DNA from: Escherichia phage FL08 | Length of the DNA: 64,000 nucleotides | Sequence record: PP400785 | Strand: one strand, 5' to 3' | Part shown: one piece after another, positions 1-64,000 of the stretch | How the letters are laid out: each line of letters begins with the position of its first letter | Numbering within the stretch: position 1 is the stretch's first letter | The notes under the pieces: model-generated | The model's input: the letters and a program-made list of their open reading frames with translations, nothing else | What the model was told of the DNA's origin: nothing | Databases searched by the model: none | Translations under genes and position numbers: made by a program

Positions 1-152
1 GCCATTCACATGCTTAGGGGCAGAGACTAACCGAATAGCAATCCGATGACAATCAGGACATACATCAGTATCTCTTTCAGAAATTTTCTTGATTTTTTCG
101 TATTCTTTTGCGCAGTCTTTTGATTGACATTTATAATCATAAAGCGGCATAA

Positions 153-566
153 TTATTCCTTAAAGTGAGCTTTCAACATCTGATACAAGGACCATGCCTG
201 TTCATCATTTTCAATAGTAACTTTCATTACAGGGAATTTAGATTGATCAGTTATCGGTGCAGATTCTTCCTGCTCTTCAGCTGCCTGGTATGGATTTTCA
301 ACTTCATTAAAGAATTCAGCTTCATTCGATGAAAGCCAAATAAAATCTTCATCCAAAATATCTTTACCAGAAGATAGTACTAAATTTCCAGCAAATGACA
401 TAATTTTAATAGGACGCCCAAGAGCATCCACATCTAAAATTTTAAAAGGGTGCATACCTAAACGGCGTGCATAGATTCCGTTATCAGTATGGTCTTTAAT
501 AAAATTTTCTTGAGCTTGTTTATTTTTAAATTGATACCATTTATTAACTTCAAATTTAATAGCCAT
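153..566 (-). CDS. hypothetical protein (137 aa)
   Basis: ORF tightly packed in minus-strand operon; no recognisable motif. Confidence 0.45.
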
Positions 567-784
567 TAATAAATTTCCTTCCAGTAAGTTGTGCCATCTT
601 CAGTGATTTCACGAAATACACCGTAAATTGGTTGTTTATCCCCAACCTTTTCATACACATAAACCGAAGTCAAGTGAGTAAACTTAGCAGTGTGTTCCTT
701 TTGAACTACTACCAAATCTGGATCGAATAATACATCTTCAAATTCATCATTAGTGCAATTCTGAACAATTTTACGTTTCATCAT
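566..784 (-). CDS. hypothetical protein (72 aa)
   Basis: ORF abutting downstream gene with stop/start overlap typical of T4 translational coupling. Confidence 0.4.
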
Positions 785-854
785 AATTTCCTCATTAATT
801 GAACATTGGAGCGATGCGTTTCAGAAGAGTATCAGCGCACCTTTAACGAATTAT

Positions 855-950
855 CCATTTTATTCTTCAAGTTGTTTTCTGTATCAGTAGTTGATATTGA
901 TATAGTACCATAATCAACTACTGATGTATATAGTTTTATGAAAAAATTTT
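855..950 (-). promoter_or_regulatory. early-promoter-like repeat cassette (possibly decayed)
   Basis: Shares tatagtaccat core and upstream leader-like sequence with other cassettes in window but lacks clear GTTTAC -35. Confidence 0.35.
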
Positions 951-955
951 AAACT

Positions 956-1447
956 TTATGCATAGCGAGCTTTGCTGTAGTGTTTAATCCAACTTTCAGG
1001 AATGACTTTGTATGTTCCTAAAAATACCGCGTTGTATAACTTAACGCCATCTTCTACCCATTGATCAGTAATGTATGCACACATAGCGCGAGTACGCTGA
1101 GGAAGTGGTTGTCCACCTTCGGTAAATTCAAACTCATAAGGAGCAATGAACTTGATAGCTTGACCAAGTTTCCACTTAAAGTCTACACCTACATGCGAAG
1201 TATCAATCGTTTCAATTCCTTTAGCAGGAACAGCTTTCAAAAACGCAGGCTCAAGAAATTTCCATCGAACATAACCAAACTGGGGCTTAGACATTCCATC
1301 TTTAGCAATGATACGTACTTTTACTTCAGAATCTTCATCTTTAACACCGTGTTTAAGCTGAATGCTTACAACTTCGACCAATTTTCCTGCTGCTTTAGAA
1401 CGGGATTTATCAGATACACGAGCAATTTCACCGATATTAATATTCAT
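956..1447 (-). CDS. hypothetical protein, paralog A of tandem pair (163 aa)
   Basis: C-terminal segment YITDQWVEDGVKLYNAVFLGTYKVIP closely matches neighbouring ORF 1521..2069. Confidence 0.5.
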   Translation of the reverse strand: MNINIGEIARVSDKSRSKAAGKLVEVVSIQLKHGVKDEDSEVKVRIIAKDGMSKPQFGYVRWKFLEPAFLKAVPAKGIETIDTSHVGVDFKWKLGQAIKFIAPYEFEFTEGGQPLPQRTRAMCAYITDQWVEDGVKLYNAVFLGTYKVIPESWIKHYSKARYA

Positions 1448-1520
1448 AATTATCTCTCACTTGTTAAAAAGATTTTATACTCCACAGGACCATTATACTC
1501 TGGTCCCAAGAGTTTGTAAA

Positions 1521-2069
1521 CTAGCTTACACGAACATTAATCACTGCGCTACGAGGAACTACAGAGTATTCTCCAGCATGAACTACGTTCAGAAGTTCAA
1601 CACCATCTTCAATCCACTGGTCTGTTACCCAACCACAGATAGGATTATCAAAAGGACGACGGATAGACACAGCAGCACACAACAGGTCTGTAGGGTCTTG
1701 TTCTTCAACTTCTTGGAACAGGATGAACTCATCTTCATAAACCAGGTTTTTCTTTATTTTGTTATTATCTAACCGGCGACCGTGGATGACGTAAGATTTG
1801 TCAAACCACTCACTTTTGGCAAATTCTTCAACAATAAATTCGCCTTCGCCAAAAACATCAGTCAGAGTTTTATGACCAGAAATCAAGGCATTAGTTTTAA
1901 TTTTAGGTTCAACCAGTTTGTAGGTTTTGCCGATTTCAATAGCGGTAGTCATAGTAGGTTCCTTAATTTCCAGTGGTTTAACAGGGCATACATAAGTGCT
2001 TACAACATCAAAATCAATCAGTTTAGCTACCGGATTTGGTATGTATTCAGGATTATAATTAAATTTCAT
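1521..2069 (-). CDS. hypothetical protein, paralog B of tandem pair (182 aa)
   Basis: C-terminal segment GWVTDQWIEDGVELLNVVHAGEYSVVP matches ORF 956..1447. Confidence 0.5.
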   Translation of the reverse strand: MKFNYNPEYIPNPVAKLIDFDVVSTYVCPVKPLEIKEPTMTTAIEIGKTYKLVEPKIKTNALISGHKTLTDVFGEGEFIVEEFAKSEWFDKSYVIHGRRLDNNKIKKNLVYEDEFILFQEVEEQDPTDLLCAAVSIRRPFDNPICGWVTDQWIEDGVELLNVVHAGEYSVVPRSAVINVRVS

Positions 2070-2071
2070 AA

Positions 2072-2572
2072 TTATCTCATTTCAATAAAATCTACGAGTT
2101 CAGCATGCGATTTGCGGAACATTACTTGGTGCCCACCAATGATAACTTCATCTTCAGGAACTTCGTATACAGCGAGATAAAATCCTTTAGAAGATAATTC
2201 TTCCCGCTCTTCTCGTGTGAACCATCTCATCATATCATATTCACTAGCGAAAGCAAAATGATAAAGACCTATAAACCATCCTGGAATATGATATTCTACT
2301 CCAACATAATCTTTCTTGAACTTAGTATTAATTACTATATTAGCGTTTTTAACTAATAGTTTATCTTCGTGTGGTAAAGGAATTCTTTTATTATTATCGC
2401 TGTGATGCATAAAATTAGGTCTGTCATAACCTACGTGTAATAGCCACTCTTCGCTCCATGAATCTATTATACTCCTGTACGGCGTTATTTGAACACAAAG
2501 ATTTCGACGTATTGTTATAGCATCTTCATTATTAAGAATACTAAAAGATGATTCAACACGATAAATTTTCAT
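2072..2572 (-). CDS. hypothetical protein (166 aa)
   Basis: ORF in operon, early promoter-like sequence (GTTTAC ... TATTAT on minus strand) just upstream at ~2595..2636. Confidence 0.45.
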   Translation of the reverse strand: MKIYRVESSFSILNNEDAITIRRNLCVQITPYRSIIDSWSEEWLLHVGYDRPNFMHHSDNNKRIPLPHEDKLLVKNANIVINTKFKKDYVGVEYHIPGWFIGLYHFAFASEYDMMRWFTREEREELSSKGFYLAVYEVPEDEVIIGGHQVMFRKSHAELVDFIEMR

Positions 2573-2635
2573 TTTATTATCCTCAGTAGCTATGGTGTTA
2601 TAATACCATAACTAACCGAGGAAGTAAACAACTTT

Positions 2636-3319
2636 TTATCGTTTTGTTGGAAGAGATAGAGGATCGCATTCTTCCTCTGATGGAGCGTCTTCAAGACCCA
2701 TAGCATACCGCAAAGCATACTTCATCATCAGGATGTCTTTCGCACAGTCATGAATAGAATCATGTGCAACAAATCCATCTAAAGTTCCCTTTGGAAGAGG
2801 ACACGTGGTCATATCACGAACAAGGAGAAGTGCTTCAATTCTGGTACGAATATCACGCTGATTCCAGAATTTACATGGTTCTAGCTTAAATGTGTCAAGT
2901 TCATTCTCAGAAACACCATTAAGACGTTGAATATCACGAATTAGATCGACTAAAATTGGAAAATCAAACGACATTCCACGGCACCAGCCTTGAGATTTCC
3001 AAGGATCGATATTATGCGAATTGATGTAATCATTAAATTTTGCAATACCATCGATGGTGCTTACATCTTCATCTGATGGCGCAATATTTTTTCGAGCTTC
3101 GGGAGATTGATTCTTCCACCATTCGATAGTGCTTTTAGTAAAAAGACGATGTCCTTTTTGGCTTTTTAAATCAAATTTGATTTTAATGCCGCGTGAAACT
3201 AATTCATCAAATGTTTCAACTACTTCTGGGTTAGGGTCAAAAGCAATTACAGCTAAATCAATAACAGCTGCTTTTTCACCACTTCCCATTGTTTCAAAAT
3301 CTATAATAAAATCAAACAT
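2636..3319 (-). CDS. dexA: exonuclease A (DexA), DEDD-type 3'-5' exonuclease
   Basis: 227 aa, N-terminal FIIDFETMG acidic exonuclease motif; size and position next to dda as in T4. Confidence 0.85.
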   Translation of the reverse strand: MFDFIIDFETMGSGEKAAVIDLAVIAFDPNPEVVETFDELVSRGIKIKFDLKSQKGHRLFTKSTIEWWKNQSPEARKNIAPSDEDVSTIDGIAKFNDYINSHNIDPWKSQGWCRGMSFDFPILVDLIRDIQRLNGVSENELDTFKLEPCKFWNQRDIRTRIEALLLVRDMTTCPLPKGTLDGFVAHDSIHDCAKDILMMKYALRYAMGLEDAPSEEECDPLSLPTKR

Positions 3320-3594
3320 TAAATTTTCCTTGCTAAATCGCGAATTTGACCTACAGTATAGTCTTGAATATAAACTTTATTAATAGGTTCATCAATAAAT
3401 TTTGCCATAGATTCAATATCTTTTTGCATCTCTTCAAGACTGTATATTATCTTTAAAGCTTTTTCGCGAATAGTAATATTTTCAGGACCAGAATTTTTCT
3501 CAATGACAGCTTTAACATTTGTCATAAGAGATTTAAACTGACACCAACTTAATTCAATCATTAATAACCGCCTTATAAAGATGGCTAATTTCAC
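3319..3594 (-). CDS. hypothetical protein (91 aa)
   Basis: small ORF between dexA and dda, packed. Confidence 0.4.
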   Translation of the reverse strand: MKLAIFIRRLLMIELSWCQFKSLMTNVKAVIEKNSGPENITIREKALKIIYSLEEMQKDIESMAKFIDEPINKVYIQDYTVGQIRDLARKI

Positions 3595-3814
3595 CTAAAA
3601 TGTAATCGCTGATTGTAACAGTTTTTACTTCACCACAAAAGAATTCTAACGCAATCAAATCTCGTTCAATTTCTTCCAATTGAAGCATTAACTTGCCTGA
3701 TTCAGTTTTCACATTTTTGCGATTTTTGCTATAAGCTATTTCATAAATTTCGCTTACTTTATCTTGAAGAAGATAAAACTGATCTTTAGTTATTTCCACG
3801 AATAGCTTCCTCAA
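3554..3814 (-). CDS. hypothetical protein (86 aa)
   Basis: small ORF between dexA and dda; start may lie downstream of track start. Confidence 0.4.
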   Translation of the reverse strand: MRKLFVEITKDQFYLLQDKVSEIYEIAYSKNRKNVKTESGKLMLQLEEIERDLIALEFFCGEVKTVTISDYILGEISHLYKAVIND

Positions 3815-3820
3815 ATTTAA

Positions 3821-5140
3821 TCATACATAAAATACATCATAACGACCACGGGTAACACCAACATAAAGAAGTTGTTGGGCCAATTCAGCATCTGCATAAT
3901 GAATGCAAGGCGTATAAATGAAAGCACGGTCTACAGACATACCCTGAGCTTTATGGAATGTTGATGCAGGAAGTGCTTTCACTTTACTAAACTGTGATTT
4001 AGCATCCCAAAAATCACTCCATGGAGCTTTTCCGCCTTTGTTCCAATTTTTATAAGTTTCTGCCGTTTTACCTAAAAATAGGTTAAACTTATACAGTTCT
4101 TCATCAGATGAAATTATTTTAATCTTTTCACGATAATATTCATCATCGCCATAAGTTTCTACTGTTAAATCCCAGTGACGAATTAGATATTCTCCAGAAA
4201 CACCACGAGCTTTAACAAAGGTTGATGTATACTCTGCTTCTATAATACGAACTAATTGTCCGTTATTAAAAATAATTTCTGACACAGGCTTTCCATCAAT
4301 TTTATATGTTTTAATTAATGGTTCCTGCATTACAATAATTTCACCGACAATAAAATCTTTATCAGTTTCAAAAATCTTTTTACGAATAATGCTATTTAAC
4401 TTGTCAACAGATTTATTCGTAAATGCCATTACGCGATTTTCAAACAAATCATCTAGTGATTTGACGATTGAAAAATAATTTACCATAAAATCGCGTAAAG
4501 CGGTATCACCAGTAAATCCACGTACTCCATGCCCGTCAACAACTTTATCATAAATCCACTTACCGTTACGAACGTCAGTAGCTACATCAATAATAGGAGC
4601 ATTACTGCGTTTAACTTCAGTGAGTTCACACTGATAAAAATCTTTGTGTGTAAAGAATGGACTGATATAAGCAGTATTTTCTCCTGGGTCAACAGGTCTA
4701 ATTTGCTTATTATCACCTATTCCAATTATAGTACACCAAGGTGGGATAGTTGAAAGCAAAATTTTGAAGAGCTTTCTATCATACATTGACACTTCGTCGC
4801 AGATTAATACCCTGCATTTAGCTAAATCTGGTACTTCTTTTTGTTCAAAAAGAACGTTTTCTTCATATGTTACTGGGTTAATTTTAAGAATGCTGTGAAT
4901 AGTACTTGCTTCTTTCCCAGATAGTTTTGAAAGAATCTTTTTAGCTGCATGAGTAGGAGCTGCTAAAATAATACCAGTTTCACCTGTAGATATTAAAGCT
5001 TCAATGATGAATTTGGTAAGAGTAGTCTTACCAGTACCAGCAGGTCCATTAATAGTTACATGATGTTTCTTTTCTTTAATAGCCTTCATAACAATGTTAA
5101 AGGCATTTTTCTGGCCTTCGGTCAAATCATCAAATGTCAT
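3821..5140 (-). CDS. dda: Dda DNA helicase (SF1B)
   Basis: 439 aa, Walker A GPAGTGKT, sequence recognisable as T4 Dda; T4 size 439 aa. Confidence 0.9.
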   Translation of the reverse strand: MTFDDLTEGQKNAFNIVMKAIKEKKHHVTINGPAGTGKTTLTKFIIEALISTGETGIILAAPTHAAKKILSKLSGKEASTIHSILKINPVTYEENVLFEQKEVPDLAKCRVLICDEVSMYDRKLFKILLSTIPPWCTIIGIGDNKQIRPVDPGENTAYISPFFTHKDFYQCELTEVKRSNAPIIDVATDVRNGKWIYDKVVDGHGVRGFTGDTALRDFMVNYFSIVKSLDDLFENRVMAFTNKSVDKLNSIIRKKIFETDKDFIVGEIIVMQEPLIKTYKIDGKPVSEIIFNNGQLVRIIEAEYTSTFVKARGVSGEYLIRHWDLTVETYGDDEYYREKIKIISSDEELYKFNLFLGKTAETYKNWNKGGKAPWSDFWDAKSQFSKVKALPASTFHKAQGMSVDRAFIYTPCIHYADAELAQQLLYVGVTRGRYDVFYV

Positions 5141-5448
5141 CGTAAATTCCCTGCAATTGGTATACTAACAATACGCCCAGTATCTAAAATTCGCTGATAT
5201 AATCTTTGTGTGTCTACATCAGGCTTAACATGTTTAACTTCTATTTTATTAAACCAAAATTTACGTGGAGTCTCAACTAATCTTGGAATTCCCTTACCTA
5301 AAGCTAGTCGATACTGCTCTTTAAGAGTAGTAAATACTTTATCAGCAATATTCCATTCAAAAAATACAGCAGGACGATGTTCATCAAGTGGAACTGGCGC
5401 TGTAAATCCGTCTTTGTCTCGGTAAACTATCGCATATACATAAACCAT
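5137..5448 (-). CDS. hypothetical protein (dda.1 position)
   Basis: 103-aa ORF overlapping dda start by 4 nt. Confidence 0.45.
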   Translation of the reverse strand: MVYVYAIVYRDKDGFTAPVPLDEHRPAVFFEWNIADKVFTTLKEQYRLALGKGIPRLVETPRKFWFNKIEVKHVKPDVDTQRLYQRILDTGRIVSIPIAGNLR

Positions 5449-5449
5449 A

Positions 5450-6196
5450 TTATCCTCGGATAAGTTTAAAAATTGAACAATTTAGCGGGTATCCTCTTTT
5501 CAGTTTAAGTTTATCAATAAAAGACAAATTTTGATATCGCTCTACACCTTGAATAATTTTATCACACATATCATATTGCATTTCTGCTTCTGACAGCTTT
5601 TTCACAATTTTCCAATCCGAGCCTTTAAGAAGAACGTTCAATTTAACAACTTCAGCGCCTTCTGCTATGCGAGAACCATCAATACGTGCTTTAAGTGCTA
5701 TAATCCTTAGCTTAATGTCAGAGGTCTGTTTTGATTTAGAAAGCTGAGAAATGTGTTCAATTCGGTTTTCACGTTTTTTCTGTATAGCTTTAATTTGATT
5801 ATAAGTCTTTTTGATTTTAGCCCATTTCTTTTCATCTAAATTTAGTTTATGAACTTTTTTCGCAGATGAACGACCAATTCGCAAAGCAAATAAATCACGC
5901 TTTTCAATCAACTCTTCTAAAGTATAATCAGAACGAAATGTATTATACTTTTTCTTTACTGCAATAACATTCCCTTTAATGTATCCAACGTTATTATCAA
6001 AACGTTCTAATGATAATTTCTCTCCTTCAATACGATTATCAAAAGGTTCTCCCGAGTAAGCGCAAACTTTTTGATCTAAAATGTTCTTAATGTAATTGAA
6101 GTCTAAGTTAAAATCTTTAGAACGTCTTTTTGCAGATGCCTGAGTGTGCTCTAAACGACGTTTAATTTTACGAATTTGATTATTAGACAGTTTCAT
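5450..6196 (-). CDS. hypothetical basic protein, possible Srd-like (T4 srd position)
   Basis: 248 aa Lys/Arg-rich ORF between dda.1 and mod genes; assignment by position and size only. Confidence 0.4.
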   Translation of the reverse strand: MKLSNNQIRKIKRRLEHTQASAKRRSKDFNLDFNYIKNILDQKVCAYSGEPFDNRIEGEKLSLERFDNNVGYIKGNVIAVKKKYNTFRSDYTLEELIEKRDLFALRIGRSSAKKVHKLNLDEKKWAKIKKTYNQIKAIQKKRENRIEHISQLSKSKQTSDIKLRIIALKARIDGSRIAEGAEVVKLNVLLKGSDWKIVKKLSEAEMQYDMCDKIIQGVERYQNLSFIDKLKLKRGYPLNCSIFKLIRG

Positions 6197-6319
6197 ATTT
6201 TTCTCACATCTTACGGACGGTTAACTACTTATACTATAACATTTTTACTTTAACTTGTAAACAACTTTATGTAAAAATGCTTTAAAACTTTCGTGGTATA
6301 ATGAATCTAAGTCCTTCCA

Positions 6320-6922
6320 TTATAGATTAAATCCTTCAAAATCAAGAGTATAGATAGCGTATGTTGAATACTTTTTGTACTCATATCTATCTGCAATTCT
6401 AAATACACTTCCAGCTGGTATCATTACTTCTTGTTCATCTGAAACTAATTCCATATTACGATAACGATGGCTATCCGGAAACTTAAAGTTTGGATTGTAT
6501 TCTTTACAGCGTAGAGCTTTTATAGCATACTCCTGGAAATTGAATACCATAGGAGCTTTGAATTCAAAAATAACTTGTGTGTTATACTCTAAACTGGAAG
6601 CAAAATGCAGAGCTATATTTTTATCATATGAAGCTGATACTACTTTATCAAATGTAATAACATCAATTCCTTGATTTAATATTTGTTTAGTCTCAACTGG
6701 AACACCTCTCCAAAGAGGTTTATCGTTTGGTTCCAAACGAGATTTGATTATTTCATTTAACCAAGTATGGTCATCTGGTTTGTTGGTAATACAATGAATT
6801 AAAAGTTCAATTTCAGATAAATTAAACCCTTCAGAAAGTAATTCTTCACGAATAGAAGCACGCACCGATGCATCCATTGATTTTATTTTAAAATCTTTTA
6901 GTTGCATTACTGAGTATTTCAT
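6320..6922 (-). CDS. modA: ADP-ribosyltransferase, ModA-like
   Basis: 200 aa (T4 ModA size); Arg (WRGVP), STS-like (SASYD) and catalytic EQE (EQEVMIP) motifs of R-S-E ADP-ribosyltransferases; modA/modB order assigned by size. Confidence 0.65.
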   Translation of the reverse strand: MKYSVMQLKDFKIKSMDASVRASIREELLSEGFNLSEIELLIHCITNKPDDHTWLNEIIKSRLEPNDKPLWRGVPVETKQILNQGIDVITFDKVVSASYDKNIALHFASSLEYNTQVIFEFKAPMVFNFQEYAIKALRCKEYNPNFKFPDSHRYRNMELVSDEQEVMIPAGSVFRIADRYEYKKYSTYAIYTLDFEGFNL

Positions 6923-7542
6923 TCAACTACCTCAATATCATAAACTTTAAATGTTCCAAATGAATCGTGTAATTTTTCTTTTGAAATAGAAGTTATTTTA
7001 TACTTTCCAATTGGAATCATCCATTCTTGTTCACGCACAATCATCATTAAGTTATCAGTACGCTCTGAATCTAATCCATCAGTATCTTCATACGTGTACT
7101 TAAACTCAGTATTAGGAGAAGAAAGTATAATATCGCTGATATGGTCAGAATAATTAAAAGCTTTATTAGTTTTTAAGCGAAGTATTATTTTAGTAAAATA
7201 TTCAGCGTAAGAAAAAGAACATGCTGTGAGCAAACTAGTAGTAAATGAATCTACCCTGTTCGTTGAAAACACTTCTCCAACTTGTAAATCTTTAATAAGT
7301 TCTTTTGTTGATTTTGATATACCACGATATAACTGATAAGGCGATTTAGTTAAATGCTTTTTAATGATTTTATTCAACTGCCTATGAAGAGCTTCATTCT
7401 TTTTAGCTTCCATACATTGCCAAAGAATTGACTGCTCAAAGTCAGTAAATTTTTCACAGACTTTTTTATACATATCATATTGAAAATCAACGCTTTCAGC
7501 TTTTATAGATAACTGTTCAACATCTGCAAGATTAATAATCAT
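6919..7542 (-). CDS. modB: ADP-ribosyltransferase, ModB-like
   Basis: 207 aa (T4 ModB size); YRG ... STN ... EQEWMIP motifs; paralog of adjacent ORF. Confidence 0.65.
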   Translation of the reverse strand: MIINLADVEQLSIKAESVDFQYDMYKKVCEKFTDFEQSILWQCMEAKKNEALHRQLNKIIKKHLTKSPYQLYRGISKSTKELIKDLQVGEVFSTNRVDSFTTSLLTACSFSYAEYFTKIILRLKTNKAFNYSDHISDIILSSPNTEFKYTYEDTDGLDSERTDNLMMIVREQEWMIPIGKYKITSISKEKLHDSFGTFKVYDIEVVE

Positions 7543-7609
7543 GATAGCCTCCGTATACTTCAGAAGCTATCATATCATCGTTAGAAAGGAAAGTAAACAA
7601 CTTTTTGAA

Positions 7610-7792
7610 TTATTTTGCCCAGGGAGCCCAGGGCGGAGGGTCAAGATGGTATGAAGCTAGTTCTTCTAGAAGAGCATCTGGGGCTTCAATTCCATAATTC
7701 TGTAATACTATACGGTACTCTTTCTTATAATCACTAGAATCATTCTGGATATTCGTAGAATGATTATCTTCTAACATCTCAAATAAATCCAT
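7610..7792 (-). CDS. hypothetical protein (60 aa)
   Basis: small ORF, packing only. Confidence 0.3.
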   Translation of the reverse strand: MDLFEMLEDNHSTNIQNDSSDYKKEYRIVLQNYGIEAPDALLEELASYHLDPPPWAPWAK

Positions 7793-7800
7793 ATTAATTC

Positions 7801-8271
7801 CTAGCGATAAAAACCAAAATGACGATTAGCTTCAATAATCTTTCTTTCTTCTTCGGACATTCTCCAGCGTAGTCCAACATCAAAATGAGCCCAGACCATC
7901 TTAACAAATGCATTTATATCTTTAATATCTTCAATAATGAATGTTTTACTTTTAGAAGGTTGACTAGCTAATTTAACTTTATCGTCTTCAAACAGGTCAA
8001 AAAGACCATATTCATGAGCTCTTTTATAGCCTTTAATAGTTAAAGCTTCAGAAGAAGAAAACGGTGAATCAGTATTCTGCAAAATATCTTCAGTATGCTT
8101 TATAATTAGAATAACATTTTCTGGATATTTTCTTTCTTTTATATCTTTAATTAAAAGATCCGGATTTTCTGCTAAAGGAATAATTAATGAGCACTTTTTA
8201 TCAAGCGTATTCACTGATTTACCTTCTTTAGACATAAATTCTATTGAATAATGTTTTGCTACTTCAATCAT
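7801..8271 (-). CDS. hypothetical protein (156 aa)
   Basis: ORF in operon. Confidence 0.45.
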
Positions 8272-8424
8272 GGGATTTCCTTTTGCCTACTAATGGACCG
8301 TCGGGAATTTTGTTTTCCTGGATATATTTCTCATTTTCTTCCATCATTTTACTGCCAATTTTAAGAAGCAAATCCATTGCTTCATTTGCTTTTGCTTTAG
8401 CCTCTTCCAGCGTCATATCTTTGC

Positions 8425-8628
8425 TCATGATTTATCCCCATAGATGTCTCTCATCAATTTAAGCGCTGAGCGTTCTAATTTCTTTTCTTTCTCGGCACTA
8501 ATCATTGATTTCATCCATTCTTCTGATTCGTTCTGCATTTCTTTATTTGCCTGTTCAACCCAACCATCATCAATATACATTGAGTTTGGTCTATTGAACC
8601 ATTCAAGCATCTTCTTCAGAGCTTTCAT
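8425..8628 (-). CDS. hypothetical protein (67 aa)
   Basis: small ORF. Confidence 0.35.
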
Positions 8629-9100
8629 TTGTTTTACCTAAAACAACAGTAGGAGCATCATCAAATTCATGAATTTTGAGCAAATTTGGATGTAAACTAT
8701 TCCATACAGAAGAAATAAAGTATGATAAAGCATCTTCACTCGCAATTATAAATTTATTTCCTTTATCTATTTTCCAACTATATACTGAATCGTACGAATA
8801 AAAAGATAAAGGTTTATCATTATATTGTTCTGCGCTAACATTAATGTATTCTGATTTAGTAAATGCTTCAATTGCTCTAAACGGAATATTTGGTACAGTT
8901 TCAATAATACCAATCTTTTTAAGTTTTATTTCAGCATCTTCTGGAACTGGCATTGAAACGAAATTTTCTACGAGATACATTGGGTCACAATAACCCTTAT
9001 CAATCATTACTGCTACAGTAATTGGAACATCTTTAGCAAATGACAAACTATTACTGCTAATATACATTTCAAACAAAATCGCTTCCATAATTTTCCTCAA
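8603..9100 (-). CDS. hypothetical protein (about 161-165 aa; possible Mrh-like by position)
   Basis: ORF between modB and soc; start uncertain. Confidence 0.45.
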
Positions 9101-9435
9101 TCACAAGATGTAGATGAACAACTAGAATCACAAGAACTTCCACATGAATCGCCCGTCCACACATGAACAGGAACATTAGTATCATATGAATCAGAACTAG
9201 ACTGTGTATTCTGCGTATTAGATGATGTAGGTGTTGACCAACGCCAAGGATTTTTATAATATTCCTGGGCTTCTTCATAAGTCATAGTAACTGCTTCTAC
9301 TGTTCCATCTCCCATATAAACATATTCAACTACAGTTAAAGGAAGGTAGTCATTTGAAATAGGAACTACACCTTCTCCGGGAGTTGTAGAGAAAAAATCC
9401 GTAAAGAAACTTTTAAACCAATTAAAGATAAACAT
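9097..9435 (-). CDS. hypothetical protein with Cys/Ser-rich C-terminal tail
   Basis: Start moved to MFIFNWF (TAATG stop-start overlap with upstream ORF); hydrophobic N-terminus; C-terminus [18 protein letters not shown]. Confidence 0.45.
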
Positions 9436-9647
9436 TACAAAAAGCCTCTTTGAAATTCGACTCTTTGAAATCCACCCCAATCAGTGTATCGCATTTCAGC
9501 ATTGAACTCGACTGAACCATCTGCATGCATCATGAATGAATGCGTGACGACATCACAATCCCAGCTTTTCATACCCCATTTATCAGCGATAGCTTTATCA
9601 AGAACCTTCTGGAGGTCTTCATTTGGTTTAATCCAACGATTTAACAT
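9435..9647 (-). CDS. hypothetical protein (70 aa)
   Basis: small ORF upstream of Cys-rich ORF; stop overlaps its start. Confidence 0.4.
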   Translation of the reverse strand: MLNRWIKPNEDLQKVLDKAIADKWGMKSWDCDVVTHSFMMHADGSVEFNAEMRYTDWGGFQRVEFQRGFL

Positions 9648-9718
9648 AGTGTTCTCCTCTATAAGATATTTTTATTATACCACACTCATTTTGACATGTA
9701 AACCATAAAATGAAAAAA

Positions 9719-9736
9719 GGAATCCCGGAGGATTCC
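9719..9736 (-). terminator. intrinsic terminator hairpin downstream of soc
   Basis: ggaatcc-cgga-ggattcc inverted repeat followed by U-run on minus transcript. Confidence 0.6.
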
Positions 9737-9745
9737 TTAAATTAT

Positions 9746-10003
9746 TTAACCACCGACACCAGGTGTCGGTGTAACAGTCCAAAGACCTTCATTAGCAGTG
9801 ATCCATTCAGTACGCTGATTTTCTTCATATACTGTAGAATATGCTGCTTTTTCAGAAGGGAATGTCTGATAATGAGCATCAGAAATTTTGTGAACATCAG
9901 AATAAAGAGGGAAAGCTACAGAAATTTCTTTACCCTGAATTGTACCACCATCAACTGCTTGGTCAAATGTTTTGATATTAACATAACCACGAGTACTAGC
10001 CAT
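9746..10003 (-). CDS. soc: small outer capsid protein Soc
   Basis: Sequence MASTRGYVNIKTF...ISVAFPLYSDVHKIS...YQTFPSEKAAYSTVYEENQRTEWI recognisable as T4 Soc. Confidence 0.85.
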   Translation of the reverse strand: MASTRGYVNIKTFDQAVDGGTIQGKEISVAFPLYSDVHKISDAHYQTFPSEKAAYSTVYEENQRTEWITANEGLWTVTPTPGVGG

Positions 10004-10033
10004 GTAATTCTCCTTTTATTTAAATTACATGAT

Positions 10034-10041
10034 TATTTATA
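10034..10041 (-). promoter_or_regulatory. late promoter (TATAAATA) for soc
   Basis: Minus-strand TATAAATA about 30 nt upstream of soc ATG; matches T4 gp55-dependent late promoter consensus. Confidence 0.6.
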
Positions 10042-10071
10042 ATAAATTCTCGCGGCTTTTAAGACGAGCTG

Positions 10072-10590
10072 TTAATAACCTCGGTCTTGACGAGCGAAAT
10101 TTTCAGCATTTTTCAGATAATAAAGTTTAAAGATTTCTTCTGCTGTAAGACCAAGACCTTGAAACATGTTCAGAACAAAATGGAGAATATCAATCATTTC
10201 GAATTTGATTTCTAACTGGTCCTGTGGAGACAAATCAGTAATCAGAGTTTCACGACGTTCACCATGCTGAGCTTTCCACGGCTTCCATACAGCAGATGCA
10301 TCTTTTTCGCCATTGCTCATACCACCAAGAGAAGTCAGAAGTTCGCGGAATTCATCATCAATATAATCTTTCTGATTACGCAGCCAATCAACAACTTCAC
10401 CTGCAGTAGCCAAATCATCAGGATGACGGTTATATTCAGGTTTATCTTTAGCTAAACGAACTTGCAGAGATTTCTGCATATCAAGCATTACCTGCAGCGG
10501 GTCTTTTTCATCACCGAGAATATCCCAATATTCATTTTGAGCTTTATCAGCGCCTTCGATCAGTTGACTACATTCGTTGAAATGTGGCAT
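10072..10590 (-). CDS. 56: dCTPase / dCTP pyrophosphatase (gp56, MazG-like)
   Basis: 172 aa; position between soc and 61; all-alpha MazG-like composition; T4 gp56 about 171 aa. Confidence 0.8.
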   Translation of the reverse strand: MPHFNECSQLIEGADKAQNEYWDILGDEKDPLQVMLDMQKSLQVRLAKDKPEYNRHPDDLATAGEVVDWLRNQKDYIDDEFRELLTSLGGMSNGEKDASAVWKPWKAQHGERRETLITDLSPQDQLEIKFEMIDILHFVLNMFQGLGLTAEEIFKLYYLKNAENFARQDRGY

Positions 10591-10591
10591 G

Positions 10592-11242
10592 TTATTTTTC
10601 CTTTCTTATGAAGTTTTCTATCATATGTCTATAGCAGATATTAGGATAACCTGCCTTGACAGCTATTTTATTAAATTTTGTGCGCTTAGGTCTATTATTA
10701 TAAACCCATAATTCATAAAGCGCATCATAACTATTCCATATTTCTCCTCGCCTAGGATTTGGTAAACCATATCGAGGTGAATTTTTACCGCTAAATCTTC
10801 CTTTTCGGGCTTTACTCATATTAGCCTTGGCTTCATCGGATATAATTTTACCTTTATGAGCTAGACGCATTTTGGCTTTAGTTTCTTCTGGGGTCTTTTT
10901 GCCTTTAATCCATGACGGCTTGCCATATCTAGGATTATTTTCACCCGAGAAAAGAACAGAGTTTTGGATTTTAAGGGTTTCTATTAATCTACTTGTTAAT
11001 TTAACACCTTTATTATATCGCATTAAATTTACAGCATAATGCAATCCTCTCACATCTGGATATATTTTAGTTAATAATCTATGAGCTATAAAATGCTCAC
11101 GCGCAGTTAACTCAACAAGATTGTTTTTGTCATCTGCTCCTCCTATACATCTAGGAATTATATGATGGCGTTCTTTATATCCGCCAAGATGCCGGCATTT
11201 AGCTTTTGTAATTAAAGCCGAGTAAATTTTTTGGTAATTCAC
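10592..11242 (-). CDS. HNH homing endonuclease (Mob-like)
   Basis: N-terminal HHIIPRCIGG...NLV.LT..EH..AH HNH motif; C-terminal NUMOD-like repeats (NPRYGK, SPRYGL). Confidence 0.8.
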   Translation of the reverse strand: MNYQKIYSALITKAKCRHLGGYKERHHIIPRCIGGADDKNNLVELTAREHFIAHRLLTKIYPDVRGLHYAVNLMRYNKGVKLTSRLIETLKIQNSVLFSGENNPRYGKPSWIKGKKTPEETKAKMRLAHKGKIISDEAKANMSKARKGRFSGKNSPRYGLPNPRRGEIWNSYDALYELWVYNNRPKRTKFNKIAVKAGYPNICYRHMIENFIRKEK

Positions 11243-11313
11243 ATATATCCTTTCAATTCATGGGTTAGTAGATTAATTATACAATAAATATATAAAAGCA
11301 ATAAGGAGGACAT

Positions 11314-11514
11314 ATGGTACAAAAATTAATGGCACTTGTTGATGCCATAAAAGGTAATAAAAAACGTATAGCTTTTACTATTTCTGCTATGGTAGGAATT
11401 TTACTCTGGAACTTTATTTTATCACCCATTGCAATTGCACATGGTATTAATATTCCAGTAGTTACTCTTGATACATTCGTAGATTTAGCATTTGCTTTAG
11501 TTGGGTTAATTTAA
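11314..11514 (+). CDS. small hydrophobic (membrane) protein, 66 aa
   Basis: Plus-strand ORF preceded by consensus Shine-Dalgarno (AAGGAGG, 5-nt spacer); two predicted TM segments. Confidence 0.5.
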   Translation: MVQKLMALVDAIKGNKKRIAFTISAMVGILLWNFILSPIAIAHGINIPVVTLDTFVDLAFALVGLI

Positions 11515-12539
11515 ATCTTAGCATATTTAGATAACCGCATTTTAGCCATCAACCCCTGTGCAATATTATTTTTCATATATTCCATAATTTGTTCAGGGGT
11601 TGCACCTTCCTTTCTAATCATATCATTAACATCTTTTGATTTCCAGGGAGATTTATCCCAAAACATAACCCTTTCTCCTGCATCAACTAATTTAGTCATT
11701 CGCTTGATAGTGTCAGGGTGACGAGGTTCATTATCTAAAACCCATACTCGTCTATCTTTAAATGGAACAACTTCTAGGTCTAATTGACCACCCGTAATAG
11801 CTATACCATTTTCAATAAAAAGCGAATCTATAGGTCCTTCTAGAACATATACATCACCGTCTTTAACTCGTTCGACTCCATATATTTTTGTTGCCTCAGG
11901 ATAAGCTTTAATGGTGATATATTTTTGAGGAGCATCTTTCTTTAATGCACGTCCTTGAAAAGACTCAGCTTTTCCATTAGCATTATAAATTGGAATAACA
12001 AGACGAGGCTCAGGTATTTCCTTTTTATATGTTCCCGGTGCTATGCTATTAACTAATTTAGGCCATTCGGTTGTAAACCAAAGATATTTCCATTTATCCT
12101 TTGGAATACAACGAGCTTTTACATATTTTATAATTGGATGGTCTTCCGCCAGTTTATCTAATCTAACACATGACGGAAGAGATTTAATTATTTTCTTCTC
12201 AGGTTGTTTAGGAAGTTCTTTAGGTTTTTCTACTGGACGACTTTTACCTTTTTCTTTTCTTATTTCAAAAATATACTCACGATATAAATCGGGTTCAAAC
12301 TCCTTTAAATATATTCCGATTGGTGCATGATAGTTACAGTTATAACAATGAATATTTCCTTCATTATTATCGCCATAATACCATCCACGGGCTTTATTTT
12401 GGTCGGTTTTTGAATCTCCACAAACAGGGCATCTAAACCGCAATTTAAAAGTTGAACTATTATTTACTTGTGTGAATTTAGGTAAATGAGCTAATGCACG
12501 GTATGCAAACTCATTATCAATCCAAGGTATTGATGACAT
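11511..12539 (-). CDS. 61: DNA primase (gp61)
   Basis: 342 aa; N-terminal zinc ribbon CPVCGDS...CYNC; TOPRIM-like core; T4 gp61 size. Confidence 0.9.
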   Translation of the reverse strand: MSSIPWIDNEFAYRALAHLPKFTQVNNSSTFKLRFRCPVCGDSKTDQNKARGWYYGDNNEGNIHCYNCNYHAPIGIYLKEFEPDLYREYIFEIRKEKGKSRPVEKPKELPKQPEKKIIKSLPSCVRLDKLAEDHPIIKYVKARCIPKDKWKYLWFTTEWPKLVNSIAPGTYKKEIPEPRLVIPIYNANGKAESFQGRALKKDAPQKYITIKAYPEATKIYGVERVKDGDVYVLEGPIDSLFIENGIAITGGQLDLEVVPFKDRRVWVLDNEPRHPDTIKRMTKLVDAGERVMFWDKSPWKSKDVNDMIRKEGATPEQIMEYMKNNIAQGLMAKMRLSKYAKI

Positions 12540-12541
12540 TT

Positions 12542-12706
12542 TTACTCTTCTTTTTCTTTAGATTCCTCTTTTTTCTTTTTAGGAATCTGTTCAGGACCTT
12601 TATTTACTACAGCGCCTGACGTTGTTCCAGTAGAGATATTTTCAGGATTACCACCTGAATCTCCAGCTACCATATCTTCTTTGATAAATTCTTTATATGT
12701 TTTCAT
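12542..12706 (-). CDS. small protein (54 aa) with capsid-targeting-sequence-like N-terminus
   Basis: Sub-threshold ORF exactly filling the 61-upstream gap; SD AGAGG; N-terminus MKTYKEFIKE resembles T4 CTS MKTYQEFIAE; Lys/Glu-rich tail. Confidence 0.4.
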   Translation of the reverse strand: MKTYKEFIKEDMVAGDSGGNPENISTGTTSGAVVNKGPEQIPKKKKEESKEKEE

Positions 12707-12707
12707 A

Positions 12708-13064
12708 TTAACCTCTATTCATAAAAGCATTAAAAATTTGGTCATCAATAGATGGTGCAGTAATATTTTCTGCATCATTTAGCAAATCATTAATTTCATC
12801 AGATAGCATAACACATGTACCTTTATTTCCTGTAATTGTTACTGCGCAATTACGAACGTTTTCTTTATTAAATTTTAGGTTAATATTTTCGTAATGAAAA
12901 TCCTTTAATGCTGAATATATTTTTAAAATAAAATTATCTTTTACTACAATAAACCCAACCTCACTATTAAAACGTGGTTCATGGAAACTGTAATAAACCT
13001 TTTCATCTATAAAATCGTATGAAATTTTTTCCATTTTTAAATATGAAAATTCAGAACTATACAT
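12708..13064 (-). CDS. hypothetical protein (118 aa)
   Basis: ORF in 61-41 interval. Confidence 0.45.
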   Translation of the reverse strand: MYSSEFSYLKMEKISYDFIDEKVYYSFHEPRFNSEVGFIVVKDNFILKIYSALKDFHYENINLKFNKENVRNCAVTITGNKGTCVMLSDEINDLLNDAENITAPSIDDQIFNAFMNRG

Positions 13065-13076
13065 ATTAACCTCTAA

Positions 13077-13370
13077 TTACTCACCTACCACTTCAGCGAT
13101 AATATTTTTATTATTAAAGTTTTTATCGCAATACAGAACATAATTATACTGCATTACACCACCAGACTTAAGCTGTTTTTGCACTTCGGCTTTCATTTCA
13201 GGACGATCACGCTCAACGATATTCATAATATCCGCTTCAATTTGAGTTTCAACTTCAGTCTGATCCGCAGTCATAGACCATTCACACAAATCTTTATCAT
13301 ATCCTGCCATAGCAGGCTGAGCAGCACAAGAAGCCAAAGCAAAAATTGTAGCAAAGATAAATTTTTTCAT
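13077..13370 (-). CDS. hypothetical secreted/periplasmic protein (97 aa)
   Basis: N-terminal signal peptide MKKFIFATIFALASCAAQPAMA. Confidence 0.5.
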   Translation of the reverse strand: MKKFIFATIFALASCAAQPAMAGYDKDLCEWSMTADQTEVETQIEADIMNIVERDRPEMKAEVQKQLKSGGVMQYNYVLYCDKNFNNKNIIAEVVGE

Positions 13371-13430
13371 GATAATCTCCTCAGTAGTTTATGTTTATAT
13401 AGTATCTCAATTTCCAATAAAAGTAAACAG

Positions 13431-13730
13431 TTATTTTAAAACTTCTGCGTAATCACATGTTACAAACTGTTTCTCTAGCTTAACGATCTTACGAAAATAC
13501 CTTTTACACTGACGAATCTGCCTCTTCGTAGGGCGAACAGCAAACTTAATAAATTCCACTCGACCAAATGGAGGGTTTTCTTCTGCTGGAATATCTAACA
13601 CCAATTCCCACATATCTGCAATAAGTGCTTTGAATTGCGTATTTTTCCTGACGTTATACGGAGTAGGTTTAAATAAAACAATATGCATATTATCCTCGGC
13701 AATCCACTTCACACACTTTCTTGTCATCAA
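13431..13730 (-). CDS. hypothetical protein (99 aa or shorter)
   Basis: ORF in 61-41 interval; overlaps upstream ORF so true start probably internal. Confidence 0.4.
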   Translation of the reverse strand: MMTRKCVKWIAEDNMHIVLFKPTPYNVRKNTQFKALIADMWELVLDIPAEENPPFGRVEFIKFAVRPTKRQIRQCKRYFRKIVKLEKQFVTCDYAEVLK

Positions 13731-13872
13731 TGAAAGCTTTAACTAATGCTTTATTAACTTCAGCATATTGAGTAGTAGCCCATTGAACGTCATCTTTCAT
13801 CATTGTGATTTCTTTAGTAAACATGCTTTCATTCTTAAACCACCCCATAAAAACTACCTTTACCAATTCCAT
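13690..13872 (-). CDS. possible Dmd-like antitoxin (60 aa)
   Basis: 60-aa ORF immediately downstream of gene 41, the position and size of T4 dmd (61.5); sequence identity not verified. Confidence 0.4.
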   Translation of the reverse strand: MELVKVVFMGWFKNESMFTKEITMMKDDVQWATTQYAEVNKALVKAFIDDKKVCEVDCRG

Positions 13873-13930
13873 AACAATCTCCTCATTTAACCAACAAGAC
13901 TACTATACCATAGTCTTGTCAGCTTGTAAA

Positions 13931-15358
13931 CTAAAATTTTAATTCATTTGCCAAAGCATCTAACTGAGCTCGAGTGGATTCATTTCTTTGATAACGATTC
14001 TGCTCAGCCTGAATCTGTTGTGAACCTGCTACTTCGTTCACTTCAGTTGGAGTAGAATCTTGTTCAATTTCTACCCATTTCTGATTTCCCTTTTGAACAC
14101 CCATCAAAAACTTATTCCATTTGTTCTTATCACCATATCGTGATTTGATTTGCTTAATGAGTTGTTGTTCAGCAGCTGCTAGCTCCTCGGTTTCAATGAC
14201 CGCAAGCATAAAATCGGCTGTTGCTGGAAGACCAGCAGATTCTGCAATATCGCTCATGTTAACATCGGAAGAGTCCCAAGCTTGTTTACCAACCTGTGCT
14301 GCAGTCCAAAGAACAGTTTCGGTTTCAACAGCCAGAGCACGCAATTCCTCGGCAATAGCTTTAACAGTTGTGTAACTATTTTCTGAATAAACTCTAATGC
14401 GGCAAGATTTACAAATACCTAGATAGTCGACAATAATGATTGTTGGAACAAAATTCTTCTTGAGCTTCAATTCGTTTAAAAGTGATCGAAATGTATTAGC
14501 GTCTGCTCCACCAGTAGGATACTGTTTAACGATTAAACGGCCGAGAGTAGATTTCTCACGCCATTTTTCCATTTTTCCTTTATATTCAGCGTAAGAAATA
14601 TGCCCATCATCAATGTCATCAAGAGAAACATCAAGCATGTTAGCGTCAATACGCTTAGCACAGACTTCTTCTGCCATTTCCATGGAAATATAAAGAACAT
14701 TATGTCCGAGCTGTAAATAATCTGCCGCTAATGAACACAATCCTAATGATTTACCAACGTTAACGCCAGCCATTAAAACGTTCAGTGTTCCAGTTTCAGC
14801 TCCGCCTTTCGTAATTTTGTTTAGAATTCTGAGTTTAAATGGAACCTTACGAGCTTTATTCATATAAGATAGCCAACGCGCTTCATAGTCATCCATCCAA
14901 TCATGACCAACGTAGCTATCAAATGAAATTGATAATGCTTGGCGCATGATGTCAGGAATAGCACCTACATCTGGCATTTTCTTATTTCGTTTTTCCGGAG
15001 GAAGCTCAGCATTAGTTTGAATTTCGATTATTTTAGACGTAGCATTAAACATCGCCCTTTGCTGAACATATTTTTCTGTTTCTTTTACTAACCAGCTGTG
15101 GTCTTCTGGAGAATCAGCCAGTTTTGAAATAAGTGTTTTTACACCAGAATATTCTGTTTCAGTAAATGAACTATTTTCTAATGCAACATTTAACGCATTA
15201 ATAGATGGAACGCTATGATACTCATTAACATGAGATTTAATTAATTTGAATGTATTTTTAGCTGGACCACTTTCAAAATATTCTGAATCCATATATGGCC
15301 AAACTTTTGAAAAATAAGCTTGATCAAATATGAGATGAGAAAGAATAATTTCTACCAC
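13931..15358 (-). CDS. 41: replicative DNA helicase (gp41, DnaB-like)
   Basis: 475 aa; Walker A GVNVGKS; T4 gp41 size and neighbourhood. Confidence 0.9.
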   Translation of the reverse strand: MVEIILSHLIFDQAYFSKVWPYMDSEYFESGPAKNTFKLIKSHVNEYHSVPSINALNVALENSSFTETEYSGVKTLISKLADSPEDHSWLVKETEKYVQQRAMFNATSKIIEIQTNAELPPEKRNKKMPDVGAIPDIMRQALSISFDSYVGHDWMDDYEARWLSYMNKARKVPFKLRILNKITKGGAETGTLNVLMAGVNVGKSLGLCSLAADYLQLGHNVLYISMEMAEEVCAKRIDANMLDVSLDDIDDGHISYAEYKGKMEKWREKSTLGRLIVKQYPTGGADANTFRSLLNELKLKKNFVPTIIIVDYLGICKSCRIRVYSENSYTTVKAIAEELRALAVETETVLWTAAQVGKQAWDSSDVNMSDIAESAGLPATADFMLAVIETEELAAAEQQLIKQIKSRYGDKNKWNKFLMGVQKGNQKWVEIEQDSTPTEVNEVAGSQQIQAEQNRYQRNESTRAQLDALANELKF

Positions 15359-15367
15359 ACTTACTCC

Positions 15368-15730
15368 TTAAAAGAATTTAAATTTTTTCTTTGACCTTTT
15401 ATTAAATGCATCTTGTAGTTGCATTGTAATACATTTTTCTACATGAGGAGCTAACTCAGCTTTTCTTTCTTGGTCAAGAACAGCAAAGTCCATTACGACT
15501 TTTCCATCAACCCAATCTAATTTTGTCACATACACAATGTGTGTAGAACCATCTTCTAGTTTAATGACAATCTCCTGGATAACATTTTCCATAGCAGATT
15601 TAATTATCTTAAGAGACTCATTAAAAAGACGTTCTTTTCTTTCTTCTTCCCCCTCCGAAGAGGGGGATTCATCGATAATTTCTAGATCTAAATCTAAATC
15701 ATCTTTATTCATTAAATTCTTCCATATCAC
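15368..15730 (-). CDS. 40: head vertex assembly chaperone (gp40)
   Basis: 120-aa acidic ORF between uvsX and 41 as in T4. Confidence 0.55.
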   Translation of the reverse strand: MIWKNLMNKDDLDLDLEIIDESPSSEGEEERKERLFNESLKIIKSAMENVIQEIVIKLEDGSTHIVYVTKLDWVDGKVVMDFAVLDQERKAELAPHVEKCITMQLQDAFNKRSKKKFKFF

Positions 15731-16886
15731 TTAACTGCTCGAGGTCAGTTTCTAAATCAGATGCTGATTTACTTTTACTTTCTGGAGATTTAAATTTTTC
15801 AACCTTTGAGTTAATCAATTCATCAACTTCAGCTTCAACAATTTCATTGCTATCAATAGCACCTAACTGATAAGCACGTTTAATAGCATCTCGGAATGGT
15901 TGATGCTTAAATAAAGGACCCCAGAATGTAGTGCAGTTGGTATCTTTTGCACGCCAAGATTTTTCTTCGCGAATCATCTCACCGGTTTCTTCATCAAGAA
16001 ATTCACGGGCATACCAGCCATTTTTAGGTTTTACCACGAATCCTAATTCTAGAGCCATATCTAACAATCCAGAATAAGGATCGATACCACCGTCAAATTT
16101 AACATCAATAAAGAATTTACTTTTTTCTTTAACGGTACGAGATTTTTCTACATTTAGAACAAATTGATACCCCTGAAGATCAGAACCATCTTTAATCTGG
16201 CGTTTACCGATAATGAATACGGTATCAGCCGAATACATTACGCCTGTACCACCTGTCATCACGGTTTTACTAAACATTTCAATTGTTTCAATTGTATGGT
16301 TAACCGCAACACATGGAATATTTTTAATGCTAAAATAAGGAGTAACAATACGGAATAATGACTTCAGTGATTTAGCACGAGTCATATCTGCCACAGATTT
16401 TTCATTCAAGGCATCTTCCGTTTCTTTCTTAGAAGCCATATTACCGATTGAGTCGATGAATACAATAACCTTTTCACCACGCTCAATAGCTTCAAGCTGA
16501 TTCACCATGTCAATTTTCAGTTGTTCAACTGACTGGATTGGTGTATGAATTACTCGTTCCGGGTCAACTCCCATGGATCGCAAATAAGCTGGAGTAATAC
16601 CAAATTCGCTATCATAGAATAGACAAACCGCGTCAGGATATTTGTTCAAATATGCCGCAACCATAGTCAAAGACATATTTGATTTAAAGTGTTTAGAAGG
16701 CCCTGCGAAAATAGTTAAACCAGACTGCATGCCGCCATCAATCGCACCAGAAATAGCAATATTAAGCATTGGGATTTTTGTACGGATTACATCCTTTTCA
16801 TTAAAGAATTTAGATGTAGTCAGTTCAGCAGTCATTTTAGAAGTGGAAGCTTTAATCAAACGGGATTTTAAATCTGCAATAGACAT
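15705..16886 (-). CDS. uvsX: UvsX recombinase (RecA/Rad51 family)
   Basis: 393 aa; Walker A GPSKHFKS; long stretches recognisable as T4 UvsX. Confidence 0.9.
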   Translation of the reverse strand: MSIADLKSRLIKASTSKMTAELTTSKFFNEKDVIRTKIPMLNIAISGAIDGGMQSGLTIFAGPSKHFKSNMSLTMVAAYLNKYPDAVCLFYDSEFGITPAYLRSMGVDPERVIHTPIQSVEQLKIDMVNQLEAIERGEKVIVFIDSIGNMASKKETEDALNEKSVADMTRAKSLKSLFRIVTPYFSIKNIPCVAVNHTIETIEMFSKTVMTGGTGVMYSADTVFIIGKRQIKDGSDLQGYQFVLNVEKSRTVKEKSKFFIDVKFDGGIDPYSGLLDMALELGFVVKPKNGWYAREFLDEETGEMIREEKSWRAKDTNCTTFWGPLFKHQPFRDAIKRAYQLGAIDSNEIVEAEVDELINSKVEKFKSPESKSKSASDLETDLEQLSDMEEFNE

Positions 16887-16963
16887 TCATTTTTTCCATA
16901 GGCATCATTATATTTTCCTCACTGGTTAAAGATAGAGTAATTATAACACAATAAATTTAGGCA

Positions 16964-17812
16964 TTAATCAACTGCTATCGGATGAATAGCATTAAACTTA
17001 TGAAATGCTTCTGATTTTTCTTTACGCGAAACACACATGCGAAGAACCTTTAATGGCTCGTCTTCTTCACCCAACGATTTTCGTTTTTCAATATTAGAAG
17101 TTTTCCAACGAGCTTGTTCTGGAAACTCTCTATTGATTTGCTCAAGCGCTCTATTATGTTTAGAATTACTACGAATTGAACTGCACCCGCCAGGAGCTTG
17201 TGCTTTTCCAGATACAACCAGATATTTGAACAAGGCCAAATGCGGATAACCTTGATTAATTAAATTGAGAAATGCATACATATCTTCGCATAAATCAATT
17301 TTTCCATACCCAATTTGTTCTGTCGTAAGTTTTCCGAGGTCATACCATGTATTCGTGAATCCATATGAATTTTCACGATAATTACCCCAAGATGAAGTAA
17401 TTTTAAAAATAGGTAGACGAGCATGACCATGATAATACCCGCAATCCATGGCATCCTCAACATATTGAATCAATTCATAGAACTGTTCACGAGTCAATTG
17501 ATTGACTTTATCTACACAACGACGATCATCTCTTTTTCGCATTGAACTCATACGAATAGTAGTATCATCGTCAATCATCCAGATTCGTTGACCTGCATAC
17601 ATATCAGTAATTGCTTTACGAGTACCGGCAATTCCATTTACATCATCAGGAATAGTTATAATTTTAGCTCTAGACCCATAGGCATCATAATAAGCTTTTT
17701 CTTCGTGTTCACGTACTACAATATGTGGTTCATAATCAGTCGGAAACATATCAAGGGCAGAAACTGCCCCTACACGTTGATAGCTTGGAATTACGAATTG
17801 AATCATTTCCAC
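16964..17812 (-). CDS. glycosyltransferase with DxD motif at the bgt locus (possible T2/T6-type beta-glucosyl-HMC-alpha-glucosyltransferase)
   Basis: 282 aa; WMIDDDT DxD motif; lies between uvsX and 42 where T4 has 351-aa bgt, but does not resemble T4 Bgt. Confidence 0.5.
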   Translation of the reverse strand: MEMIQFVIPSYQRVGAVSALDMFPTDYEPHIVVREHEEKAYYDAYGSRAKIITIPDDVNGIAGTRKAITDMYAGQRIWMIDDDTTIRMSSMRKRDDRRCVDKVNQLTREQFYELIQYVEDAMDCGYYHGHARLPIFKITSSWGNYRENSYGFTNTWYDLGKLTTEQIGYGKIDLCEDMYAFLNLINQGYPHLALFKYLVVSGKAQAPGGCSSIRSNSKHNRALEQINREFPEQARWKTSNIEKRKSLGEEDEPLKVLRMCVSRKEKSEAFHKFNAIHPIAVD

Positions 17813-18543
17813 TCACCGTTATAATCTTTTTTCACAATATGAGTTTCGCCAGTATTCCACCAATGATCAACCAAGTAAAAATGACGAGAATATACATGAA
17901 GACTTCCAACATTCCATATAATAGAACCTGCTTTATACTGACGAGTTGAATCGCCTGCATTCAAATCAGATACTAATTTATCTAATACGTATTTTTGCCA
18001 TGCATAATCATTACGGAATCCGAAGACCACGTCATTTGAGCGCATGCTTACTACTGCATTGACTTTCTTATCACGAATCAGGTACTGTACTGTATTCGTA
18101 CACATGAAATCTGACATACCATCTTTATTGTAGTCAAATTGCATGGATGGACGAGTATAAATCATGATACCACGTCGAGAATCAGGATTTTGACCAAGTT
18201 CAGCTAAACACATATCATACTGGGCATAGTTATCTTCTGACCAGATAGCCCAGCCATAATTCGAGTTAATTTCACCTTTAGAAGATGCTACTTGTTGCCA
18301 AATCTTCGGTGTTTCACCCGGAATATCTTTAACAAACAGACTTTGAGACTTGTACCATTCAAGTTCACGCTGAATGTATTCATCATTAAGAGCGCCAAAA
18401 ATAAACGGTTCATCTGCTACAAATGATGCGCCAATAATTTCAATAGTTTTAACGCCAGTTTTATCAACTACGAAATCTTTTTCTTTTAATGCAAGCCCCA
18501 AATGAAGACGGATTTCTTCAACTGTCATAGAGTCACTAATCAT
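17803..18543 (-). CDS. 42: dCMP hydroxymethylase (gp42)
   Basis: 246 aa (T4 gp42 size); thymidylate-synthase-like sequence. Confidence 0.9.
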   Translation of the reverse strand: MISDSMTVEEIRLHLGLALKEKDFVVDKTGVKTIEIIGASFVADEPFIFGALNDEYIQRELEWYKSQSLFVKDIPGETPKIWQQVASSKGEINSNYGWAIWSEDNYAQYDMCLAELGQNPDSRRGIMIYTRPSMQFDYNKDGMSDFMCTNTVQYLIRDKKVNAVVSMRSNDVVFGFRNDYAWQKYVLDKLVSDLNAGDSTRQYKAGSIIWNVGSLHVYSRHFYLVDHWWNTGETHIVKKDYNGEWK

Positions 18544-18696
18544 TTAAACCTCAATTGATACATTCATATTTAACTTGTAACAGTAATAAACCCCACCCTA
18601 TGATAAGAGTTGGAATCATAGCAGGAACTGTTACGCTATAGTATATACTTATTATAACCATCAAGATTAAAAGCAACACTGTTATAATTTTGCTTT

Positions 18697-18948
18697 TCAT
18701 TCCTTCTCTCTGATGATAATTACCTGATTTGGTTGTGCAGACTTTTTAGTTTCACCCGCAATTGACCAAATAAATGTAATAAACCAACCAATAATTGACC
18801 AGTTAAACAGTAAAGACGTGAAAAAGATTCCTACTGTAGATTTTGACCCACGCATCAAGGCGATAAACCATGGAAGCATGTATATAATAATAGCCAACAC
18901 ACCTGAAACTAAAACCATAAAAATTGAACCTGCTACTAAAGTTTCCAT
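18697..18948 (-). CDS. imm: superinfection immunity protein Imm
   Basis: 83-aa two-TM membrane protein between 42 and 43; T4 Imm is 83 aa. Confidence 0.75.
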   Translation of the reverse strand: METLVAGSIFMVLVSGVLAIIIYMLPWFIALMRGSKSTVGIFFTSLLFNWSIIGWFITFIWSIAGETKKSAQPNQVIIIREKE

Positions 18949-18955
18949 GTTTTCC

Positions 18956-19336
18956 TCACTTAGTCAAATTTTTTACACATGAATTATAAGAATTCACTAC
19001 ATACTCCATCGGAGCATTTTTACCAGTACGCCATTGGTAATTATTAGCCCAATTAGCCCAAATTTCGGCGCAGTAGTTTTCAATTTTTTCTTCGCGTGTA
19101 ATTACATCTGAATTACGATATGCTTGAGCAGATTCATCTGGACGAATAGCTTCGTCAAAATTCGCCTGCATTTGTTCTACTGTTTGCTTTGGAGCTTCTT
19201 TATAACACTTGACATTAGGATTATAAAATTTGCTTGAACAGTTTACAATTTTTCCTGCATCAGACTGATTTACTACCGGTCCTTGAGCTACACAACCAGT
19301 AAGACCTAATGCAATAACCAAAATAGCGATTTTCAT
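18956..19336 (-). CDS. putative lipoprotein (imm.1 position)
   Basis: Signal peptide with lipobox LTGC at N-terminus. Confidence 0.5.
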   Translation of the reverse strand: MKIAILVIALGLTGCVAQGPVVNQSDAGKIVNCSSKFYNPNVKCYKEAPKQTVEQMQANFDEAIRPDESAQAYRNSDVITREEKIENYCAEIWANWANNYQWRTGKNAPMEYVVNSYNSCVKNLTK

Positions 19337-19346
19337 AATAATTTCC

Positions 19347-19583
19347 TCAAATGCAAGTAGTAATTACTCCAGTAGTGCTTATGCAGGTATTACCCATTTG
19401 CACACCTAAAGATCCATTTGTATTCACATGAAGATTATCATCAATTTTAACTGATATTTTACCATTAGTGTGAATAACGGTGCTAGATTCAATCACAGGT
19501 TGAGTATCATTTTCAACACTAACAAATGGAACTGCTGCTAATGCAACTAAACAAACTGCTAAGCATCCCATAACAATTTTCAT
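19347..19583 (-). CDS. small secreted protein (78 aa)
   Basis: Start moved to ATG (MKIVMG) preceded by GGAG; signal peptide; track start is a TTG inside the promoter leader. Confidence 0.45.
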   Translation of the reverse strand: MKIVMGCLAVCLVALAAVPFVSVENDTQPVIESSTVIHTNGKISVKIDDNLHVNTNGSLGVQMGNTCISTTGVITTCI

Positions 19584-19609
19584 TTTATTCTCCAAATCCG
19601 TATTAGTTG

Positions 19610-19670
19610 ATAGTTGTATAGTACCATGGAAGAACAGTCTTGTAAACAGTTTTGTGAAAATTTTTTTAGG
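19610..19670 (-). promoter_or_regulatory. early promoter cassette (GTTTAC -35, TACTATAC -10, A/T-rich UP element)
   Basis: Minus strand aaaattttcacaaaactGTTTAC-18nt-TACTATAC; -10 and leader repeated near-identically at 47770..47830, 62488..62550. Confidence 0.6.
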
Positions 19671-19735
19671 GAATTCTAAAGGTCCAGAATCATCTGTTTT
19701 TCATAAGTATAGATTTATATTACTTGTATGAAAAA

Positions 19736-19751
19736 GGGACCCGGAGGTCCC
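19736..19751 (-). terminator. intrinsic terminator hairpin downstream of gene 43
   Basis: gggacc-cgga-ggtccc hairpin followed by U-run on minus transcript. Confidence 0.6.
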
Positions 19752-19764
19752 TAGATTTATTCTA

Positions 19765-22461
19765 TCAGCCAAACAGGAAGTCTAACGAAGCTTTTTCTTC
19801 ATAGTCCATACCAGCCGATTCACACATGCCTGCAAGCGGTTTAACAAACGATTTTTGGAACAAAGTTGAGTAGTCAATCCAAGACAGTACGTCAGAACGA
19901 ATTTCTTTTGGAAGTTCTGTACCCGACGGCCAAGCAATGCACTTGTCACCAAATGGATTTCCTTCACGCAATGGAAGAACCATTACTTTATTTCCATCCA
20001 AAATTGGAGCTACACCTAAACCGCTAACAGCTCGACGATAAGTTAGCACACCACGAATATGGAACGGACATTTAAATCCTGGCCAACCTTTATCATCATA
20101 TTTCGCTATATCGTTCGCAGTTTTTACTTCAGCAATAACTTTATAGTCAAGTTGACGATATTCTTTCTCGAAGTTCTTGTAATATTCTTGGACAGACTCT
20201 TCACCTTCCTGAAGAATACGACGAATACTTTCTTCGAGAGCTTCTTGGACCGCTTTAGGCGTTGAACTCTGCTGAGTTTCCATACCCATGATTTTTAGAT
20301 GTGGTTCAGCAAAACGCTTATCTTCCATATCATAAACGTTCAGAGCATAACGCTTTTTCGCTTTCCAAAATCCACCAACGCCCTTTGAACCAAGTGGAGG
20401 GCAAGAAATAGCTTCACGGTCCATATGCATCAGATGCTCGCGGTTATTCATATAATCACATAACTCACGATATGCAACATCAATCATAGGTTCCATCTTT
20501 TTCTTACCGAACTGATTCATGAATTCAACTAAATCGTTCTGCTCTTTGAATCGGTCAAGACCAACTTTTTCAATAACTTTATCTACACAAACATATACCG
20601 AATCAGTATCACCTGCTGCAATGAAATCTTCGCCATTAGTTCCGCATACTTTATTCAGATATTCATTAATTTTACGAGCAATCCACTGAATACCGACTTG
20701 GCCAAAAATTGTGATAGCAGTAGCATTTCGCAAATCATAGTAACGGAAATGAATATTACCAAGAGCACCATAAAGACTGTTAATGAGAATTTTACGGTTC
20801 AGCTGATTTGTATTAGCAAGTGTAGCCGCTTTTTCACATTCTTCAATCAGACTATTGAGAACAGATTCGGTGTAATTCGACAGTTCATTTAAAAAATCAT
20901 CAGTGAACTTAACATATCGTTCAACTTCTGGTTTAGTTGAACAAGACCCTGCGCCTTTCATAATAATCTTTTTAATAGCTTCGGCATTCATTTCTTCAGC
21001 GAACATTTTCTTTTTCCAGTCTTTACGCTGGAAAAATACTTTAGCGATTTCCTTTGGAATGATACCTTCTTGATGCTTATCATACATCCATCCATTCGGA
21101 GAACAAGAATATTCTTCACTTGGCTTAGGAGCTGTTCCTGCGATATATTCATGAATTGGATGAACTTTAAATTGTCCACGAATAGTCTCAGGACTAATGT
21201 TAACCTGACGAATAATGCTCGGATACAGAGACGTCAAGTCAAAACTCATAATATATCGACGAGCAATTGGTTTAGGTTCAAACACAAATGCACCCGGAAA
21301 ACTCTGTTTAACGTGCGAACCTTGTTGAGGAATAACCTTATGTTCACCTTTCAATGAGTTAAAAATAATAGCATCCCAGGTTTTAATAGGACTCATTACA
21401 CCAGAAAAAGGCATTTTAGCGTAATAAGACATACTTAAAACTAGATCGATAAACCCGCGAATTTTATCAATTGCTTGAACTGATTCTACGTCAATGATGT
21501 TATAACTAATGTATCGTTGATGATTAGTCTCACGAAGTTTATTAATAGGACCATCATACGGTAATTTACCTTTTTTGGTTTCATGTTGAGCAACTGATTC
21601 CAAAGAGAATGACGGCAAATTAGTAAAAGCGAATTTCTTGTACAAATCTAAATAATCAAGAATAGATACGCCATCAATAGAATAAATTTCTTTGCTACCG
21701 TACATATTTTGAATTAGTTTAGATTTTACTCGACCGATTGGAGAGAAGCGTTTCATACTACGTTCACCGAGAACCATTTTAACACGATTCATGATATACG
21801 GAACGTCAAATCCCTCAATATTCCAACCGGTAAAAATAGCAGGTCGTTTCTGTTCCCAGAGATTAATATATTCCATGAGCATATCACGCTCATTATCAAA
21901 TGACATATAAATTACTCGGTCAAGAATTTCTTGAGGAACTTCATCACCACCTTCACAGTCAAGCTTAGCAGCTAACTTTGCATCCCATTTTGATACTGAA
22001 CCGTACATTGAATTCAACAAATCAAAGACGTAAAAACGATCGTCAATTGAATCATAATGAGTGATAGCATCAATTTCATATTCAGCTTTCATTGGGTCAG
22101 GAAATTTATCACCAGTAACCTCAATGTCACAGTTAGCTACACGAACAAATTTTCGGTCATAAACAATTTCTGAACCATACGTATCACTGATATAAGCGAG
22201 TTTAAAATCGTTCATACCAAGAGCTTCGAGACCGATGTCTTCCATTCGCTTCATCCAATCTCGAGCATCTTTCATTGATTGAAATTTTTGAGGAGCGCAA
22301 TTTTTACCATAAATGTCTTTGTACTTTGACTCTTCCTTACAATGCCTAAACATAGTTGGAAGATATTCTACTTCACGAGTACGTTCCTTTCCGTTTTCAT
22401 CAATATAACGTTCAACAATGTTATTTCCGACTGTTTCGATAGAGATATAAAATTCTTTCAT
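19765..22461 (-). CDS. 43: DNA polymerase (gp43, family B)
   Basis: 898 aa (T4 gp43 size); exonuclease and polymerase motifs incl. DTDS; sequence recognisable as T4 gp43. Confidence 0.95.
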   Translation of the reverse strand: MKEFYISIETVGNNIVERYIDENGKERTREVEYLPTMFRHCKEESKYKDIYGKNCAPQKFQSMKDARDWMKRMEDIGLEALGMNDFKLAYISDTYGSEIVYDRKFVRVANCDIEVTGDKFPDPMKAEYEIDAITHYDSIDDRFYVFDLLNSMYGSVSKWDAKLAAKLDCEGGDEVPQEILDRVIYMSFDNERDMLMEYINLWEQKRPAIFTGWNIEGFDVPYIMNRVKMVLGERSMKRFSPIGRVKSKLIQNMYGSKEIYSIDGVSILDYLDLYKKFAFTNLPSFSLESVAQHETKKGKLPYDGPINKLRETNHQRYISYNIIDVESVQAIDKIRGFIDLVLSMSYYAKMPFSGVMSPIKTWDAIIFNSLKGEHKVIPQQGSHVKQSFPGAFVFEPKPIARRYIMSFDLTSLYPSIIRQVNISPETIRGQFKVHPIHEYIAGTAPKPSEEYSCSPNGWMYDKHQEGIIPKEIAKVFFQRKDWKKKMFAEEMNAEAIKKIIMKGAGSCSTKPEVERYVKFTDDFLNELSNYTESVLNSLIEECEKAATLANTNQLNRKILINSLYGALGNIHFRYYDLRNATAITIFGQVGIQWIARKINEYLNKVCGTNGEDFIAAGDTDSVYVCVDKVIEKVGLDRFKEQNDLVEFMNQFGKKKMEPMIDVAYRELCDYMNNREHLMHMDREAISCPPLGSKGVGGFWKAKKRYALNVYDMEDKRFAEPHLKIMGMETQQSSTPKAVQEALEESIRRILQEGEESVQEYYKNFEKEYRQLDYKVIAEVKTANDIAKYDDKGWPGFKCPFHIRGVLTYRRAVSGLGVAPILDGNKVMVLPLREGNPFGDKCIAWPSGTELPKEIRSDVLSWIDYSTLFQKSFVKPLAGMCESAGMDYEEKASLDFLFG

Positions 22462-22521
22462 AGATATTCCTTAGTTTATAGCCCGAGTTATTAGGCTCTT
22501 GATATATTATACTCCAATTAA

Positions 22522-22535
22522 GGGGCCGAAGCCCC
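22522..22535 (-). terminator. UUCG-tetraloop hairpin between regA operon and gene 43
   Basis: ggggc-cgaa-gcccc on plus = GGGGC-UUCG-GCCCC in minus transcript. Confidence 0.55.
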
Positions 22536-22539
22536 TTGC

Positions 22540-22761
22540 TTAAATTAGTACTATTTGTCGGGTGAAAATTGTCAATCCATCTGCATTAATTGACTTAACG
22601 ACCGCGGTAAAGTGTTTTTGTTCTGGGTGAACTAATTTTTGAAATTCTACCTGAAATTTTAGTTGAAGGTTTTCTGGTAAATCGAAAAGTGTTTCTGTTG
22701 CAGAAAGACTATATTTTTCTTTAAGAGACGCCATGTATTCTTGCGGAGTTATAGCAGTCAT
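22540..22761 (-). CDS. hypothetical protein (73 aa)
   Basis: ORF between regA and 43; start trimmed to internal ATG abutting regA stop. Confidence 0.4.
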   Translation of the reverse strand: MTAITPQEYMASLKEKYSLSATETLFDLPENLQLKFQVEFQKLVHPEQKHFTAVVKSINADGLTIFTRQIVLI

Positions 22762-22762
22762 A

Positions 22763-23131
22763 TTAATTACCAATCGTATATTTAGGAACGAGTTTCCATT
22801 CATGTTTTTGTTTAAAAGAAATAACTCGGAAGTTATTAGTTAAATCTTTCATAAAAGTTCTTTGACCAGGAACGATTTCAATCAGTCCCCAATCTTCTAA
22901 TAGCCATGCAATCGAATCACGACGAACTTCATCTTCTTCTGTCATTTCAACTTGACGACCATCCATACGAAGCATTTCTTTAAAATGAACGATATAGTAT
23001 AGTCCTTTTTTCTGAAGAATATGACAGGACTGATACAGAACTTTATCTTTATTATTAGCAATTCCCATACGAGTCAAAGTTTCTTTTACTTTCAGAAAAT
23101 CTTCAGGTTTTTTAAGAGTAATTTCAATCAT
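22763..23131 (-). CDS. regA: translational repressor RegA
   Basis: 122 aa; sequence recognisable as T4 RegA; position downstream of 62. Confidence 0.9.
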   Translation of the reverse strand: MIEITLKKPEDFLKVKETLTRMGIANNKDKVLYQSCHILQKKGLYYIVHFKEMLRMDGRQVEMTEEDEVRRDSIAWLLEDWGLIEIVPGQRTFMKDLTNNFRVISFKQKHEWKLVPKYTIGN

Positions 23132-23132
23132 T

Positions 23133-23696
23133 TTACCATTCCAATGCTAGTTTTTTGAGTTGTTTCTGTTCTTTTACGTTCTTAGTCACTTCTTTCAAAA
23201 AATCATCCGTGACTAAACCTTTTAGTTCTTTTAATACTAAAGGAAGTTTTCCATTTTTAGTAAGAATTGATTTATAGTTAATTGCATCATTTGTATTAAC
23301 TTGATACCGCTTAGCAAGTAACTTAATAATCAATACTTCGGTGGAATCTTCAACCAGTTTTGCCCATTTACCATATCTTTTACCACGAGGAACTGCAGCC
23401 ATTAGATAATTAAAATGAGCTTCATCACTTAAGCCTGATCCAATTAAATTCATAGCATATACAGCTGGCATGCACTCTGGAAATTGTGATAATGCATTTT
23501 CAACCATGAATTTTGAATAATCTTTTTGGGCAATTGAGCATTTAGTTTTATTATTAATAGCTCCAATTATTTCAAAAAATTCATTTTCAGCTTTTTCTTT
23601 AAAAGAATCAGCAGCAGATTGGACAGCTGTCCAATCTTTTGAATACCAAGCAACTTGATGCTCGTTTAATTGAATATCATCTTCAAATAAGCTCAT
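23133..23696 (-). CDS. 62: clamp loader small subunit (gp62)
   Basis: 187 aa (T4 gp62 size); between 44 and regA. Confidence 0.85.
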
Positions 23697-23697
23697 A

Positions 23698-24672
23698 TCA
23701 CTTCCACTGCATTTCGCATGCTAATTGAATGAAAAGATAAGCTAAATGCAATTCAGTATTAGCTGCAATACCATGATACTGATTATTTTCGCCGACAATT
23801 TCGTACATACGAATAATACTCTGTGGTGTTACACGTGAATAGATTTCTTCGGCAAGTTTACCCACGAACCACGAATAATCGGCTGCATATTTTGGTGCTA
23901 AAGCTCTGAGTTGTTTAACATCTTTATTTTTGAGAGACTCAAGAACATCATCAATAGCACCACGATCGTTAGTAACCAGTGATAAAATACCAGCATCCAA
24001 AACACCTTTAGATGAATAACTATCGAGCTCACCAATAGTTTTACGAAAATCAGGAAAATTCTTTTTAACCAAAGCTGCTACAACTTTCATATCAGCTATA
24101 GCAATTCCTTCATGCTTGCAGATTTCAGTCAATCGACGAATCATCTGCTTCATCATTTCAATTTTATCTTCATCAGTCGGTTGACCGAATGTAATAACAC
24201 GACAGCGTGACTGAAGCGGTTTAATAATACCATCAATATTGTTAGCAGTAATAATAATACTACAGTTTGAACTATAAGCTTCCATAAAGGAACGAAGATG
24301 TCGCTGAGACTCTGCTAACCCTGAACGGTCAAATTCATCAATAACGATTACTTTTTGACGACCATCAAATGAAGCTGCACTAGCAAAATTAGTCAAAGGA
24401 CCACGAACGAAATCAATTTTACAATCTGACCCATTCACAAACATCATATCAGCATTTACATCATGACACAATGCTTTTGCTACAGTCGTTTTACCTGTTC
24501 CTGGAGAAGGAGAATGAAGAATAATATGTGGAATTTTACCTTTACTTGTAATAGATTTAAAGGTTTCTTTATCAAAGGCGGGAAGAATACATTCATCGAT
24601 AGTAGATGGACGATATTTCTGTTCAAGAATGTGTTCTTTTTCATTTACGGTAATCATAATTTCCTCATTCAA
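23698..24672 (-). CDS. 44: clamp loader ATPase subunit (gp44, AAA+)
   Basis: 324 aa; Walker [15 protein letters not shown] Walker B, SRC-like motif. Confidence 0.9.
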
Positions 24673-24692
24673 GTTTTAGTGTAAATTATAAA

Positions 24693-24704
24693 GGGCCGAA
24701 GCCC
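24693..24704 (-). terminator. UUCG-tetraloop hairpin between 45 and 44
   Basis: gggccgaagccc inverted repeat followed by U-rich tract on minus transcript. Confidence 0.5.
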
Positions 24705-24708
24705 TCTA

Positions 24709-25395
24709 TTAAAAATCATGGGTAGAATCAGCTTCAAGAGCTACTACATAATTCGCGTGTTCACCTTCAAATTTAGCAGCACCTTGTTTACCTTTTGCCC
24801 AGAGCAGAAGTTTATAATTTCCTGGTTGCATTTTCATATTTGCCATATTGATAATGAAATTAAATGTATTTTCACCATCATAATCACCAAGAGTCAAAGA
24901 ATATTTAACACGGGTCAGAGCAGAATCTTCTACTTTATTAAAACCGTTAATTACGATTTTACCTTCTTTTACTGTGATAGCAATTGTATCAATTTGCAGA
25001 CCACGAGATACACGTAACAGTTGTTGAAGGTCTTCAGCTTTAATTTCGGTAACAACAGATGCTACCGGGAATGGAATTGGTTTATTAGGAGCAACTACTG
25101 TACTTGGATCGGCTGCTGGCCAAAAAATTGTTGAGCGAGCATCAGCAATTTTAATATTTCCATCTTCTGACTGGGAAATTTCTGCATCATCATTAACTAG
25201 AGACAGAATACCGAGAAAACCGTTCAAATCGTAAATTGCTACATCAAAATCAATAACGTCAGAAATATTTGCTTCCGCATAAGTTGTACCATTAACTGCG
25301 CGAGTCATAATAAATTGACCGGATTTAAGCATAATACCAGAGTTAATAGTAGCGAAATTTTTAAGCAGAGCAGTAGTATCTTTAGACAGTTTCAT
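24709..25395 (-). CDS. 45: sliding clamp (gp45)
   Basis: 228 aa; sequence recognisable as T4 gp45. Confidence 0.9.
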   Translation of the reverse strand: MKLSKDTTALLKNFATINSGIMLKSGQFIMTRAVNGTTYAEANISDVIDFDVAIYDLNGFLGILSLVNDDAEISQSEDGNIKIADARSTIFWPAADPSTVVAPNKPIPFPVASVVTEIKAEDLQQLLRVSRGLQIDTIAITVKEGKIVINGFNKVEDSALTRVKYSLTLGDYDGENTFNFIINMANMKMQPGNYKLLLWAKGKQGAAKFEGEHANYVVALEADSTHDF

Positions 25396-25450
25396 GTAAT
25401 TTCCTTCAATTCAAATGAGATTTAATTTTATAACTAATTTAATAAAGCAA

Positions 25451-25840
25451 TTAACGATTAAAATCAGCTGCGATTGTTTCGGCAACAATTTGAGCAGCAA
25501 CAATTAGACGTTCATCTGCATTGCCGCAATATTCATCTTCAAGGCGTTCACCACATGAAGTCATAATAAATTTAGCACCAGCGTTTAGGGATTCTGTAGT
25601 ATGTTTGCGCATTAGTTCAATCCATTTATTACTTACTTCACGATCGATAGCTTCATAATACGCATGACGAGCAGGTGCAGATTTAATTTTGTTCTGAATA
25701 ACTTCCATTGCGTTATCAGAAAGAGACAAAACCCATGCTCGACGAATTTTATTTTGGTTTTGTGGATTTGATTCAGAACGCACGTGTTTTGGCTGAATAT
25801 CTTTTACATCAACAGTATAATTCACAGTAATTTTAGTCAT
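25451..25840 (-). CDS. rpbA: RNA polymerase binding protein RpbA
   Basis: 129 aa (T4 RpbA size), located just upstream of 45. Confidence 0.7.
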
Positions 25841-25849
25841 AATACACCT

Positions 25850-26041
25850 TTAGTCATAATAATCAGTAACAGTCCAAGCTTCATTTCTATTGGACATTAT
25901 TTTTGTATATTCTGCTTTAAATGCATTCCTAAGCATAGATTCAGTAACTATATGCTCTTCATTAGAAAAATTATTTCTCAGAATATATCGTTTTATTTCA
26001 GGAATAGTTAATAGATGCTGTCCGGTTGAATATTCTGCCAC
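25850..26041 (-). CDS. hypothetical protein (63 aa)
   Basis: small ORF upstream of rpbA (45.2-like position). Confidence 0.4.
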   Translation of the reverse strand: MAEYSTGQHLLTIPEIKRYILRNNFSNEEHIVTESMLRNAFKAEYTKIMSNRNEAWTVTDYYD

Positions 26042-26092
26042 AATTCCTCCGTATAAATATGTTTATCACTCGCTGTATCAAAAGGATATGTT

Positions 26093-26809
26093 ATGAATTA
26101 TAAACTAATTTATGAAAAGTTAATCTCTAATGCTAAATCTCGAAAACTTGATTGCTATACTGAATCTCATCACATTATACCACGCTGTTTAAATGGCAGC
26201 GATGATGCTTCAAACTTAGTAGATTTAACACCAGAAGAGCACTATGTAGCTCATCAACTTTTAGTAAAAATTTATCCTTCTGAACCAAAATTAGTCTATG
26301 CTGCTAACATGATGACAGTTTCCACGAAATACGCTAAACGCAACAATAAAACTTTCGGTTGGATTCGTCGTAAACTCTGGGAAATAGAAAAGAATAAAGA
26401 ATTCTCCCAAGAGACACGAAAGAAAATGTCTGATGCAGTAGCTAATAAAGCAAGACTAACTTGTCCTCATTGCGGTAAGTCTGGATTAAGCGGGAATATG
26501 AATCGATGGCATTTTGATAACTGCCCGAATCACCCTAATCCTAAAGTTAGACCACCGATGTCTAAAGAACACAGAAATAATATCTCAAACGGGCTTAAAG
26601 CAATCATTCTTGAAGAAACATCCTGCGAATTCTGCGGAATGATAGGCAAGAAATGCGTTATCGCAGCGCATAGAAATTTCTGCAAGAAAAATCCAAATGG
26701 ACGCAAGAAAACTGAAAAGACTGGTACTTGCGTCCATTGTGGTAAAGTTACCACTTTCGGAAATTTATCAAGGTGGCATAATGATAACTGTAAATATAAA
26801 CCTAGCTAA
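26093..26809 (+). CDS. HNH homing endonuclease (Mob-like) with C-terminal Cys-rich zinc-finger repeats
   Basis: Plus strand; N-terminal ESHHIIPRCLNGSDD...NLV.LT.EEH..AH HNH motif shared with the two minus-strand HNH genes; CPHCG / CEFCG / CVHCG repeats. Confidence 0.8.
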   Translation: MNYKLIYEKLISNAKSRKLDCYTESHHIIPRCLNGSDDASNLVDLTPEEHYVAHQLLVKIYPSEPKLVYAANMMTVSTKYAKRNNKTFGWIRRKLWEIEKNKEFSQETRKKMSDAVANKARLTCPHCGKSGLSGNMNRWHFDNCPNHPNPKVRPPMSKEHRNNISNGLKAIILEETSCEFCGMIGKKCVIAAHRNFCKKNPNGRKKTEKTGTCVHCGKVTTFGNLSRWHNDNCKYKPS

Positions 26810-28490
26810 TCTTAGCTAAACTAAATCTACCAACTTTTTCCATTTGAATATGCTGACCATATTCTTGTGGGTCATGGTCTTTATGCGAAATTATGAAGAA
26901 GTTGGTATCCTTCAAACCATCTAAAATTTTAGCTACATTTTTAATACCTTCAGCATCAAATGCACCGTCATACACTTCATCAAGAAATAAACAACTTATT
27001 TTAACACCTGAAACTTTTTCAGCAATATCACGCCAAGTAAATAAAAGAGCAATATCAATTCGTGCTTTTTCGCCTTGACTGAATGAAGCATAACTAAAAT
27101 CTTCGCGACCGCGGGATTTAATTGTCTCATTAAATTCTTCATCTAATGTAAACACATAATCCGCTTCCATTATTTTAAGATAATGGTTAATCTGCTTATT
27201 AAATAATGGAATGTACTTTTTAATAATAGCACCTTTAATACCAGAATCTTTGAGCATATCAGTCAAAATTCCTCGGTGGTATTTTTCCATTACCAAATTA
27301 GTTTTTGTCTTAACAATTTTATCAAGTTCTTCTTGAAGCAGTGCTATTTCATCAGCATGGTCAATAAACTCAGAAGATGCTTTTTCTATAGCTGCTTTAA
27401 CTTTTTTGGCTTTATCTACCGTCGTGATTAGAGATTGCTTTTTATTGCGAATATCATTTGCCAACGACTGTTGGGTTTTAATATTATCTCGGTATTCATC
27501 AACAAGAACTTTTAAATTATCACGATGTGTTGAAAGCTGTTCAAACGAATGAGTACATTCAGAAACTTTATCTTTAATTTTAGAAACAACTTTATCACCG
27601 GAACTTAATTGTGACAAACAGGTTGGACATAATCCACCTTCGTGATACATATTAATGACTTTATTATACGAGTCAATTTTCGATTTAATTAAAAATGCTT
27701 CTTGGCCGATTTTATTAAATGCATCAGTCGGGTCTTCATCCAAAACAATATTAACTAATCTTTCATTAGCTTCTTCTATTTCCGATTTTAGCGTTCTAGC
27801 TTCTTTTGCCAAATCATCGTACATATTTTGCAGACGAGTAAGGTTGTCACCCGTTAATTTTTTCTGGCGTTCAACGTTATCATTATATATTTTAATTTGT
27901 TGGATAATACTATCTCTTTTAACATCAAGCACTTGGTTTTGTGAATTTAATTCACGTATTAGCGCTTTATTAAGCTTATCCATTTCAGCTAATGTTCCTA
28001 CCTCAAGCAGGTCTTCCACAAGCTTTCTTCGTGCAGGGGTCGACAAACCCATGAAAGGGGTATACCCTGCTGTACCAAGGACAACAATCTGCTTGAAACT
28101 GGCATATGACATTCCGATAAGCTGTTCAAATTCTGCTTGGAAATCTTTACTGCTGGCAGATTCATTAAGACGTGTACCGTTAACGGTGATTTCGAAAACG
28201 TTTGGTTTTTGTCCTCTTTTGATATAGTACTTTTTCTCATCATATTCCATCCACAGTTCAACTAAAAGTTCTTTCTTATTTGTGCTGTTTATTAATTGAC
28301 CTTTCTTTACATCACGGAATGGCTTGCCAAAAAGCCCAAATGTGATGGCTTCTAACATAGTAGACTTACCACCGCCATTTCGTCCAGTAATAAGAGTTTT
28401 TTGAACCTTATCTAATTGAATGTCAATAGGATTTCCACCTACTGACATTATATTTTGATACCTAACTCGGTTTAGTTTAAAATTCTTCAC
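26802..28490 (-). CDS. 46: recombination endonuclease subunit gp46 (Rad50/SbcC-like)
   Basis: 562 aa; Walker A GRNGGGKST, central coiled coil with CPTC zinc hook, C-terminal signature/Walker B LFLDE. Confidence 0.9.
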   Translation of the reverse strand: MKNFKLNRVRYQNIMSVGGNPIDIQLDKVQKTLITGRNGGGKSTMLEAITFGLFGKPFRDVKKGQLINSTNKKELLVELWMEYDEKKYYIKRGQKPNVFEITVNGTRLNESASSKDFQAEFEQLIGMSYASFKQIVVLGTAGYTPFMGLSTPARRKLVEDLLEVGTLAEMDKLNKALIRELNSQNQVLDVKRDSIIQQIKIYNDNVERQKKLTGDNLTRLQNMYDDLAKEARTLKSEIEEANERLVNIVLDEDPTDAFNKIGQEAFLIKSKIDSYNKVINMYHEGGLCPTCLSQLSSGDKVVSKIKDKVSECTHSFEQLSTHRDNLKVLVDEYRDNIKTQQSLANDIRNKKQSLITTVDKAKKVKAAIEKASSEFIDHADEIALLQEELDKIVKTKTNLVMEKYHRGILTDMLKDSGIKGAIIKKYIPLFNKQINHYLKIMEADYVFTLDEEFNETIKSRGREDFSYASFSQGEKARIDIALLFTWRDIAEKVSGVKISCLFLDEVYDGAFDAEGIKNVAKILDGLKDTNFFIISHKDHDPQEYGQHIQMEKVGRFSLAKIS

Positions 28491-28750
28491 AAAAGATTCC
28501 TTTTAATGTATCTTTTAGACCATTCTATCATATCATCATAATCTAAAAAGTATTCATCAAATTCAGCCATGCAAACAACACCTTGTGCTGCTTTTGATGT
28601 GATATAAATTATTCCAACATATCTAGAATCTTCTTCGGTATAATCAATGTTTGCTATGAATTCATCATTAATGTCAAATGTCGAAAACTTCACAGTATGC
28701 ATCCTTAATACAAGATACGGCCATATCTCGCAATGATTTAGGTGTGTCAT
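28487..28750 (-). CDS. hypothetical protein (87 aa)
   Basis: small ORF between 47 and 46. Confidence 0.4.
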   Translation of the reverse strand: MTHLNHCEIWPYLVLRMHTVKFSTFDINDEFIANIDYTEEDSRYVGIIYITSKAAQGVVCMAEFDEYFLDYDDMIEWSKRYIKRNLL

Positions 28751-28937
28751 TATCTAAAATGTTGAAGTTAAAAGATACAGCCCAATCTGTACAGACCGTA
28801 ACTTTTTTAATACAATTATCTTCAACTTCTAGTGGTTCAAACCAATATTCAATAATTTCTTTATGCCCAATATCATCTTTTACTTCGCATTCAAAATGCT
28901 GACTCATCATAACATTTTTAAATTCATCAAAAGTCAT
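28674..28937 (-). CDS. hypothetical protein (87 aa or shorter)
   Basis: small ORF between 47 and 46; overlaps neighbour so start may be internal. Confidence 0.35.
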   Translation of the reverse strand: MTFDEFKNVMMSQHFECEVKDDIGHKEIIEYWFEPLEVEDNCIKKVTVCTDWAVSFNFNILDNDTPKSLRDMAVSCIKDAYCEVFDI

Positions 28938-29953
28938 TGTGTTGCCTCTACATATAACTGATTTGCATATTGAATAAGTGCTTCACGGTCAGAATCAGTG
29001 ATGTCTGGAATTGCATTAATGTATTCTTCCATCAACGTCTGAAGCGATTGAACTTCAACTTCTTCACTATCATCTGACCCGACAGAGTTATCAATCTTTG
29101 ACACAACTCGTAATGAATGCACAACTTTTTCTAGTTCAGATTCGAACTTCGTCAGATTTTTGTCTACTTCAGTTACTATAACACGTACTGATAGATTTGT
29201 AAAATCTTTATAGTCAATTTTTCCTTTAAATGGATAATGAATTCTACGATGCCAGGTAGTGTTGTTTGGAATAAATTCCATTCGTTCTGTTTCTGTATCA
29301 AACATCCAGAACCCACGAGGGTCATTCTCGTCACCTGCAGTTAGTGTCCATGGTGTCCCAATATACTTGACGTTTGCAGCCTCAGAAATAGTATGGAAGT
29401 GACCAGACCACACTTCTTTATAAGTCTTAAGGAAATCAGGTTCAAGACCATGAGATTTCATTCCTTTATAAAAATAAAATCCGTTCAGTTCCCAGTGACC
29501 AACACAAAAAGAAGCAGATGAAGTTTTGATATGCTCAAGAATTTCACCAGTATTTTCTTCACACATCCAAGGAATTAAATCAATCAAACATCCATCAAAA
29601 TCTACTGTAGTAGGCTTATCATACACTTTAACATTAGGATATTTAGCCAAAAGCTCAGTAGAGGCATTTGGATGCATTACATTTTTGTAGTGGAGATCGT
29701 GATTTCCTACAATAGTATGTAATGTGATTCCAGCGTCATCAAGCATTTGAACTATTTCACGGGCAAACTCCATAGTTTTATGCGTGATTGCTTTTCGCAC
29801 ATCAAAAATATCACCATATTGAATCCATACAGTAATTCCATTTTTCTTAGAATATTCTATCGCTTGCTTAATTCCATCAATTTGAATACCGCGAATCCAC
29901 TCATCATCAGCTTTAACGCCTAAATGCCAATCACCCAAGTTTAGTATTTTCAT
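28934..29953 (-). CDS. 47: recombination endonuclease subunit gp47 (Mre11/SbcD-like)
   Basis: 339 aa (T4 gp47 size); calcineurin-like phosphoesterase motifs GDWHLG, GDIFD, GNHD. Confidence 0.9.
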   Translation of the reverse strand: MKILNLGDWHLGVKADDEWIRGIQIDGIKQAIEYSKKNGITVWIQYGDIFDVRKAITHKTMEFAREIVQMLDDAGITLHTIVGNHDLHYKNVMHPNASTELLAKYPNVKVYDKPTTVDFDGCLIDLIPWMCEENTGEILEHIKTSSASFCVGHWELNGFYFYKGMKSHGLEPDFLKTYKEVWSGHFHTISEAANVKYIGTPWTLTAGDENDPRGFWMFDTETERMEFIPNNTTWHRRIHYPFKGKIDYKDFTNLSVRVIVTEVDKNLTKFESELEKVVHSLRVVSKIDNSVGSDDSEEVEVQSLQTLMEEYINAIPDITDSDREALIQYANQLYVEATQ

Positions 29954-30554
29954 GGTGTCTTTTCCATCCTAATTTAGCTGCTTTTGAAACCAGTTCTTTA
30001 ATTTTTCCTTTTGTCCATTCAGGACCAGGAGGTTCATGACATAACATTTGCTTAACTCCGTTATTATACCATTTTTTACCTTTATTATGTGATGAAGCTT
30101 TAAATTTATTTGACCTTCCTTTTACATAACCTTCTGGAATATAAGGCAAAAAGGCAGATTTTCCTGTTAATGGATCATGTGAATGTATATTTCCTTTACA
30201 ATTATGAGAACCATATAATGGATGATTTTGTCCTTTATTATCTCTTCCAAACGAACCTTTTGGAGCAGCATATGACATATTAAAGAATAATGGATTTTTA
30301 ACTGCATCATGCAATCGTTGATAATATAACTCGCATTTAATAGCTTCTTCACGCGTATCAAATTCAGCTAAAATGCATGAATCAAATAAGTGAGGATTAT
30401 CTGAAAGCTCTTTATTATAAATTTTCTTATACTTTTTAGATAAAACTGAACCATGATATCCAGCTAAATGCCTATCTAAAGACGTAGATCCAATATAAAA
30501 AGGAGGAAGTTTATCTCCACTATATATTGTTAAATAAGTTATATATTTTTTCAT
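29931..30554 (-). CDS. GIY-YIG homing endonuclease (Seg-like)
   Basis: N-terminal YITYLTIY...FYIGST GIY-YIG motif; C-terminal NUMOD-like GxxHPLYG repeats; inserted between 47 and a-gt. Confidence 0.65.
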   Translation of the reverse strand: MKKYITYLTIYSGDKLPPFYIGSTSLDRHLAGYHGSVLSKKYKKIYNKELSDNPHLFDSCILAEFDTREEAIKCELYYQRLHDAVKNPLFFNMSYAAPKGSFGRDNKGQNHPLYGSHNCKGNIHSHDPLTGKSAFLPYIPEGYVKGRSNKFKASSHNKGKKWYNNGVKQMLCHEPPGPEWTKGKIKELVSKAAKLGWKRHHENTKLG

Positions 30555-30716
30555 ATATCAAGAACCGTCATTGAAATGCAAAATAAAATTATTGAAATAA
30601 ATCCATCTGGAGTGCTAAAGAACCCAATCCAACATGCTCTAGTGAATAGATAAAATGCAAGAAAAAGTATCACATATCCAAGAAATATCATTATATCAAA
30701 CTCCGTATAAAGCTAA

Positions 30717-30730
30717 AGGGCCGAAGCCCT
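30717..30730 (-). terminator. UUCG-tetraloop hairpin immediately downstream of a-gt
   Basis: agggccgaagccct adjacent to a-gt stop codon. Confidence 0.5.
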
Positions 30731-31933
30731 TTATTTTGTAATAATGTCAAACTGTTCTTTAAAGCAGAAGCTTGAATCTTGATGTTGATACAAAAATTCA
30801 TACGCTTTTTCTCGCTCACGGTCATAAAGAGCTCGGTCAGATGACAGTTCTTTAATACGTTCAAATGTTGATTCCATATCATTTTCATCAAACCAAATGA
30901 TACCACTATCATGCGAGGTCAAAGGAGTATTATCAACACGGAATTTTAAATTTTCGCCAGTAGATTTCCAAAATACCGGAATTGTTCCACATGCACCAAG
31001 CTCGAGGTGAGTATATTCTAAAGAACGTTGTAGATATTTTTTATCCAACTTACTCAACTGATAACCAAATCCGGATTTACTCATGCGTTCAAGCATTTCG
31101 CTATTTACATAACGGTCGAGAATTTGCGTCGGCAAATTAGGAGCAATTTTAATTTGGTCTACTTGATGAAGACGATAATACTCGTATGGAATTCCTTTTT
31201 CTTTAATAGGAATGAACGCTGGAGAACGTTCCAGACCTTCCATAATAGTACTTAGTCCTGCAGGTTTAAGATGTTTTTCGTGAAAATCAAACATCTGATA
31301 AAAACCTTTCCATGTAGTCGTACGACCAATCCAACGGTTGATATTCATGTTAATTTCAGAAACATCTTTCCAGTAGGTTGATCGAACCTTCGCAATATCC
31401 ATAGGAGGCTGAAAGTTGTATACGGTCGGTGCTTCTTCAATATCATCAAACAGAGAAACTGTTTCTGGATACCATTCTTTCATCAGAACTTTATTAAAAT
31501 CGCCATTATCAGAATGACTAAAAATAACATCAGCTCGACGAACAGTTTCTTCTAATCCCAAATTTCGACGCAAAGAAAGAGAAGAATGGTCATGCTGATA
31601 AACTACAACACGAACCGAAGGTTTAATGTTATCAATAATTTTTTTATAGTTATTAATAGTGTCTTCTTCAACTGAAGTAGCAGGAACTGAATTGATAATT
31701 AGAATATCACAATCATTTACCAGCTTAAGTGTTTTATCGTATTCTTTTGCCAATAAAACCGGAATTGAAAATGATTTATAATCATGTGCACAGTTACGAG
31801 TAAATGATTTATCTTTAGCATAAACCAAAGTTACTTCATGACCATTTTTAATAAACCAATCACGCTGCTCAAGAGAAAATTTAGTTACACCACAACCTTC
31901 AAGACCTCGAGCCATAAAAATACATACTTTCAT
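30731..31933 (-). CDS. agt: DNA alpha-glucosyltransferase
   Basis: 400 aa; N-terminus ICIFMARGLEGCGVTKFSLEQRDWFIKNGHEVTLVYAKDKSF recognisable as T4 a-gt. Confidence 0.9.
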   Translation of the reverse strand: MKVCIFMARGLEGCGVTKFSLEQRDWFIKNGHEVTLVYAKDKSFTRNCAHDYKSFSIPVLLAKEYDKTLKLVNDCDILIINSVPATSVEEDTINNYKKIIDNIKPSVRVVVYQHDHSSLSLRRNLGLEETVRRADVIFSHSDNGDFNKVLMKEWYPETVSLFDDIEEAPTVYNFQPPMDIAKVRSTYWKDVSEINMNINRWIGRTTTWKGFYQMFDFHEKHLKPAGLSTIMEGLERSPAFIPIKEKGIPYEYYRLHQVDQIKIAPNLPTQILDRYVNSEMLERMSKSGFGYQLSKLDKKYLQRSLEYTHLELGACGTIPVFWKSTGENLKFRVDNTPLTSHDSGIIWFDENDMESTFERIKELSSDRALYDREREKAYEFLYQHQDSSFCFKEQFDIITK

Positions 31934-31983
31934 TTAATATCCTCTTTGTTTTGGTTTATTTTACCAAAAATTTATAAAGCAAT

Positions 31984-32003
31984 ATAGGAGCCGAAGCTCC
32001 TAT
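31984..32003 (-). terminator. hairpin upstream of a-gt (terminator of 55.x transcripts)
   Basis: ataggagccgaagctcctat inverted repeat. Confidence 0.45.
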
Positions 32004-32176
32004 CCGCATAATACGCCATACAAAGGCTCATTAGAACTTCTAAATTTTATGCGCTTATATGTTATAGTTCCTTCTGCTTTAGCTTTATCATGAGACTCTT
32101 TAAAACGTCTCATCATTTCCTCTTTAGAGGAACGAATTTTATTATAATCTATTTCAGAAGTCTGGGTGTTCATCTT

Positions 32177-32383
32177 TCATAACTGCCACCATTTTTTAAC
32201 TTGATAAGAATCAACCCACACTTTCATATTAGGGTCTGCTCTTACAATAGGAGGATTAACTTCTTTAATTGAACTATCATGGTATTCTTTTTCAGAAATT
32301 TTCACACAAAGATGACCATTCAAAGATTCAGTAAATCCTGCATTAATTTTAAGACGCTTGAATTTTACGTGTGTAAGCATCAA
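32177..32383 (-). CDS. hypothetical protein (68 aa)
   Basis: small ORF between a-gt and 55. Confidence 0.35.
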   Translation of the reverse strand: MMLTHVKFKRLKINAGFTESLNGHLCVKISEKEYHDSSIKEVNPPIVRADPNMKVWVDSYQVKKWWQL

Positions 32384-32666
32384 TCATATCCTCAATCTGC
32401 GATCTAGTAGTCTTCCAAAGAATACTGATGAGTTCATCGTTATATGGCTGTTTTAGAATATCCCGACTTTTCTTGATAGCATATTCGTATTGAGCAAAAT
32501 TATTATTTTCAGCTGCAATCTGAGCGTGCTTATAAAGACGATTCAGTTCGCGTTTGTTTTTAGACAATAACTTATTTGCTTTTCTTTCTGCTTCAAGACG
32601 GTTCTTTTCTTCAATAGAAGAAATAAGCTTTTCCACTTCATCATTAATTTCGGGTTTATCAGTCAT
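32349..32666 (-). CDS. hypothetical protein (105 aa)
   Basis: ORF between a-gt and 55. Confidence 0.4.
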   Translation of the reverse strand: MTDKPEINDEVEKLISSIEEKNRLEAERKANKLLSKNKRELNRLYKHAQIAAENNNFAQYEYAIKKSRDILKQPYNDELISILWKTTRSQIEDMIDAYTRKIQAS

Positions 32667-32667
32667 A

Positions 32668-32886
32668 TTATTTCTCTAATATAAAATAAAAATCATCATC
32701 TGTTAAATGATACCGATAGTTTAATTCTACACCATTAGATTTAAAAGCGGTATCATACGGATTTTCTGGATCAATATCAATGTCAAGAGCTAAAACTTCC
32801 CTGAGATACATTTTAAGTAAATAGGGAATAGCTTCAACTTCAGGTATTTCTTCCAAGAATCCGGAGAGGTTAATCGTTAGCCTCAT
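32668..32886 (-). CDS. hypothetical protein (72 aa)
   Basis: ORF immediately downstream of 55. Confidence 0.4.
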
Positions 32887-33433
32887 ATAAAAAATCCAAA
32901 CTAGGAGAATCGTCTACAACACTTTTCTTTTCAGCCCCCGGTGTTCTATAGGTTGATTCTTCGTAATGCGTCATTTTATCATAGATGTCTTGAATAAAAG
33001 TTTCATCTATTAACGCAACCATATCGTCGTCACGACTGTCATAGACATTGTGAACGAAGTAACTATATTTCTTTGCAACTTCCTTACGTTCTTTTTTAAT
33101 ACGTTGGACGAATGCATTAAAACAAGCTTGAGTTATATACGCATGTGGGTTTTTATATTTCGTTTCGTCAAAATTGTGAAGCCCCTTAATAGAAGCTTCT
33201 ATACCATCTGCAATCATTTCTTGTTTCCAAGACTGGGTGTATCCTGAAAAGTTGAAACGTTTAGATAAGCCTTCTGCAATAAGCATAATGGCTAATCCGA
33301 TAGTATCATTCTGACGAACTACTTTATTTGGGTCTTTATTATTTGCTAATTCTGTTTTCCAATCAATAATAGCCTGTAAAAGCTCTTTATTGTTTACGTA
33401 ATTATATTTAGGCTTAGTTTCTGACATTTTCAC
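32870..33433 (-). CDS. 55: late-transcription sigma factor gp55
   Basis: 187 aa; sequence recognisable as T4 gp55 (T4 size 185 aa). Confidence 0.85.
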
Positions 33434-33505
33434 CTCTTAGCTCAATTCATAGATCTATTATATCATAATATTTGAAGATCTATCTTAAAGCATAGAGGAT
33501 ATCAG

Positions 33506-33775
33506 TTATCTAAGTAAGCAGTATGCTTGGAACACTTTCTCCATCATCTTTTTAAATTCATGAATATCTATATAATGACTAGTTAGATCAGCATGATATA
33601 AAAAGTCTAAAAACTTTTCATGTGTACTAACATATTCACTTTCATTTAATTCAGAAACATGGCTTTCCCAATATCCAACACCAGTCTTATTTGGGAAAAA
33701 TGAAATTTTCATGTATTGGTCAACATAGAAAATGCCATAATTTTCAATAGTAATAGAAATATTAATAAATTTCAT
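33506..33775 (-). CDS. hypothetical protein (89 aa)
   Basis: ORF upstream of 55. Confidence 0.4.
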   Translation of the reverse strand: MKFINISITIENYGIFYVDQYMKISFFPNKTGVGYWESHVSELNESEYVSTHEKFLDFLYHADLTSHYIDIHEFKKMMEKVFQAYCLLR

Positions 33776-33993
33776 ACATTCATCAATTTAGCCGCTTCAA
33801 GAGCTGCATCTAGTGAATCAAATTGGTCAACATATTCAATTAATTCGCCGTAATTAGCGTATAACCACCATTGGCTAAATTCATACTCAAGGATGAATCC
33901 GTTTCCTTCAATTTGAGTTAAACCAATGCCATTTGTATTTACTTCATATCCGGCAAGACGCAAATCGTTAATAAGAGCTTCGTTCATATTCAT
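33772..33993 (-). CDS. hypothetical protein (73 aa)
   Basis: ORF, 4-nt overlap coupling. Confidence 0.4.
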   Translation of the reverse strand: MNMNEALINDLRLAGYEVNTNGIGLTQIEGNGFILEYEFSQWWLYANYGELIEYVDQFDSLDAALEAAKLMNV

Positions 33994-34316
33994 ACCTTAG
34001 TAATTTTCAGGTCTGCAAATTTTTTCTTGCGTTGATTTTTCATACGACGAATAGTTTTATCAGAAATTTCATGCTTTTGATAAGCTTTAGATTCTACACC
34101 AAAAGCTTTAACATCAAATTCTGACAAGATATATTGAACCAACAATTCACGGACAGTATTGCGTCCAATCTTCTGATCATTCTGTTTCATCGTCTGATGA
34201 AGCTCTTTTTCCCATTTATCCAAAATTTGAGGAGTTACAATATCGCCTTTTTCTAGCAAAGAAACTACTTTATCATATGCATAAGAATTGATGGCGTTTT
34301 TAATTTGAATAGTCAT
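33990..34316 (-). CDS. hypothetical protein (108 aa)
   Basis: ORF, basic C-terminus. Confidence 0.4.
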   Translation of the reverse strand: MTIQIKNAINSYAYDKVVSLLEKGDIVTPQILDKWEKELHQTMKQNDQKIGRNTVRELLVQYILSEFDVKAFGVESKAYQKHEISDKTIRRMKNQRKKKFADLKITKV

Positions 34317-34356
34317 ACATTATCCTCAATTACGTTAAAATTTTATTATCCAAAAA

Positions 34357-34370
34357 AGGGCCGAAGCCCT
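34357..34370 (-). terminator. UUCG-tetraloop terminator hairpin
   Basis: agggccgaagccct followed by UUUUUU on minus transcript. Confidence 0.55.
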
Positions 34371-34570
34371 TAGCTAAACTTTTTGGCACCCTTCCAGCCT
34401 TCGTACATCATTGCGACTGACAATGACAAAGCTCCTTCACATGCTGCATACTTATTATTCCAGAACCAATTTAGAAAAACTTCATCCTCAATACCATTGT
34501 GTTTCATGTTCTGGAAAAATTTGGCGCGTTCTTCGGCAATTCGCTGTGATAATTTAGATTCAGGATTCAT
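34370..34570 (-). CDS. hypothetical protein (66 aa)
   Basis: small ORF. Confidence 0.4.
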   Translation of the reverse strand: MNPESKLSQRIAEERAKFFQNMKHNGIEDEVFLNWFWNNKYAACEGALSLSVAMMYEGWKGAKKFS

Positions 34571-34705
34571 TTAAATTTCCCACCAATTGCCATTTTCATC
34601 AATAAATTTAATCCAGTCATTTACTGACCACTTGGTCGTATCGCCTTTTGGAGTAACATTTAAAGTATATAGTCCTTGCTTAAAAAGCATTCGTTTGATA
34701 TTCAT
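34571..34705 (-). CDS. hypothetical small protein (44 aa)
   Basis: start trimmed to internal ATG just downstream of upstream ORF stop. Confidence 0.3.
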   Translation of the reverse strand: MNIKRMLFKQGLYTLNVTPKGDTTKWSVNDWIKFIDENGNWWEI

Positions 34706-34712
34706 ATTTTCC

Positions 34713-35006
34713 TCAGCTGTAACGATAACACTCGTTTGATTTACGTTTAGCAACTCGTTGAGAAGTATTATAATCAAAATCATCGTCAATGTAAACTGAT
34801 TTTTTCAACTTTCTTACTTCACCGCGTAATTGACGATTTAACTCATCTTTAACTTCTGAATCAATACCTTTCATTCTACGCCATTTATCTGAGCGAAAAA
34901 TGTTTTCAACCATATCTTTATGACTTACACCATCAGGAGCTTTACGTTTTCCGAAATAGTCATAATCACGCACTTTTAAGTCTTTACGACGATACGTTTT
35001 ACCCAT
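34713..35006 (-). CDS. hypothetical basic protein (97 aa)
   Basis: start trimmed to MGKTYRR ATG preceded by AAGGAA. Confidence 0.4.
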   Translation of the reverse strand: MGKTYRRKDLKVRDYDYFGKRKAPDGVSHKDMVENIFRSDKWRRMKGIDSEVKDELNRQLRGEVRKLKKSVYIDDDFDYNTSQRVAKRKSNECYRYS

Positions 35007-35189
35007 GGAGTTTAATTTCCTTAGCAACTGAACTAAATACAGCACGATCGCAAATCATCTGTTTATTCCATTTAAGTACAGTATAATGAACATCTAGATC
35101 ATCTACTGCTGTAACAATAACAATATGTCCGTTAACACGATAATACTGATCTCTTTTAATCTCTTTATCAACCATATCAAATCCTCAAA

Positions 35190-35255
35190 GGTAATTCATA
35201 TGTTAATAATACCACAGTTTGAACTTCTTGTAAACAACTTTGTGAAAATTATTTT
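35190..35255 (-). promoter_or_regulatory. early promoter (GTTTAC -35 with upstream A/T tract)
   Basis: minus strand aaaataattttcacaaagttGTTTACaag ... tattatta. Confidence 0.5.
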
Positions 35256-35315
35256 AGGGAATGATAAGAAGGGAACGATAGTTAGAATGGTAATATACAG
35301 AATGTGAGAAAGAAA

Positions 35316-35328
35316 GGCCCAGAGGGCC
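35316..35328 (-). terminator. hairpin downstream of nrdH
   Basis: ggccc-aga-gggcc inverted repeat just after nrdH stop. Confidence 0.45.
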
Positions 35329-35332
35329 CATC

Positions 35333-35641
35333 TTAGTCTTCTATGATATCTCTATCATATCCAAGTGAAATGAGAGTTTCTTTGAAGTGTTTAATGTTCT
35401 TTTGTCTAGAATCATTGATGAAAATGACTGGATAACGAATGTTAAGAGATGTGAATCCAGCTCGTTTAGCAAGAGATACAATCAGTGGACGATCATACTC
35501 AATCTTACCATTATTTGTAAGAACTTTATAGAAAGTAAAAGGAGCATTGAGCTCCTTTAGAAGTTTTGTAACTGATTGACATCCAGGACAACGACCTACT
35601 TCATCTGGAATTCCATAGACTTCAATCTTATTTTGTTTCAC
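35333..35641 (-). CDS. nrdH: glutaredoxin-like protein NrdH
   Basis: 102 aa; CPGC redox motif; position next to nrdG/nrdD. Confidence 0.7.
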   Translation of the reverse strand: MKQNKIEVYGIPDEVGRCPGCQSVTKLLKELNAPFTFYKVLTNNGKIEYDRPLIVSLAKRAGFTSLNIRYPVIFINDSRQKNIKHFKETLISLGYDRDIIED

Positions 35642-35643
35642 AA

Positions 35644-35856
35644 CTATTCCTTACTAAGAGCAGAATTCAGCTTGTTAGTAATTTTATCCAGACGCTCATT
35701 AAACTCACTAGAAGATAAGCCCTTTTCTGGAGAAATCAAACTAATCACGAAAAATATAGCAATAAAAGGAATAAGGAAAATAGCTCCAACTGCCATAAAC
35801 AGAAAGAATGTTACAGTTGTAAGAAAATCAGCTAAACCTTTACGAAATTTATACAT
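35644..35856 (-). CDS. small membrane protein (70 aa)
   Basis: single long hydrophobic segment. Confidence 0.4.
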   Translation of the reverse strand: MYKFRKGLADFLTTVTFFLFMAVGAIFLIPFIAIFFVISLISPEKGLSSSEFNERLDKITNKLNSALSKE

Positions 35857-35971
35857 ATTTTACCCTTAATTGATTAACCAAGCATTGATAAGCACTAAAC
35901 TATACTGCGAATAAAATTCTGGACCAAAATGAAAAATCATATCATTTATAGTATCCATAATGTAATTCAAT

Positions 35972-36442
35972 TTAATCATGTTTCCACACCCAATCGGTAT
36001 TTGACCAAAGTCGCTGATTATTTGATCCTCGCCACAGCTTTTTAGTCGGAAGATTTTTCTCATACTTCCCATCAATAATAACATCAACATATTTAAGCAT
36101 TTCTAGTTGTTTAATATCTTCAAACTTATATCCTGTCCACAACCAAATGCTTTTATTGGGATAAAGATTTTTTACTGTTTGAACAATGCAATGAATAACA
36201 TCTCGGTTATCAGGATAGAGAGGGTCTCCTCCAGTTATAGTTAATCCTTCTATATAATCATTATTCAAACATTCAATTAATTGTTCTAGTGTTTCGCCAG
36301 TGAATGGAATACCATTTCTAGCATTCCATGTTGATTTATTATAACACCCTTCACATTTATGCAAACAACCTGTAACGAAAAGAACGACCCTGCAACCAGG
36401 GCCATTCACAAAATCGCAAGGATAAAATCTATCATAATTCAT
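35972..36442 (-). CDS. nrdG: anaerobic ribonucleotide reductase activase NrdG (radical SAM)
   Basis: 156 aa; CLHKCEGC CxxxCxxC radical-SAM cluster motif. Confidence 0.85.
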   Translation of the reverse strand: MNYDRFYPCDFVNGPGCRVVLFVTGCLHKCEGCYNKSTWNARNGIPFTGETLEQLIECLNNDYIEGLTITGGDPLYPDNRDVIHCIVQTVKNLYPNKSIWLWTGYKFEDIKQLEMLKYVDVIIDGKYEKNLPTKKLWRGSNNQRLWSNTDWVWKHD

Positions 36443-38256
36443 TGGTGCTTAACCCTATGCATGATTTCTTTATTTTTACCGAGATTAAATCCGCGTTCGT
36501 TCGGATTTCCCAAATAACCACATGTTCTTCTTATTGTATTCATCTTTTTAGGATCAGTTTCTCCACAAATAGAACAAACAAATCCGTTTTCGGTAGGAGT
36601 CATTTCATGGGTACTTCCACATGTAAAACATTTATCTACTGGCATATTAACACCAAAATAATCTAAATGTTGCGCAGCATAATCCCATACAGCCTCAAGA
36701 CCCTTTAGGTTATTTTTCATATCAGGAAGTTCAACATAAGAAATGTGACCACCTGTCGCAATGAAATGATATGGCGCTTCACGAGAAATCTTTTCAAACG
36801 GAGTAATATTTTCTTCTACTGAAACATGGAAACTATTAGTGTACCAGCCTTTATCGGTAACATCTTTTACACTTCCATATTTTTCTGTATCAAGTTTACA
36901 GAAGCGGTAACAAAGGTTTTCAGCAGGAGTCGAATATAAACTAAAAGCAAATCCGGTTCTTTCAGTCCACTGTTTAAGATGAGCATTCATTTTAGTTAAA
37001 ATTTCTTGTCCAATATCACGACCGACAAGAATATTCAATTCGTGAATACCAATGTATCCTAAAGACACTGAACTTCTACCGTTTTTAAATAACTCAATTA
37101 TATCGTCATCGGGTTTAAGACGAACCCCGAATGCACCTTCTTGGTAAAGAATAGGAGCAACAGTAGCTTTAACTCCTTTTAAGGAACTAATTCTACACAT
37201 CAAAGCTTCAAAACACAAATCCATTCGCTCATTGAATAATTCAGTAAATTTCTGTTCATTGAATTGTGTTCCAATATAAGAATCTAACGCAATACGAGGA
37301 AGATTCAGTGTTACAACACCAAGATTATTACGTCCATCAAGAATTTCATTACCAGTCGAATCTTTCCATACGCTCAAGAAACTACGGCAACCCATTGGAG
37401 AAATAGGAACAGATGAACCAGTGATAGCTTTATTGTTCTTAGCTGAAATAATATCAGGATACATCCTTTTGCTTGCACACTCTAAAGCAAGCTGCTTAAT
37501 ATCATAGTTCGGATCGTCTTTATAAAGATTAACACCTTCTTCAACGAACATAACAAGTTTAGGGAAAATAGGAGTTATCCCGTCACGACCAAGACCTTTA
37601 ATACGATTTTTCAGAATTGCTTTCTGAATCATTCGTTCAGTCCAGTCAGTTCCCGTACCAAATGTAATTGTTACAAAAGGCGTTTGTCCGTTTGAACTAA
37701 AGAGAGTATTTACTTCATATTCATAAGCTTGGAATGCATCGTATACGTCTTTTTCTGTTTTAGATTGAGCATAATTCAACGCATCAGCGATTTGCCATTT
37801 TTCTGCATCCTCAATATGTTTTGCATAGGTGCGTTTAACATAAGGAGAAAGTACTTTATCTACATTCGCAAAAGTTGTTCCGCCATATTGATGGGAAGCA
37901 ACTTGCGCAGTAATTTGTGCCATAATTGCAGTAGCAACACCGATTGATTTAGGAGTTTCAATCTGTGCATTACCGAGCTTAAATCCGTTCTCAAGCATTC
38001 CTTTTAAATCTACTAAACAGCAATTAGTAAAAGGCAATGATATACTGTAATCTAAATCGTGAAAATGAATTAATCCGACATTATGAGCATTTACAATATG
38101 GCTCGGAAGAATACTACAAGCGATATGTTTAGAAACAATACCGGCCATTAAATCTCTTTTTGTTGGAAAGACACGAGAATCTTTGTTGGCATTTTCGGTA
38201 TTTAATTCTTTATCTTTATTTGAAATAAAATTTAAAACATCTTTCTCTAAAGACAT
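36439..38256 (-). CDS. nrdD: anaerobic ribonucleotide reductase NrdD (glycyl radical enzyme), uninterrupted
   Basis: 605 aa continuous ORF; C-terminal glycyl radical motif RRTCGYLG; C-terminal Cys4 zinc ribbon. Confidence 0.9.
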   Translation of the reverse strand: MSLEKDVLNFISNKDKELNTENANKDSRVFPTKRDLMAGIVSKHIACSILPSHIVNAHNVGLIHFHDLDYSISLPFTNCCLVDLKGMLENGFKLGNAQIETPKSIGVATAIMAQITAQVASHQYGGTTFANVDKVLSPYVKRTYAKHIEDAEKWQIADALNYAQSKTEKDVYDAFQAYEYEVNTLFSSNGQTPFVTITFGTGTDWTERMIQKAILKNRIKGLGRDGITPIFPKLVMFVEEGVNLYKDDPNYDIKQLALECASKRMYPDIISAKNNKAITGSSVPISPMGCRSFLSVWKDSTGNEILDGRNNLGVVTLNLPRIALDSYIGTQFNEQKFTELFNERMDLCFEALMCRISSLKGVKATVAPILYQEGAFGVRLKPDDDIIELFKNGRSSVSLGYIGIHELNILVGRDIGQEILTKMNAHLKQWTERTGFAFSLYSTPAENLCYRFCKLDTEKYGSVKDVTDKGWYTNSFHVSVEENITPFEKISREAPYHFIATGGHISYVELPDMKNNLKGLEAVWDYAAQHLDYFGVNMPVDKCFTCGSTHEMTPTENGFVCSICGETDPKKMNTIRRTCGYLGNPNERGFNLGKNKEIMHRVKHQ

Positions 38257-39068
38257 AATTCTAATTTATCCTTTTGAAATTCTTCGTCTAAATATGGGTT
38301 CCAACCCATTTTAAACCTTTTGATGAAATTATCAATTCTAAATTTCGGTAAATTTAACTCCGCAAAAATAGATGATTTACTTTTAAAATCTGGACCTAAA
38401 TAATCATATAAAATTTCTGCGTATTTTAACCATAATATATAAGTACCAGATTTAATTGCTCTAGGAGTTTTCCAAGGTTTTACGCCGTACATCGGATTTC
38501 CACTTCCTTTATGCCTGATAGAAGATGAAATTCCAATTTTAATTTTAGCTTCCTTTGTGTGCGAAAATCCATGATGTGGATTTTCTTTCCAGTATTTTTT
38601 AGAAGCTTCTGATATTTTCTTTCTGGCTAAATTAGTATGATGCTTTCCATAAAATCCATGATTTTTACCTTTATTACGATTTCTTTTAATCATGGTTATT
38701 GATTGCTTTTCTCTAGTTTCTTTAGAAGGAGAAACACCGTACGTTGTAAATTGACCATTAGCATATGCTAAATTAAAATACTCTTTATTCCATATATCTT
38801 TTTCTATATTCTTTTGAAATTCAGCTTCAATGCTAGTTATTTGTTCATCTCCGACTAATTGAAAATATAATATTTCAACTTTCGGTGTTTCTTTCAACAG
38901 AGCTTTTTGAAATTCGGAAGATGACGAAGACGAATAATAAAATTTACCATTTTTATCAATAATATTCGTTCCGTCAAAAGTGCAATTGGTTTTACTTCCA
39001 ATATAATAATATGGCGGGGTTTTAGCATTAATTCTACTAATAAATGATAGTTTATATACTACATTCAT
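38247..39068 (-). CDS. GIY-YIG homing endonuclease (Seg-like), free-standing upstream of nrdD
   Basis: N-terminal VYKLSFISRINAKTPPYYYIGSKTN GIY-YIG motif; NUMOD-like repeats (NHGFYGKHHT, GSGNPMYG). Confidence 0.65.
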   Translation of the reverse strand: MNVVYKLSFISRINAKTPPYYYIGSKTNCTFDGTNIIDKNGKFYYSSSSSSEFQKALLKETPKVEILYFQLVGDEQITSIEAEFQKNIEKDIWNKEYFNLAYANGQFTTYGVSPSKETREKQSITMIKRNRNKGKNHGFYGKHHTNLARKKISEASKKYWKENPHHGFSHTKEAKIKIGISSSIRHKGSGNPMYGVKPWKTPRAIKSGTYILWLKYAEILYDYLGPDFKSKSSIFAELNLPKFRIDNFIKRFKMGWNPYLDEEFQKDKLELCL

Positions 39069-39538
39069 TTTAAACTCTTTCTAAGCTGCTTCTTAAATGA
39101 AGCTATTAACTGTGTTTTGGTGTCAGATTCATTATATTCAAATCCTCTTTGAAGCATCTCGGCCATCATTTCCTCTTTTCCTAAACGAGAAAATTCCTTT
39201 GATTTATCTCCAACAAAGTTAGGGTGAATATTATTTTGGGTGTAATCGGATTTTAAGTAAGTAAGTAAATTTTCTAACCATTCAAGATAATCAACACCTT
39301 GTCCCTTTAAGCCAGAACGATTAAATTTATGCTTCATTTGACCTTCTGCGGCATTGCAGAGATTACAAAGCAATCCACGTACCTTTCCAGCTTTCGGTCC
39401 GTTTAATTCATGGTCATGGTCGAGGTGATTAGCTTGAACATCAGGATTTAGTTCTCGTTGGCAAATTAAGCATTTACCGTTTTGCGCATCATAAAATTTC
39501 TGTTTTTCTTCTTTATATAATTTGCCAGTCAATAACAT
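39065..39538 (-). CDS. 49: endonuclease VII (gp49), Holliday junction resolvase
   Basis: 157 aa (T4 gp49 size); CLICQ ... HLDHDHELNG ... CNLCN zinc/H-N-H-type motif. Confidence 0.85.
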   Translation of the reverse strand: MLLTGKLYKEEKQKFYDAQNGKCLICQRELNPDVQANHLDHDHELNGPKAGKVRGLLCNLCNAAEGQMKHKFNRSGLKGQGVDYLEWLENLLTYLKSDYTQNNIHPNFVGDKSKEFSRLGKEEMMAEMLQRGFEYNESDTKTQLIASFKKQLRKSLK

Positions 39539-39579
39539 AATAAACCCTTACCTTAAATAGATAAGGGTATTTATTATTT

Positions 39580-40083
39580 TCAAGTATTGTAAAACATTTG
39601 ATGCAATCGCTTATATTGCCGAATCTTTTGGTCAGAAAAAGAAATTTGATTTTCAAGCCATTCAATGTATTCTGCGGCAGCTTGCATCAGGTTACCTTCA
39701 TAGCCATCGTTATTTTCTTGTGCAGCTAATTTAGCTAATGCGTATGAAATACGTTCACCTTGAAAATCGGCTTTAGGCTTCTGAACAACTTGATTAGTTC
39801 GCTCTACAACTTCTTCAATTTCGCCATTTTCGACTGATTCAGTATTCCACAAGCACCAATACGTAATTGGCTTATCGTAGATGTTAATAATTTTTCCATC
39901 AGAAAGTTCAATTTCAATAATTCCAGTGTCAGGCTCTATATCATCTTCACATTCTTTTGCAAGTTCACGAACTTTAAAGACAGTACCTGCACTAAGTTCC
40001 GGCCAGTAATTACACAACCCTGTATCAGCACGATTAATTCTAAACCACTTATCTACTGTAATCATGTCCCATCTCCATATCAA
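39580..40083 (-). CDS. hypothetical protein (pin position)
   Basis: 167-aa ORF upstream of 49 where T4 encodes Pin; identity not verified. Confidence 0.4.
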   Translation of the reverse strand: MIWRWDMITVDKWFRINRADTGLCNYWPELSAGTVFKVRELAKECEDDIEPDTGIIEIELSDGKIINIYDKPITYWCLWNTESVENGEIEEVVERTNQVVQKPKADFQGERISYALAKLAAQENNDGYEGNLMQAAAEYIEWLENQISFSDQKIRQYKRLHQMFYNT

Positions 40084-40188
40084 TTAAGTCATTTATCGTT
40101 GGTTCATTATATACTGTTTCTTCATCAGTGTAAACCGGTTCTTCCGGCTCTGGCTCTACAGTTTCCCATCTAGCCGCCCACCAAGGTT

Positions 40189-40509
40189 TTATAGCGTAAT
40201 CCATTCTCGTACTGTCTGAGTTACTACACGTTCTCGAAGCTCAACCAGTTCAACGGTAGGAACTGCATAATACCAGTCAGAATGGTAAGAACCTGAGCGA
40301 GATTCATTTACAGAAACATATACGTAGTGTTTTGGGCTAAAGTAAATTACTCGGCGATATTGGCATTTGCCTTGTTGAGTCCATTCTTCGGATTCAATCT
40401 GAATAAGATAGTCGGAAAAATCGAAATCATAGTTTTCCGAAAATGCATCGTGGTCTTCGATGATTTCGCTCAGAACTGCATCAACATCTAATTTATTTTC
40501 AATAGTCAT
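40189..40509 (-). CDS. hypothetical protein (106 aa)
   Basis: ORF in operon. Confidence 0.4.
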   Translation of the reverse strand: MTIENKLDVDAVLSEIIEDHDAFSENYDFDFSDYLIQIESEEWTQQGKCQYRRVIYFSPKHYVYVSVNESRSGSYHSDWYYAVPTVELVELRERVVTQTVREWITL

Positions 40510-40519
40510 TTTTCACCAA

Positions 40520-40729
40520 TTAATTTCGCAATTTATTAAGTTCTTCATAATCAATCCAGGATTCTAATCCTGATGGCAAATCAGATTCAATTTCCCACAG
40601 AAGTTCTTCAATTTTATGAAGACGATCTAATTCTTCAGCTGGAATAGTAACCATTGATGGAGCTCTTGATACACTAATATCGTAAATCATATTTACCCCA
40701 GTTTGACCATACAATCGCCGTATTTCCAC
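40520..40729 (-). CDS. hypothetical protein (69 aa)
   Basis: small ORF. Confidence 0.35.
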   Translation of the reverse strand: MEIRRLYGQTGVNMIYDISVSRAPSMVTIPAEELDRLHKIEELLWEIESDLPSGLESWIDYEELNKLRN

Positions 40730-40908
40730 TTAGAAATAGACTTTTCACCATTAGAATAATAAACTTCGAGTTTAGCGCGGCCATTTTTAATTTGAATAAC
40801 CTTGGCTGTCATCAAAGTTCCATACCCATAGTAAACTGCAACTTCATCACCTACATATACCGCGCTTCCGCGGTAATCATGGATATAATCAGTTCCTTCG
40901 AGCATCAT
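40693..40908 (-). CDS. hypothetical protein (71 aa)
   Basis: small ORF downstream of nrdC. Confidence 0.4.
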   Translation of the reverse strand: MMLEGTDYIHDYRGSAVYVGDEVAVYYGYGTLMTAKVIQIKNGRAKLEVYYSNGEKSISKWKYGDCMVKLG

Positions 40909-41168
40909 TTAAAGTATTCCCGCAATTGGTCAAATCCACCAATATGACTTCCATCAGGAGCAAATACCTGAGGCATTGTCAAGCCGATTTGAGTATCACG
41001 ACCTAGTTTAGTCAGAAGCTCAGCGATTTTCTCATCATCAAAAACACCTTTTTCCGGCATAATGTTGATAAATTCAAACGGCTGTTTCTTCACGGTCAAA
41101 AGACGTTTTGCATTATCGCAATACACACATTTATGGATGTTGCTATCATAACCATATACTTTAAACAT
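40905..41168 (-). CDS. nrdC: thioredoxin/glutaredoxin NrdC
   Basis: 87 aa (T4 NrdC size); CVYC redox motif. Confidence 0.8.
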   Translation of the reverse strand: MFKVYGYDSNIHKCVYCDNAKRLLTVKKQPFEFINIMPEKGVFDDEKIAELLTKLGRDTQIGLTMPQVFAPDGSHIGGFDQLREYFK

Positions 41169-41169
41169 A

Positions 41170-41412
41170 TTATTCCTTAATTCCTAGTACTTGTTTAAAA
41201 GTCTCGTCGTAATCAAGACTTTGGCCCGTTTGTTCTTTATGTTTGTATATAATATCACTTACTTCTGATAGCATATTTTTATATGAACGAGTTAAAGCAG
41301 ATTTAAGCACGCTGTATCTATCAGGAAATTTACCATGTTCATTATAATAAGCTATTGCTAATTCACGGACTGCCTTTTCAGCAGTCTCCATATATTCTTT
41401 ACGCTTGGTCAT
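41170..41412 (-). CDS. hypothetical protein (about 73-80 aa)
   Basis: ORF trimmed to avoid zinc-ribbon gene upstream; alternative start at 41391. Confidence 0.35.
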
Positions 41413-41713
41413 TTTCTTCTCGGTCAAATCGGTGTTTACAATGACGACATTTATAACGAAGATTACTAGTCTGCCAATGGACCAATTGCACCTGTTCAGT
41501 TCCACATTCAGGGCAATTAGGAACGTTTTTAGAAGCACGTTCGCGGCGTTCAACCATGACCATTACAGAATCCCAATTAATAGGGCTGCTATAATCATCA
41601 CAACCATAAATCTTTCCACGCATTTCCAAATCGTCTTCTTCACCAGCCATAATAATTTTAATTAGACTAGAATTACTTGAAGCTGCAATGTCTTCTAATA
41701 GACGCTTTTTCAT
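41399..41713 (-). CDS. zinc-ribbon protein (104 aa)
   Basis: CPECG ... CRHCKH Cys4 zinc-ribbon arrangement. Confidence 0.45.
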
Positions 41714-42666
41714 TTCAATACCTCAATAGCATTACGTAAACCATTTGCTTTTGCATTAAGAGCTTTTAACAATTTGGTGTGTTCTGCAATTTGGGCTTCA
41801 ACTTCAATCAAACGAGCATTGAGATATTCACGTTCTTCGCTCAAGTTATCAACTTTTTCTACTTTAGGTTCTTTTACAACTGGCTTATACGTATTAGGGT
41901 TCTTCAGTTTAATTAGAATGCGTGAACTGTATAACATTGAACCATTATCTTCGGTTTCATCATACATTTCTACTACGTCCATGATTTTTAACATCATGCG
42001 AAGTTTATAAGACAACGAACGAATAGTTTTGTTGTGCTTATTAATTTCTTTAGCTGTCATGGTGCCGAGATTACGTGAGTAATAATAAGGAACCTGGATA
42101 TTAATTAATACTGATGAACCACCTGGCTTGTGTGTTACTTCATCAGCAATAACCCAGTCCTTAACATGAACTGTATTTGTACGGTCATCGCCTGCGGTAA
42201 ATAGTTTACGAGCATGCTTAAAAAGCATATTCACTTGGTCATTGAATTGACAAGCGAATTTATCAGCAAATTTAGTTTCAGGAATGGTAGATAACCAATC
42301 AGCCAAATGGGTCTTTTTAACATCGTTAACAATAGTAAATTCAACCAAATCGGTTATAGATGTCGCAGATTTAATGAAGCTCGGCTTCATAAAGTTTTTA
42401 ATGTTCTCATGAGCTACAGTAGAAGATAACATACGAGAACGTTTAAACCATTCAAGCAAATTGCCTAACGAATGAGAATAAGCGTTTTGAGTATCTTTAC
42501 AGATATGATTTTCCTGGCCAACATATTGAAGGAAATCACGAAGAATATTATTAATTACTGCTCTGTGTCCGATCTGATAATTGCGGTGTTTAGTAATAAG
42601 ACTGTCAAAATAATCAATATAATGTTTACGAGTCATATTAATCTCCTCAGTAGAAAGTAAGAACAT
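41710..42666 (-). CDS. hypothetical protein with C-terminal coiled coil (318 aa)
   Basis: Large ORF; last ~45 aa heptad-rich ([44 protein letters not shown]). Confidence 0.5.
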   Translation of the reverse strand: MFLLSTEEINMTRKHYIDYFDSLITKHRNYQIGHRAVINNILRDFLQYVGQENHICKDTQNAYSHSLGNLLEWFKRSRMLSSTVAHENIKNFMKPSFIKSATSITDLVEFTIVNDVKKTHLADWLSTIPETKFADKFACQFNDQVNMLFKHARKLFTAGDDRTNTVHVKDWVIADEVTHKPGGSSVLINIQVPYYYSRNLGTMTAKEINKHNKTIRSLSYKLRMMLKIMDVVEMYDETEDNGSMLYSSRILIKLKNPNTYKPVVKEPKVEKVDNLSEEREYLNARLIEVEAQIAEHTKLLKALNAKANGLRNAIEVLK

Positions 42667-42693
42667 TATACCACATCCTTGTGGCGAAGTAAA

Positions 42694-43713
42694 CTAGTTT
42701 AGTGCATTTAGTGCATTGTTCAGTTTAGAACGTTGCTTCGTGAGATTTTTGACTTTTTCTTGAGCTTTTTCTAGCATCTTTTCAGCTTCTAACACTTCAT
42801 TAGTTGCTTTAACGAGTTCATCATCTACTGCCTTAAGGGACTTCTCAATCGCATCCGCGTGCCATTTTTCAACAGGTTTAAGACTCGGATTTTCAACAGG
42901 AAGAAAATTCGCTTTATTGAATTTCCATGCATCCTTATTACCTGAACTATACATCCAATATTTAGGATCGTTTGATGAGTAATTGGATAAATTTAAGATA
43001 TCTTGCACTTCCTGCTTTTTCTCTTGCGGGATTTCGTCCTTTCTCAAAAAATCGTATTTAAATGAAACGATCATATCAAGTTCATATGTTGTTGTGTCTA
43101 ATTTAAATCGCTCAAAACGAGGTAAAATCTTAGACTGAACAGCGGCAACAACATCCATATACTTAAATGCTTCTGCCAACTGCGATTTAAGGCATTCGCA
43201 AATTGAAAGAGAATTTTTTGTATTAGGTTTAAAGCTAATTCGTGCAGTTCTATTATTTTCTTTAAATGGTCTTACTTCCATCTGAAGAGTATAACCATCA
43301 AATTTCAGATTCTTTAAGTTAATATCAGAGCCCTTTAATCGACTAGCAGTAGACAAAATTTGCTTTAATTGTTTACGAAATAGAGCAATAAATCTCCATT
43401 CAATACGATAATGATTTGGATTAAAAAATCCTGTTGATAAATCAACCTTACTCTGACCAACGCCTTGAACAAATAGAGGATTTTTATAATCAATAGTTTT
43501 ACAGAAATCGGTGAGCTGCTCACGAGCAGTCATTTGTGTAATATATCCCGCTTTACTAAAATGACGTAACCATTCACTGCTATTCATATACTTAAAGTGA
43601 ATGGAACTATTAACTCTATCAGGGTCTAAATTATTTTGGCACAAAAATGTCATAACATTACGGGTATAGCTGGCATTACGAACCATATCTTCAATTTGAG
43701 AACGAGTTTTCAT
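42694..43713 (-). CDS. hypothetical protein with C-terminal coiled coil (339 aa)
   Basis: Large ORF; coiled-coil tail (DELVKATNEVLEAEKMLEKAQEKVKNLTKQRSKLNNALNALN). Confidence 0.5.
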   Translation of the reverse strand: MKTRSQIEDMVRNASYTRNVMTFLCQNNLDPDRVNSSIHFKYMNSSEWLRHFSKAGYITQMTAREQLTDFCKTIDYKNPLFVQGVGQSKVDLSTGFFNPNHYRIEWRFIALFRKQLKQILSTASRLKGSDINLKNLKFDGYTLQMEVRPFKENNRTARISFKPNTKNSLSICECLKSQLAEAFKYMDVVAAVQSKILPRFERFKLDTTTYELDMIVSFKYDFLRKDEIPQEKKQEVQDILNLSNYSSNDPKYWMYSSGNKDAWKFNKANFLPVENPSLKPVEKWHADAIEKSLKAVDDELVKATNEVLEAEKMLEKAQEKVKNLTKQRSKLNNALNALN

Positions 43714-43721
43714 AGTGTTCC

Positions 43722-44627
43722 TTAAGATTTAAGTAAATCAACAATTTTAATTAATTTTTCACGCTCAGATTTAGCTTTACTACTCAATCCAGATAATCTG
43801 AAAATTTCATCGTCATATTGTTGAATAGAAATATTCAGCTCTTCAATTTGCTTATTAAAATAATCAATTTGTTCAGAATGTTTTTCGTTACTACGAACTG
43901 GTACAAGTTTTGTAGGCAATTTAGTTGAACTGGATTCATCCGGGCGATAAATTAAAATACAACTTGAACCAATAGGGCATTTAGCACCAGATGAATATTC
44001 TAATGTTCCGGCTTCTTTTAAAACTTCAAAAGCTAAACAGAGATGATGCCCCATATTAACATAATCTGTAGAGTGAGCTCTGATATAATAATCATCGCCG
44101 CGAATACTAAATTTAAAGCATTTAAGGTCTTCTGTATTATTGGTCTTAAAAATCATTTGTTTATCTAGACCTTTAGCTAATCGAGCGCCTAATGCTAATA
44201 ATCGTCGTTGATTTTCCCACAAATCCGCAATCATTTGATCGAATGATAATTTCGGCATTAGTCGACCATAAAGGTCATATCCTTTATTATAATTGCGAAG
44301 GATTTCACTCGCATTAATACGAGACAACGCTCCAATTTTATTAAGGGCTTTCATGATGCGATCAGATAAACTCATTCCAGACCCGTTTGTTCGCTGTAAA
44401 TGTTTTTCTAATCCAAATCCAATATCAACTTTAAATTTATCTAAAATTTCAGCATGAACATCTCTGTCAATAACACTCAAATCCAAAGTTGTGTTAAATC
44501 TATGAAAAAACTTATCTGGCTCTCCACGACGAAATACAGTCCATTCATTCATCATTTTTTTATTAACTAAAGATTTAATTACTGCATTGACATTATTAAT
44601 TACTACTGACATATTTTTCTCACTCAA
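43722..44627 (-). CDS. hypothetical protein with C-terminal coiled coil (301 aa)
   Basis: Large ORF; coiled-coil tail (IDYFNKQIEELNISIQQYDDEIFRL). Confidence 0.5.
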   Translation of the reverse strand: MSEKNMSVVINNVNAVIKSLVNKKMMNEWTVFRRGEPDKFFHRFNTTLDLSVIDRDVHAEILDKFKVDIGFGLEKHLQRTNGSGMSLSDRIMKALNKIGALSRINASEILRNYNKGYDLYGRLMPKLSFDQMIADLWENQRRLLALGARLAKGLDKQMIFKTNNTEDLKCFKFSIRGDDYYIRAHSTDYVNMGHHLCLAFEVLKEAGTLEYSSGAKCPIGSSCILIYRPDESSSTKLPTKLVPVRSNEKHSEQIDYFNKQIEELNISIQQYDDEIFRLSGLSSKAKSEREKLIKIVDLLKS

Positions 44628-45028
44628 TTTTCAATTTTACTAAATACACAGAATATGATGGAAAAGACTATATAAGCACCGCATACAGATTGAACTAATA
44701 CCATTCCAAAGAACCAAACAATATTATCAAACAATGTCTGTTTTACGTCGAAAGGACGTAAACTTACAGTAATATTATCACCTTTTTCTATTGACGAATA
44801 CATCTCTGGTGAAATATATTCACTAAATCTATAACCGTCTTTGAGTTCATATACGGCAATAAACGATAAACTAGACCCCTTTCCTTGAGTTCCTGTAAAG
44901 GTATTAACTACAGTAACATCATAATCTTTATAATGCATATAATCATTAATTGCGTAATAACCATATGCAATTACTATACATAAACAACATATCAATAAAT
45001 TCAATCTTTTAATTATCAACTGTTTCAT
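44624..45028 (-). CDS. membrane protein (134 aa, TM at both ends)
   Basis: N- and C-terminal hydrophobic helices. Confidence 0.45.
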   Translation of the reverse strand: MKQLIIKRLNLLICCLCIVIAYGYYAINDYMHYKDYDVTVVNTFTGTQGKGSSLSFIAVYELKDGYRFSEYISPEMYSSIEKGDNITVSLRPFDVKQTLFDNIVWFFGMVLVQSVCGAYIVFSIIFCVFSKIEN

Positions 45029-45083
45029 AATAATCTCAATTAAAAGGGCTTAGAACCATTATACCATCCTTGGTATAAAGCGG

Positions 45084-45611
45084 TTATGCGAGTACCGTCT
45101 TTAACCGTTCTTCAAACTTCCGAAGAGTATTCTGGCGTTCAGCTCTTTGCTTTTTGTAAGTTTCAATACGCTCTGAAATGAGAGTGTATCGTTCATTTAC
45201 TGATTCTTTCATAAAATCAGGAATTTCACGAGAAGCTTTAATCTCATCAAATTTATCAATAACAGCTTGCTCTTCAGCAATTAAGTTATCATACATCAAA
45301 ATATCTTTCTTGATGAACTCAATATCTTCTTGAGTTACACGAGATAATTTAGATGCTTTATCCTTTTTGTACTGTTCGTTAGTATCACGAGACCAGTGTA
45401 ATGTACGATTTTTATTCGTATTTTTGTAAATTTCTACAATACCAATCTCATCGATAATAACGATCCAATTCCAACGAGATTTGTAAATTTGTCCTCCATC
45501 AACCGTGATTTCACCTCCAATTGAGATGTCATTAAAGAACTTGCTTTGAGCTTCAGATTTAAATTTACCATCATTGTAGTTTACCAAGTTGAAAATATCT
45601 TTAGCATTCAT
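45084..45611 (-). CDS. hypothetical protein with C-terminal coiled coil (176 aa)
   Basis: Start trimmed to ATG after GGAGG; track start lies inside promoter. Confidence 0.45.
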   Translation of the reverse strand: MNAKDIFNLVNYNDGKFKSEAQSKFFNDISIGGEITVDGGQIYKSRWNWIVIIDEIGIVEIYKNTNKNRTLHWSRDTNEQYKKDKASKLSRVTQEDIEFIKKDILMYDNLIAEEQAVIDKFDEIKASREIPDFMKESVNERYTLISERIETYKKQRAERQNTLRKFEERLKTVLA

Positions 45612-45617
45612 TTTCTG

Positions 45618-45675
45618 TTCCTCCGTAGTTGATAGTTGTATAGTACCACAGAGGAACGGTCTTGTAAACAACTAA
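45618..45675 (-). promoter_or_regulatory. early promoter cassette
   Basis: tagttgatagttgtatagtaccac ... cttgtaaaca core shared with other cassettes. Confidence 0.5.
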
Positions 45676-45986
45676 AAGAAACTTCTTTCACAATTTTTTC
45701 CACTGAACCACGCGCTCACTGCTTTCTTAGTCTCAGGAGCAGTGTTATCCATAAACCATTCAAAGGCAGCCTTTTTATGATTCTGGAGGGCTTCTCGGGC
45801 TTTAATCTGCTCACGGTCTATTAACACTAACATATGAGCCTTTCTTGTCACCATGGGCTTCTTATGATTTTTTGAATACTCCCAGTCATTTGTCCATCGC
45901 ATTGTCGTTGCGAATTGAAATACAGCTTCTTTAATTTTAGTTTCGTAAATTTCACGAGCCTTTGAGTATAACATCATTACCTCCAT
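45672..45986 (-). CDS. hypothetical protein (104 aa)
   Basis: ORF in operon. Confidence 0.4.
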   Translation of the reverse strand: MEVMMLYSKAREIYETKIKEAVFQFATTMRWTNDWEYSKNHKKPMVTRKAHMLVLIDREQIKAREALQNHKKAAFEWFMDNTAPETKKAVSAWFSGKNCERSFF

Positions 45987-46057
45987 TTACCAGTTTAATT
46001 CTAGTCATCTTTTTGATGGCAGTCCATATAATCTATTTCTGAACTGCCTTTTTTGTC

Positions 46058-46777
46058 TTAGGATTCTTCTAAATGTCTTTTCTGAAAAGTTGATACCATA
46101 CTACGATACGGTTCATTTGGATATCCGTGTTTTATAGCTTCCTTTGTAAATTTTCTCCATCCATATTTAGTTTCTTTCCAAAGCTCGAATAATTCATCTT
46201 CATACTGCCATATAGTTAAATGAGAACGCTTTGCAGCTTTAATTCCATTAATATGCTTTTCTTTTACTGCAGGATTGCTTAGTTTCTTTTTAATAATATT
46301 ACTAACTTTTCTAACAAAAACTGGGTCCTTATATCGTTGCGAAGTTTTTATTGAAGTGTTTAATTTAGCTTCCGGCGTGGATGTAACCTCTTTCATCTTT
46401 TTCTTCATATGCTGTATATGATTAGGATTTTTCCATAAATTTATAGAATGCTTTTTGCATTTTATCCTAGTTTCATCTGCAACCTTTCCTCCTTCACCCC
46501 CGTATGACAGGTTAACACAGTTTTTTCCATATTTCAATTTACCTGCCATGATATATAATATTTCAGCTTGTACCATTTTATCATAATTATCAAAAACTTC
46601 TAAAACCGTTTTTGATAATATGTGGTCATTTGACACTTTTACACGTTCTATATAATTTCCACTACCAACATACGAATCATTGATGTTATTAGTTATATGT
46701 CGACCATAATAGTATTTCTTAATACCTGTCTTTAAATTTAATATTTCAGTTTTATAGATAGTAAAATATTTTTTCAT
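46058..46777 (-). CDS. GIY-YIG homing endonuclease (Seg-like)
   Basis: N-terminal IYKTEILNLKTGIKKYYYGRH GIY-YIG motif; basic C-terminal DNA-binding region. Confidence 0.65.
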   Translation of the reverse strand: MKKYFTIYKTEILNLKTGIKKYYYGRHITNNINDSYVGSGNYIERVKVSNDHILSKTVLEVFDNYDKMVQAEILYIMAGKLKYGKNCVNLSYGGEGGKVADETRIKCKKHSINLWKNPNHIQHMKKKMKEVTSTPEAKLNTSIKTSQRYKDPVFVRKVSNIIKKKLSNPAVKEKHINGIKAAKRSHLTIWQYEDELFELWKETKYGWRKFTKEAIKHGYPNEPYRSMVSTFQKRHLEES

Positions 46778-47742
46778 TTTAATAATACCGTTTCAGCAAT
46801 TTCTTCCCAACCGTTTTTGTCGGTCATAATAAAGTCAGCAAGATAAAGAGCAGTACGCAGTGAAACATTGCGTAAACGATTAACATTAACTTTCATCCAT
46901 GATAATGCTTTATAAGTTTCTTCATCAGAAAGACCGCGCTTTTGCATCATGTCAGTTGAAAGAATAACATCTTCAACCCTGACCATAATTTCTTCATTAG
47001 TGTGAACACCCAAATCCAAATAAACCGAGCGGGACACTAATGCTTGTAAATGTGGAGCAAGTTTAGTACCACGGTCTAATTCGCGGTCAATGTCAACGTT
47101 TGTGATAAAAACAATCGTTCCTTTAAATTCAAACTCACGCTCAATGCCTTTTTCTTCTAAGTAAGAAGATGCAGTGCTCCAGCAGACTTTACGGGTCTCT
47201 CCAGTGTCCAGAGCGGCTTTTAGAAGATTAAGAATGTCCATATCAGAGAAAACATCCACATCATCAATCAAAAGGACAGAATTCTCTTCACGATTATTCC
47301 AAAGCTGCTCATAAAGACCAATACCAGAGATTTTACCATTAATGCTTTTATATTCAATGTATCCAATATCATTTGCTTTATTTAAAGCTTTATCTAAAGA
47401 ATACGTTTTACCAATACCTGCTGCTCCCGAGATAATTAATGAACGAATGTTTCCGTTAATAATACCATTCGTCATCATTCCCATAACATTAAATCTTTTA
47501 TTAATGCGGGTTTTCATATCTTCATACGATTCTTTAACTTCTTCAACTTTTACACCATCATATGAAATGTCTGATTTGTAAACCCAAACACCGCGACGCT
47601 TACCGTCAATTTCAACAAAAACTTTACCATCTCCTTGTGCATCTACCGGAGCATTATCAGGAAACCACTCACCTAAGAGTTCAAAAGTTCCAGAGATTTC
47701 TTTACCAAAGTAGATACCCTTATTGATAGTTACAGTTTTCAT
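46774..47742 (-). CDS. P-loop NTPase (about 323 aa)
   Basis: Walker A GAAGIGKT; Walker B-like LLIDDVD; start trimmed to MKTVTI ATG after GGAG. Confidence 0.55.
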   Translation of the reverse strand: MKTVTINKGIYFGKEISGTFELLGEWFPDNAPVDAQGDGKVFVEIDGKRRGVWVYKSDISYDGVKVEEVKESYEDMKTRINKRFNVMGMMTNGIINGNIRSLIISGAAGIGKTYSLDKALNKANDIGYIEYKSINGKISGIGLYEQLWNNREENSVLLIDDVDVFSDMDILNLLKAALDTGETRKVCWSTASSYLEEKGIEREFEFKGTIVFITNVDIDRELDRGTKLAPHLQALVSRSVYLDLGVHTNEEIMVRVEDVILSTDMMQKRGLSDEETYKALSWMKVNVNRLRNVSLRTALYLADFIMTDKNGWEEIAETVLLK

Positions 47743-47769
47743 TTTATTCTCCAAATCCGTATCAGTTGA

Positions 47770-47830
47770 TAGTTGTATAGTACCATAAAGCTTTATGCTT
47801 GTAAACAGTTTTGTGAAAAATTTTTGAAAT
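47770..47830 (-). promoter_or_regulatory. early promoter cassette
   Basis: GTTTAC -35 and TACTATAC -10; leader and RBS identical over ~50 nt to cassette at 19584..19630. Confidence 0.6.
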
Positions 47831-47835
47831 AAAAA

Positions 47836-47853
47836 GGGAGCCCGAAGGCTCCC
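47836..47853 (-). terminator. UUCG-tetraloop terminator hairpin
   Basis: gggagcc-cgaa-ggctccc followed by U-run on minus transcript. Confidence 0.55.
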
Positions 47854-47855
47854 TA

Positions 47856-48866
47856 TCATTTATAATAACTTCGGTGGTTTTCAAGATAGACCTTCTCAAG
47901 GAAGTCATCCCAGAAACCCATGTCTACTTTTTGCTGCATACCATTCTTAGAAGCTTCAGTAGATGCTGCTTCTACTTGATCGACCACATCTTCCAAAAAC
48001 TCTTGAACTGTTTTAAATGGATGTTTACCCAACTTCACGTCGAGAATAAATGGAGCATCTTGAAGTGGATAGACTAAGTCACCAGTTTTGTAAATTTCCA
48101 ATAGTTGGAGTCCACCACGACAAGCATGACTCAGAGCTTTCCAGTCAATACCTTCGTTGGCTTCGGCCTTACGAGCGCGTTCACCGTATTCAGCATCTAA
48201 TTTGTTCAGTGACTGCTTAAGCTCAATAAGAGAAAGCGTTGTCTGATATTTACGACCCAACACAGTGTAAAACGTCTGTGGGCCTGTTTTCTCATGATTA
48301 TGAAACACCCATTCACAAAATTCGTTTTCTGGAAGACGATGCTTAATATCTTCAACTTTAGTGCGACGTTGCTTAATAGAACCATCTTCTTGGTAATCAA
48401 CCCATTGCTCAGGGATTTGATTAACTACTTTCAATACATCACGTAATGCAGCCAAACGAGAACCCTTGACACCGTATTTAGAAGCTTGCTTGCGGACATA
48501 TCCTAAATATGATTTCATGTTAGTCGTATAAAAACGAGAACGGTTGTCTTGAATAAACTTCCACACATCAGGCAAATCAGATTTAACCACTAGCTCAGGT
48601 GGAGTGTGAAGCATATCTAATGCTACAGTTTCACCATCTGCTGCTAATTTAAAGAAATATTTAAGACTGTATAGTTCATGGTCAATATCATCTTTAGTGT
48701 TTTTAGATGATGTGTTGTTAGTGTTTTTACTCATGTGCTCTTTGACATTTCCGATAAGAATATCGCGAGCAGGAGGAACAAAAATTTCTTTAAAATCTAC
48801 ATCAGATTCTGGGGTAGAAGTTCCATAAAGATGACTACCAAAATAAGACTTAACTACAGTTTTCAT
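47856..48866 (-). CDS. Pol-beta-superfamily nucleotidyltransferase-like protein
   Basis: N-terminal G-S-x10-D-x-D signature (GSHLYGTSTPESDVD); start taken at MKTVVK (track ORF extends to 48902). Confidence 0.5.
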   Translation of the reverse strand: MKTVVKSYFGSHLYGTSTPESDVDFKEIFVPPARDILIGNVKEHMSKNTNNTSSKNTKDDIDHELYSLKYFFKLAADGETVALDMLHTPPELVVKSDLPDVWKFIQDNRSRFYTTNMKSYLGYVRKQASKYGVKGSRLAALRDVLKVVNQIPEQWVDYQEDGSIKQRRTKVEDIKHRLPENEFCEWVFHNHEKTGPQTFYTVLGRKYQTTLSLIELKQSLNKLDAEYGERARKAEANEGIDWKALSHACRGGLQLLEIYKTGDLVYPLQDAPFILDVKLGKHPFKTVQEFLEDVVDQVEAASTEASKNGMQQKVDMGFWDDFLEKVYLENHRSYYK

Positions 48867-49629
48867 TATTAGACCTTTCATAATCTTCATTAAATTGTAC
48901 AATCAATCGATGATAATTAGATTTTGGATATCCTAATTTACTTATATAAGTTCCGAATGACCCACGTTTAGGTCTATTTAATTTAATCCATAACTTATAA
49001 AGTAAGTCATAGTCTTGCCAATGTTTACCAGTTCTTTGTCTAATTTTAGATGAATTTGATTGTTTCTTTTTAGTTTCAAAATTATTCAAAGATTTTTTGA
49101 CTGCAGCAGAGTGTTTTTCTTTAACTCCCGGTCGTTTAAAAGCAGCTTTCACCCCTTTAGATATTTTTTCTTTAACTTCCGGTTTGTTTTGTGCTTCTAA
49201 CTGGGATTCTGAAATTTTAGCCCTTATTTCAGGAAGACTTAATGTTATCGAACGTTTTTCTCTGTATTCATTAGACTTCCACATTTCTTTCATTGTATTA
49301 GAATGTATTTTTGAAAATTTTTCTCTAACTAACTGATATCCTCTTGAAGTTAATTTGAGATTTCTTCCTAAAGAATCTTCTCCAAAATTATAAAATGACC
49401 ACCATGCATAAATTAATCCAGGCGAATTATAATGAATTTTAGCTAAAAGCCAATGGGCTATAAAATGCTCTCTAGCTGTTAATAAAACTAGATTATCAGA
49501 ATCATCATTACCACCAATACAAGATGGAATAATATGATGCTTTTCCGTATAAAAATTTAATTTAGATTTATCTAATTTTCTGAGTTTTCCTTTCTTAATT
49601 AAATTATTATATACTTTAGTATAATTCAT
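48850..49629 (-). CDS. HNH homing endonuclease (Mob-like; mobD position)
   Basis: N-terminal EKHHIIPSCIGGNDD...NLV.LTAREHFIAH HNH motif; Lys-rich C-terminal repeats. Confidence 0.8.
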   Translation of the reverse strand: MNYTKVYNNLIKKGKLRKLDKSKLNFYTEKHHIIPSCIGGNDDSDNLVLLTAREHFIAHWLLAKIHYNSPGLIYAWWSFYNFGEDSLGRNLKLTSRGYQLVREKFSKIHSNTMKEMWKSNEYREKRSITLSLPEIRAKISESQLEAQNKPEVKEKISKGVKAAFKRPGVKEKHSAAVKKSLNNFETKKKQSNSSKIRQRTGKHWQDYDLLYKLWIKLNRPKRGSFGTYISKLGYPKSNYHRLIVQFNEDYERSNNENCS

Positions 49630-49703
49630 TGGTTCTTCGTCTCATTTAATTTTGCTTTGCATTTATAACACATGTCTGTTCCACTTGAAATAAACATATT
49701 TCC

Positions 49704-50261
49704 TCACTTTGAAATCATAGTTGGAATGACAGAATCAAGATAAGTCTTTAGCGCAATAGCTTCGTCTTTGGTAAATGTGACAATATGTGATCGAAAATCG
49801 TCAATTTGGCGAATAGATACTACATCTCCCTCTTCATAACATTTTGATACATTTAAAAGAGTTTCATCATTCTGATTGCAAGCGTTAGTAATAATAGCAT
49901 TGCAATTTTTGAGCCATTTTAAACTATGTTTTCTTTCATTAGAATAATAAAAATATTTAATCTTAGCTATAAAACTATCCCAATGGATAACTGATAAACG
50001 CATTGACTCACTTTTAATATTAAATCCTGGGCATGAAGAATAAAAATGAATTTTGTGCTCATCATTGATGCTTACAATTTTATCAGTATAAGGATATTCA
50101 ATTTGGGTTAAATGAATAATTTCACTAGATGTAAAATACAGCATATCGTCTTTTTGCGTCAAACGATACATGTTATTTACTTTTTCTATAGCAAATTCAC
50201 CAAAAAGCGGACTAACTTCTAATACTAATCGTTTCATATTGATTCTCTTCGACTCGCTCAC
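49704..50261 (-). CDS. hypothetical protein (185 aa)
   Basis: ORF in operon. Confidence 0.45.
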   Translation of the reverse strand: MSESKRINMKRLVLEVSPLFGEFAIEKVNNMYRLTQKDDMLYFTSSEIIHLTQIEYPYTDKIVSINDEHKIHFYSSCPGFNIKSESMRLSVIHWDSFIAKIKYFYYSNERKHSLKWLKNCNAIITNACNQNDETLLNVSKCYEEGDVVSIRQIDDFRSHIVTFTKDEAIALKTYLDSVIPTMISK

Positions 50262-50430
50262 AATTACATACTCCTTTGAATAATATCAATAATGTTGTTC
50301 ACCAAATTATAAGTAAACATTGGGTAATTTTATATTGAATCATCACATACACAACAAACAAAATTTTCATTCTCTTCTCCCCAGCAGTTGACAAGATTAC
50401 TATACCATAACCTTGCCAACTTGTAAACCA

Positions 50431-50604
50431 TTAAATGACGTTTTCAATAAAATTCTGAAGCTTTGTATGAGCATCAACCATGATTTTCATTTCTTCTTTG
50501 GCGAAAGCTATACCTCTTTCCCGAGAAGAACACTCATAGTCAGAAACTGCATTAGCATATTCTTCAATTAACTTCATTAAAAACATCTGCTTTTCAGTTT
50601 TCAT
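50431..50604 (-). CDS. small acidic protein, member of MxT(R/E)(E/K)Q paralog family (57 aa)
   Basis: Sub-threshold ORF MKTEKQMFLMKLIEEYANAVSDYE...; resembles N-termini of 50594..50788, 50791..50982, 52793..52981, 52978..53163. Confidence 0.35.
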   Translation of the reverse strand: MKTEKQMFLMKLIEEYANAVSDYECSSRERGIAFAKEEMKIMVDAHTKLQNFIENVI

Positions 50605-50788
50605 TATTCCACCTAATCATTTCAAGATATTGAACTAACTTAGCTTTAGATTTATCCAAATCCTTTTTAGCTGCTTCTATACCGTCGTATGAATATCCTT
50701 CACAATGCTCAACTGCTAATTGATATGAATCTATTTCAATATCACGTGCTAATTTAATGATTTTTTCAAACTGTTCGCGTGTTAGCAT
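50594..50788 (-). CDS. small acidic protein, paralog family member (64 aa)
   Basis: MLTREQFEKIIKLARDIEIDSYQ N-terminus shared pattern. Confidence 0.4.
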   Translation of the reverse strand: MLTREQFEKIIKLARDIEIDSYQLAVEHCEGYSYDGIEAAKKDLDKSKAKLVQYLEMIRWNNEN

Positions 50789-50790
50789 AC

Positions 50791-50982
50791 TTAAACTCTC
50801 GTATTATGATCGATAATTTCATCAAGAAACATATCTAACGCTTCTACAGCATTATTAAATTTAGCTTCAAATTCTTCAATACCTGATAAACCTGATAAGG
50901 CAAAGTTAATGCGTTCCTCATCTGCTTTACGAATTAAAGCTACCAATTCCTTAATTTTATCCGCTTGTTCGATACTAATCAT
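50791..50982 (-). CDS. small acidic protein, paralog family member (63 aa)
   Basis: start trimmed to [17 protein letters not shown]. Confidence 0.4.
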   Translation of the reverse strand: MISIEQADKIKELVALIRKADEERINFALSGLSGIEEFEAKFNNAVEALDMFLDEIIDHNTRV

Positions 50983-51170
50983 TATTCCACCACATATGAA
51001 AGAGAGAACATTGCACACGCCATGTGAGTTGCAACTTCATCACACATATTATAACGTTTCTTAAGAAGTTCTACAAGTTCTTCACTAGTAACTTCATCCA
51101 TGTCGACGAAAAAATCACCATTAATGATGACGTAGATATTTCCTTCTTGATTGAGTGCTTCAATTTTCAT
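50982..51170 (-). CDS. hypothetical small acidic protein (62 aa)
   Basis: start trimmed to MKIEALNQ after GGAG; track start is inside promoter. Confidence 0.4.
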
Positions 51171-51187
51171 GATGTTCTCCTCTTTAT

Positions 51188-51232
51188 CCGATAGTTGTAT
51201 AGTACCACAGCTCAAACGGAAAGTAAACCGGT
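51188..51232 (-). promoter_or_regulatory. early promoter cassette
   Basis: gatagttgtatagtaccacag ... gtaaacc core. Confidence 0.5.
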
Positions 51233-51244
51233 AAAATGAAAAAA

Positions 51245-51260
51245 GTCTCCCGAAGGAGAC
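51245..51260 (-). terminator. UUCG-tetraloop terminator hairpin
   Basis: gtctcc-cgaa-ggagac followed by UUUUUU on minus transcript. Confidence 0.55.
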
Positions 51261-51265
51261 TAATG

Positions 51266-51652
51266 TTATTCGAGGGAAAGAAGATACTTACTCTGGTAAA
51301 ACATTCCAGTAATATCATCTATCGTGCTTTGGATGGCTGGAGGCATTTCTTTATAAATGCTGTTAGATTGGTCTAGTATGCGATCAATCATTTTAATTGT
51401 GTCGGTAGGAAGTTTACTGGCATCTGGAATTGAAGGTGTGTATTTTCTACCAGAATACCCCAAATATTGCTCACCAAATTTATCAATCAAATCTGGTAAC
51501 TCGGAGAAAATAAAATCGTATGCTTTGTGTCTAGCATAACTTTTAGTTTCAAAATGTGCAGAATGAAAATAAGCTTGTGCAGCCATTAATAAACCTAAGT
51601 ATTCATCTGCCTTTGAAGGTTTTCCACTTTGTGAAAAGTCGCTGAATTTCAT
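51266..51652 (-). CDS. hypothetical protein (rI.1 position)
   Basis: 128-aa ORF downstream of rI. Confidence 0.45.
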
Positions 51653-51942
51653 TCAGTCTCCAATTTAATGTTCATAATTCTAGCGTATGATTGTGCCATC
51701 TCCGCGCCTCGCTCTATACATTCAAAATCAGAAGAGCACGGGTCATTTTTATAGGTCGTTCTCATAAAACTATAGAATTGTTCAGACGATTCTACGCTTT
51801 TATTTTCAAAAAGCATATAAACGTGCCTAATACCAGATTCCATAAATTTATCAAAATGAGGATCGACATTCGCTTCAATTGGTGGAGATAAAACAAATGA
51901 CAATCCTAGCATGGCAAATAGTGCCGTTGCTTTTAAGGCCAT
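51649..51942 (-). CDS. rI: lysis inhibition regulator RI
   Basis: 97 aa; signal-anchor N-terminus and sequence recognisable as T4 RI. Confidence 0.8.
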   Translation of the reverse strand: MALKATALFAMLGLSFVLSPPIEANVDPHFDKFMESGIRHVYMLFENKSVESSEQFYSFMRTTYKNDPCSSDFECIERGAEMAQSYARIMNIKLETE

Positions 51943-51954
51943 AAAGGCCTCCTA

Positions 51955-52167
51955 TCATTTTTGTCCTGTATTTACTTTATGCCGATGCACGGCCTTAACT
52001 TTATCAAGGTATTTTTCAAAATTTCGCAATCTAGTATAGTCTGCCGGAGATTGGTTGAGTGATACTTCTCGACGCAAAGCTGAAATGATATTTCCAACTT
52101 CCCTACGAATTTCATCTAATTGAAGCACAGTAAGATTGCGAAGTTGCTTTTCAGTTAATTGTAGCAT
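51955..52167 (-). CDS. hypothetical protein (70 aa)
   Basis: ORF between tk and rI. Confidence 0.4.
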
Positions 52168-52209
52168 ATATACCCCTTTAGTTAGATAAACCTATTTATA
52201 ACTTTTGCA

Positions 52210-52791
52210 CTAACCGAGCTTTTTAGTTAATTCATTCCAATGTTTTCTACACAAAGAAACATAAATTTCATCACCAATACAGATTTGATTACCTTCTTTA
52301 ACTGGTGTTCCATCTTCCATTAATCGAGCTGTCATAATCGCTTTTTTTCCGCAATGACAAACTGCCTTTAGTTCAATAAGTTTATCTGCAATCGCTAAAA
52401 GTTCTTTAGAACCTTCAAACAATTTTCCAGCGAAATCAGTCCTTAATCCATAAGCCATAACAGGAACATTATATGTATCAACAATTCGGCTCAATTGATG
52501 CACTTGTTCAGTTTTTAAAAACTGAGCTTCATCTACAAATACACAATGAATATCTTTTTGTGCTTCAGCCCATTTATAGAACTCGAAAATATCCATATCA
52601 TCTGTGATAATATTCGCTTCCTGTTTAATTCCAATGCGAGAAACGACTTCACAGACAGAGTCGCGAGTATCAATAGCAGGCTTAAGAACTAATACACTCA
52701 TTCCGCGTTCTTTATAATTATGTGCAGCAGTCAAAAGAGAAGCAGATTTTCCAGCATTCATTGCTGCATAAGTAAAAATTAAACTCGCCAT
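52210..52791 (-). CDS. tk: thymidine kinase
   Basis: 193 aa (T4 Tk size); P-loop AAMNAGKS; C-terminal Cys4 zinc motif. Confidence 0.9.
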   Translation of the reverse strand: MASLIFTYAAMNAGKSASLLTAAHNYKERGMSVLVLKPAIDTRDSVCEVVSRIGIKQEANIITDDMDIFEFYKWAEAQKDIHCVFVDEAQFLKTEQVHQLSRIVDTYNVPVMAYGLRTDFAGKLFEGSKELLAIADKLIELKAVCHCGKKAIMTARLMEDGTPVKEGNQICIGDEIYVSLCRKHWNELTKKLG

Positions 52792-52792
52792 T

Positions 52793-52981
52793 TTAGTCCT
52801 TAGTTAAATTTTCTAAATATGTTTCTAAATCATTTTCAGCTTTATCGATAGATTTTACTAATTCGTAATATGTTTCGGCATCTCCATAATCAGAAGATAA
52901 TTCAAAAGACAAATCCTTTTCTAAACTAATAATTTCACCAACTAAAAATAATATTTCGTTCTTTTGTTCGCGAGTAATCAT
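52793..52981 (-). CDS. small acidic protein, paralog family member (62 aa)
   Basis: MITREQKNEILFLVGEIISLEKDL pattern. Confidence 0.4.
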   Translation of the reverse strand: MITREQKNEILFLVGEIISLEKDLSFELSSDYGDAETYYELVKSIDKAENDLETYLENLTKD

Positions 52982-53163
52982 AATGAATTTATATAATCAA
53001 TGAGTTCTTGTTCTTTATTATCGAATTCTTTAGAAAGTTCTTCGTATTCATTTGCATTAAAAGGACCGCATTCATCACAAACTTTTTCCAATTCACTGTT
53101 TTTATCCATAACTTCGTGGATAAGAGAAAAGAGTTTGTCTTTTTGTTCTTTGCTTAAACTCAT
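52978..53163 (-). CDS. small acidic protein, paralog family member (61 aa)
   Basis: MSLSKEQKDKLFSLIHEVMDKNSELE pattern. Confidence 0.4.
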   Translation of the reverse strand: MSLSKEQKDKLFSLIHEVMDKNSELEKVCDECGPFNANEYEELSKEFDNKEQELIDYINSL

Positions 53164-53329
53164 ATATTAATTTCCAAAAGTTTTAAAATAATTCGCTTTT
53201 GCTTAAATATTTCCACAGTTAAATGATCAGTATCTTTTTGACCAATTCCAATGGCAAAACCTTTATTAACAGCGAGTTCAATTAAATTATCAAGTTCACG
53301 TAACACTTCATATTGTAACTCAGAACTAT

Positions 53330-53542
53330 TCATTTCGGTTTACCTTCTTTAACGAATTCTGGATAAGGATAAAATCCCGAATAAAATCCTTCACCTTTAT
53401 GATTGATGCATCCTTTATTAGAACAATAGCACCAATAATCAAAATCACAAGCCATTTCATCGTTGCATAAAGCAAAAACAACCGGCCATTTACACTTTTC
53501 ACAGTGGGCATTTTTAAGAATACTAGTTTGGCTCATAACCAT
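53330..53542 (-). CDS. small Cys-rich (putative zinc-binding) protein (70 aa)
   Basis: 7 Cys incl. CEKC pair. Confidence 0.4.
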   Translation of the reverse strand: MVMSQTSILKNAHCEKCKWPVVFALCNDEMACDFDYWCYCSNKGCINHKGEGFYSGFYPYPEFVKEGKPK

Positions 53543-53760
53543 GTCACCTTTAAGCAGTATTCTTCTACATGCTGTTTACGACCTTTCTTATCAATAAAGG
53601 TATATTCAACGAATGTTCCAATGTAGTCTTTATCTACATCATGTGGACTATTAATTGGACATTTAGTACGGCAAATGCGTTCCCATTGACGAATAATTAC
53701 TGCCTTATTCTTTGGGTCATATGGATGTGGATAATGTATATTCATAATAACGGTTCCCAA
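53533..53760 (-). CDS. hypothetical protein (75 aa)
   Basis: ORF in operon. Confidence 0.4.
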   Translation of the reverse strand: MGTVIMNIHYPHPYDPKNKAVIIRQWERICRTKCPINSPHDVDKDYIGTFVEYTFIDKKGRKQHVEEYCLKVTWL

Positions 53761-54209
53761 TCAACAATCACAATTTCTAATTTAGAGGAATATGTATCTA
53801 AAATATCTTCAATAATATCCCAGTTCCCTTTACCTATGCCTGCACCAATCCTAGGCATATAGATTGTAGGTTTAATCAGTTTATTTTTACCAAACTCATT
53901 TAATTTTAACATACAATTCATTAAAGCGGAATACTCAAAATTTGGCCCTGGTTGAAATTGAGTATAAAGATTAAAGCAGTAAGCTTTATGAGTCCTAAAG
54001 TATTTTTCATAAACTGAGTAAGAACCAAGTTTAGTTACATCACCCCATTCAGTCTGTAATTTATCAGCTTCCAAAATTTTAGGGAAAGCTTTGGTTAATT
54101 GACCCGCTACGCCTGAACCCATAGTATGAAAACAATTGCATCCATGCGCAATATTTTTACCTTCAGCGAAAAGGGCGACAATATCGCCCTTGATATATTT
54201 TACAATCAT
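53742..54209 (-). CDS. macro domain protein (ADP-ribose binding/processing)
   Basis: 155 aa; macro-domain signatures GDIVALFAEGKNIAHGCNCFHTMGSGVAGQL and PRIGAGIGKGNW. Confidence 0.6.
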   Translation of the reverse strand: MIVKYIKGDIVALFAEGKNIAHGCNCFHTMGSGVAGQLTKAFPKILEADKLQTEWGDVTKLGSYSVYEKYFRTHKAYCFNLYTQFQPGPNFEYSALMNCMLKLNEFGKNKLIKPTIYMPRIGAGIGKGNWDIIEDILDTYSSKLEIVIVDWEPLL

Positions 54210-54553
54210 CTAGTACTCAATCCTCGATTATAAGAATCTACCAAACGGTCAACCATTGAATGACAAGCGGCTTTATCTTTCTCCTCCGCAACTGAACATT
54301 CTAAGGTATTCCACTTTTTAGCATATCGTTTTAATAATGTATCATTTTTGTATCTGCTTGATTTATCTCTTTCTCCGTCTTTATATGCATATATTAATTT
54401 CTGTGCAAATTCAGCTTGGCATGCTTTATTTTTCCCACAATAATCTGCCGCAGTGCGGTTTACATATTCTCTAATTTCAGTATATGATGTATCTGCTGAC
54501 GCAGAAGCAGAAAATGAAATTAATCCTATACATAAAACCAAAATTTTAGTCAT
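54206..54553 (-). CDS. secreted/periplasmic protein (115 aa; vs position)
   Basis: Signal peptide MTKILVLCIGLISFSASASA; size equals T4 Vs but identity not verified. Confidence 0.4.
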   Translation of the reverse strand: MTKILVLCIGLISFSASASADTSYTEIREYVNRTAADYCGKNKACQAEFAQKLIYAYKDGERDKSSRYKNDTLLKRYAKKWNTLECSVAEEKDKAACHSMVDRLVDSYNRGLSTR

Positions 54554-55091
54554 TTACTATTTCCAAAAGTTTATTATTTTTAAGGTAATTAGCCTTTTCT
54601 AGGACTTCAGAAGCATATTTAGAACCAGCTTTAACATTCCATCCCGAATTATAAGAGGATATTGCTTTTCTTATATCGCCCTTATGTATATTTAACCAAT
54701 AAGAAAGTTCAATGTACGCCCAGGAAGCTGAATTGGATCGTTTATTCAACATTCTTTTTATTTCAGCATCGGTCATATTATAACCAAGTTCCTTAACTCT
54801 TGCTCGCATAGTAGGCAAATAATTTTGGAACATTCCGTAGGCGTGATGCTTTGGTTTAGATTTTAAATTAACTCCGCCAGAGCTTTCTTGCCATAAAATG
54901 GCTGCCATTATATGACCTAATCCACTCTTGTGGATATTTTTGTGTGTTTTATATTTTCCATCCTTAGAAAATTGTTCCCCGAATTGATATGCATAACGCA
55001 TGTTATCGAGTTGGACATTACTGAAAGTATGCTCGGAGCTATGTGCCATCATTGAAATGGCCAATAGACCAGCGAGTAGTGCTTTTCTCAT
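54546..55091 (-). CDS. secreted lytic transglycosylase-like protein (SLT domain)
   Basis: Signal peptide; ILWQESSGG catalytic-glutamate motif typical of lytic transglycosylases. Confidence 0.55.
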   Translation of the reverse strand: MRKALLAGLLAISMMAHSSEHTFSNVQLDNMRYAYQFGEQFSKDGKYKTHKNIHKSGLGHIMAAILWQESSGGVNLKSKPKHHAYGMFQNYLPTMRARVKELGYNMTDAEIKRMLNKRSNSASWAYIELSYWLNIHKGDIRKAISSYNSGWNVKAGSKYASEVLEKANYLKNNKLLEIVND

Positions 55092-55098
55092 GCTTACC

Positions 55099-55560
55099 TC
55101 ATTGAGTTTTAATTACTGCTTTAGAAGCCTTTCCTGGTAAACGACGACTGTTGATAATTGCCATCCTACATTGAAGTGACGGGTCTTTGAACTTCTCGTT
55201 AGGTTTACAAACTGTAAATCCAAGCCAAAGATTTCCATCTGTGATTTCTAAACGTCCAGGACGATATTCAACCCCATCAATAAAATCTTCGTCAATGTCA
55301 GGACGCGGAGGCATACTCAGGAATTCATTAACTTCTAAAACATGGTCTTTTATTTTATGGAATAATTCAAAAACGTATGTCTCATCAATCTCCCGTTGAA
55401 TTGCGCGATCAAGAAGATGTTGAGAATATTTTAGATGAAACGATGAGACCCCTGCTGCTTTTGATGCCTCACGAATCTCATTGTTAATTTGACGAAACTC
55501 CGACTCAAAGTGACGACGAAGCTTATTTCGACGGATAAAAACTTCTGTATTGATAGTCAT
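55099..55560 (-). CDS. regB: endoribonuclease RegB
   Basis: 153 aa (T4 RegB size); sequence recognisable. Confidence 0.85.
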   Translation of the reverse strand: MTINTEVFIRRNKLRRHFESEFRQINNEIREASKAAGVSSFHLKYSQHLLDRAIQREIDETYVFELFHKIKDHVLEVNEFLSMPPRPDIDEDFIDGVEYRPGRLEITDGNLWLGFTVCKPNEKFKDPSLQCRMAIINSRRLPGKASKAVIKTQ

Positions 55561-55691
55561 GTTGTTCTCCTCTTAACTGATAGAAAAATTATACCACAGT
55601 CAAGAGGAAAAGTAAACAGTTATTCTTTAAATCTAATCAATTTATTCATAGACTTTGAAACTTCTGCACGAACCTCATGTAGATTTTTGAG

Positions 55692-55940
55692 CTATTCAAG
55701 ACGCTGCGTATAGTAAGCAATTTCATCTTCTTCGAGACAGTCCTGCGAATCTTCTTTAAGATAACGTGCATAGTCCTGGAAAGCGTTACGGATTACTTCC
55801 TGGAAATCATCAAGACTTTGAATTTTCTTAGGAGCAGCAGATACACGACGAGGGGCAGTATAATACTCATAACCAAACCCTGCGCTTAATTGAGCCATTA
55901 GTATTTTTCCTCTGGTTGGAACACTGCACGACAAGCCCAC
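55692..55940 (-). CDS. hypothetical protein (82 aa)
   Basis: ORF in operon. Confidence 0.4.
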
Positions 55941-56200
55941 ATACTGGCTTCTTTGAGTTTCGTTTTAGCAATAGTTAACTGATCGAGGCTTTCGGCATAA
56001 TTCTTCGCGAATTCACAATCTTCACAATTATCTAGTGCTTCCCAGAATTCATCATACAAAGCATCAAAGATAAGTCCTAAACGAACTTCAGCGTCTTTGA
56101 TAGCATTCACTTTACCGATTTTCTCTTCAGTATGTGGTTTATAACCCTTAATATCTTCAATCATATTTGACTTCCTCACCAGTACATAAATCATATTCAA
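55898..56200 (-). CDS. hypothetical protein (100 aa)
   Basis: ORF in operon. Confidence 0.4.
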
Positions 56201-56378
56201 CTAAACGAATAGGTTCATGAATGCCATATCCCTGAACAGAAATTTCTGTCGTAGGATAAATTCCATCAATATCACCCATATTCCAGGCTTCATTAAATTG
56301 CTGTTCGCCTGAATTACTAAACCACTCGGCGAAAGCATTTAGCACATCTTTAGAACCTTCAATAATTATCTTTGCCAT
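56157..56378 (-). CDS. hypothetical protein (73 aa)
   Basis: ORF in operon. Confidence 0.4.
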   Translation of the reverse strand: MAKIIIEGSKDVLNAFAEWFSNSGEQQFNEAWNMGDIDGIYPTTEISVQGYGIHEPIRLVEYDLCTGEEVKYD

Positions 56379-56740
56379 TACAAACTCTCGGTGAAGGTAC
56401 GAGCGATAACGTCGCGCTGCTGTTCCGGAGTCAGAGAGTTAAAGCGAACTGCATAACCGGATACACGGATGGTCAGCTGCGGATATTTTTCCGGATGCTT
56501 AACTGCATCTTCCAGAGTTTCACGACGCAGAACGTTAACGTTCAGGTGTTGACCACCTTCAATTTTAACTGTAGGTTGTTGCTCAATTTCAATTTCACGG
56601 GCATGCAAACCGTAGAAAATTTCTGGGTCTACAAAAGAGTCCTCTTTAAAGGTTTTAGAGACAATAATTCGTGCTTGAATACCATCTTCAAAATAAATAG
56701 TACCTTTATGTGTGCCTTCAAGAATTTGATATGCTTTCAT
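56378..56740 (-). CDS. autonomous glycyl radical cofactor (GrcA/YfiD-like)
   Basis: 120 aa; glycyl radical signature RVSGYAVRF near C-terminus; PFL C-terminal domain-like. Confidence 0.7.
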
Positions 56741-56747
56741 ATAAACC

Positions 56748-57077
56748 TCAATTAGAAAATAAATTTATCCAAGATTGTTCTTTAATTAAAAATGGCTCAG
56801 AATCATATGCCATTAAACTTTGCGTAATTAATCCTTTAAAAGGTCCATCAATAAATTCCATGGTAAAATATGGAATTTTATTCATTAGCCGTGCATTAGG
56901 AGCAGTGCACAAAACTCTGCATCCTTTGAATACGCCTTTTTGTAATTTGTATTGCTTAGGATAAAATTCGCTTAAAATGTTATTTTTTGCTAAAATTTCA
57001 AAATGATTCACCAATTTATTTTTAATAGTTTTTGGCGAAAAATAAAGATATTCGAAAAGCTGAGTGTCTGTCATCAT
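56748..57077 (-). CDS. hypothetical protein (about 110 aa)
   Basis: start trimmed to ATG overlapping upstream stop. Confidence 0.4.
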
Positions 57078-57613
57078 TGCATTCCAATTACGAAAAACTG
57101 TGGACGAGTAATACCACCAATACAACATTTAATATTACAGCAGCAGTGTACAGTGTCAATATGGACACTATAAATCTTATCCATATCAGGAGATTTGACA
57201 GGCTCATCAATTATATACAAAATTCGCGAAAGCGATAAACCTCTGAACTTACTTCCTTTATTACCAATAAAACTGCGTACAGAATCAGTAAATAAACGAA
57301 AACGTATATCATCATTAGAATAACGCGAAAATTCCTTTTTGATGTTATTTGCAGAAATTTTAGCATAAGCTGAAGTATTAGAAAGAACAATAACTGTTCC
57401 GCCATCATACAACCAATTAGCAGCGAAGTTAGTCACAGCAATTGATTTACCGGATTGACGTCCACCATCTAGTCGAAGTGTGCAATACTGTTTAAGTAAG
57501 TCTTCAAATGGCGGGATATATTCGTTTTTACAAATTTCTTCTACTCTAGCATCAGAATGGTGTGTAAAAGCATTCATCAGGGATAGATAAGGACCAGTTA
57601 AAAATGTTCTCAT
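57074..57613 (-). CDS. P-loop-containing protein with Cys-cluster C-terminus
   Basis: GRQSGKS Walker A-like motif; C-terminal HCCCNIKCC; start trimmed to MRTFLTG. Confidence 0.45.
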   Translation of the reverse strand: MRTFLTGPYLSLMNAFTHHSDARVEEICKNEYIPPFEDLLKQYCTLRLDGGRQSGKSIAVTNFAANWLYDGGTVIVLSNTSAYAKISANNIKKEFSRYSNDDIRFRLFTDSVRSFIGNKGSKFRGLSLSRILYIIDEPVKSPDMDKIYSVHIDTVHCCCNIKCCIGGITRPQFFVIGMQ

Positions 57614-57754
57614 TTTGTTCTCTCTAGGTTTGGGACAATTCATGCGCCATGAATTGTCCATTTCTGTATTTACCCATTACCGCACTTAGGCTCGACCTTA
57701 TTACAGGTTGGCGGGAATCCCTTATAGAATCATAAGGTCCAGGTTGTTCCCATA

Positions 57755-58228
57755 TTATTTGAACGATTTAACGTACTGAATAGAACCTTTACTATTTACA
57801 AAGACAATTTTACCATTTTTATTATACATGGTAGCAGTACGTTGATAGCCATAAGTTTGTTTACCAGATTGATAACCAACTAATGCGAAATTATCTTCAC
57901 CCATTTTATTCTGTTTAGCGCGAATGCGTTCATGGCCATGTGCCATAAGAACCTTAGCATCACCTGTTGCAATGGATCGACGAGTTTTTTCATCTTCAAC
58001 TGTATTAACAAAATCGTCAAATGAATCAAATTTAGCATGAGATTTATTATACAGTTTTCCATCTACTGCATAATTATATCCTTGTACATCCATCTCAACT
58101 TCTGTACCATCATCCAGTACAGCAGTGATTTTCTGTCCTTTTTTAAATTTCAAAAGATCAGTAAAAGATTCAGCAATAATTTGAGAATTAATAGCTGCTT
58201 CAGTAATAAATTCTTGATATGTTTTCAT
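57755..58228 (-). CDS. internal protein (IP) with capsid targeting sequence
   Basis: N-terminus MKTYQEFITE matches T4 CTS MKTYQEFIAE 9/10; basic 157-aa body; position upstream of regB, adjacent to e. Confidence 0.6.
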   Translation of the reverse strand: MKTYQEFITEAAINSQIIAESFTDLLKFKKGQKITAVLDDGTEVEMDVQGYNYAVDGKLYNKSHAKFDSFDDFVNTVEDEKTRRSIATGDAKVLMAHGHERIRAKQNKMGEDNFALVGYQSGKQTYGYQRTATMYNKNGKIVFVNSKGSIQYVKSFK

Positions 58229-58322
58229 GTGTATCCTTTAAATGTAAATATTTTAATTAATAATTTATCTCTTCAAGTAACTGTGAATATACTATCACAA
58301 TTCTAGGAGAAAGTAAATAACT

Positions 58323-58853
<531 letters not shown>

Positions 58854-59309
58854 TTAAAAGAGGGTGTTCATTATTCGGTAAAGTGAAGGACCCATCACAT
58901 ATTGCCACTGAGTACGAGGAATAAGAGCAAAAGCGTCCATTTCTGGAATCATAACGCCATCTTTATTTTCAAAATAAGACTCGCAGCGGCAATTTCTAAA
59001 CATCTCATGCTCTACTGGAATCGTATAATAAAATAACTGTAGGTCTTTATTACTAGAATATTTAAATACACCTAGGTCTTCTAGAAGGTCTGGATTATAA
59101 TTGCTAAAACCGGTCTCTTCTAAACATTCTCTTCGTGCTGCATCTAATGCGCTTAAATCCGAATTTTCTACACGGCCCTTTGGAATATCCCAACGATGTG
59201 CCATCATTCCAGGCTTACGAGAACCAGTAACCCGACCCATAAATAAATCTTTATCTTCTGTCATAAAGATAATACCAGCTGATAATGTTTTCATTTTAAT
59301 TTCCTGCAT
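58854..59309 (-). CDS. nudE: Nudix hydrolase NudE
   Basis: 151 aa; Nudix box GRVENSDLSALDAARRECLEETGF. Confidence 0.8.
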   Translation of the reverse strand: MQEIKMKTLSAGIIFMTEDKDLFMGRVTGSRKPGMMAHRWDIPKGRVENSDLSALDAARRECLEETGFSNYNPDLLEDLGVFKYSSNKDLQLFYYTIPVEHEMFRNCRCESYFENKDGVMIPEMDAFALIPRTQWQYVMGPSLYRIMNTLF

Positions 59310-59779
59310 TCAGTGATAAAGTTATTTAAATTTTGAGTATATTTCTTTTCATCAAAAATCTTTTGTTGTCTGCGTAAACGCCATGGCATTTCAATGAACA
59401 CACACCATATCCCAGATAATATTGCTGCTGTCAAAATATTAACAAATATAGTACAAAGAACCCAATCTCCTATTCTGTCCATTGGATTTTTTCCAAAGAA
59501 GTAAAATACGAATGATGACACAGGAAGACTAATGATATACCACAGAAGCATATTCTTATCCGTAAACCATTCAGCGTTCGTTAACTTAGCACGACCGTTT
59601 TGAATACACACGAATTTATCGTCTGTTATAGTAGATGGCTTAGCTGCTTGATATCCCATTCTAAACTCCCTAATCAACAAATTTTTCATATCTTCGGAAC
59701 AACCATTCCAGTCAACTCTATCAACTGAAATGCCATCGTCCCCATCGTCTAAATCATACCAGCGAGTTTTTAAAATCAT
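59291..59779 (-). CDS. membrane protein (162 aa)
   Basis: two hydrophobic helices in C-terminal half. Confidence 0.45.
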   Translation of the reverse strand: MILKTRWYDLDDGDDGISVDRVDWNGCSEDMKNLLIREFRMGYQAAKPSTITDDKFVCIQNGRAKLTNAEWFTDKNMLLWYIISLPVSSFVFYFFGKNPMDRIGDWVLCTIFVNILTAAILSGIWCVFIEMPWRLRRQQKIFDEKKYTQNLNNFITECRKLK

Positions 59780-59855
59780 TTGATTTTCCTACAATTACTC
59801 ACAAACTCTTCCATTGATTCTTTTTCAATATAAGACATGTAGCTATTATATTCTT

Positions 59856-60137
59856 TTAATTGTATTTTGTAATCTTTTTTCTTTGCCAATTTATTTTAAA
59901 ATTATCATAATGAAAATATAACATAGTACCAAAGAATGAAAATAATGAAATCGCTATAGTATAACGAAGTTCACTCCAAACCTCTGTTATAATTACTGTG
60001 CCGTCAATGTTTAAAATAAAACAGTCAATTAACAATCCAATAAGACTACCCGCAAGAGCTGCAAATACTGATACAGCAAGAATTAATAGTGCCTCAGGAA
60101 ACGAATATTTGACTTTATTTAATTTTGGCTTTTGCAT
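59856..60137 (-). CDS. small membrane protein (93 aa)
   Basis: two TM helices. Confidence 0.4.
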   Translation of the reverse strand: MQKPKLNKVKYSFPEALLILAVSVFAALAGSLIGLLIDCFILNIDGTVIITEVWSELRYTIAISLFSFFGTMLYFHYDNFKINWQRKKITKYN

Positions 60138-61087
60138 CGTGATTCCTTAACAAATTTCATAATTTCATTAAATTCATACATATCAAGTTTAAGCTGATGT
60201 TCTTTTTTAATCTTTTTGCACTGGGCTTTCCAATCACGTACACGTTTACGATAGTGTCTTCCTTGATACCAGTATCCTACCCAATTTACAGGTATTAATA
60301 AAAGCGGAACTACCAATGGAAGAATTAGTGTTGCTCCAAATATTACACCAGATTCAATATCAGTCATAACGTCTATAACCATTCCAGCAATCAGCAGAAT
60401 CACAAATGATACAGCTACCACAGGACCTATTAACACATCAGTAGAAATTATCTGACGCTTTAATTCATACTTCAACGGTTTACTTGGAAGGTATAGTGAT
60501 GGTTTTGACATATTCTCTGCATTCCTTAACAAATTTTCTAATAATAAATCGCTTTCAAAATTGGGATTTTCTACGAATTTATCAAAAAGATCATCAACAA
60601 TAGTTAAGATATTCTTTTTACTAAGAATACGTTTATTTTCATGCTTCGTTTCAGAATCAACTATAAGAGTAAAGAAATATTTCTTGCCCTGAAATTTTAC
60701 AGTAGTATCAATATAAAATAAATTTGACTTTTGTAAATTACGTTTAAACCATGCATCACTTAAACTATAAACGCCAAGATAATCATAATCGTCGTTTAAA
60801 TAACAGACCGTCCATTCAGGAGAAACAAAATCAGTAAATTCAACGTCAAAATCGCATGTTAATAAATGAATTGATTCAATACTGTTAATAAGTATTCCAG
60901 GACGTATTAAAGACTTTTTACCTCTGGAAAATCTTCCAGAAAGACTTTCATCAGTTTCATATGAAGAACCCCAATAATAATTACGTCCTTCTGCCATACG
61001 TTTAAGAGCATTTAATAATTGATCTGGAACATCAACCTGTCTTTGGAACTCTTCAAACATTGAATTGAAATCACTTTGCATTTTCAT
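60119..61087 (-). CDS. membrane-anchored protein (322 aa)
   Basis: soluble N-terminal domain, two C-terminal TM helices, basic tail. Confidence 0.45.
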   Translation of the reverse strand: MKMQSDFNSMFEEFQRQVDVPDQLLNALKRMAEGRNYYWGSSYETDESLSGRFSRGKKSLIRPGILINSIESIHLLTCDFDVEFTDFVSPEWTVCYLNDDYDYLGVYSLSDAWFKRNLQKSNLFYIDTTVKFQGKKYFFTLIVDSETKHENKRILSKKNILTIVDDLFDKFVENPNFESDLLLENLLRNAENMSKPSLYLPSKPLKYELKRQIISTDVLIGPVVAVSFVILLIAGMVIDVMTDIESGVIFGATLILPLVVPLLLIPVNWVGYWYQGRHYRKRVRDWKAQCKKIKKEHQLKLDMYEFNEIMKFVKESRCKSQN

Positions 61088-61107
61088 TCCTACTTACTCC
61101 AAGTAAT

Positions 61108-61123
61108 AGGGGCCGAAGCCCCT
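61108..61123 (-). terminator. UUCG-tetraloop hairpin
   Basis: aggggccgaagcccct inverted repeat. Confidence 0.5.
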
Positions 61124-61128
61124 TATCA

Positions 61129-61722
61129 TTATTTCAGAGAATTAATATATTCCTGAACATCGGCAGAGGTAGTTTCAACCCCAGAAATATTACCATTAAA
61201 GGTTTCAACTCGAGCAAGAGTATCTTCAATATCAACCTTAGTCAGCGCTGCAATTTCAACTACATCATCAGCAGTACTAATTCCAAGTGCATTCGCTGCA
61301 CGAGTTTCACGGATATATTCCAATTTAACTGCAAGTTCTTGGCGAGCATCATCTAACTCAACTACTTTCTTAGCGATTTCAATTCGCATTTCAGCATAAC
61401 CATCAGCTTTAGTAGTCAGCTGTTCAGCTGTTCGACGATATAGCAAACCGAGTTTAGCATGCATTGTTACATCTTGACCTTCGGAAAGAAGCTTGCGAAT
61501 TTCACGCTCTTTTGATTCGGCTTGCTTATTCTTTTCGACAATAAGTTCACGAATACGCTTTTCTTCATTAATAGATTTAACGGAAGCAGTTTTTAGATCT
61601 TTAATCTTATCAAGTAGTTTTGCTGCCGCAGCAGTATACTGTTCTTCAACAGATAAATTTTTAGCCATAGCAGAACCAAGTTTAGTGCGAATAAACTCAA
61701 CAATTTTCTTCAGCATGTTCAT
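61129..61722 (-). CDS. coiled-coil protein (197 aa)
   Basis: heptad-rich alpha-helical sequence throughout. Confidence 0.45.
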
Positions 61723-61797
61723 AGCATTTCCTTTAGTTAATTAAGAGTTTTTATAATCCGTGGGAGTATTATACTCTACTCCCAAGAGTTTGTAAAC

Positions 61798-62130
61798 TTA
61801 TTCTTCGTCCAATTCATCAATAAATTTATCGATACTACTATTAATAGACTCATCGATGATTAACAAAGCATCATCATCCATAATATTAATATTTTCTAAA
61901 GCATCAATATAAGCTTGATTGACTATAGACCATGCCCTTTGAAAATATGGGGCTTCATCATCAGGACTGAACCAACGTACACCTTCAAAGATACGTTTGG
62001 CATAATCTAACACCCATTGTACAGGCATGTTTTGAGAACGTTCGTTAAACTCTTTAAAGTCCTTAGATTCAAAAAGCTCTTCAGGATAATAATTTCTATT
62101 ACAAAAAGCTTTACTAAAGTTACGTTTCAT
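61798..62130 (-). CDS. hypothetical acidic protein (110 aa)
   Basis: ORF preceded by GTTTAC early-promoter-like sequence. Confidence 0.4.
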   Translation of the reverse strand: MKRNFSKAFCNRNYYPEELFESKDFKEFNERSQNMPVQWVLDYAKRIFEGVRWFSPDDEAPYFQRAWSIVNQAYIDALENINIMDDDALLIIDESINSSIDKFIDELDEE

Positions 62131-62186
62131 AATGTTCTCCTCAAAGTTATAGGCTCATAATATCTCAATCATGAGCCTGTGTAAAC

Positions 62187-62450
62187 TTATTTCATATTAT
62201 TGAAATATTCTTCTGCGATTTCATCGTTATCATGGTAAACTTTAGAAGACAGTTTAACATAACCTTCAGCAGTGAACATGTTAATCACAACCTTTACAGT
62301 ATACCACTGACCATCTTCATTACCCATTACTGCGTAAGTTTCAAACATCGGATGATCAGGACCGATAACTTTAATATCATTCACTGTACGACCAAAATCT
62401 TCTGAAACACATTTCATAAAGAAGTTGAACAGTTCGCCGTAATTATCCAT
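62187..62450 (-). CDS. hypothetical protein (87 aa)
   Basis: start trimmed to ATG after GGAG; track start is a TTG in promoter leader. Confidence 0.4.
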   Translation of the reverse strand: MDNYGELFNFFMKCVSEDFGRTVNDIKVIGPDHPMFETYAVMGNEDGQWYTVKVVINMFTAEGYVKLSSKVYHDNDEIAEEYFNNMK

Positions 62451-62487
62451 TTCATTCTCCAAGTTGTTTTCTGTATCAGTAGTTGAT

Positions 62488-62550
62488 AGTTGTATAGTAC
62501 CATGGAAGGGTAAGGATGTAAACTGTTTTGTGAAAAAATTTTTAAAAAGT
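62488..62550 (-). promoter_or_regulatory. early promoter cassette
   Basis: aaaaattttttcacaaaacaGTTTACatcc-18nt-TACTATAC on minus strand. Confidence 0.6.
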
Positions 62551-62633
62551 TTTGGGGAATTCTAGGGCAGGGAGGGGCAATTAAAAGATAGGATAATATA
62601 TTATAAAGGGTAGAAACTAAATGATGTCTAGAG

Positions 62634-62649
62634 AGGCCCGGAAAGGCCT
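62634..62649 (-). terminator. hairpin (aggcc-cggaa-aggcct)
   Basis: inverted repeat in 3' region of IP-like gene. Confidence 0.4.
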
Positions 62650-62660
62650 AGATACCAAAA

Positions 62661-62684
62661 AGCCCCAACCTTTTGGTCGGGGCT
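62661..62684 (-). terminator. terminator hairpin, copy 1 of direct repeat flanking IP-like gene
   Basis: agccccaacc-tttt-ggtcggggct; followed by UUUUU on minus transcript; near-identical copy at 63217..63240. Confidence 0.55.
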
Positions 62685-62691
62685 AAGAATG

Positions 62692-63165
62692 TTATTTGAT
62701 TTGTTTAGCAGACCAAATGCGATCTTTAATAATTTTTTGGATGTCTTCAACATACTCTAGGTCATGAGCATGTGGATTATCTTTGAAACTATGAGCTCGC
62801 GCAAGTTTCTGGCCTTCGGTCTTAATTATCAAAAGTTCTTTAAGAATTGCTTCATACCTAGAGATAATTCCTTTAGCAATATTTTTTTCTTGTGCTGCTT
62901 TAGGGTCAGCCTTAGGAGCAGGTTTACCTGAAGCCTTTGCAAAAGCAGCTCCAGTAGCAACTAAACTTTTCCAGGCCATACTAACTGCATTTCCCGTAAA
63001 TCCTTCCGCTTTCATGTCGCGTGCGAACTGGAATCGCGATTCATCAGAAGCATCTTTATAAGAATATTTACCCGCTGCAATGGCTGCTTTTGCGACAGCT
63101 TGAATTTCGGTGCTAGATGCTTCATTTAACACCGCTTCATTTAAAAATTGAGTATATGATTTCAT
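62692..63165 (-). CDS. internal-protein-like protein with CTS-like N-terminus
   Basis: 157 aa; N-terminus MKSYTQFLNE resembles CTS; Lys/Ala-rich; late promoter TATAAATA upstream. Confidence 0.55.
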   Translation of the reverse strand: MKSYTQFLNEAVLNEASSTEIQAVAKAAIAAGKYSYKDASDESRFQFARDMKAEGFTGNAVSMAWKSLVATGAAFAKASGKPAPKADPKAAQEKNIAKGIISRYEAILKELLIIKTEGQKLARAHSFKDNPHAHDLEYVEDIQKIIKDRIWSAKQIK

Positions 63166-63201
63166 CTTATTTCCTGTTTTAATTCGTGGTTTTAATATAC
63201 T

Positions 63202-63209
63202 TATTTATA
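63202..63209 (-). promoter_or_regulatory. late promoter (TATAAATA) for IP-like gene
   Basis: minus-strand TATAAATA ~35 nt upstream of ATG, directly after terminator hairpin. Confidence 0.55.
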
Positions 63210-63216
63210 CTAAAAA

Positions 63217-63240
63217 GCCCCAACCTTTCGGTCGGGGCTA
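63217..63240 (-). terminator. terminator hairpin, copy 2 of direct repeat
   Basis: agccccaacc-tttc-ggtcggggct with U-run on minus transcript. Confidence 0.55.
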
Positions 63241-63287
63241 AGCCTTGCGGCAACCTTGTCGGGGTTCCACCTGCTAAGGCAAGTGTT

Positions 63288-63382
63288 TGTACGAAACGCC
63301 GGGATTCGAACCCGGTTATCAAGCAGTTGACGCTACTCAATATTTTTAAAAGGCCATATCTCGACCATATCCGAACGTTCCG
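63288..63382 (-). ncRNA. tRNA-like / small stable RNA candidate (unresolved)
   Basis: Minus-strand T-arm CCGGG-TTCGAAT-CCCGG and 7-nt acceptor-like 3' segment pairing with CGGAACG ~90 nt upstream; could not fold a canonical cloverleaf by hand. Confidence 0.3.
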
Positions 63383-63555
63383 TCAAAAACGCTACTCGGC
63401 TTACGGCAAAGATATTTCCTCGAATCGATAATTCGGTGCGCCGTTTCTGCTGTGATGTAAGGGGACATTAACAAAACATAAAGATTTATTAATGCCAGTC
63501 CTTAAACAGGGAACATCAGTCCGACGACTTGCCGGTAGCGACCCGGCTTCTTGTC

Positions 63556-63631
63556 TGGTCGAGGCAGTAGGGATCGAACCTACGACCCAGGACTTAGAAG
63601 GTCCTTGCTCTTCCTTCTGAGCTATGCCTCG
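63556..63631 (-). tRNA. tRNA-Arg (anticodon TCT)
   Basis: 76-nt cloverleaf on minus strand: 7-bp acceptor CGAGGCA/TGCCTCG, anticodon loop CTTCTAA, T-loop GGTTCGATCC, encoded CCA. Confidence 0.85.
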
Positions 63632-63634
63632 TAG

Positions 63635-64000
63635 TTAAAATTTCATTTTTCGACCTTTAAACCATCCTTCTGGAATTGGGTCAGTTTTCTTAATACGTTT
63701 AGAAACTTTTTCATCTAATGAATGAATCCACATCATACCAAATTGGGAATTCTTTTCACCTTTCTGGTGATTATTTTTAGCGTGAGATTCTTTCATTTTA
63801 TTAATAGTTTCAGGAGTATGGGTCTTACCCAAGAAAGATTTAGTATTTAAAAATTTCTCTCTATACTTAGGATTATCCCAAAGCTGTTTAAACCTTTCTG
63901 AACCCATTTTACGATATTTTTCTTTAAGGTCTGGGTCGTTCTCAAATCTGGTTTTAAAAGCGGCAGCTCCTTTTAAGGAAGCTTCTTTCTTTTTATCCAA
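63635..64000 (-). CDS. GIY-YIG (Seg-like) homing endonuclease, C-terminal part; segB-like by position
   Basis: Truncated by window edge; NUMOD-like repeats (GKTHTPETINKMKESH, GEKNSQFGMMWIH); stops 3 nt from tRNA-Arg. Confidence 0.5.
   Translation of the reverse strand: MDKKKEASLKGAAAFKTRFENDPDLKEKYRKMGSERFKQLWDNPKYREKFLNTKSFLGKTHTPETINKMKESHAKNNHQKGEKNSQFGMMWIHSLDEKVSKRIKKTDPIPEGWFKGRKMKF

Follow-up and report, generated by a model that had tools for sequence, protein, structure and literature searches.

Seven free-standing homing endonuclease genes of the Mob and Seg families in a genome segment of the T4-like phage FL08

The endonuclease genes of the window

The window, 64,000 nucleotides of Escherichia phage FL08 (sequence record PP400785), covers the part of a Tequatrovirus (T4-like) genome from motB to segB. 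In it are exactly seven homing endonuclease genes, three of the Mob type (HNH) and four of the Seg type (GIY-YIG), of which only w26093 lies on the plus strand:

10592..11242, minus strand: w10592, Mob-type HNH, 216 aa, GTG start, between gene 56 and gene 61
26093..26809, plus strand: w26093, Mob-type HNH, 238 aa, between 45.2 and 46
29931..30554, minus strand: w29931, GIY-YIG, 207 aa, between 47 and 47.1/a-gt
38247..39068, minus strand: w38247, SegG-like GIY-YIG, 273 aa, between nrdD and gene 49
46058..46777, minus strand: w46058, Seg-family GIY-YIG, 239 aa, between nrdC.10 and nrdC.9
48850..49629, minus strand: w48850 (mobD), HNH, common to T4
63635..64000, minus strand: w63635 (segB), GIY-YIG, C-terminal 121 codons

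A sequence-only reading of this DNA had proposed seven such ORFs, and all of them exist at these coordinates in the ORF list; the neighbours it named (56/61, 47/a-gt, nrdD/49 and tRNA-Arg) are correct according to T4 colinearity and ARAGORN. Among the 923 six-frame ORFs of the window there is no eighth homing-endonuclease-like ORF. The same reading had called the density of these genes high. The density is real (4680 nt, or 8.8% of the interval), but the homologous interval of T4 likewise holds seven endonuclease genes, which make up 8.9% of it, so that the figure is not exceptional for this phage group. An endonuclease-rich interval is an ordinary, long-described and already known condition of T4-type phages.

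The Mob-type genes

The three HNH proteins match PHROG 655 ("homing endonuclease"; E 1e-57 to 1e-69) and T4 MobB, MobC, MobD and MobE (blastp, E down to 1e-34). Their Pfam HNH scores are sub-threshold, at 16.9-18.8 bits against a cut-off of 21.4, and the HH...N...H...H motif is invariant when they are aligned with T4 MobB, MobC and MobE. With the free-standing HNH family of T4 (MobA-E, of which MobE is the characterised member), they have in common the N-terminal catalytic module MNY...HHIIPR...GG.DD..NLV.LT..EH..AH, an intergenic site between conserved early genes and a modular C-terminal DNA-binding region. Their N-terminal 60 residues had been described as nearly identical; the measured identity among the three is 58-67%. 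Unlike the T4 genes, w10592 and w26093 occupy junctions (56/61 and 45.2/46) that are empty of endonuclease genes in T4, and w26093 is moreover antisense, has a predicted late promoter and carries I-TevIII-like zinc fingers in place of a MobD/SegA-like C-terminal module.

The third gene, w48850, is T4 mobD (99.6% protein identity). It was found in 46 records, in every one at an identity of at least 99%; T2 lacks it and has different DNA at that site.

The protein encoded by w10592 matches PHROG 655 (E 1.3e-59), Pfam NUMOD3 (E 8e-7), T4 MobE (62% identity over 82 aa) and MobD (E 1e-33). In T4 and T2, its site is occupied by dam; compared with RB14, where dam and the HNH gene are both missing, it is a clean insertion. 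The gene was found in 55 phage records, and two features lie beside it:

11276..11301, minus strand: middle-promoter-like site upstream of w10592, a TGCTTTTA box plus TATAAT, read from the sequence
10072..10590, minus strand: gene 56 (dCTPase) allele linked to w10592, by nucleotide identity

The former may be the middle promoter of w10592, and the equivalent site is annotated as a "predicted middle promoter" in phage fPS-90. Gene 56 is only 72-75% identical in nucleotides to that of T4, T2 and RB14 and 95% identical to that of the HNH-positive fPS-90, while gene 61, next to w10592, is 98% identical in all four. Gene 56 is thus a candidate for the target, or the co-converted gene, of w10592. 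A similar case is known from T4 and T2, the marker exclusion that involves SegF and gene 56 (Belle et al. 2002, cited in PMC2988022): there too an endonuclease gene flanks gene 56, which is highly polymorphic within the T-even phages. Unlike that case, the window has no segF downstream of gene 56, and an unrelated HNH gene lies on the upstream side.

w26093 is antisense to both of its neighbours, an orientation that the sequence-only reading had left out. It is a 786-bp insertion relative to T4 and T2 and was found in 59 records. The protein matches PHROG 655 (E 1.1e-68), and its C-terminus, which contains three I-TevIII-like CxxC...H...C zinc-finger repeats, matches PHROG 27406, PHROG 12324 and T4 I-TevIII. 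The features of this locus are:

26052..26059, plus strand: T4-type late promoter TATAAATA, 34 nt upstream of the w26093 ATG
26822..27021, minus strand: divergent tract at the gene 46 3' end (identity to T4/T2), linked to the adjacent w26093

This octamer is the sole plus-strand copy in the 64 kb, in which the motif occurs 6 times in all against 11.3 expected from shuffles; w26093, to judge from this element, has its own late promoter. The 3' tract of gene 46 is 70-83% identical to T4 and T2, and identity rises to 96-99% past 200 bp. This 3' allele is found at an identity of at least 95% in 59 records, the same number as for w26093, and adjoins w26093 directly wherever both appear among the matches listed, the linkage being based on these equal counts and listed matches rather than on a tabulation of individual records. 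The 3' end of gene 46 is therefore a candidate target or co-conversion tract of w26093.

The Seg-type genes

The closest relatives of the GIY-YIG genes in the free-standing Seg family of T4 (SegA-G) are SegG, at the gene 32 locus, and SegB, in the tRNA cluster. They have in common with it the GIY-YIG catalytic module followed by NUMOD3-type or helix-turn-helix-like C-terminal regions, insertion beside a conserved gene and a sporadic distribution.

The weakest case for membership is w29931, whose Pfam GIY-YIG score is 21.4 bits against a cut-off of 22.6 (E 3e-4) and which, unlike the T4 genes, is only remotely Seg-like (27% to SegG), with a PHROG of its own. It matches PHROG 314 (E 5e-18) and PHROG 10820 (E 1e-94), and 43 homologues all retain the YIG motif, Glu75 and Asn92. 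In its AlphaFold model, the N-terminal 100 residues have a pLDDT of 89-98, and the sole credible PDB match is the catalytic domain of I-TevI (probability 1.00, target TM 0.60; next match E 2.5). The gene, found in 65 records, forms a 594-bp insertion right at the gene 47 start codon ATG, with the repeat TTTTCAT on either side.

Over 128 aa, the product of w38247 shares 40% of its residues with T4 SegG (E 7e-26), and it also matches PHROG 7504 (E 1e-33) and Pfam NUMOD3 (E 5e-8). This SegG-like gene lies at nrdD/49 instead of 32/59, overlaps both nrdD and gene 49 by a few bases and was found in 48 records. Linked to it is one further feature:

37998..38197, minus strand: divergent tract at the nrdD 5' end

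This tract is 72-74% identical to T4 and T2, both without w38247, against 94-96% deeper in nrdD, and it is 96-97% identical in two genomes that carry w38247; it may be the target or co-conversion tract of this gene.

w46058 matches T4 SegB, F, E, A, C and D (blastp, E 5e-12 to 1e-5) and PHROG 314 (E 1.4e-30), and the last 44 residues of its product show 48% identity to the C-terminus of the HNH protein w10592. The same gene is known from T6 and as RB32ORF093c; this T6/RB32-type gene at nrdC.9/nrdC.10 is missing from T4 and was found in 66 records.

The last gene, at the edge of the window, is an allele of segB, 83% identical to residues 101-221 of T4 SegB, with the catalytic N-terminal half beyond the window end. 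Its position next to tRNA-Arg is that of segB in the T4 annotation:

63556..63631, minus strand: tRNA-Arg (TCT), found by ARAGORN and Rfam, adjoining segB

The window allele (at least 95% identity) occurs in 55 records and the T4/T6 allele (80-90%) in 72 more, 127 matches in all.

Profile, pairwise, motif and fold tests thus place these ORFs in the Mob and Seg families, with matches to T4 proteins in both; the HNH and GIY-YIG assignments, which the earlier reading had staked on profile searches, hold.

A set exchanged relative to T4

mobD and segB are the only endonuclease genes common to the window and the homologous interval of T4. Five others of T4 (segF, segA, mobB, mobC and I-TevII) are missing, and five different ones are present at other junctions. 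The corresponding sites in the window are as follows:

10041..10072, no strand: empty segF site, soc/gene 56 junction; T4 15610-16270 without counterpart
16875..17820, minus strand: T2-type glucosyltransferase gene replacing T4 segA and beta-gt, without an endonuclease gene
31924..31949, no strand: empty mobB site; T4 37817-38679 without counterpart
36422..36442, no strand: empty mobC site, nrdG/nrdD junction; T4 42916-43518 without counterpart
37718..37721, no strand: site of the T4 nrdD intron and I-TevII in an intron-less nrdD; T4 44814-45850 without counterpart

The T2 equivalent of the glucosyltransferase gene is annotated as beta-glucosyl-HMC-alpha-glucosyltransferase. Beside the empty mobC site, the 5' part of nrdG is just 57-83% identical to T4.

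Distribution and transfer

Presence/absence comparison gave the sporadic pattern that had been predicted, each gene being a precise insertion relative to T4 and T2. The five genes absent from T4, which are clean cassettes that preserve the reading frames and start contexts of their neighbours, each turn up in 48-66 related phage records out of some 450-570; identity is mostly 96-100%, and the annotation there is often already "homing endonuclease". In the comparison set, long flanking stretches are covered to at least 80% in 420-450 records. Across records, the endonuclease genes are often at least 99% identical (52 of 66 for w46058, 46 of 46 for mobD, and 49 of 68 in a further case), whereas over the 20-kb backbone every record stays below 99%. 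This observation suggests a recent spread of the endonuclease genes.

Divergence from T4 is locally enriched: 100-bp bins below 85% identity make up 23% of those within 300 bp of presence/absence edges as against 7.7% (3.6-fold, Fisher p 3e-4), a test on one genome pair in which neighbouring bins are not independent. A linked divergent tract lies in the abutting gene for three of the genes (gene 56, the gene 46 3' end and the nrdD 5' end); none was seen beside w29931, w46058 or mobD in the comparison with T4 or T2. Two genes have crossed genus boundaries, recurring elsewhere at far higher identity than their flanks: w10592 has 90.5% identity to its copy in Jiaodavirus KEN22 against just 67% for gene 61, and w38247 has 96.8% identity to that of Mosigvirus phage 55 against 82% for gene 49.

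Interpretation

The seven genes very probably encode free-standing Mob and Seg homing endonucleases, that is, compact selfish cassettes at conserved-gene junctions that spread by homing, and the sequence-only interpretation is in this respect supported. During co-infection with a relative lacking the cassette, the enzyme would break or nick the naive genome site-specifically, in or near the neighbouring gene; the recombination-dependent repair of the phage would then copy the endonuclease gene, together with a flanking stretch, from the donor genome. The donor would be spared because its target region differs in sequence or because the insertion interrupts the site. Here the enzymatic activity, the target positions (including the expected cutting of the neighbouring gene) and the gene-conversion step are modelled on the characterised SegA-C, SegE-G and MobE. 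Free-standing T4 endonucleases cut neighbouring genes and cause marker exclusion (PMC2988022), and endonuclease genes sit at allele-exchange boundaries between phages (PMC10448857).

Some of these nucleases might instead be kept mainly for the benefit of the phage, having been co-opted to exclude the alleles of competitors during mixed infection or to amplify anti-defence loci. In T6, SegB-driven segmental amplification of tRNA and anti-defence genes has been reported (PMC13096335); segB adjoins tRNA-Arg in the window as well, and the intact ORFs show high conservation in many isolates. However, the sequence holds nothing that separates benefit from selfish spread, and there is no tandem amplification around segB in the window, which ends inside this gene. 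Moreover, the patchy distribution and a set unlike that of T4 at homologous positions show that the lineage can do without any of these genes, and co-option is unlikely, though not far-fetched. It is rather improbable, too, that some of the seven have decayed into inactive relics, former homing endonuclease genes without cleavage activity that persist only through linkage. T4 does have defective copies (mobA and the truncated I-TevIII), T2 has a split Mob-like remnant between 46 and 46.1, and the activity of MobD, entered as "ND" in PMC2988022, has never been demonstrated. Yet the six complete ORFs are all full-length with their catalytic residues in place, and the very high identity among records, with two genes found across genus boundaries, argues for recent active spread rather than decay.

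It is hardly credible that the ORFs arose as frames by chance, or that a weak motif likeness has led to the mislabelling of ordinary nucleases or DNA-binding proteins that are not mobile. Pfam domain scores do fall under the gathering thresholds, and for two of the proteins Pfam gives no match at all, but strong matches to PHROG profiles and, in pairwise comparison, to characterised Seg and Mob proteins of T4, together with the fold match of w29931 to the catalytic domain of I-TevI, refute such a reading; the catalytic motifs are conserved, and the genes are presence/absence polymorphic at fixed junctions.

As free-standing homing endonuclease genes, the seven differ from those of the intron-encoded I-TevI, I-TevII and I-TevIII in having no intron: nrdD is a single reading frame of 605 codons without interruption, and Rfam detects no group I intron there or elsewhere in the window. 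Both groups nevertheless draw on the same two catalytic families, and the zinc-finger module is common to I-TevIII and w26093.

The Endonuclease Genes and Their Families

The sequence-only reading had counted three HNH plus four GIY-YIG genes, and all seven open reading frames were found at the positions that it gave.

Endonuclease genes of the window (coordinates, strand, identity, position and number of phage records in which each is found)
10592-11242, - strand: HNH gene w10592, between 56 and 61; 55 phage records
26093-26809, + strand: HNH gene w26093, between 45.2 and 46; 59 phage records
29931-30554, - strand: GIY-YIG gene w29931, between 47 and a-gt; 65 phage records
38247-39068, - strand: SegG-like GIY-YIG gene w38247, between nrdD and 49; 48 phage records
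46058-46777, - strand: GIY-YIG gene w46058, between nrdC.10 and nrdC.9; 66 phage records
48850-49629, - strand: HNH gene mobD; 46 phage records
63635-64000, - strand: segB (partial), beside tRNA-Arg; 55 phage records for the window's allele

The six genes on the - strand have the same orientation as their neighbours. The count is correct, since a phmmer screen of all six-frame ORFs from 30 aa upwards (15 T4 and seven window proteins against 923 ORFs) revealed no eighth endonuclease gene or remnant, and Rfam at gathering thresholds found no group I intron in the window, only tRNA-Arg. An intron-encoded origin of the I-Tev type was rejected on this Rfam result and on the state of nrdD, which is a single uninterrupted ORF of 605 codons in which the interval of the T4 intron is missing. 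The segments absent from T4 at 1740-2083, 12753-13075, 33501-33760, 40517-40903, 53165-53531, 57756-58196 and 62687-63206 hold small ORFs without endonuclease features.

Knowledge of both endonuclease families dates from the early 1990s. A check against profiles and, pairwise, against the T4 Mob and Seg proteins bore out the proposed assignments, with PHROG and blastp placing the HNH and GIY-YIG ORFs. The three HNH proteins match PHROG 655 “homing endonuclease” (E 1e-57 to 1e-69) and, by blastp, T4 MobB to MobE: the 48850-49629 product is T4 MobD at 99.6% identity, w10592 matches MobD (E 1e-33) and MobE (9e-32), and w26093 matches MobB (E 7e-29). Their Pfam HNH scores, 16.9-18.8 bits, lie just under the curated cut-off of 21.4, and H26, H27, N41, H50 and H54 are invariant in an alignment of the three with T4 MobB, MobC and MobE. 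All three can be assigned to the T4 Mob type on the HNH motif together with this similarity. However, their N-termini, which had been described as nearly identical, share only 58-67% identity among themselves.

Among the GIY-YIG genes, the catalytic half of the SegG-like protein is 40% identical to T4 SegG (E 7e-26), and w46058 matches SegA to SegF. The segB sequence is an allele of T4 segB, the product of 63635-64000 being 83% identical to SegB residues 101-221 (blastp); its description as a GIY-YIG gene holds with the correction that only the C-terminal 121 codons, the non-catalytic half, lie inside the window, and this fragment has no endonuclease match in Pfam or PHROG. The other three contain the GIY-(about 10 aa)-YIG motif and, along with it, the conserved Glu and Asn. 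In an alignment of nine GIY-YIG proteins, Y20, G22 and N92 do not vary and the Glu column is conserved; a counterpart of the I-TevI arginine R27 could not be placed with confidence.

The weakest family case is w29931, with 21.4 bits for Pfam GIY-YIG against a cut-off of 22.6 and an E of 5e-18 for PHROG 314. Its YIG, Glu75 and Asn92 are invariant in 43 collected homologues. A phmmer search of PDB sequences found nothing for this protein. Its AlphaFold model has a pLDDT of 89-98 over residues 1-100, and the top three Foldseek matches of this model in the PDB are entries for the I-TevI catalytic domain (1LN0, 1MK0; probability 1.00, target TM 0.60, E 0.018), the following match having an E of 2.5. 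The model thus lends moderate support to a GIY-YIG alpha/beta fold, with the I-TevI catalytic domain as the sole credible PDB match. The best PHROG for w29931, phrog_10820 (E 1e-94), is labelled “HNH endonuclease”, and this label has been copied into several GenBank records; it appears to be wrong, since the motif, Pfam and the predicted fold all indicate GIY-YIG. A match of the alignment A2 profile to I-TevI was discounted because A2 already contains I-TevI. The profile of alignment A1 gave only weak matches to generic HNH domains, and NCBIfam gave nothing useful, only sub-threshold matches to IscB and to a group-I-intron endonuclease.

DNA-binding modules common to both catalytic families are a known property of these proteins. 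Here, the C-terminal 45 or so residues of w10592 (HNH) and w46058 (GIY-YIG) are 48% identical (E 6e-8), and this region also resembles T4 SegA and MobD; w26093 instead ends in three zinc-finger repeats similar to those of I-TevIII.

Density and Distribution of the Genes

In a megablast of three long window stretches against 50,697 phage records, about 1,000 records were matched, of which some 420-450 had at least 80% query cover, mostly at 95-99% identity; nearly all are Tequatrovirus phages of Escherichia, Shigella or Yersinia. None is identical, so the window belongs to a mosaic relative of T4. The gene order from motB to segB is colinear with the T4 reference genome, with 94.6% identity over the 56 kb that align, and the section 11303-19348 is T2-like (97.8% identity).

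The seven genes occupy 4680 nt, or 8.8% of 10592-64000. The density is therefore high, as had been claimed, but it is typical of T4, whose homologous interval also holds seven genes (segF, segA, mobB, mobC, I-TevII, mobD and segB; 8.9%), and it far exceeds that of T2. No intact endonuclease gene was found in the examined part of the T2 interval, just the split remnant of a Mob-like gene, located between 46 and 46.1. This remnant (T2 20913-21774) comprises T2_055 and T2_056, annotated as hypothetical, which match Mob/Seg C-terminal and HNH regions (E 1e-10 to 1e-6) and look like one split, probably defunct, endonuclease gene; the same junction is empty both in T4 and in the window. The T4 genome as a whole contains 15 endonuclease genes, 11% of its coding potential (PMC2988022).

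Only mobD and segB are common to the window and the T4 interval. The window lacks T4 segF, segA, mobB, mobC and the nrdD intron with I-TevII, and its five other genes occupy junctions left empty in T4. When set against T2, mobD and these five prove to be exact insertions or replacements, and precise insertions were likewise seen in the comparisons with T4 and RB14. At gene 47, the 594-bp insertion has TTTTCAT on either side, so the start context of gene 47 has passed to w29931; that of nrdD has passed to the SegG-like gene in the same way. Relative to RB14, the 56/61 HNH gene is an insertion of about 640 bp bounded by similar ribosome-binding-site sequences. Several of the endonuclease genes overlap the stop or start codons of their neighbours by a few bases.

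The comparison with related phages that had been called for found each gene in 46-66 of several hundred genomes at a fixed junction, with the same neighbours in every match among the matches listed, where the annotation “homing endonuclease” is already frequent. All seven are present in deposited phage genomes at 96-100% identity; w46058, for example, is a gene of T6, RB14, RB51 and RB32 (RB32ORF093c). At least 99% identity was found in 52 of 66, 49 of 68 and 46 of 46 records for endonuclease genes, whereas no phage record reached this level over a 20-kb stretch of backbone in megablast. This difference suggests a recent spread of the endonuclease genes.

Candidate expression signals precede two of the genes. 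The T4 late-promoter consensus, TATAAATA, lies 34 nt upstream of the ATG of the antisense HNH gene w26093, followed by an AGGA ribosome-binding site, and is the sole + strand copy in the 64-kb window, where this sequence is under-represented (6 found against 11.3 expected). On the - strand, it occurs at 10034-10041, 52193-52200, 58831-58851 and 63202-63209, and each copy closely precedes a plausible late gene (soc, lysozyme gene e, an internal-protein-like ORF). The 56/61 HNH gene is preceded by TGCTTTTA...TATAAT, an arrangement that the annotators of phage fPS-90 called a (predicted) middle promoter.

Divergent Tracts and Lateral Transfer

When identity to T4 was scored in 100-bp bins, those below 85% were enriched 3.6-fold within 300 bp of presence/absence edges (23% near versus 7.7% away; Fisher p 3e-4, to be read loosely because neighbouring bins are not independent). 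On one side only, three of the window-specific genes adjoin a tract that diverges from T4 as well as from T2, neither of which has these genes. A cassette-linked neighbour allele, such as co-conversion of flanking markers would leave, accompanies three of the six complete genes.

Divergent tracts beside endonuclease genes (identity to T4 and T2)
Beside w10592: all of gene 56, 72-75% identity
Beside w26093: last ~200 bp of gene 46, 70-83%, then 96-99% beyond
Beside w38247: first ~200 bp of nrdD, 72-74%, then 94-96% beyond

The gene 46 allele occurs at 95% identity or more in 59 records, a number equal to that of the HNH gene, which directly adjoins it among the matches listed; two carriers of the SegG-like gene have the nrdD tract at 96-97% identity, and the carrier fPS-90 has gene 56 at 95%. 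Since amino acids as well as silent sites are changed, the tracts resemble imported alleles more than a small number of immunity mutations. In the comparison with T4 and T2, no such tract was found for w29931, w46058 or mobD. Their enzymes may cut at the junction itself, or resistant alleles may already be present in the genomes compared. Not every divergent patch is associated with an endonuclease, because nrdC.3 (about 41700-42600) reaches just 61-81% identity to T4 with no endonuclease gene nearby.

The 56/61 HNH gene is found at the same junction in a Klebsiella Jiaodavirus at 90.5% identity, where gene 61 is at 67%, and the SegG-like gene in a Mosigvirus at 96.8%, where gene 49 is at 82%. 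Judging from these identities, both cassettes have crossed genus boundaries.

Proposed Mechanism and Alternatives

The best explanation is the standard mechanism of free-standing homing endonucleases, in which the enzyme would make a break close to the empty site of a naive genome that co-infects the cell, recombinational repair would copy the cassette with flanking DNA, and the donor would be spared through sequence differences. Catalysis, targets and biased inheritance are here inferred from characterised relatives, namely SegA-C, SegE-G and MobE (PMC2988022), and exchange boundaries have been associated with endonuclease genes (PMC10448857). The present analysis itself shows family membership, cassette anatomy, patchy distribution, linkage to flanking alleles and lateral transfer.

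A rival reading, compatible with homing, is that some of the genes are retained because they benefit the phage; in T6, SegB is reported to drive the amplification of anti-defence loci (PMC13096335). Another possibility, that some of the seven are inactive relics, is disfavoured because the motifs are intact and the genes nearly identical across isolates. Going by the linked divergent tracts, gene 56 may be the cut region of the MobE/MobD-like HNH enzyme w10592, the last ~200 bp of gene 46 that of the zinc-finger HNH enzyme, and the first ~200 bp of nrdD that of the SegG-like enzyme. We consider the full combination, in which the five non-T4 genes would represent uncharacterised specificities, three of them cutting at their linked tracts, with T4's load matched, less likely than not. 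If gene 56 is indeed cut by w10592, this essential gene would be contested from opposite sides by SegF in T4 and by an unrelated HNH enzyme in this lineage, and reciprocal marker exclusion would be predicted in crosses with T4.

Swapped endonuclease sets with co-converted flanks are a well-described pattern, and the finding is correct but ordinary. It is a textbook example of fast homing-endonuclease turnover in T4-type phages: number and share of DNA equal those of the T4 interval with a largely different set at different junctions, and alleles of essential genes (56, 46 and nrdD) appear to be dragged along, even across genera. The equal load would run counter to the older idea that T4 stands alone as an outlier. 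The practical value is modest, the three tracts being definite regions in which to seek the cut sites of enzymes still uncharacterised; what interest is left concerns these specificities and the possible contest of two unrelated endonucleases over gene 56 across lineages.

Other Differences from T4 and T2

The window lacks a dam methyltransferase gene, whose place between 56 and 61 is taken by the HNH cassette (10606-11302). The T4-type beta-glucosyltransferase is also absent (16875-17820), and a 282-aa ORF (16964-17812) sits at the position of the gene annotated in T2 as beta-glucosyl-HMC-alpha-glucosyltransferase, so the DNA modification of this phage is probably T2/T6-like.

T4 ipIII, denV and nrdC.4 (42617-42633) have no counterpart in the window, and T4 49.3 is replaced by unrelated small ORFs (40517-40903). 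Two 157-aa ORFs in T4-absent DNA (57755-58228 and 62692-63165, both - strand), each preceded by TATAAATA, start with MKTYQEFITEA and MKSYTQFLNEA, which resemble the capsid-targeting N-terminus of T4 internal proteins; the product of 57755-58228 is 31% identical to T4 IPII, and both are probably alternative internal-protein genes. Relative to T4, the window has a 367-bp insertion between tk.2 and tk.3 (53165-53531), and an ORF of about 80 aa in this insertion contains several Cys pairs (CEKCKWP...C..C); in T2, two small hypothetical genes occupy this position.

What the first reader, a model, noticed from the sequence alone, without database searches (positions are those of the whole stretch)
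11314..11514. Plus-strand small membrane protein gene with a consensus Shine-Dalgarno
A 66-codon plus-strand ORF is preceded by AAGGAGG 5 nt before the ATG and encodes two predicted TM helices. It runs convergently into the stop of primase gene 61 and lies directly beside the start of the HNH gene at 10592..11242.
Basis: seen in the sequence. Interest (0 to 1): 0.4.

Follow-up and report, generated by a model that had tools for sequence, protein, structure and literature searches.

The report
Conserved late small membrane protein gene
This is a real, conserved 66-codon gene of T4-type phages that encodes a small inner-membrane protein, probably switched on late in infection; databases already list it as "hypothetical", the reference T4 annotation omits it, and it has no link to the neighbouring HNH endonuclease gene.

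Summary
ATG 11314 to TAA 11514 (+) is a 66-codon ORF. AAGGAGG (11303-11309) lies 4 nt upstream, and the stop shares TTAA with the convergent stop of primase gene 61.

It is a genuine gene. It matches PHROG 2024 over its full length (E 4e-31). It occurs in 692 phage records and is near full length in 685. dN/dS is mostly 0.1-0.45. It keeps its position (plus strand, abutting gene 61) in at least five T-even lineages.

It is the orthologue of RB69ORF029w/RB32ORF030w. It is present but unannotated in reference T4 (17738-17938).

It is not tied to the HNH gene. Only 29 records share that layout; T4 has dam there, and RB69 and RB51 have nothing.

One transmembrane helix (about residues 19-41) is secure. 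The "second" is a short acidic amphipathic C-terminal helix. Flank charges predict N-in/C-out.

A late-promoter box (AATAAATA, 11283-11290) sits 23 nt before the ATG, and its ATAAATA core recurs in nearly all T4-like lineages. Early and middle T4 transcription runs on the other strand, so late, gp55-dependent expression is the best inference.

Function is unknown. An envelope or lysis-phase role is a low-confidence guess. The gene is catalogued but uncharacterised; interest is modest.

The parts
11314..11514 (+). Coding sequence of the 66-aa small membrane protein (orthologue of RB69ORF029w / RB32ORF030w; PHROG 2024).
   Evidence: ORF confirmed. PHROG 2024 match over residues 2-66 against profile 1-65/65, E 3.9e-31. 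tblastn finds 692 phage records, 685 covering at least 80%. dN/dS is mostly 0.1-0.45 and codon position 2 varies least. An identical protein is already in NCBI as 'hypothetical protein'.
11303..11309 (+). Shine-Dalgarno sequence AAGGAGG, 4 nt before the ATG.
   Evidence: Read from the sequence. The pattern is unique in the window against 0.07 expected. AAGGAGG, AGGAGG or AAGGAG starts at about -11 (T4 -13) in every T4-like lineage examined.
11283..11290 (+). Putative gp55-dependent late promoter box AATAAATA (TATAAATA with A at -13), followed by AT-rich sequence. The inferred transcription start is roughly 11296-11298.
   Evidence: The ATAAATA core begins 23-30 nt before the ATG in Tequatrovirus (both upstream-sequence types), Gaprivervirus, Mosigvirus, subfamily-B phages, a CkP1-like contig and a metagenomic contig, while the flanking sequence has diverged. 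There are only 10 ATAAATA sites in the 64-kb window on both strands, and 8 precede an SD+ATG, including lysozyme e, soc and gene 49. [quoted passage not shown] No 5' end has been mapped.
11276..11301 (-). Putative MotA-type middle promoter for the minus-strand HNH/56 unit (TTGCTTTTA box 11301-11293, 11-nt spacer, TATAAT 11281-11276). It overlaps the plus-strand leader and late box.
   Evidence: Read from the sequence. The fPS-2 record annotates a 'predicted middle promoter' at the equivalent place. Nolan et al. predict Pm:16038(-) at the equivalent place in RB69. The MotA-box consensus is from my own knowledge of T4 middle promoters.
11319..11348 (-). Terminator-like hairpin (ATGGCATCAACAAGTGCCAT) plus T-run on the minus strand, about 165 nt past the gene 61 stop. 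It lies inside codons 2-12 of the ORF.
   Evidence: Consensus scan. fPS-2 annotates a terminator there. No equivalent is found in Mosigvirus or subfamily-B loci; the one site found in Gaprivervirus lies elsewhere, in the second paralogue. It therefore does not explain the cross-genus conservation.
11511..12539 (-). Primase gene 61, the constant convergent partner. Its stop codon overlaps the ORF's stop (TTAA, 11511-11514).
   Evidence: The same junction is seen in T4, RB69, RB51 and VR25, with a short gap in SEA1 and the CkP1-like contig.
10592..11242 (-). HNH/NUMOD3 homing-endonuclease gene. It is a neighbour only: a variable insertion between gene 56 and the ORF, not part of the unit.
   Evidence: Pfam NUMOD3 and HNH, PHROG 655 homing endonuclease. 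This layout is present in only 29 records. T4 has dam at this place, and RB69 and RB51 have nothing.

Best explanation
The ORF is a genuine, vertically inherited backbone gene of T-even-type phages (Tevenvirinae). It is not cargo of the HNH element.

Proposed mechanism, with each step marked as shown or inferred:

1. Inferred from sequence and established T4 biology. Once replication is under way, RNA polymerase carrying gp55, gp33 and the gp45 clamp starts at the AATAAATA box (11283-11290). This is the only promoter class that reads this strand inside the early-gene block.
2. Shown in sequence. The short leader carries a consensus AAGGAGG 4 nt before the ATG, and a 66-residue protein is encoded.
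3. Inferred from hydropathy, flank charges and the AlphaFold2 model. The protein inserts into the inner membrane as a single-pass protein, N-in/C-out. It has a basic amphipathic N-terminus (net +4) in the cytoplasm and a transmembrane helix at about residues 19-41. The helix carries the near-invariant W32-N33...P38 towards the outer leaflet. A loop G44-x3-P48 and a short acidic amphipathic helix (52-63) lie at the periplasmic face.
4. Inferred. This conserved periplasm-proximal motif is the working part and binds a membrane or periplasmic partner.
5. Guess, about 25%. The partner belongs to late envelope events, such as lysis timing (holin T or the antiholins). A self-sufficient holin is unlikely.
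6. Inferred. No plus-strand terminator follows, so the late transcript should run on antisense into gene 61. This could be a side effect or could help silence primase mRNA late in infection.
For: Real gene:
- PHROG 2024 full-length match, E 3.9e-31.
- 692 phage records by tblastn, 685 covering at least 80%.
- Profile searches recover the family across several T-even genera and two subfamilies.
- dN/dS is 0.1-0.45 in most comparisons (0.60 and 0.68 in two close, low-information pairs). Substitutions by codon position are, for example, [31, 12, 40].

Backbone gene, not HNH cargo:
- The order 56 | (nothing, dam or HNH) | ORF(+) >< 61(-) holds in T4, RB51, RB69, phage 55, VR25, SEA1 and a CkP1-like contig.
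- The HNH layout occurs in only 29 records.

Late promoter:
- The ATAAATA core begins 23-30 nt before the ATG in nearly all T4-like lineages, although the flanks differ.
- The motif is rare: 10 sites in 128 kb of strand. Eight of the ten precede SD+ATG genes, including e, soc and 49.
- The A(-13) variant accounts for 9 of 50 T4 late promoters, and early and middle transcripts all have the opposite polarity (PMC2988020).
- T at -13 is poorly conserved in relatives of T4 (PMC1524935).
- Plus-strand sigma70-like sites are no more frequent than in shuffled sequence.

Membrane topology:
- Hydropathy.
- AlphaFold2 helices at 2-11, 15-42 and 52-63, mean pLDDT 78.
- The N-flank carries +1 to +5 and the post-TM tail -1 to -2 in all six family members tested, from both subfamilies and the prophage branch.
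- One predicted transmembrane segment, 21-41, in RB69ORF029w.

Antisense run-on:
- No plus-strand terminator-like site in the 2.5 kb downstream.
Against: - No transcript 5' end, ribosome footprint or peptide has been seen. I found no paper that mentions the ORF beyond a supplementary table.
- Nolan et al.'s late-promoter model did not call a site upstream of RB69ORF029w, and they state that late promoters were found only before orthologues of T4 late genes.
- T4 itself has G and Gaprivervirus has C at -13, which are rarer deviations.
- The S16/SEA1-like orthologue has TTAAATA rather than ATAAATA.
- The late box overlaps a minus-strand middle promoter, which could contribute to its conservation. 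Against this, its position relative to that promoter differs between the window and RB69.
- The functional guess rests only on topology, timing and sub-threshold holin-profile hits.
- Searches of PDB and BFVD by fold and by sequence, and of NCBIfam and PADLOC, gave nothing usable.
Confidence: 0.72

Rival explanations
1. It is a true holin or pinholin-like pore former: the protein itself permeabilises the inner membrane late in infection.
For: It is a small, probably late-expressed membrane protein. Three of 25 family members give weak hits to Pfam PF11351 GTA_holin_3TM, always to the same C-terminal part of the model (E 0.03-0.1). Two members give weak hits to a holin PHROG, phrog_11161 (E 0.012 and 0.065). 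One UniRef entry is labelled 'Holin'.
Against: All holin hits are below threshold (13.6-15.3 bits against a 24.8 cut-off), and the window protein has none. There is no charged hydrophilic C-terminal tail: the protein ends ...ALVGLI with a net -2 tail. It is not next to an endolysin; lysozyme e lies about 47 kb away. From my own knowledge, T-even phages already have holin T, antiholins RI and RIII, and spanins. The 'Holin' label is a single name among hundreds of 'hypothetical protein' entries and comes with no stated evidence.
Confidence: 0.1
2. The main function lies at the RNA level. The late promoter exists to send antisense transcription into primase gene 61 (and beyond) to shut off early replication genes, and the ORF is secondary.
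For: The gene always converges on gene 61, usually with overlapping stops. No plus-strand terminator is found for 2.5 kb downstream. T4 is known to transcribe both strands at several sites at different times (PMC2988020).
Against: Amino-acid-level purifying selection, invariant W, N, P, G and P residues, and retention of the ORF at about 20-50% identity across subfamilies all show that the protein itself is under selection. An antisense promoter alone would not need an SD or a 66-codon frame. The two roles are not mutually exclusive.
Confidence: 0.08
3. It is a superinfection-exclusion or immunity-type membrane protein, in the manner of T4 Imm or of prophage morons, which protects the infected cell or lysogen against other phages.
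For: A diverged homologue (P0142 group, 67-70 aa) sits at the very end of an E. coli prophage next to host alkA, a typical moron position. The proteins are small and single-pass.
Against: From my own knowledge, T4 exclusion proteins Imm and Sp are made early, whereas this gene appears to be late. There are no PADLOC or other defence-family hits. The prophage homologue is distant, and its expression is unknown.
Confidence: 0.07
4. It is cargo of, or functionally coupled to, the adjacent HNH homing endonuclease. This is the link the first reader implied.
For: The two genes are divergent neighbours 71 nt apart in this window and share one intergenic control region.
Against: The ORF is present in 692 records, but the HNH+ORF layout occurs in only 29. 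T4, RB69, RB51, VR25, SEA1 and CkP1-like phages have the ORF without this HNH gene. Related HNH genes occur elsewhere in other phages without the ORF (hits H30-H40).
Confidence: 0.02
5. It is not a gene: a chance ORF in the 3' untranslated and terminator region of gene 61.
For: The region does carry a minus-strand terminator-like hairpin and promoter elements. The reference T4 annotation has no gene there. Spurious ORFs of this size are common in this AT-rich genome.
Against: dN/dS is well below 1. The frame is kept intact at about 50% amino-acid identity across genera in which the hairpin is absent. The SD is conserved. The alternative minus-strand ORF at 11277-11429 has no family match.
Confidence: 0.01

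Closest known systems
RB69ORF029w / RB32ORF030w family (PHROG 2024, 'unknown function')
   Same: Orthologous. The profile match is full length, and the position and orientation are the same (plus strand, between 56 and 61, stop abutting gene 61). The W-N...P...G...P motif is shared. One transmembrane segment is predicted.
   Different: Nothing essential differs. The window copy is 52-55% identical to Mosigvirus members and has an HNH gene inserted upstream. The family has no assigned function, and reference T4 lacks the annotation.
T4 late genes embedded among early genes with their own late promoter (soc, e, 49)
   Same: A late-promoter box lies 13-36 nt before an SD+ATG, followed by AT-rich sequence. 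The geometry matches the boxes upstream of soc (10040), e (58837 and 58850) and 49 (39574) in this same window.
   Different: Those genes lie on the minus strand here, and their late promoters are documented in the T4 literature. This ORF lies on the plus strand, has A rather than T at -13, and has no mapped transcript.
Phage holins, including Pfam PF11351 GTA_holin_3TM
   Same: Small phage membrane proteins, probably expressed late. A few distant family members give weak, position-consistent profile hits.
   Different: This protein has one transmembrane helix, not three. It has no charged C-terminal tail and is not beside an endolysin. The hits are sub-threshold, and the window protein has none.
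T4 small inner-membrane proteins Imm and Ac, and the antiholin RI (from my own knowledge)
   Same: Short T-even membrane-anchored proteins that act at the envelope. RI likewise exposes its functional part to the periplasm.
   Different: No sequence similarity was detected in any search. Imm is an early gene. RI has a roughly 70-residue periplasmic domain, against about 24 residues here.
Type I toxin-antitoxin small hydrophobic toxins (Hok, Ldr, TisB)
   Same: A short hydrophobic peptide whose mRNA is complementary to a convergent transcript. In Tequatrovirus the 3' UTR of gene 61 runs antisense through the whole ORF.
   Different: Only one of 25 members gives a noise-level Ldr hit (E 0.1). The antisense terminator is not conserved outside Tequatrovirus. 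This is a lytic-phage backbone gene, not an addiction module.

Membership tests
PHROG 2024 / RB69ORF029w family | Significant full-length match to the family profile | tested here: met
   E 3.9e-31, residues 2-66 against profile 1-65/65. Distant members also hit PHROG 2024 best.
PHROG 2024 / RB69ORF029w family | Syntenic position: a lone opposite-strand gene between 56 and 61, converging on gene 61 | tested here: met
   Window; T4, RB51, RB69, phage 55, VR25, SEA1 and a CkP1-like contig.
PHROG 2024 / RB69ORF029w family | Conserved motif W-N-x4-P-x5-G-x3-P plus an acidic residue about 5 positions later | tested here: met
   W32, N33, P38, G44 and P48 are invariant or at least 90% conserved in alignments A2 and A3.
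T4 late (gp55-dependent) transcription unit | TATAAATA-type box at about -13 to -6, followed by AT-rich sequence and with no -35 element | tested here: met
   AATAAATA at 11283-11290, then TATAAAAGCAAT. It is the A(-13) variant class. The ATAAATA core is conserved in nearly all T4-like lineages.
T4 late (gp55-dependent) transcription unit | Polarity incompatible with early or middle transcription | tested here: met
   The ORF is on the strand opposite to 56, 61, 61.1 and 41. All early and middle T4 transcripts share one polarity (PMC2988020).
T4 late (gp55-dependent) transcription unit | An in vivo 5' end at the box that depends on gp55, gp33, gp45 and replication | not testable with these tools
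   No transcript data are available here. A stranded T4 RNA-seq data set exists (GSE111808, PMC6024815) but could not be accessed. Nolan et al.'s model did not call a late promoter here in RB69.
Holins (canonical) | At least one transmembrane domain in a small phage protein | tested here: met
   Transmembrane helix at about 19-41.
Holins (canonical) | Highly charged hydrophilic C-terminal tail | tested here: not met
   The C-terminus is ...DLAFALVGLI. The post-TM segment has net charge -2 and no basic residues.
Holins (canonical) | Location in a lysis cassette beside an endolysin | tested here: not met
   The neighbours are HNH, 56 and primase 61. Lysozyme e lies at about 58.3-58.8 kb.
Holins (canonical) | Significant match to a holin profile (for example PF11351) | tested here: not met
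   The window protein has no Pfam hit at E<=1. Three of 25 relatives hit PF11351 at 13.6-15.3 bits against a 24.8 cut-off.
Holins (canonical) | Membrane permeabilisation or lethality on expression, with endolysin release | not testable with these tools
   This needs an experiment.
Homing-endonuclease-associated cargo | Co-occurrence and co-mobility with the HNH gene | tested here: not met
   29 records share the HNH+ORF layout, against 692 with the ORF. The ORF is present without the HNH gene in T4, RB69, RB51, VR25 and SEA1.
Type I toxin-antitoxin toxins | A conserved cis-antisense RNA partner and a profile match to a known toxin family | tested here: not met
   The antisense terminator and 3' UTR arrangement is seen only in Tequatrovirus. 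The Ldr_toxin hit is E 0.1 in one of 25 members. There is no Rfam hit.

The most novel reading that the evidence does not exclude
T4 and its relatives carry an overlooked late gene, missing from the reference T4 annotation. Its single-pass membrane product would be a new player in late envelope events, for example a further regulator of holin T timing or lysis inhibition. Its unterminated late transcript would also act as an antisense silencer of primase gene 61.
Probability: 0.15. Interest if true: 0.6.

Novelty: already known. Interest (0 to 1): 0.3.

Why it matters
T4 is one of the most thoroughly annotated genomes, yet its reference records (NC_000866, AF158101) leave 17626-17934 empty. 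A gene that is intact in nearly all 692 records carrying it sits there. Expression studies that count reads or peptides against the reference gene list will miss it.

If late expression and membrane location are confirmed, it adds one more uncharacterised membrane protein to the late programme of T-even phages. It also adds one more case of late antisense transcription across an early replication gene.

For this window specifically, the result corrects a tempting but wrong association with the HNH homing endonuclease.

Tried and rejected
- Pfam, NCBIfam and PADLOC scans of the protein and of 25 relatives gave no significant family.
- An AlphaFold2 model was searched by Foldseek against BFVD and PDB, and a sequence profile was searched against PDB. 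These returned only the protein's own family, or generic transmembrane helices such as nAChR TM4. The afdb50 library was unavailable.
- Rfam and RNA folding of both strands found no RNA family and no unusual stability (z-scores -0.8 and -0.4).
- The sigma70 promoter scan found plus-strand sites no more often than in shuffles.
They covered Ribo-seq, transcriptome, antisense and proteogenomic work and the ORF names. No paper discusses this ORF beyond Nolan et al.'s supplementary table of predicted transmembrane segments. Miller et al. 2003 (PMC150520) is not held.
- The context of the E. coli prophage homologue was examined for a lysis cassette. A lone lysozyme gene lies about 1.5 kb away on the other strand, which is not decisive. 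That homologue has no match in the phage collection.
- The PF11351 lead could not be tested by profile-profile comparison because no PF11351 sequences were at hand.

Full report
**What is in the sequence**

The window is a Tequatrovirus (T4-type) genome segment. Around the finding, the minus strand carries dCTPase gene 56 (10072-10590), an HNH/NUMOD3 homing-endonuclease gene (10592-11242) and primase gene 61 (11511-12539).

On the plus strand, ATG 11314 opens a 66-codon frame that ends at TAA 11512-11514. AAGGAGG lies at 11303-11309 with a 4-nt spacer. The pattern AAGGAGG-N4-ATG occurs once in the 64-kb window, against 0.07 expected.

The two convergent stop codons share the palindrome TTAA at 11511-11514. 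The only slips are the spacer length (4 nt, not 5) and the number of transmembrane helices.

**Is it a gene?**

Length alone proves nothing here, because there are 46 ORFs of at least 30 aa in 5 kb. Comparative evidence settles the question.

- The protein matches PHROG 2024 ('unknown function') end to end, E 3.9e-31.
- tblastn finds it in 692 phage records, 685 at near full length. These include T4, T2, RB51 and many Escherichia, Shigella, Yersinia, Salmonella and Citrobacter phages.
- Profile searches extend the family to Mosigvirus, Gaprivervirus, S16/SEA1-like and CkP1-like phages. They also find a second subfamily in Klebsiella and Enterobacter T4-like phages.
- The library clustered at 50% identity holds only 16 clusters, so the family is narrow.
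- Nei-Gojobori comparisons give dN/dS of 0.1-0.45 for most pairs; two close pairs with few substitutions give 0.60 and 0.68. The second codon position varies least, for example [31, 12, 40].
- Many first-position changes are I/L/V swaps, as expected for a membrane helix.
- The frame, the SD and the residues W32, N33, P38, G44 and P48 persist at about 20-50% identity.
- The alternative minus-strand ORF (11277-11429) has no family match.

**Already catalogued, but missing from T4**

The gene was named RB69ORF029w in RB69 and RB32ORF030w in RB51. Nolan et al. 2006 list it in a supplementary table with one predicted transmembrane segment at 21-41.

Hundreds of GenBank records call it 'hypothetical protein'. 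An identical protein is in NCBI.

The reference T4 records leave 17626-17934, between dam and 61, unannotated, although the ORF is there at 17738-17938. The exact T4 sequence appears in the protein collection only from raw assemblies. A recent machine-annotated T4 record does call it.

**No link to the HNH gene**

The constant neighbour is gene 61, not the endonuclease. Upstream of the ORF:

- T4 has dam.
- RB69, RB51 and phage 55 have gene 56 directly.
- VR25 has 56 and a tandem second copy of the ORF.
- SEA1 and a CkP1-like contig show the same 56 | ORF | 61 order.

Only 29 records reproduce the window's 56-HNH-ORF-61 layout. The HNH gene is the variable insertion.

**When is it expressed?**

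An AATAAATA box lies at 11283-11290, 23 nt before the ATG. It is the T4 late-promoter consensus TATAAATA with A at -13, and AT-rich sequence follows it.

The ATAAATA core begins 23-30 nt before the ATG in both Tequatrovirus upstream-sequence types, and in Gaprivervirus, Mosigvirus, subfamily-B phages, a CkP1-like contig and a metagenomic contig. The surrounding bases have diverged. SEA1 has TTAAATA, and a more distant relative has CTAAATA.

The motif is rare in this window:

- There are 10 ATAAATA sites on both strands.
- TATAAATA occurs 6 times, against 11.3 in shuffles.
- Eight of the ten sites lie 13-36 nt before an SD+ATG.
- These eight include lysozyme e (two boxes), soc and gene 49. I identified these three from their N-terminal sequences and my own knowledge of T4.

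Geiduschek and Kassavetis report that A(-13) is the commonest variant, at 9 of 50 T4 sites. They also report that all early and middle transcripts share one polarity, while late transcripts can have either (PMC2988020). The ORF lies on the strand opposite to 56, 61 and 41, and plus-strand sigma70-like sites are no more frequent than chance. Late, gp55-dependent transcription is therefore the best-supported reading.

Caveats:

- No 5' end has been mapped.
- Nolan et al.'s model did not call a late promoter upstream of RB69ORF029w.
- T4 has G and Gaprivervirus has C at -13.
- The box overlaps a minus-strand middle promoter. In the window this reads TTGCTTTTA, 11 nt, TATAAT. It is annotated in fPS-2 and predicted as Pm:16038 in RB69.
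- However, in the window the box sits in that promoter's spacer, while in RB69 it sits upstream of the MotA box. Its distance to the ORF start is kept in both. This argues that it serves the ORF.

**The other strand**

In Tequatrovirus a terminator-like hairpin with a T-run (11348-11319, minus strand) lies inside codons 2-12. The 3' UTR of gene 61 is therefore antisense to the whole ORF.

No equivalent hairpin was found in Mosigvirus or subfamily-B loci. The single site found in Gaprivervirus lies elsewhere, inside the second paralogue. The hairpin therefore does not explain the conservation across genera.

No plus-strand terminator-like site follows the ORF for 2.5 kb. A late transcript would run antisense into gene 61.

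No Rfam family or unusual folding stability was found on either strand.

**The protein**

Residues 19-41 are strongly hydrophobic. Residues 47-66 are marginal, carry D53 and D57, and are not hydrophobic in subfamily B.

AlphaFold2, run with a 17-sequence alignment, gives mean pLDDT 78 and helices at 2-11, 15-42 and 52-63. The N-flank carries +1 to +5 and the post-TM tail -1 to -2 in all six members tested, drawn from both subfamilies and the prophage branch.

This predicts a single-pass N-in/C-out protein. Its conserved W-N...P...G-x3-P...(D/E) motif would face the outer leaflet and the periplasm.

**Function**

No significant match was found in Pfam, NCBIfam, PADLOC, PDB or BFVD.

The only lead is sub-threshold. 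Three of 25 relatives hit the C-terminal part of PF11351 GTA_holin_3TM (E 0.03-0.1), and two hit a holin PHROG. One UniRef entry is named 'Holin'.

Tested against the defining features of holins, the protein fails on three counts: the charged C-terminal tail, a position beside an endolysin, and a significant profile match. I therefore do not file it as a holin.

A diverged homologue lies at the end of an E. coli prophage beside alkA, about 1.5 kb from a lone lysozyme gene. This fits either an envelope-related or a moron-type role.

My committed reading is a late-made inner-membrane protein that binds a partner at the periplasmic face. It most plausibly acts in lysis-phase or envelope events, and I put that specific role at about 25%.

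**Verdict**

This is a real, conserved small membrane protein gene that is probably late-expressed. It is already in the databases as a hypothetical protein, it is independent of the HNH element, and it is unannotated in reference T4. Interest is modest.

Noticed in passing
window 10588-11313: The HNH/NUMOD3 endonuclease gene (10592-11242, minus strand) is wedged tightly between gene 56 and gene 56's usual upstream region. Its stop codon is 1 nt from the ATG of gene 56, and its last codons carry that gene's SD. Its own start is preceded by the 'cctttcaattca' leader that directly precedes gene 56 in RB69 and in locus L008. T4 has dam at this place instead.
   Followed up: partly
L004 1995-2401 (VR25); L014 2495-2899; L005 1995-2310 (TH40): Gapriverviruses carry two tandem paralogues of the small gene, one of each subfamily. 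The second lies 8 nt downstream with its own GGTGG SD and no promoter box of its own. That second copy is frameshifted in L014 and deleted in TH40. Other genera keep only one subfamily.
   Followed up: partly
L019-L022 8001-8213 (E. coli contigs): A diverged homologue (P0142 and relatives, 67-70 aa) is the last gene of an E. coli prophage, directly beside host alkA. A lone Phage_lysozyme gene, a GIY-YIG fragment and unknown ORFs of 196 and 106 aa lie nearby. It has no ATAAATA box and no match in the phage collection.
   Followed up: partly
window 26052-26809 (+): A second HNH-type endonuclease ORF (238 aa, N-terminus MNYKLIYEKLISNAK, similar to that of the HNH gene at 10592-11242) lies on the plus strand. 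A perfect TATAAATA sits about 33 nt before its ATG, so this homing endonuclease appears to be under a late promoter.
   Followed up: no
whole window: The late-promoter core is depleted. TATAAATA occurs 6 times against 11.3 expected from shuffles, and ATAAATA only 10 times on both strands. Eight of those ten sites lie 13-36 nt before an SD+ATG.
   Followed up: partly
window 11319-11348 (-): One stretch of DNA has two uses. The terminator-like hairpin and T-run that follow gene 61 on the minus strand also encode residues 2-12 of the plus-strand protein. This arrangement was seen only in Tequatrovirus.
   Followed up: partly
proteins P0100, P0115, P0138, P0025: Public names for some family members look wrong. 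They include 'DNA packaging ATPase' (Klebsiella phage SAKp28, Yersinia phage vB_YenM_P8), 'dCTP pyrophosphatase' (UniRef entry for Salmonella phage SEA1) and 'Holin' (UniRef entry for vB_EcoM_OE5505). All other members are named 'hypothetical'.
   Followed up: no
L028 129-308: A distant family member (P0118, 59 aa) on a metagenomic contig lies directly upstream of a 352-aa RelA_SpoT-domain gene on the same strand. CTAAATA (the Aeh1-type late box) precedes it.
   Followed up: no

What the first reader, a model, noticed from the sequence alone, without database searches (positions are those of the whole stretch)
12542..12706. Unannotated 54-codon gene with a capsid-targeting-sequence-like N-terminus filling the gap upstream of primase gene 61
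A sub-threshold minus-strand ORF (MKTYKEFIKEDMVAGDSGGNPENISTGTTSGAVVNKGPEQIPKKKKEESKEKEE) exactly occupies the 168-nt gap between ORF 12708..13064 and gene 61, with SD AGAGG 5 nt upstream. Its first ten residues match the T4 CTS 8/10, which would predict packaging into the head and cleavage by the prohead protease, unusual for a gene in the early replication cluster.
Basis: seen in the sequence. Interest (0 to 1): 0.5.

Follow-up and report, generated by a model that had tools for sequence, protein, structure and literature searches.

The report
T4 gene 61.1: capsid N-terminus mimic
The small ORF is the long-annotated but uncharacterised T4-type gene 61.1, a conserved 54-residue protein that is a free-standing copy of the cleavage junction and "N-fist" of the major capsid protein, which explains its capsid-targeting look and makes packaging and cleavage a testable, unproven prediction.

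Summary
It is not unannotated. It is gene 61.1 of T-even phages (PHROG 1823), and homologues occur in about 1,400 phage records, usually immediately upstream of primase gene 61. It is under purifying selection (dN/dS about 0.1-0.27).

The new result is that gp61.1 residues 1-46 are homologous to gp23 residues 55-101 (hhalign probability 96%, E 3e-9). In T4, gene 23 is its only other match. The gp21 cut site of gp23 (FLTE|A) aligns exactly with FIKE|D, and the 25-residue gp23* "N-fist" aligns with gp61.1 residues 11-35. A longer, probably ancestral form (about 150 aa) carries the same hydrophobic-x-Glu junction internally.

Packaging and cleavage are plausible but unproven. The evidence against is:
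- The gene is early and has no late promoter.
- The protein was not detected in a T4 proteome.
- Knock-down gave no fitness defect in the laboratory host.
- The leader does not track the internal-protein CTS in phage JS10.
- UvsW.1, not known to be a head protein, has a similar leader.

I found no paper that discusses its function.

The parts
12542..12706 (-). Gene 61.1 coding sequence: 54 codons plus the TAA stop at 12542..12544.
   Evidence: ORF list and sequence. PHROG 1823 match, E 7e-34, full length. 52 of 54 residues identical to T4 gp61.1. dN/dS 0.09-0.27 against relatives, with synonymous sites saturated.
12712..12716 (-). Shine-Dalgarno AGAGG, 5 nt before the ATG. It lies inside the last codons of the upstream 61.2-like ORF.
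   Evidence: Read directly from the sequence.
12677..12706 (-). Leader, residues 1-10 (MKTYKEFIKE). It is CTS-like and also aligns with gp23 propeptide residues 56-65 (..AFGSFLTE). The predicted gp21 cut falls after Glu10, between 12677 and 12676.
   Evidence: 8 of 10 identities with T4 IPII/IPIII. Third-best CTS match in the whole T4 genome. BLASTP and hhalign place E10 opposite gp23 E65. Glu at this position in 177 of 183 family members. Cleavage itself is inferred, not shown.
12593..12676 (-). Core, residues 11-38 (DMVAGDSGGNPENISTGTTSGAVVNKGP). It is the paralogue of the N-terminus of mature gp23* (the 25-residue N-fist and the start of the N-arm).
   Evidence: BLASTP 16 of 37 identical with no gaps, E 2e-9. 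hhalign probability 96.1%, E 3e-9. Gene 23 is the only non-self hit of the family profile in T4 (E 3e-7, next hit 0.42). 12-17 of 28 residues identical in four genera. N-fist definition from PMC9958956. Predicted disordered on its own.
12545..12592 (-). Charged tail, residues 39-54 (EQIPKKKKEESKEKEE). A Lys/Arg run (KKKRK-type) follows the core in nearly all family members.
   Evidence: Alignments A1 and A3 and the family listing. Its function is unknown.
11511..12539 (-). Gene 61 (DNA primase), which starts 2 nt after the 61.1 stop. It is the usual downstream neighbour of gene 61.1.
   Evidence: The spacing makes translational coupling possible; this is an inference.

Best explanation
The ORF is gene 61.1 of a T-even (Tequatrovirus) phage, a real, conserved, early-transcribed gene for a 5.9-kDa protein that is predicted to be disordered on its own.

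[quoted passage not shown] It contains:
- the last ~10 residues of the gp23 propeptide, with the prohead-protease (gp21) site hydrophobic-x-Glu;
- the 25-residue N-fist and the start of the N-arm of mature gp23*;
- a Lys-rich tail.

The resemblance to the internal-protein CTS is genuine. It exists because the CTS, gp61.1 and gp23 share the same four determinants before the cut: aromatic at -7, Phe at -4, Ile/Leu at -3 and Glu at -1.

Proposed mechanism (inferred, not shown):
1. gp61.1 uses this junction to bind whatever holds the gp23 N-terminal segment inside the prohead, namely the scaffolding core and gp21.
2. It is carried into proheads in modest numbers.
3. gp21 cuts it after Glu10.
4. 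This releases a 44-residue, 4.6-kDa N-fist-like peptide with a basic patch.

The gene is dispensable in the laboratory host. I rate identity, coding status and gp23 paralogy at about 0.95. The overall confidence of 0.4 refers to the packaging and cleavage mechanism.
For: Identity:
- 99.7% DNA identity to Escherichia phage slur07, and 509 T-even-type records match at 90% identity or more.
- T4 annotates the gene as 61.1.
- PHROG 1823 match, E 7e-34.

Real gene:
- dN/dS is 0.09-0.27, with pS 0.6-0.96.
- 1,396 phage records hold a match, against 1,480 that hold the gp23 N-terminus.
- 1,848 clusters match the long-form family profile, which spans both the N-domain and the motif.

gp23 paralogy:
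- tblastn against the phage collection hit gene 23 of Acinetobacter phage 133 (E 3e-4).
- BLASTP E 2e-9, 16 of 37 identical, ungapped.
- hhalign probability 96.1%, E 3e-9, gp61.1 residues 1-46 against gp23 residues 55-101.
- The long-form family against gp23 gives probability 96.8%, E 2.5e-10, and reaches back to gp23 residue 33.
- Gene 23 is the only other hit of the family profile in T4.

Junction:
- E10 aligns with gp23 E65, the known cut site. The removal of 65 residues is stated in PMC9546572.
- Glu is conserved in 97% of 183 members, and P3 is mostly L/I/M/F.
- CTS positions 4, 7, 8 and 10 are the functional ones (PMC9026906), and gp61.1 keeps all four.

Plausibility of core binding:
- gp23* residues 66-105 are disordered and point inwards in the unexpanded head, and the authors think they contact the scaffold (PMC9546572).
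- gp61.1 is likewise predicted disordered.

Dispensability, as for the internal proteins (that the internal proteins are dispensable is my own knowledge):
- CRISPRi-ART knock-down score -0.84, p 0.93 (PMC11879866 supplement).
Against: - There is no TATAAATA late promoter on the coding strand between 10041 and 52193 in the window, or between 15.6 and 45.6 kb in T4. Both internal-protein genes in the window have one upstream.
- The RNA class is early. The protein was not detected in the T4 whole-cell proteome, although Dmd (60 aa), gp61.4, Sp and gp61.2 were.
- I found no virion proteomics report that lists it.
- In JS10 the leader has Val at the targeting position 7, while five internal-protein-type ORFs in the same phage keep Phe.
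- Long forms have no N-terminal CTS.
- UvsW.1, which I know of as a recombination accessory protein rather than a head protein, carries a comparable leader.
- P1' is Asp or Glu here, against Ala in gp23 and the internal proteins.
- The family profile did not retrieve full-length gp23 at E<=1e-3 among 1.84 billion representatives. The homology therefore rests on searches in smaller spaces.
Confidence: 0.4

Rival explanations
1. Cytoplasmic mimic or decoy. gp61.1 is made early and acts in the cytoplasm as a soluble copy of the gp23 junction. It could occupy a host factor or immune sensor that recognises the capsid protein N-terminus, or compete as an alternative substrate with host 'tripwire' proteins that gp21 cleaves. 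On this reading it is one more member of the anti-defence cluster dmd / tifA (61.4) / adfA (61.2).
For: - Early transcription and no late promoter.
- It sits in the stretch that Srikant et al. call a possible anti-toxin-antitoxin island, and they name the other genes of that region as candidates (bioRxiv 10.1101/2022.04.14.488369).
- It is dispensable in a laboratory host.
- gp21 activity is sensed by a CBASS CD-NTase through an LPE loop (PMC12991175), so a competing I-x-E substrate is conceivable.
- It is disordered and small, as many decoys are.
Against: - It is present in nearly all Straboviridae sampled (1,396 records, against 1,480 with the gp23 N-terminus), including the Aeh1 and KVP40 groups. 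Host-specific counter-defence genes are usually patchy.
- No defence system is known to sense gp23 residues 55-101. By my recollection the Gol peptide sensed by Lit lies at about residues 93-122; I did not check this.
- There is no direct evidence of any kind.
Confidence: 0.25
2. Capsid-lattice modulator. The free N-fist peptide, cut or uncut, docks on gp23 capsomers at the sites normally used by a neighbour's N-fist. It would tune expansion, stability, Soc binding or head length.
For: - In the mature head the N-fist contacts four subunits and helps to form the Soc site (PMC9958956; PMC9546572).
- Head-length mutations A66D, A94V and G97S map to the homologous gp23 segment.
- Both paralogues keep the same motif, GD..(6-7)..I[AS].G.[TS][ST]G[AS][VI]...GP, across four genera. 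This suggests a shared binding surface.
Against: - The published cryo-EM maps read here report no unassigned N-fist-like density. The extra density seen under gp24 is helical.
- Few vacant N-fist sites are expected.
- Knock-down has no fitness cost.
- There is no clear same-phage covariation between gp61.1 and gp23.
Confidence: 0.12
3. Primase-linked role. The ORF mainly serves gene 61, either as an upstream reading frame that delivers ribosomes to the weakly initiated primase gene by translational coupling, or as a small replisome accessory peptide.
For: - It lies upstream of gene 61 in every genus examined, with 2-4 nt between stop and start in T-evens and several relatives.
- It is expressed early together with the replication genes.
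- The Lys/Arg-rich tail could bind nucleic acid (inference).
Against: - Purifying selection acts on the amino-acid sequence and there are 18 invariant residues. Coupling alone would not require this.
- A homing endonuclease gene (L024) or two extra ORFs (Krischvirus) can separate it from gene 61.
- This role gives no explanation for the gp23 homology.
Confidence: 0.1
4. Chance ORF. The stretch is non-coding spacer that happens to be open.
For: It is short (54 codons), has no Pfam or NCBIfam match, and the protein was not seen in one proteome.
Against: - dN/dS is 0.1-0.27 at saturated synonymous divergence.
- The frame is kept in 21 IMG/VR loci.
- The family has 50 clusters at 50% identity and 1,848 clusters at 90% identity that match the long-form family profile.
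- It has a good Shine-Dalgarno sequence and is tightly packed between genes.
Confidence: 0.01

Closest known systems
T4 gene 61.1 (NP_049649; UniProt P39228; PHROG 1823)
   Same: It is the same gene: 52 of 54 residues identical, the same position between 61.2 and 61, and the same length.
   Different: Residue 4 is Tyr here and Phe in T4, so the window copy is closer to the IPII/IPIII CTS (8 of 10 against 7 of 10). Residue 26 is Thr here and Ile in T4.
T4 internal proteins IPI, IPII and IPIII and their capsid targeting sequence (Mullaney and Black 1996, as summarised in PMC9026906)
   Same: It has an N-terminal decapeptide MKT[YF].EFI.E ending in the gp21 motif I-x-E, and it keeps functional positions 4, 7, 8 and 10. 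Like the internal proteins (by my own knowledge), it is dispensable in the laboratory host.
   Different: - It is early only, with no late promoter.
- Only 44 residues would remain after cutting, and they are predicted to be disordered rather than globular.
- The body of the protein is highly conserved across the family, whereas internal proteins are hypervariable.
- The leader drifts away from the internal-protein CTS in JS10.
- Packaging has never been shown.
Major capsid protein gp23, residues 55-101 (end of the propeptide, gp21 site E65|A66, N-fist, start of the N-arm)
   Same: It is homologous over 47 columns with the cut sites in register, and it shares the motif GD......NI[AS].G.TSGAV...GP.
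   Different: It has no HK97-fold body and does not match Pfam PF07068. It ends in a Lys-rich tail in place of the Gol and P-domain region. P1' is Asp rather than Ala. Labels such as 'major capsid protein' in some records are misnomers.
Long-form gp61.1 (PHROG 2086; RB43, RB16, Ac42, phage 133, Aeh1, KVP40-type; about 130-166 aa)
   Same: It has the same C-terminal junction, core and basic tail, and the same position upstream of gene 61.
   Different: The long form has an additional ~105-residue, mostly helical N-domain (pLDDT 80-91 for residues 10-70). That domain is absent from T4 and from the window. The T-even leader TYKEFIKE| looks like the remnant of the end of that domain, IFKELPLFE|.
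alt.-1 / alt.-2 of T4 (partial duplication of the 5' part of the head-protein gene alt)
   Same: It is a precedent, noted in the T4 record, for a small ORF that derives from duplication of the first part of a gene for a gp21-processed head protein.
   Different: alt.-1 and alt.-2 lie next to their parent gene. Gene 61.1 lies about 86 kb from gene 23, and its origin predates the split of the genera examined.

Membership tests
T4 gene 61.1 family (PHROG 1823, short form) | Full-length match to the family profile | tested here: met
   phrog_1823, E 7e-34, residues 1-54 against profile positions 1-54 of 54.
T4 gene 61.1 family (PHROG 1823, short form) | Position immediately upstream of primase gene 61 and downstream of the sp / 61.2 block | tested here: met
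   Window order is 41, dmd, 61.4-like, sp, 61.2-like, 61.1, 61. T4, T2 and F26 have the same order.
CTS-bearing internal proteins of T-even phages | N-terminal propeptide of 10-19 residues that matches the CTS, with the experimentally important positions 4 and 7 (targeting) and 8 and 10 (processing) | tested here: met
   MKTYKEFIKE against MKTYQEFIAE, 8 of 10 identical, with Y4, F7, I8 and E10 kept. It ranks third among 4,837 T4 start codons.
CTS-bearing internal proteins of T-even phages | gp21 cleavage motif (L/I)-x-E at the end of the propeptide | tested here: met
   I-K-E|D is present. Glu is conserved in 177 of 183 relatives. Only the sequence is tested, not cleavage.
CTS-bearing internal proteins of T-even phages | Protein physically present in proheads and heads and cut by gp21 | not testable with these tools
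   I found no virion proteomics that lists it. It was absent from a whole-cell proteome.
CTS-bearing internal proteins of T-even phages | Synthesis during prohead assembly (late promoter, or early plus late) | tested here: not met
   There is no TATAAATA upstream within about 39 kb in the window or about 26 kb in T4. The window's two internal-protein genes each have one upstream. The RNA class is early. An early protein could still persist.
CTS-bearing internal proteins of T-even phages | The leader follows the CTS of the internal proteins of the same phage in other genera | tested here: not met
   In JS10, five internal-protein-type ORFs have MKTY[QNK]EFI[TAK]E, while gp61.1 has MKSFKEVMNE. 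Krischvirus is inconclusive, because no T-even-type internal protein was found in the 79 kb examined.
gp23/gp24 major capsid protein family (Pfam PF07068, HK97 fold) | HK97-fold body that matches the family model | tested here: not met
   No Pfam hit even at E 10. Only 47 columns align, all N-terminal to the fold. It is a paralogue of a segment of gp23, not a capsid protein.
Anti-defence genes of the dmd / tifA / adfA cluster | Location in the cluster | tested here: met
   It lies directly next to the adfA-like ORF (PF23813) and three genes from dmd.
Anti-defence genes of the dmd / tifA / adfA cluster | Demonstrated neutralisation of a host defence | not testable with these tools
   I found no report. 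The gene is only named implicitly, among 'other genes in this region', in bioRxiv 10.1101/2022.04.14.488369.

The most novel reading that the evidence does not exclude
gp61.1 would be a living intermediate showing that the T4 capsid targeting sequence is a portable copy of the propeptide and N-arm junction of gp23. On this reading, internal proteins, gp61.1 and the capsid protein are all held on the scaffolding core and released by gp21 through one shared module. The cut product of gp61.1, a free N-fist with a basic tail, would be a previously unrecognised small component of T4-type proheads or heads, conserved across Straboviridae.
Probability: 0.2. Interest if true: 0.65.

Novelty: new variant of a known kind. 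Interest (0 to 1): 0.45.

Why it matters
The gene itself is ordinary: it has been annotated as a hypothetical protein for decades. Three things make it worth a bench experiment.

1. It links the capsid targeting sequence, which is used to load foreign proteins into T4 heads in the T4 vaccine and vector papers retrieved here, with the natural cleavage junction of the capsid protein. This suggests what the CTS binds.
2. It is one of the most widely conserved T4-type genes still without a function. It now comes with a specific prediction: cleavage after Glu10, which would yield a peptide beginning DMVAGD.
3. If it acts as a soluble mimic of the capsid N-terminus, it would be a new kind of early phage factor. 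That is relevant to newly described host sensors of capsid proteins and of prohead protease activity.

Tried and rejected
- Pfam and NCBIfam scans of the short and long forms gave nothing, even at E 10 or E 1.
- A profile search of 1.84 billion representatives returned only family members, with no full-length gp23 at E<=1e-3.
- I looked for the long-form N-domain as a separate gene in T4 or the window. It is absent (best E 0.6).
- Foldseek of the long-form model against viral structures returned only relatives, some inside proteins of 387-913 aa that I could not inspect.
- Same-phage covariation between gp61.1 and the gp23 N-fist in four genera gave no clear excess on the diagonal.
- Covariation of the leader with the internal-protein CTS was negative in JS10 and uninformative in Krischvirus.
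- Recent recombination with ip genes is rejected. DNA similarity starts at the ATG and is explained by codon usage, and the upstream regions are unrelated.
- Literature searches for gp61.1, for CTS strings and for 61.1 together with gp23 found no functional study. One search was wasted on 'dmd', which returned Duchenne muscular dystrophy papers. The Miller et al. 2003 T4 genome review is not held.
- The labels 'putative head morphogenesis protein' and 'major capsid protein' in some records are similarity-propagated and unreliable. The same T2 record calls helicase gp41 a 'major capsid protein'.

Full report
**1. What is in the sequence**

Its local layout, read, is as follows.
- AGAGG lies at 12716..12712, followed by a 5-nt spacer and the ATG at 12706.
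- The stop codon of the upstream ORF (12708..12710) is 1 nt before that ATG.
- The ATG of gene 61 (12539) is 2 nt after the 61.1 stop.

The window is a T-even (Tequatrovirus) genome. The region is 99.7% identical to Escherichia phage slur07, and 509 phage records match it at 90% identity or more. The gene order is 56, an HNH-type endonuclease, 61, this ORF, a 61.2-like ORF, sp, a 61.4-like ORF, dmd, 41, 40, uvsX.

**2. It is gene 61.1, not an unannotated gene**

- T4 (NC_000866) annotates a 165-nt CDS, '61.1', at the same position. Its product differs from the window protein at two residues, Y4F and T26I.
- The protein matches PHROG 1823 over its full length, E 7e-34.
- T2, RB14, UFV-AREG1 and JS10 also annotate it as 61.1.
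- Some records call it 'major capsid protein' or 'putative head morphogenesis protein'. These are propagated similarity labels. The same T2 record labels helicase gp41 'major capsid protein'.

**3. It is a real gene**

- Pairwise comparison with relatives from other genera gives pN 0.16-0.36 against pS 0.6-0.96. Where dS is computable, dN/dS is 0.09-0.27.
- The frame is intact in all 21 IMG/VR loci recovered.
- tblastn finds it in 1,396 phage records, against 1,480 records for the gp23 N-terminus.
- A profile search of 1.84 billion representatives finds 50 clusters at 50% identity.
- A profile of the long form, which spans the N-domain and the motif, finds 1,848 clusters at 90% identity.
- KVP40-type vibriophages also have a gp61.1 just upstream of the primase gene (PMC3468402).

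**4. The CTS resemblance is genuine**

The relevant N-termini are:
- T4 IPII and IPIII: MKTYQEFIAE|A
- T4 IPI: MKTFKEFTS...
- T4 gp61.1: MKTFKEFIKE|D
- window copy: MKTYKEFIKE|D

I scored all 4,837 start codons of the T4 genome that open an ORF of at least 25 aa. The four best matches to the CTS are IPIII, IPII, gp61.1 and IPI, and nothing else comes close.

Experiments on IPIII mapped targeting to positions 4 and 7 and processing to positions 8 and 10 (PMC9026906 section 2.6). gp61.1 keeps all four.

The window also holds two internal-protein-type genes:
- 57755..58228, MKTYQEFITE|A, Pfam DUF7412;
- 62692..63165, MKSYTQFLNE|A.

**5. The main new result: gp61.1 is a paralogue of the N-terminal junction of gp23**

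- The weakest tblastn hit listed in the phage collection was gene 23 of Acinetobacter phage 133 (E 3e-4).
- BLASTP of gp61.1 against T4 gp23 residues 1-134 aligns residues 2-38 with gp23 57-93. There are no gaps, 16 of 37 residues are identical, and E is 2e-9.
- Profile against profile, gp61.1 residues 1-46 align with gp23 residues 55-101, probability 96.1%, E 3e-9.
- With the long-form family the alignment extends back to gp23 residue 33, probability 96.8%, E 2.5e-10.
- As an unbiased check, I searched the gp61.1 profile against every six-frame segment of T4 and the window. It finds itself and then only gene 23 (E 3e-7). The next hit has E 0.42.

The registers coincide. gp23 is cut by gp21 after Glu65 (FLTE|AEIGGD; PMC9546572), and this aligns with FIKE|DMVAGD. 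The 25-residue 'N-fist' that begins mature gp23* (PMC9958956) corresponds to gp61.1 residues 11-35.

In T4, JS10, RB43 and a Krischvirus, any gp61.1 core shares 12-17 of 28 residues with any gp23 N-fist. There is no clear same-phage excess. The duplication is therefore old, and both copies are conserved.

The CTS positions Y4, F7, I8 and E10 fall opposite gp23 F59, F62, L63 and E65. F62, L63 and E65 are invariant and F59 is nearly invariant in the small gp23 alignment. The CTS, gp61.1 and the gp23 junction therefore look like versions of one module. This last step is my inference.

**6. Two architectures**

Short forms of 50-62 aa occur in Tequatrovirus, Dhakavirus, Krischvirus and several metagenomic clusters.

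Long forms of about 130-166 aa (PHROG 2086) put a ~105-residue N-domain in front of the same junction. Examples:
- RB43: ...QIMNE|EMVAGDSGG
- Ac42: ...LPLME|EVVAGDSGG
- L026: ...LPLFE|DMVAGDSGG

Further points about the two forms:
- The N-domain is found in 590 phage records, including deep branches such as Aeh1 and KVP40-like phages. It is absent from T4 and from the window.
- The long form is therefore probably ancestral, and the short form arose by loss of the N-domain. The T-even leader TYKEFIKE| resembles the end of the long N-domain, IFKELPLFE|. Both statements are inferences.
- Across 183 members, Glu directly precedes the core in 177, and P3 is mostly L, I, M or F.
- AlphaFold2 gives a confident helical N-domain (pLDDT 80-91 for residues 10-70) but pLDDT below 50 for the junction, core and tail.
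- The short form has mean pLDDT 59.5 and pTM 0.18, with only a short helix over residues 4-13.
- This predicted disorder matches gp23* residues 66-105, which are disordered and point inwards in the unexpanded head and become the N-arm and N-fist only after expansion (PMC9546572).

**7. Expression and phenotype data from the literature**

- In a time-resolved T4 study the 61.1 RNA is classed 'early' and the protein class is 'NA' (PMC9697503 supplement 4).
- The intensity table of that study lists Sp, gp61.2, gp61.4 and Dmd but not P39228.
- The canonical late promoter TATAAATA is absent from the coding strand between 10041 and 52193 in the window. In T4 it is absent between 15.6 and 45.6 kb. 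The window's internal-protein genes each have it upstream.
- Genome-wide dCas13d knock-down in T4 scored 61.1 as 'Not Fit' (score -0.84, p 0.93). It is therefore dispensable in the laboratory host, and its prior essentiality status was 'UNKNOWN' (PMC11879866 supplement 15).
- I found no paper that discusses its function, its CTS-like leader or its gp23 likeness.

**8. Interpretation**

- Shown: the identity as gene 61.1, the coding status, the family structure, the homology to gp23 residues 55-101 with the cut sites in register, the predicted disorder, the early RNA class and the dispensability.
- Inferred: that the junction makes gp61.1 a ligand of the scaffolding core or of gp21 and a gp21 substrate, yielding a 44-residue, 4.6-kDa peptide with pI about 5. 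I put this at about 0.4.
- Against it: the early-only expression, the non-detection, the JS10 leader (Val at targeting position 7 while five internal-protein-type ORFs keep Phe), the long forms without an N-terminal CTS, and the similar leader of UvsW.1 (T4 MLLEFKQFLYE|A, Krischvirus MISFKRFLVE|A). UvsW.1 is a recombination accessory protein by my own knowledge.

The rival explanations are:
- a cytoplasmic mimic or decoy in the dmd / tifA / adfA neighbourhood (0.25);
- a lattice modulator that uses the N-fist docking sites (0.12);
- a primase-linked or coupling role (0.1);
- a chance ORF (about 0.01).

**9. Verdict**

The gene is already known but uncharacterised. What is new is its nature as a free-standing copy of the gp23 junction and N-fist, which explains the CTS look and gives a sharp experimental prediction. 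Interest is moderate.

Noticed in passing
window 12708..13064 (-): The upstream neighbour is a 118-aa ORF that matches only the C-terminal half (profile positions 113-211) of AdfA, the anti-DarT factor A (gp61.2, PF23813). T4 gp61.2 is 208 aa. This phage, like T2 and RB14/RB32-type records, carries a shortened version.
   Followed up: partly
window 57755..58228 (-) and 62692..63165 (-): There are two 157-aa internal-protein-type ORFs with CTS leaders, MKTYQEFITE|A (Pfam DUF7412, just downstream of the lysozyme gene e) and MKSYTQFLNE|A. TATAAATA late promoters lie at 58831/58844 (upstream of the lysozyme gene e, which precedes the first ORF) and at 63202 (directly upstream of the second ORF).
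   Followed up: partly
window 10592..11242 (-): A 216-aa HNH/NUMOD3 homing-endonuclease-like ORF sits between gene 56 and gene 61, where T4 has dam. No dam gene is present in this interval.
   Followed up: partly
window 11314..11514 (+): A 66-aa hydrophobic ORF on the opposite strand overlaps the 3' end of gene 61 by 4 nt. T2 and F26 records annotate an ORF in the equivalent position and orientation as a CDS. It has no Pfam match, and a terminator-like hairpin lies at 11348..11329 on the minus strand.
   Followed up: no
T4 NC_000866 114210 (+); Krischvirus locus L038:18312-18548: UvsW.1, which the RefSeq T4 record annotates in frame as the C-terminus of UvsW, starts MLLEFKQFLYE|A in T4 and MISFKRFLVE|A in Krischvirus. 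This is a CTS-like leader with an (L/V)-x-E|A site on a protein that I do not know to be packaged.
   Followed up: partly
proteins P0040, P0054, P0058 (metagenomic relatives): In ORFs of 149-251 aa the gp61.1 core and KKK tail are followed in the same frame by a second module. That module begins with another CTS-like string (..NFKQFVEGLE.., ..DFKQFVESLE.., ..GFKAFMEG..) and continues with a domain of about 100 aa.
   Followed up: no
Foldseek BFVD hits to model m6397e9dc0a4e: The long-form domain also occurs inside much larger viral proteins (A0A411BBR2, 672 aa, 42% identity over 146 columns; others of 387-913 aa). I could not inspect the fused partners. A fusion to primase or to a head protein would be informative.
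   Followed up: no
locus L035 (JS10 105284..107850): JS10 carries two tandem copies of the vertex-protein gene 24. This is another example of duplication among gp23-family head genes.
   Followed up: no

Follow-up and report, generated by a model that had tools for sequence, protein, structure and literature searches.

In phage T4 the interval between uvsX and gene 42 is taken up by the homing endonuclease gene segA and by b-gt, which encodes the 351-aa beta-glucosyltransferase (Bgt), and the same locus in Escherichia phage FL08 raises the question of which sugar-transferring enzyme stands in this slot and what it would do to the 5-hydroxymethylcytosine (hmC) of the phage DNA. The answer given here draws on a 64-kb window of FL08 DNA (record PP400785), the whole stretch that was analyzed, and on comparison with records of related phages.

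The cassette between uvsX and gene 42

Comparison by blastn of window positions 13900..22500 with T4 positions 20000..30000 delimits a cassette at 16875..17820 that has no nucleotide homology to T4: homology stops at 16874, in the first codons of uvsX, and returns at 17821, in the last codons of gene 42, with 946 bp in FL08 standing in for the 1941 bp that hold segA and b-gt in T4. The cassette is flanked downstream by uvsX (15705..16886, minus strand), a 393-aa ORF recognized by its synteny with uvsX of T4, T2 and T6, and on its other side by gene 42 (17803..18543, minus strand; Pfam Thymidylat_synt, E = 1.3e-15), whose 246-aa product is the dCMP hydroxymethylase that provides the hmC precursor. 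No segA lies between uvsX and the glycosyltransferase gene in FL08. The T4 segment spanning gene 42, imm and imm.1 is 95.7% identical in nucleotides to the window. Base composition across the cassette (GC 0.35–0.37) is like that of its surroundings and gives no hint that the cassette was acquired recently from elsewhere. Over its first 25 kb the window is ~97% identical to several Tequatrovirus genomes, and FL08 is, judged by its sequence, an ordinary T2/T6-like T-even phage.

The ORF at 16964..17812 (minus strand) runs without interruption between uvsX and gene 42, where an earlier note on this DNA had placed a glycosyltransferase. That note gave the protein 282 residues, a length that holds for the reading frame and most likely not for the protein. 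The ORF listing picks the first ATG, GTG or TTG following a stop, here the GTG at 17812. Two codons past it, the ATG at 17806..17804 shares an ATGA with the TGA stop of gene 42; T2 is annotated with an 843-nt CDS that starts at ATG with the identical 4-nt overlap, the annotation of Escherichia phage vB_Eco_TB37 (OZ035850; TB37 hereafter) likewise begins at ATG, and part of the tblastn matches in phage records start at query residue 3 of the 282-aa reading. Because the ATG with its ATGA overlap is the annotated start in T2 and TB37, the sequence most likely encodes a protein of 280 aa (16964..17806, minus strand), and the two additional codons GTG GAA (17807..17812, minus strand) are probably untranslated.

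This protein matches Pfam family PF20691 (TAGT, TET-associated glycosyltransferase) over profile positions 2–205 of 205, scoring 38.9 bits where the curated cut-off is 27.5 (E = 1.2e-9), and PHROG 842, 'beta-glucosyl-HMC-alpha-glucosyltransferase', over positions 3–269 of 270 (E = 2.2e-89). TAGT was the sole family that Pfam returned at E up to 1, with no match that would place the protein in CAZy GT2 / Glycos_transf_2. Alignment to the T2 enzyme (ggt of MH751506, positions 3286..4128 of the stretch compared) shows 278 of 280 residues identical (99.3%), the differences being R11H and P251S, with His11 and Ser251 in T2 and Arg11 and Pro251 in FL08; length, uvsX/gene 42 locus, ATGA overlap and a-gt partner are the same in both phages. 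Three substitutions (Y40N, D55G and R106H) separate the FL08 protein from T6 ggt over the part that aligns, and T6 also shares the locus and the a-gt partner. We have no functional difference to report between the T2 and T6 enzymes and that of FL08. The TB37 protein TRB37_043 is 100% identical to it, and the two genes agree at 819 of 843 nt (97.2%), with 24 synonymous and no nonsynonymous differences; as 24 nucleotide changes have left every amino acid in place, the comparison indicates strong purifying selection on the gene. Profile match, near-identity to the T2/T6 enzymes, uvsX/gene 42 context with an a-gt, and GT-A fold with a DxD motif (see below) all mark a member of the TAGT family. The T2/T6-type reading put forward in the earlier note is thus upheld, and we assign the gene product, with a probability of roughly 0.93, as the T2/T6-type beta-glucosyl-HMC-alpha-glucosyltransferase (ba-gt, also ggt or TAGT), for which UDP-glucose-dependent activity is supported by the literature on identical and near-identical proteins.

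A promoter scan returned 17 sites against 18.2 expected and is thus uninformative. The sole terminator-like hairpin near ba-gt, a 9-bp stem-loop at 17752..17772 (minus strand; TAGGGGCAG TTT CTGCCCTTG), sits in the coding region, within the first 20 codons. It is nearly kept in T2, T6 and TB37, a single change in TB37 falling in the first bases of the stem, and its presence could be coincidental or could bear on translation or on the stability of the mRNA. Between gene 42 and imm lies a 49-aa, strongly hydrophobic ORF (18551..18700, minus strand) that shares 4 nt with the imm ORF (18697..18948); Pfam gives no match for it, the T4, T2 and T6 records examined have no annotation at its position, and TB37 annotates a CDS at the matching position as 'Phage protein'. 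Between imm.1 and gene 43, the segment 19337..19569 is without nucleotide homology to T4 and holds an 82-aa ORF (19347..19595, minus strand) with a signal-peptide-like N-terminus and no Pfam match, at the site where T2 has the hypothetical protein RB51ORF048.

Fold, predicted active site and relation to T4 Bgt

The idea of a GT-A-type enzyme with a DxD motif, raised in the earlier note from the residues WMIDDDT, is supported by alignment and modeling. The motif spans residues 76–82 of the 280-aa protein (window 17561..17581), and Asp79-Asp80-Asp81, encoded by GAC GAT GAT at 17564..17572 (minus strand), form a predicted DxD-type motif for metal and nucleotide sugar. A word-indexed protein search found 11 family members, and in a 10-sequence family alignment that reaches down to 32% identity D79, D80 and D81 are invariant, as are P7-S8-Y9, R11, G58-I59, T62-R63, D175 and G206-G207. 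The structural model was built with this alignment, a single-sequence AlphaFold2 model (mean pLDDT 39.8) having been set aside as unusable. It places DDD straight after the strand 74–77, the usual DxD place in the GT-A fold; confidence is low in its C-terminal half, with residues 126–151, 203–211 and 261–280 below pLDDT 50. The neighbors listed by Foldseek are GT-A or related nucleotidyltransferase folds, with TM-scores of only ~0.4 and E ~4e-4, and the fold assignment therefore leans mainly on the N-terminal, nucleotide-binding half. A PDB sequence search at E up to 1 gave no match, and by sequence the family thus has no solved structure. The model supports a GT-A-like fold with a DxD motif for ba-gt, and not GT-B. 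Cellular GT-A enzymes, many of them GT2 members (cellulose synthase, TarP, hyaluronan synthase, chondroitin polymerase, WrtF), share 9–16% sequence identity with ba-gt and use lipid, polysaccharide or teichoic acid as acceptor, whereas that of the FL08 enzyme would be glucosylated DNA. The likeness of TAGT to GT2 is structural only, and has been published as that of a 'sister group' (PMC13216743).

A diverged T4-type beta-glucosyltransferase, one that adds a single beta-glucose straight onto hmC, was considered and rejected. T4 b-gt (PF09198) occupies the same uvsX/gene 42 position and shares UDP-glucose as donor and the beta linkage with ba-gt, and several database records name the gene 'b-gt' or 'putative beta-glucosyltransferase'. 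However, BLASTP of the ba-gt protein against T4 Bgt yields noise only (best E = 2.2 over 8 residues), in agreement with the dissimilarity claimed from the sequence alone, the protein has no match to PF09198 at E up to 1, and T4 Bgt used as a tblastn query has no match anywhere in the window. The window covers 64 kb of the genome, and no b-gt is known outside the uvsX/gene 42 locus. T4 Bgt is a GT-B enzyme whose acceptor is hmC itself, whereas ba-gt is of GT-A type and has as its acceptor the glucose of alpha-glucosyl-hmC; published classification puts T6 TAGT in GT-A and both T4 alpha-GT and beta-GT in GT-B (PMC13216743). TB37, with the identical protein, moreover has no detected beta-glucosyl-hmdC. 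At the level of sequence and fold the T4-type reading is already refuted, and we give it next to no chance.

Proposed pathway and extent of gentiobiosylation

The a-gt gene that the assigned ba-gt would depend on is intact, as had been claimed: the 400-aa ORF at 30731..31933 (minus strand) matches PF11440 (AGT) with E = 1.8e-237 and is 91.5% identical to T4 a-gt, 99.8% identical to that of TB37 and 100% identical to that of several phages. Directly downstream of it, a 207-aa ORF (29931..30554, minus strand) with a GIY-YIG match just under the cut-off (E = 3e-4, 21.4 bits against 22.6) is, on this match, probably a seg-like homing endonuclease.

In the pathway that we propose, 5-hydroxymethylcytosine would enter the DNA by way of gene 42 and the replication machinery of the phage, a-gt would put an alpha-linked glucose on hmC, thereby making the acceptor for ba-gt, and ba-gt would transfer a second glucose from UDP-glucose, beta-1,6 onto the first, to give gentiobiosyl-hmC. 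The invariant Asp79-Asp81 would hold a divalent metal and the UDP diphosphate, and the conserved Glu174-Asp175 pair is a candidate for the catalytic base. The GT-A-fold enzyme is probably inverting, since a beta product from UDP-alpha-glucose fits inversion. The same chemistry is published for T2 and T6, in which alpha-GT glucosylates hmC and ba-gt/TAGT then adds the beta-1,6 glucose to give gentiobiosyl-hmC (PMC6024577; PMC13216743; bioRxiv 10.64898/2026.02.25.707755), and in T6 without ba-gt alpha-glucosyl-hmC was reported as the sole remaining form (PMC11078745). HPLC/MS of TB37, whose authors describe TAGT as syntenic to T4 beta-GT, found ~1/3 5-hmdC and ~2/3 alpha-gentiobiosyl-mdC; alpha-glucosyl-mdC was at a low background level and the beta-glucosyl form was absent (PMC13390438). 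FL08 DNA should hold hmC, alpha-glucosyl-hmC and alpha-gentiobiosyl-hmC, and it is expected to be without beta-glucosyl-hmC because there is no b-gt within the window.

A TAGT-family enzyme might use another donor or acceptor, transferring a different sugar or acting on beta-glucosyl-hmC or directly on hmC. TAGT homologues co-occur with alpha-GT or with beta-GT, and a solitary TAGT is found in 288 of 753 phage genomes (PMC13216743), from which it follows that specificities within the family must vary; homologues of ~65% identity also adjoin Bgt homologues in CC31, STP4-a and Merlin. The relatives that vary in this way are no more than ~65% identical, however, whereas the FL08 protein is 99–100% identical to the T2, T6 and TB37 enzymes, whose product has been measured as gentiobiosyl-hmC, and another specificity for the FL08 enzyme is very unlikely.

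Damaged ba-gt alleles are found in two public T6 records. In MH550421 (3138..3980 of the stretch compared) codon 10 is changed from CAG to the amber codon TAG, and the CDS is annotated from Met20 with 261 aa; in AP018814 (3135..3974 of the stretch compared) one GAT is lost from the run GAT GAT GAT, turning WMIDDDT into WMIDDT in a protein of 279 aa. Since T6 is the standard example of a phage with heavily gentiobiosylated DNA, the two lesions may have arisen in particular stocks, the triplet run appearing prone to slippage, or may reflect errors of sequencing. The triad is encoded by GAC GAT GAT in T2 and TB37 as it is in FL08. That such alleles exist in stocks or records would make an inactive or decaying copy conceivable in FL08 too, but we hold this to be highly improbable: the FL08 gene is free of both T6 lesions, is full length and keeps every invariant residue, differs from TB37 at synonymous sites only, and with GAC as its first Asp codon breaks the T6-type triplet run.

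The earlier note expected gentiobiosylated rather than mono-glucosylated DNA, of which the gentiobiosyl-type enzyme stands and the strict either/or does not, for T2 with the same gene is mostly mono-glucosylated. Published values are ~70% alpha-glucosyl and ~5% gentiobiosyl hmC in T2 against ~3% and ~72% in T6 (PMC6024577; bioRxiv 10.64898/2026.02.25.707755), and an intermediate 1:2:2 ratio in three dam-bearing Durham Tequatrovirus phages, EL, BGP and Geo (PMC13390438). As T2 reaches ~5% despite a 99% identical gene, the extent of gentiobiosylation is not to be read from sequence, and from the T2 and Durham ratios it follows that presence of the gene alone does not fix the level.

These same two cases, the T2 gene at 99.3% identity and the three Durham phages, speak for a ba-gt that is present in FL08 but shows little action, as it does in T2, leaving ~70% mono-alpha-glucosyl and a few per cent gentiobiosyl-hmC. 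We consider this unlikely. The FL08 protein agrees at every residue with that of TB37, a phage with ~2/3 gentiobiosyl form, and has neither R11H, which in the 10-sequence alignment falls in an invariant column, nor P251S, in a column at least 90% conserved; the codon context of His11 was found in 8 records only, all of T2/SV76; and no dam is encoded in the window, as in TB37's group and unlike the intermediate-ratio phages, dam being a weak correlate only. At the position of T4 dam, between gene 56 and gene 61, the window has a 216-aa ORF of homing-endonuclease type (10592..11242, minus strand; NUMOD3 E = 8e-7, weak HNH E = 0.0019). We therefore infer with moderate confidence a high, T6/TB37-like pattern for FL08 rather than a low, T2-like one, favored because the protein is that of TB37, T2-private substitutions are missing and dam is missing.

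It is conceivable, though we advance it tentatively and would not be surprised to see it fail, that the ratio of mono- to diglucosyl forms in T-even phages is set largely by the ba-gt allele, the T2 allele being a hypomorph by way of R11H/P251S and that of FL08 a full-activity allele giving T6-like DNA. R11 belongs to the invariant N-terminal P-S-Y-x-R segment, which is predicted to bind nucleotide, and a T2 hypomorph, if true, could explain the long-known contrast of 5% gentiobiosylation in T2 with 72% in T6. This allele evidence is correlative, and the ratio could just as well stem from differing expression or from a-gt.

Prevalence and consequences for host defense

In a tblastn search of 50,697 phage records, ba-gt homologues were matched in 688, with 684 covering at least 80% of the ORF and 472 at 90% identity or above, many of them annotated as beta-glucosyl-HMC-alpha-glucosyltransferase. 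An ORF so widely shared has not arisen by chance. T4-type Bgt at 90% identity or above is found in only 29 phage records, whereas ba-gt reaches about 470, and a 2026 survey describes alpha-GT with TAGT as the common pairing and alpha-GT with beta-GT in 6 of 753 genomes (PMC13216743). In Tequatrovirus, ba-gt is the majority occupant of the locus and the alpha-GT/beta-GT pair of T4 the rare arrangement. A third state of the locus is seen in Tequatrovirus-like E. coli phages such as vB_EcoM-PM123 (MZ234043), with a Bgt homologue 55% identical to that of T4 and an a-gt 100% identical to that of FL08, and phages like CC31 (NC_014662), STP4-a and Merlin carry a Bgt homologue (~49%) beside a ba-gt homologue (~65%).

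That the sugar modification changes sensitivity to host defenses, as had been supposed for FL08, has published support. T6 lacking ba-gt is more sensitive to Brig1, which cuts out alpha-glucosyl-hmC and is impeded when a second glucose is present (PMC11078745), and BapA freed little glucose from T6 DNA, which its authors took to mean that it is unable to deglucosylate gentiobiosyl-hmC (bioRxiv 10.64898/2026.02.25.707755). GmrSD-type enzymes still cut (PMC11078745; PMC13216743; bioRxiv 10.64898/2026.02.25.707755). The gene, its position, fold class and prevalence and these consequences for defense are already published, and the finding is correct but ordinary. Its value is one of annotation: FL08 is to be expected to have T2/T6-type DNA and not the alpha plus beta monoglucosyl pattern of T4, which bears on the defenses that read these sugars.
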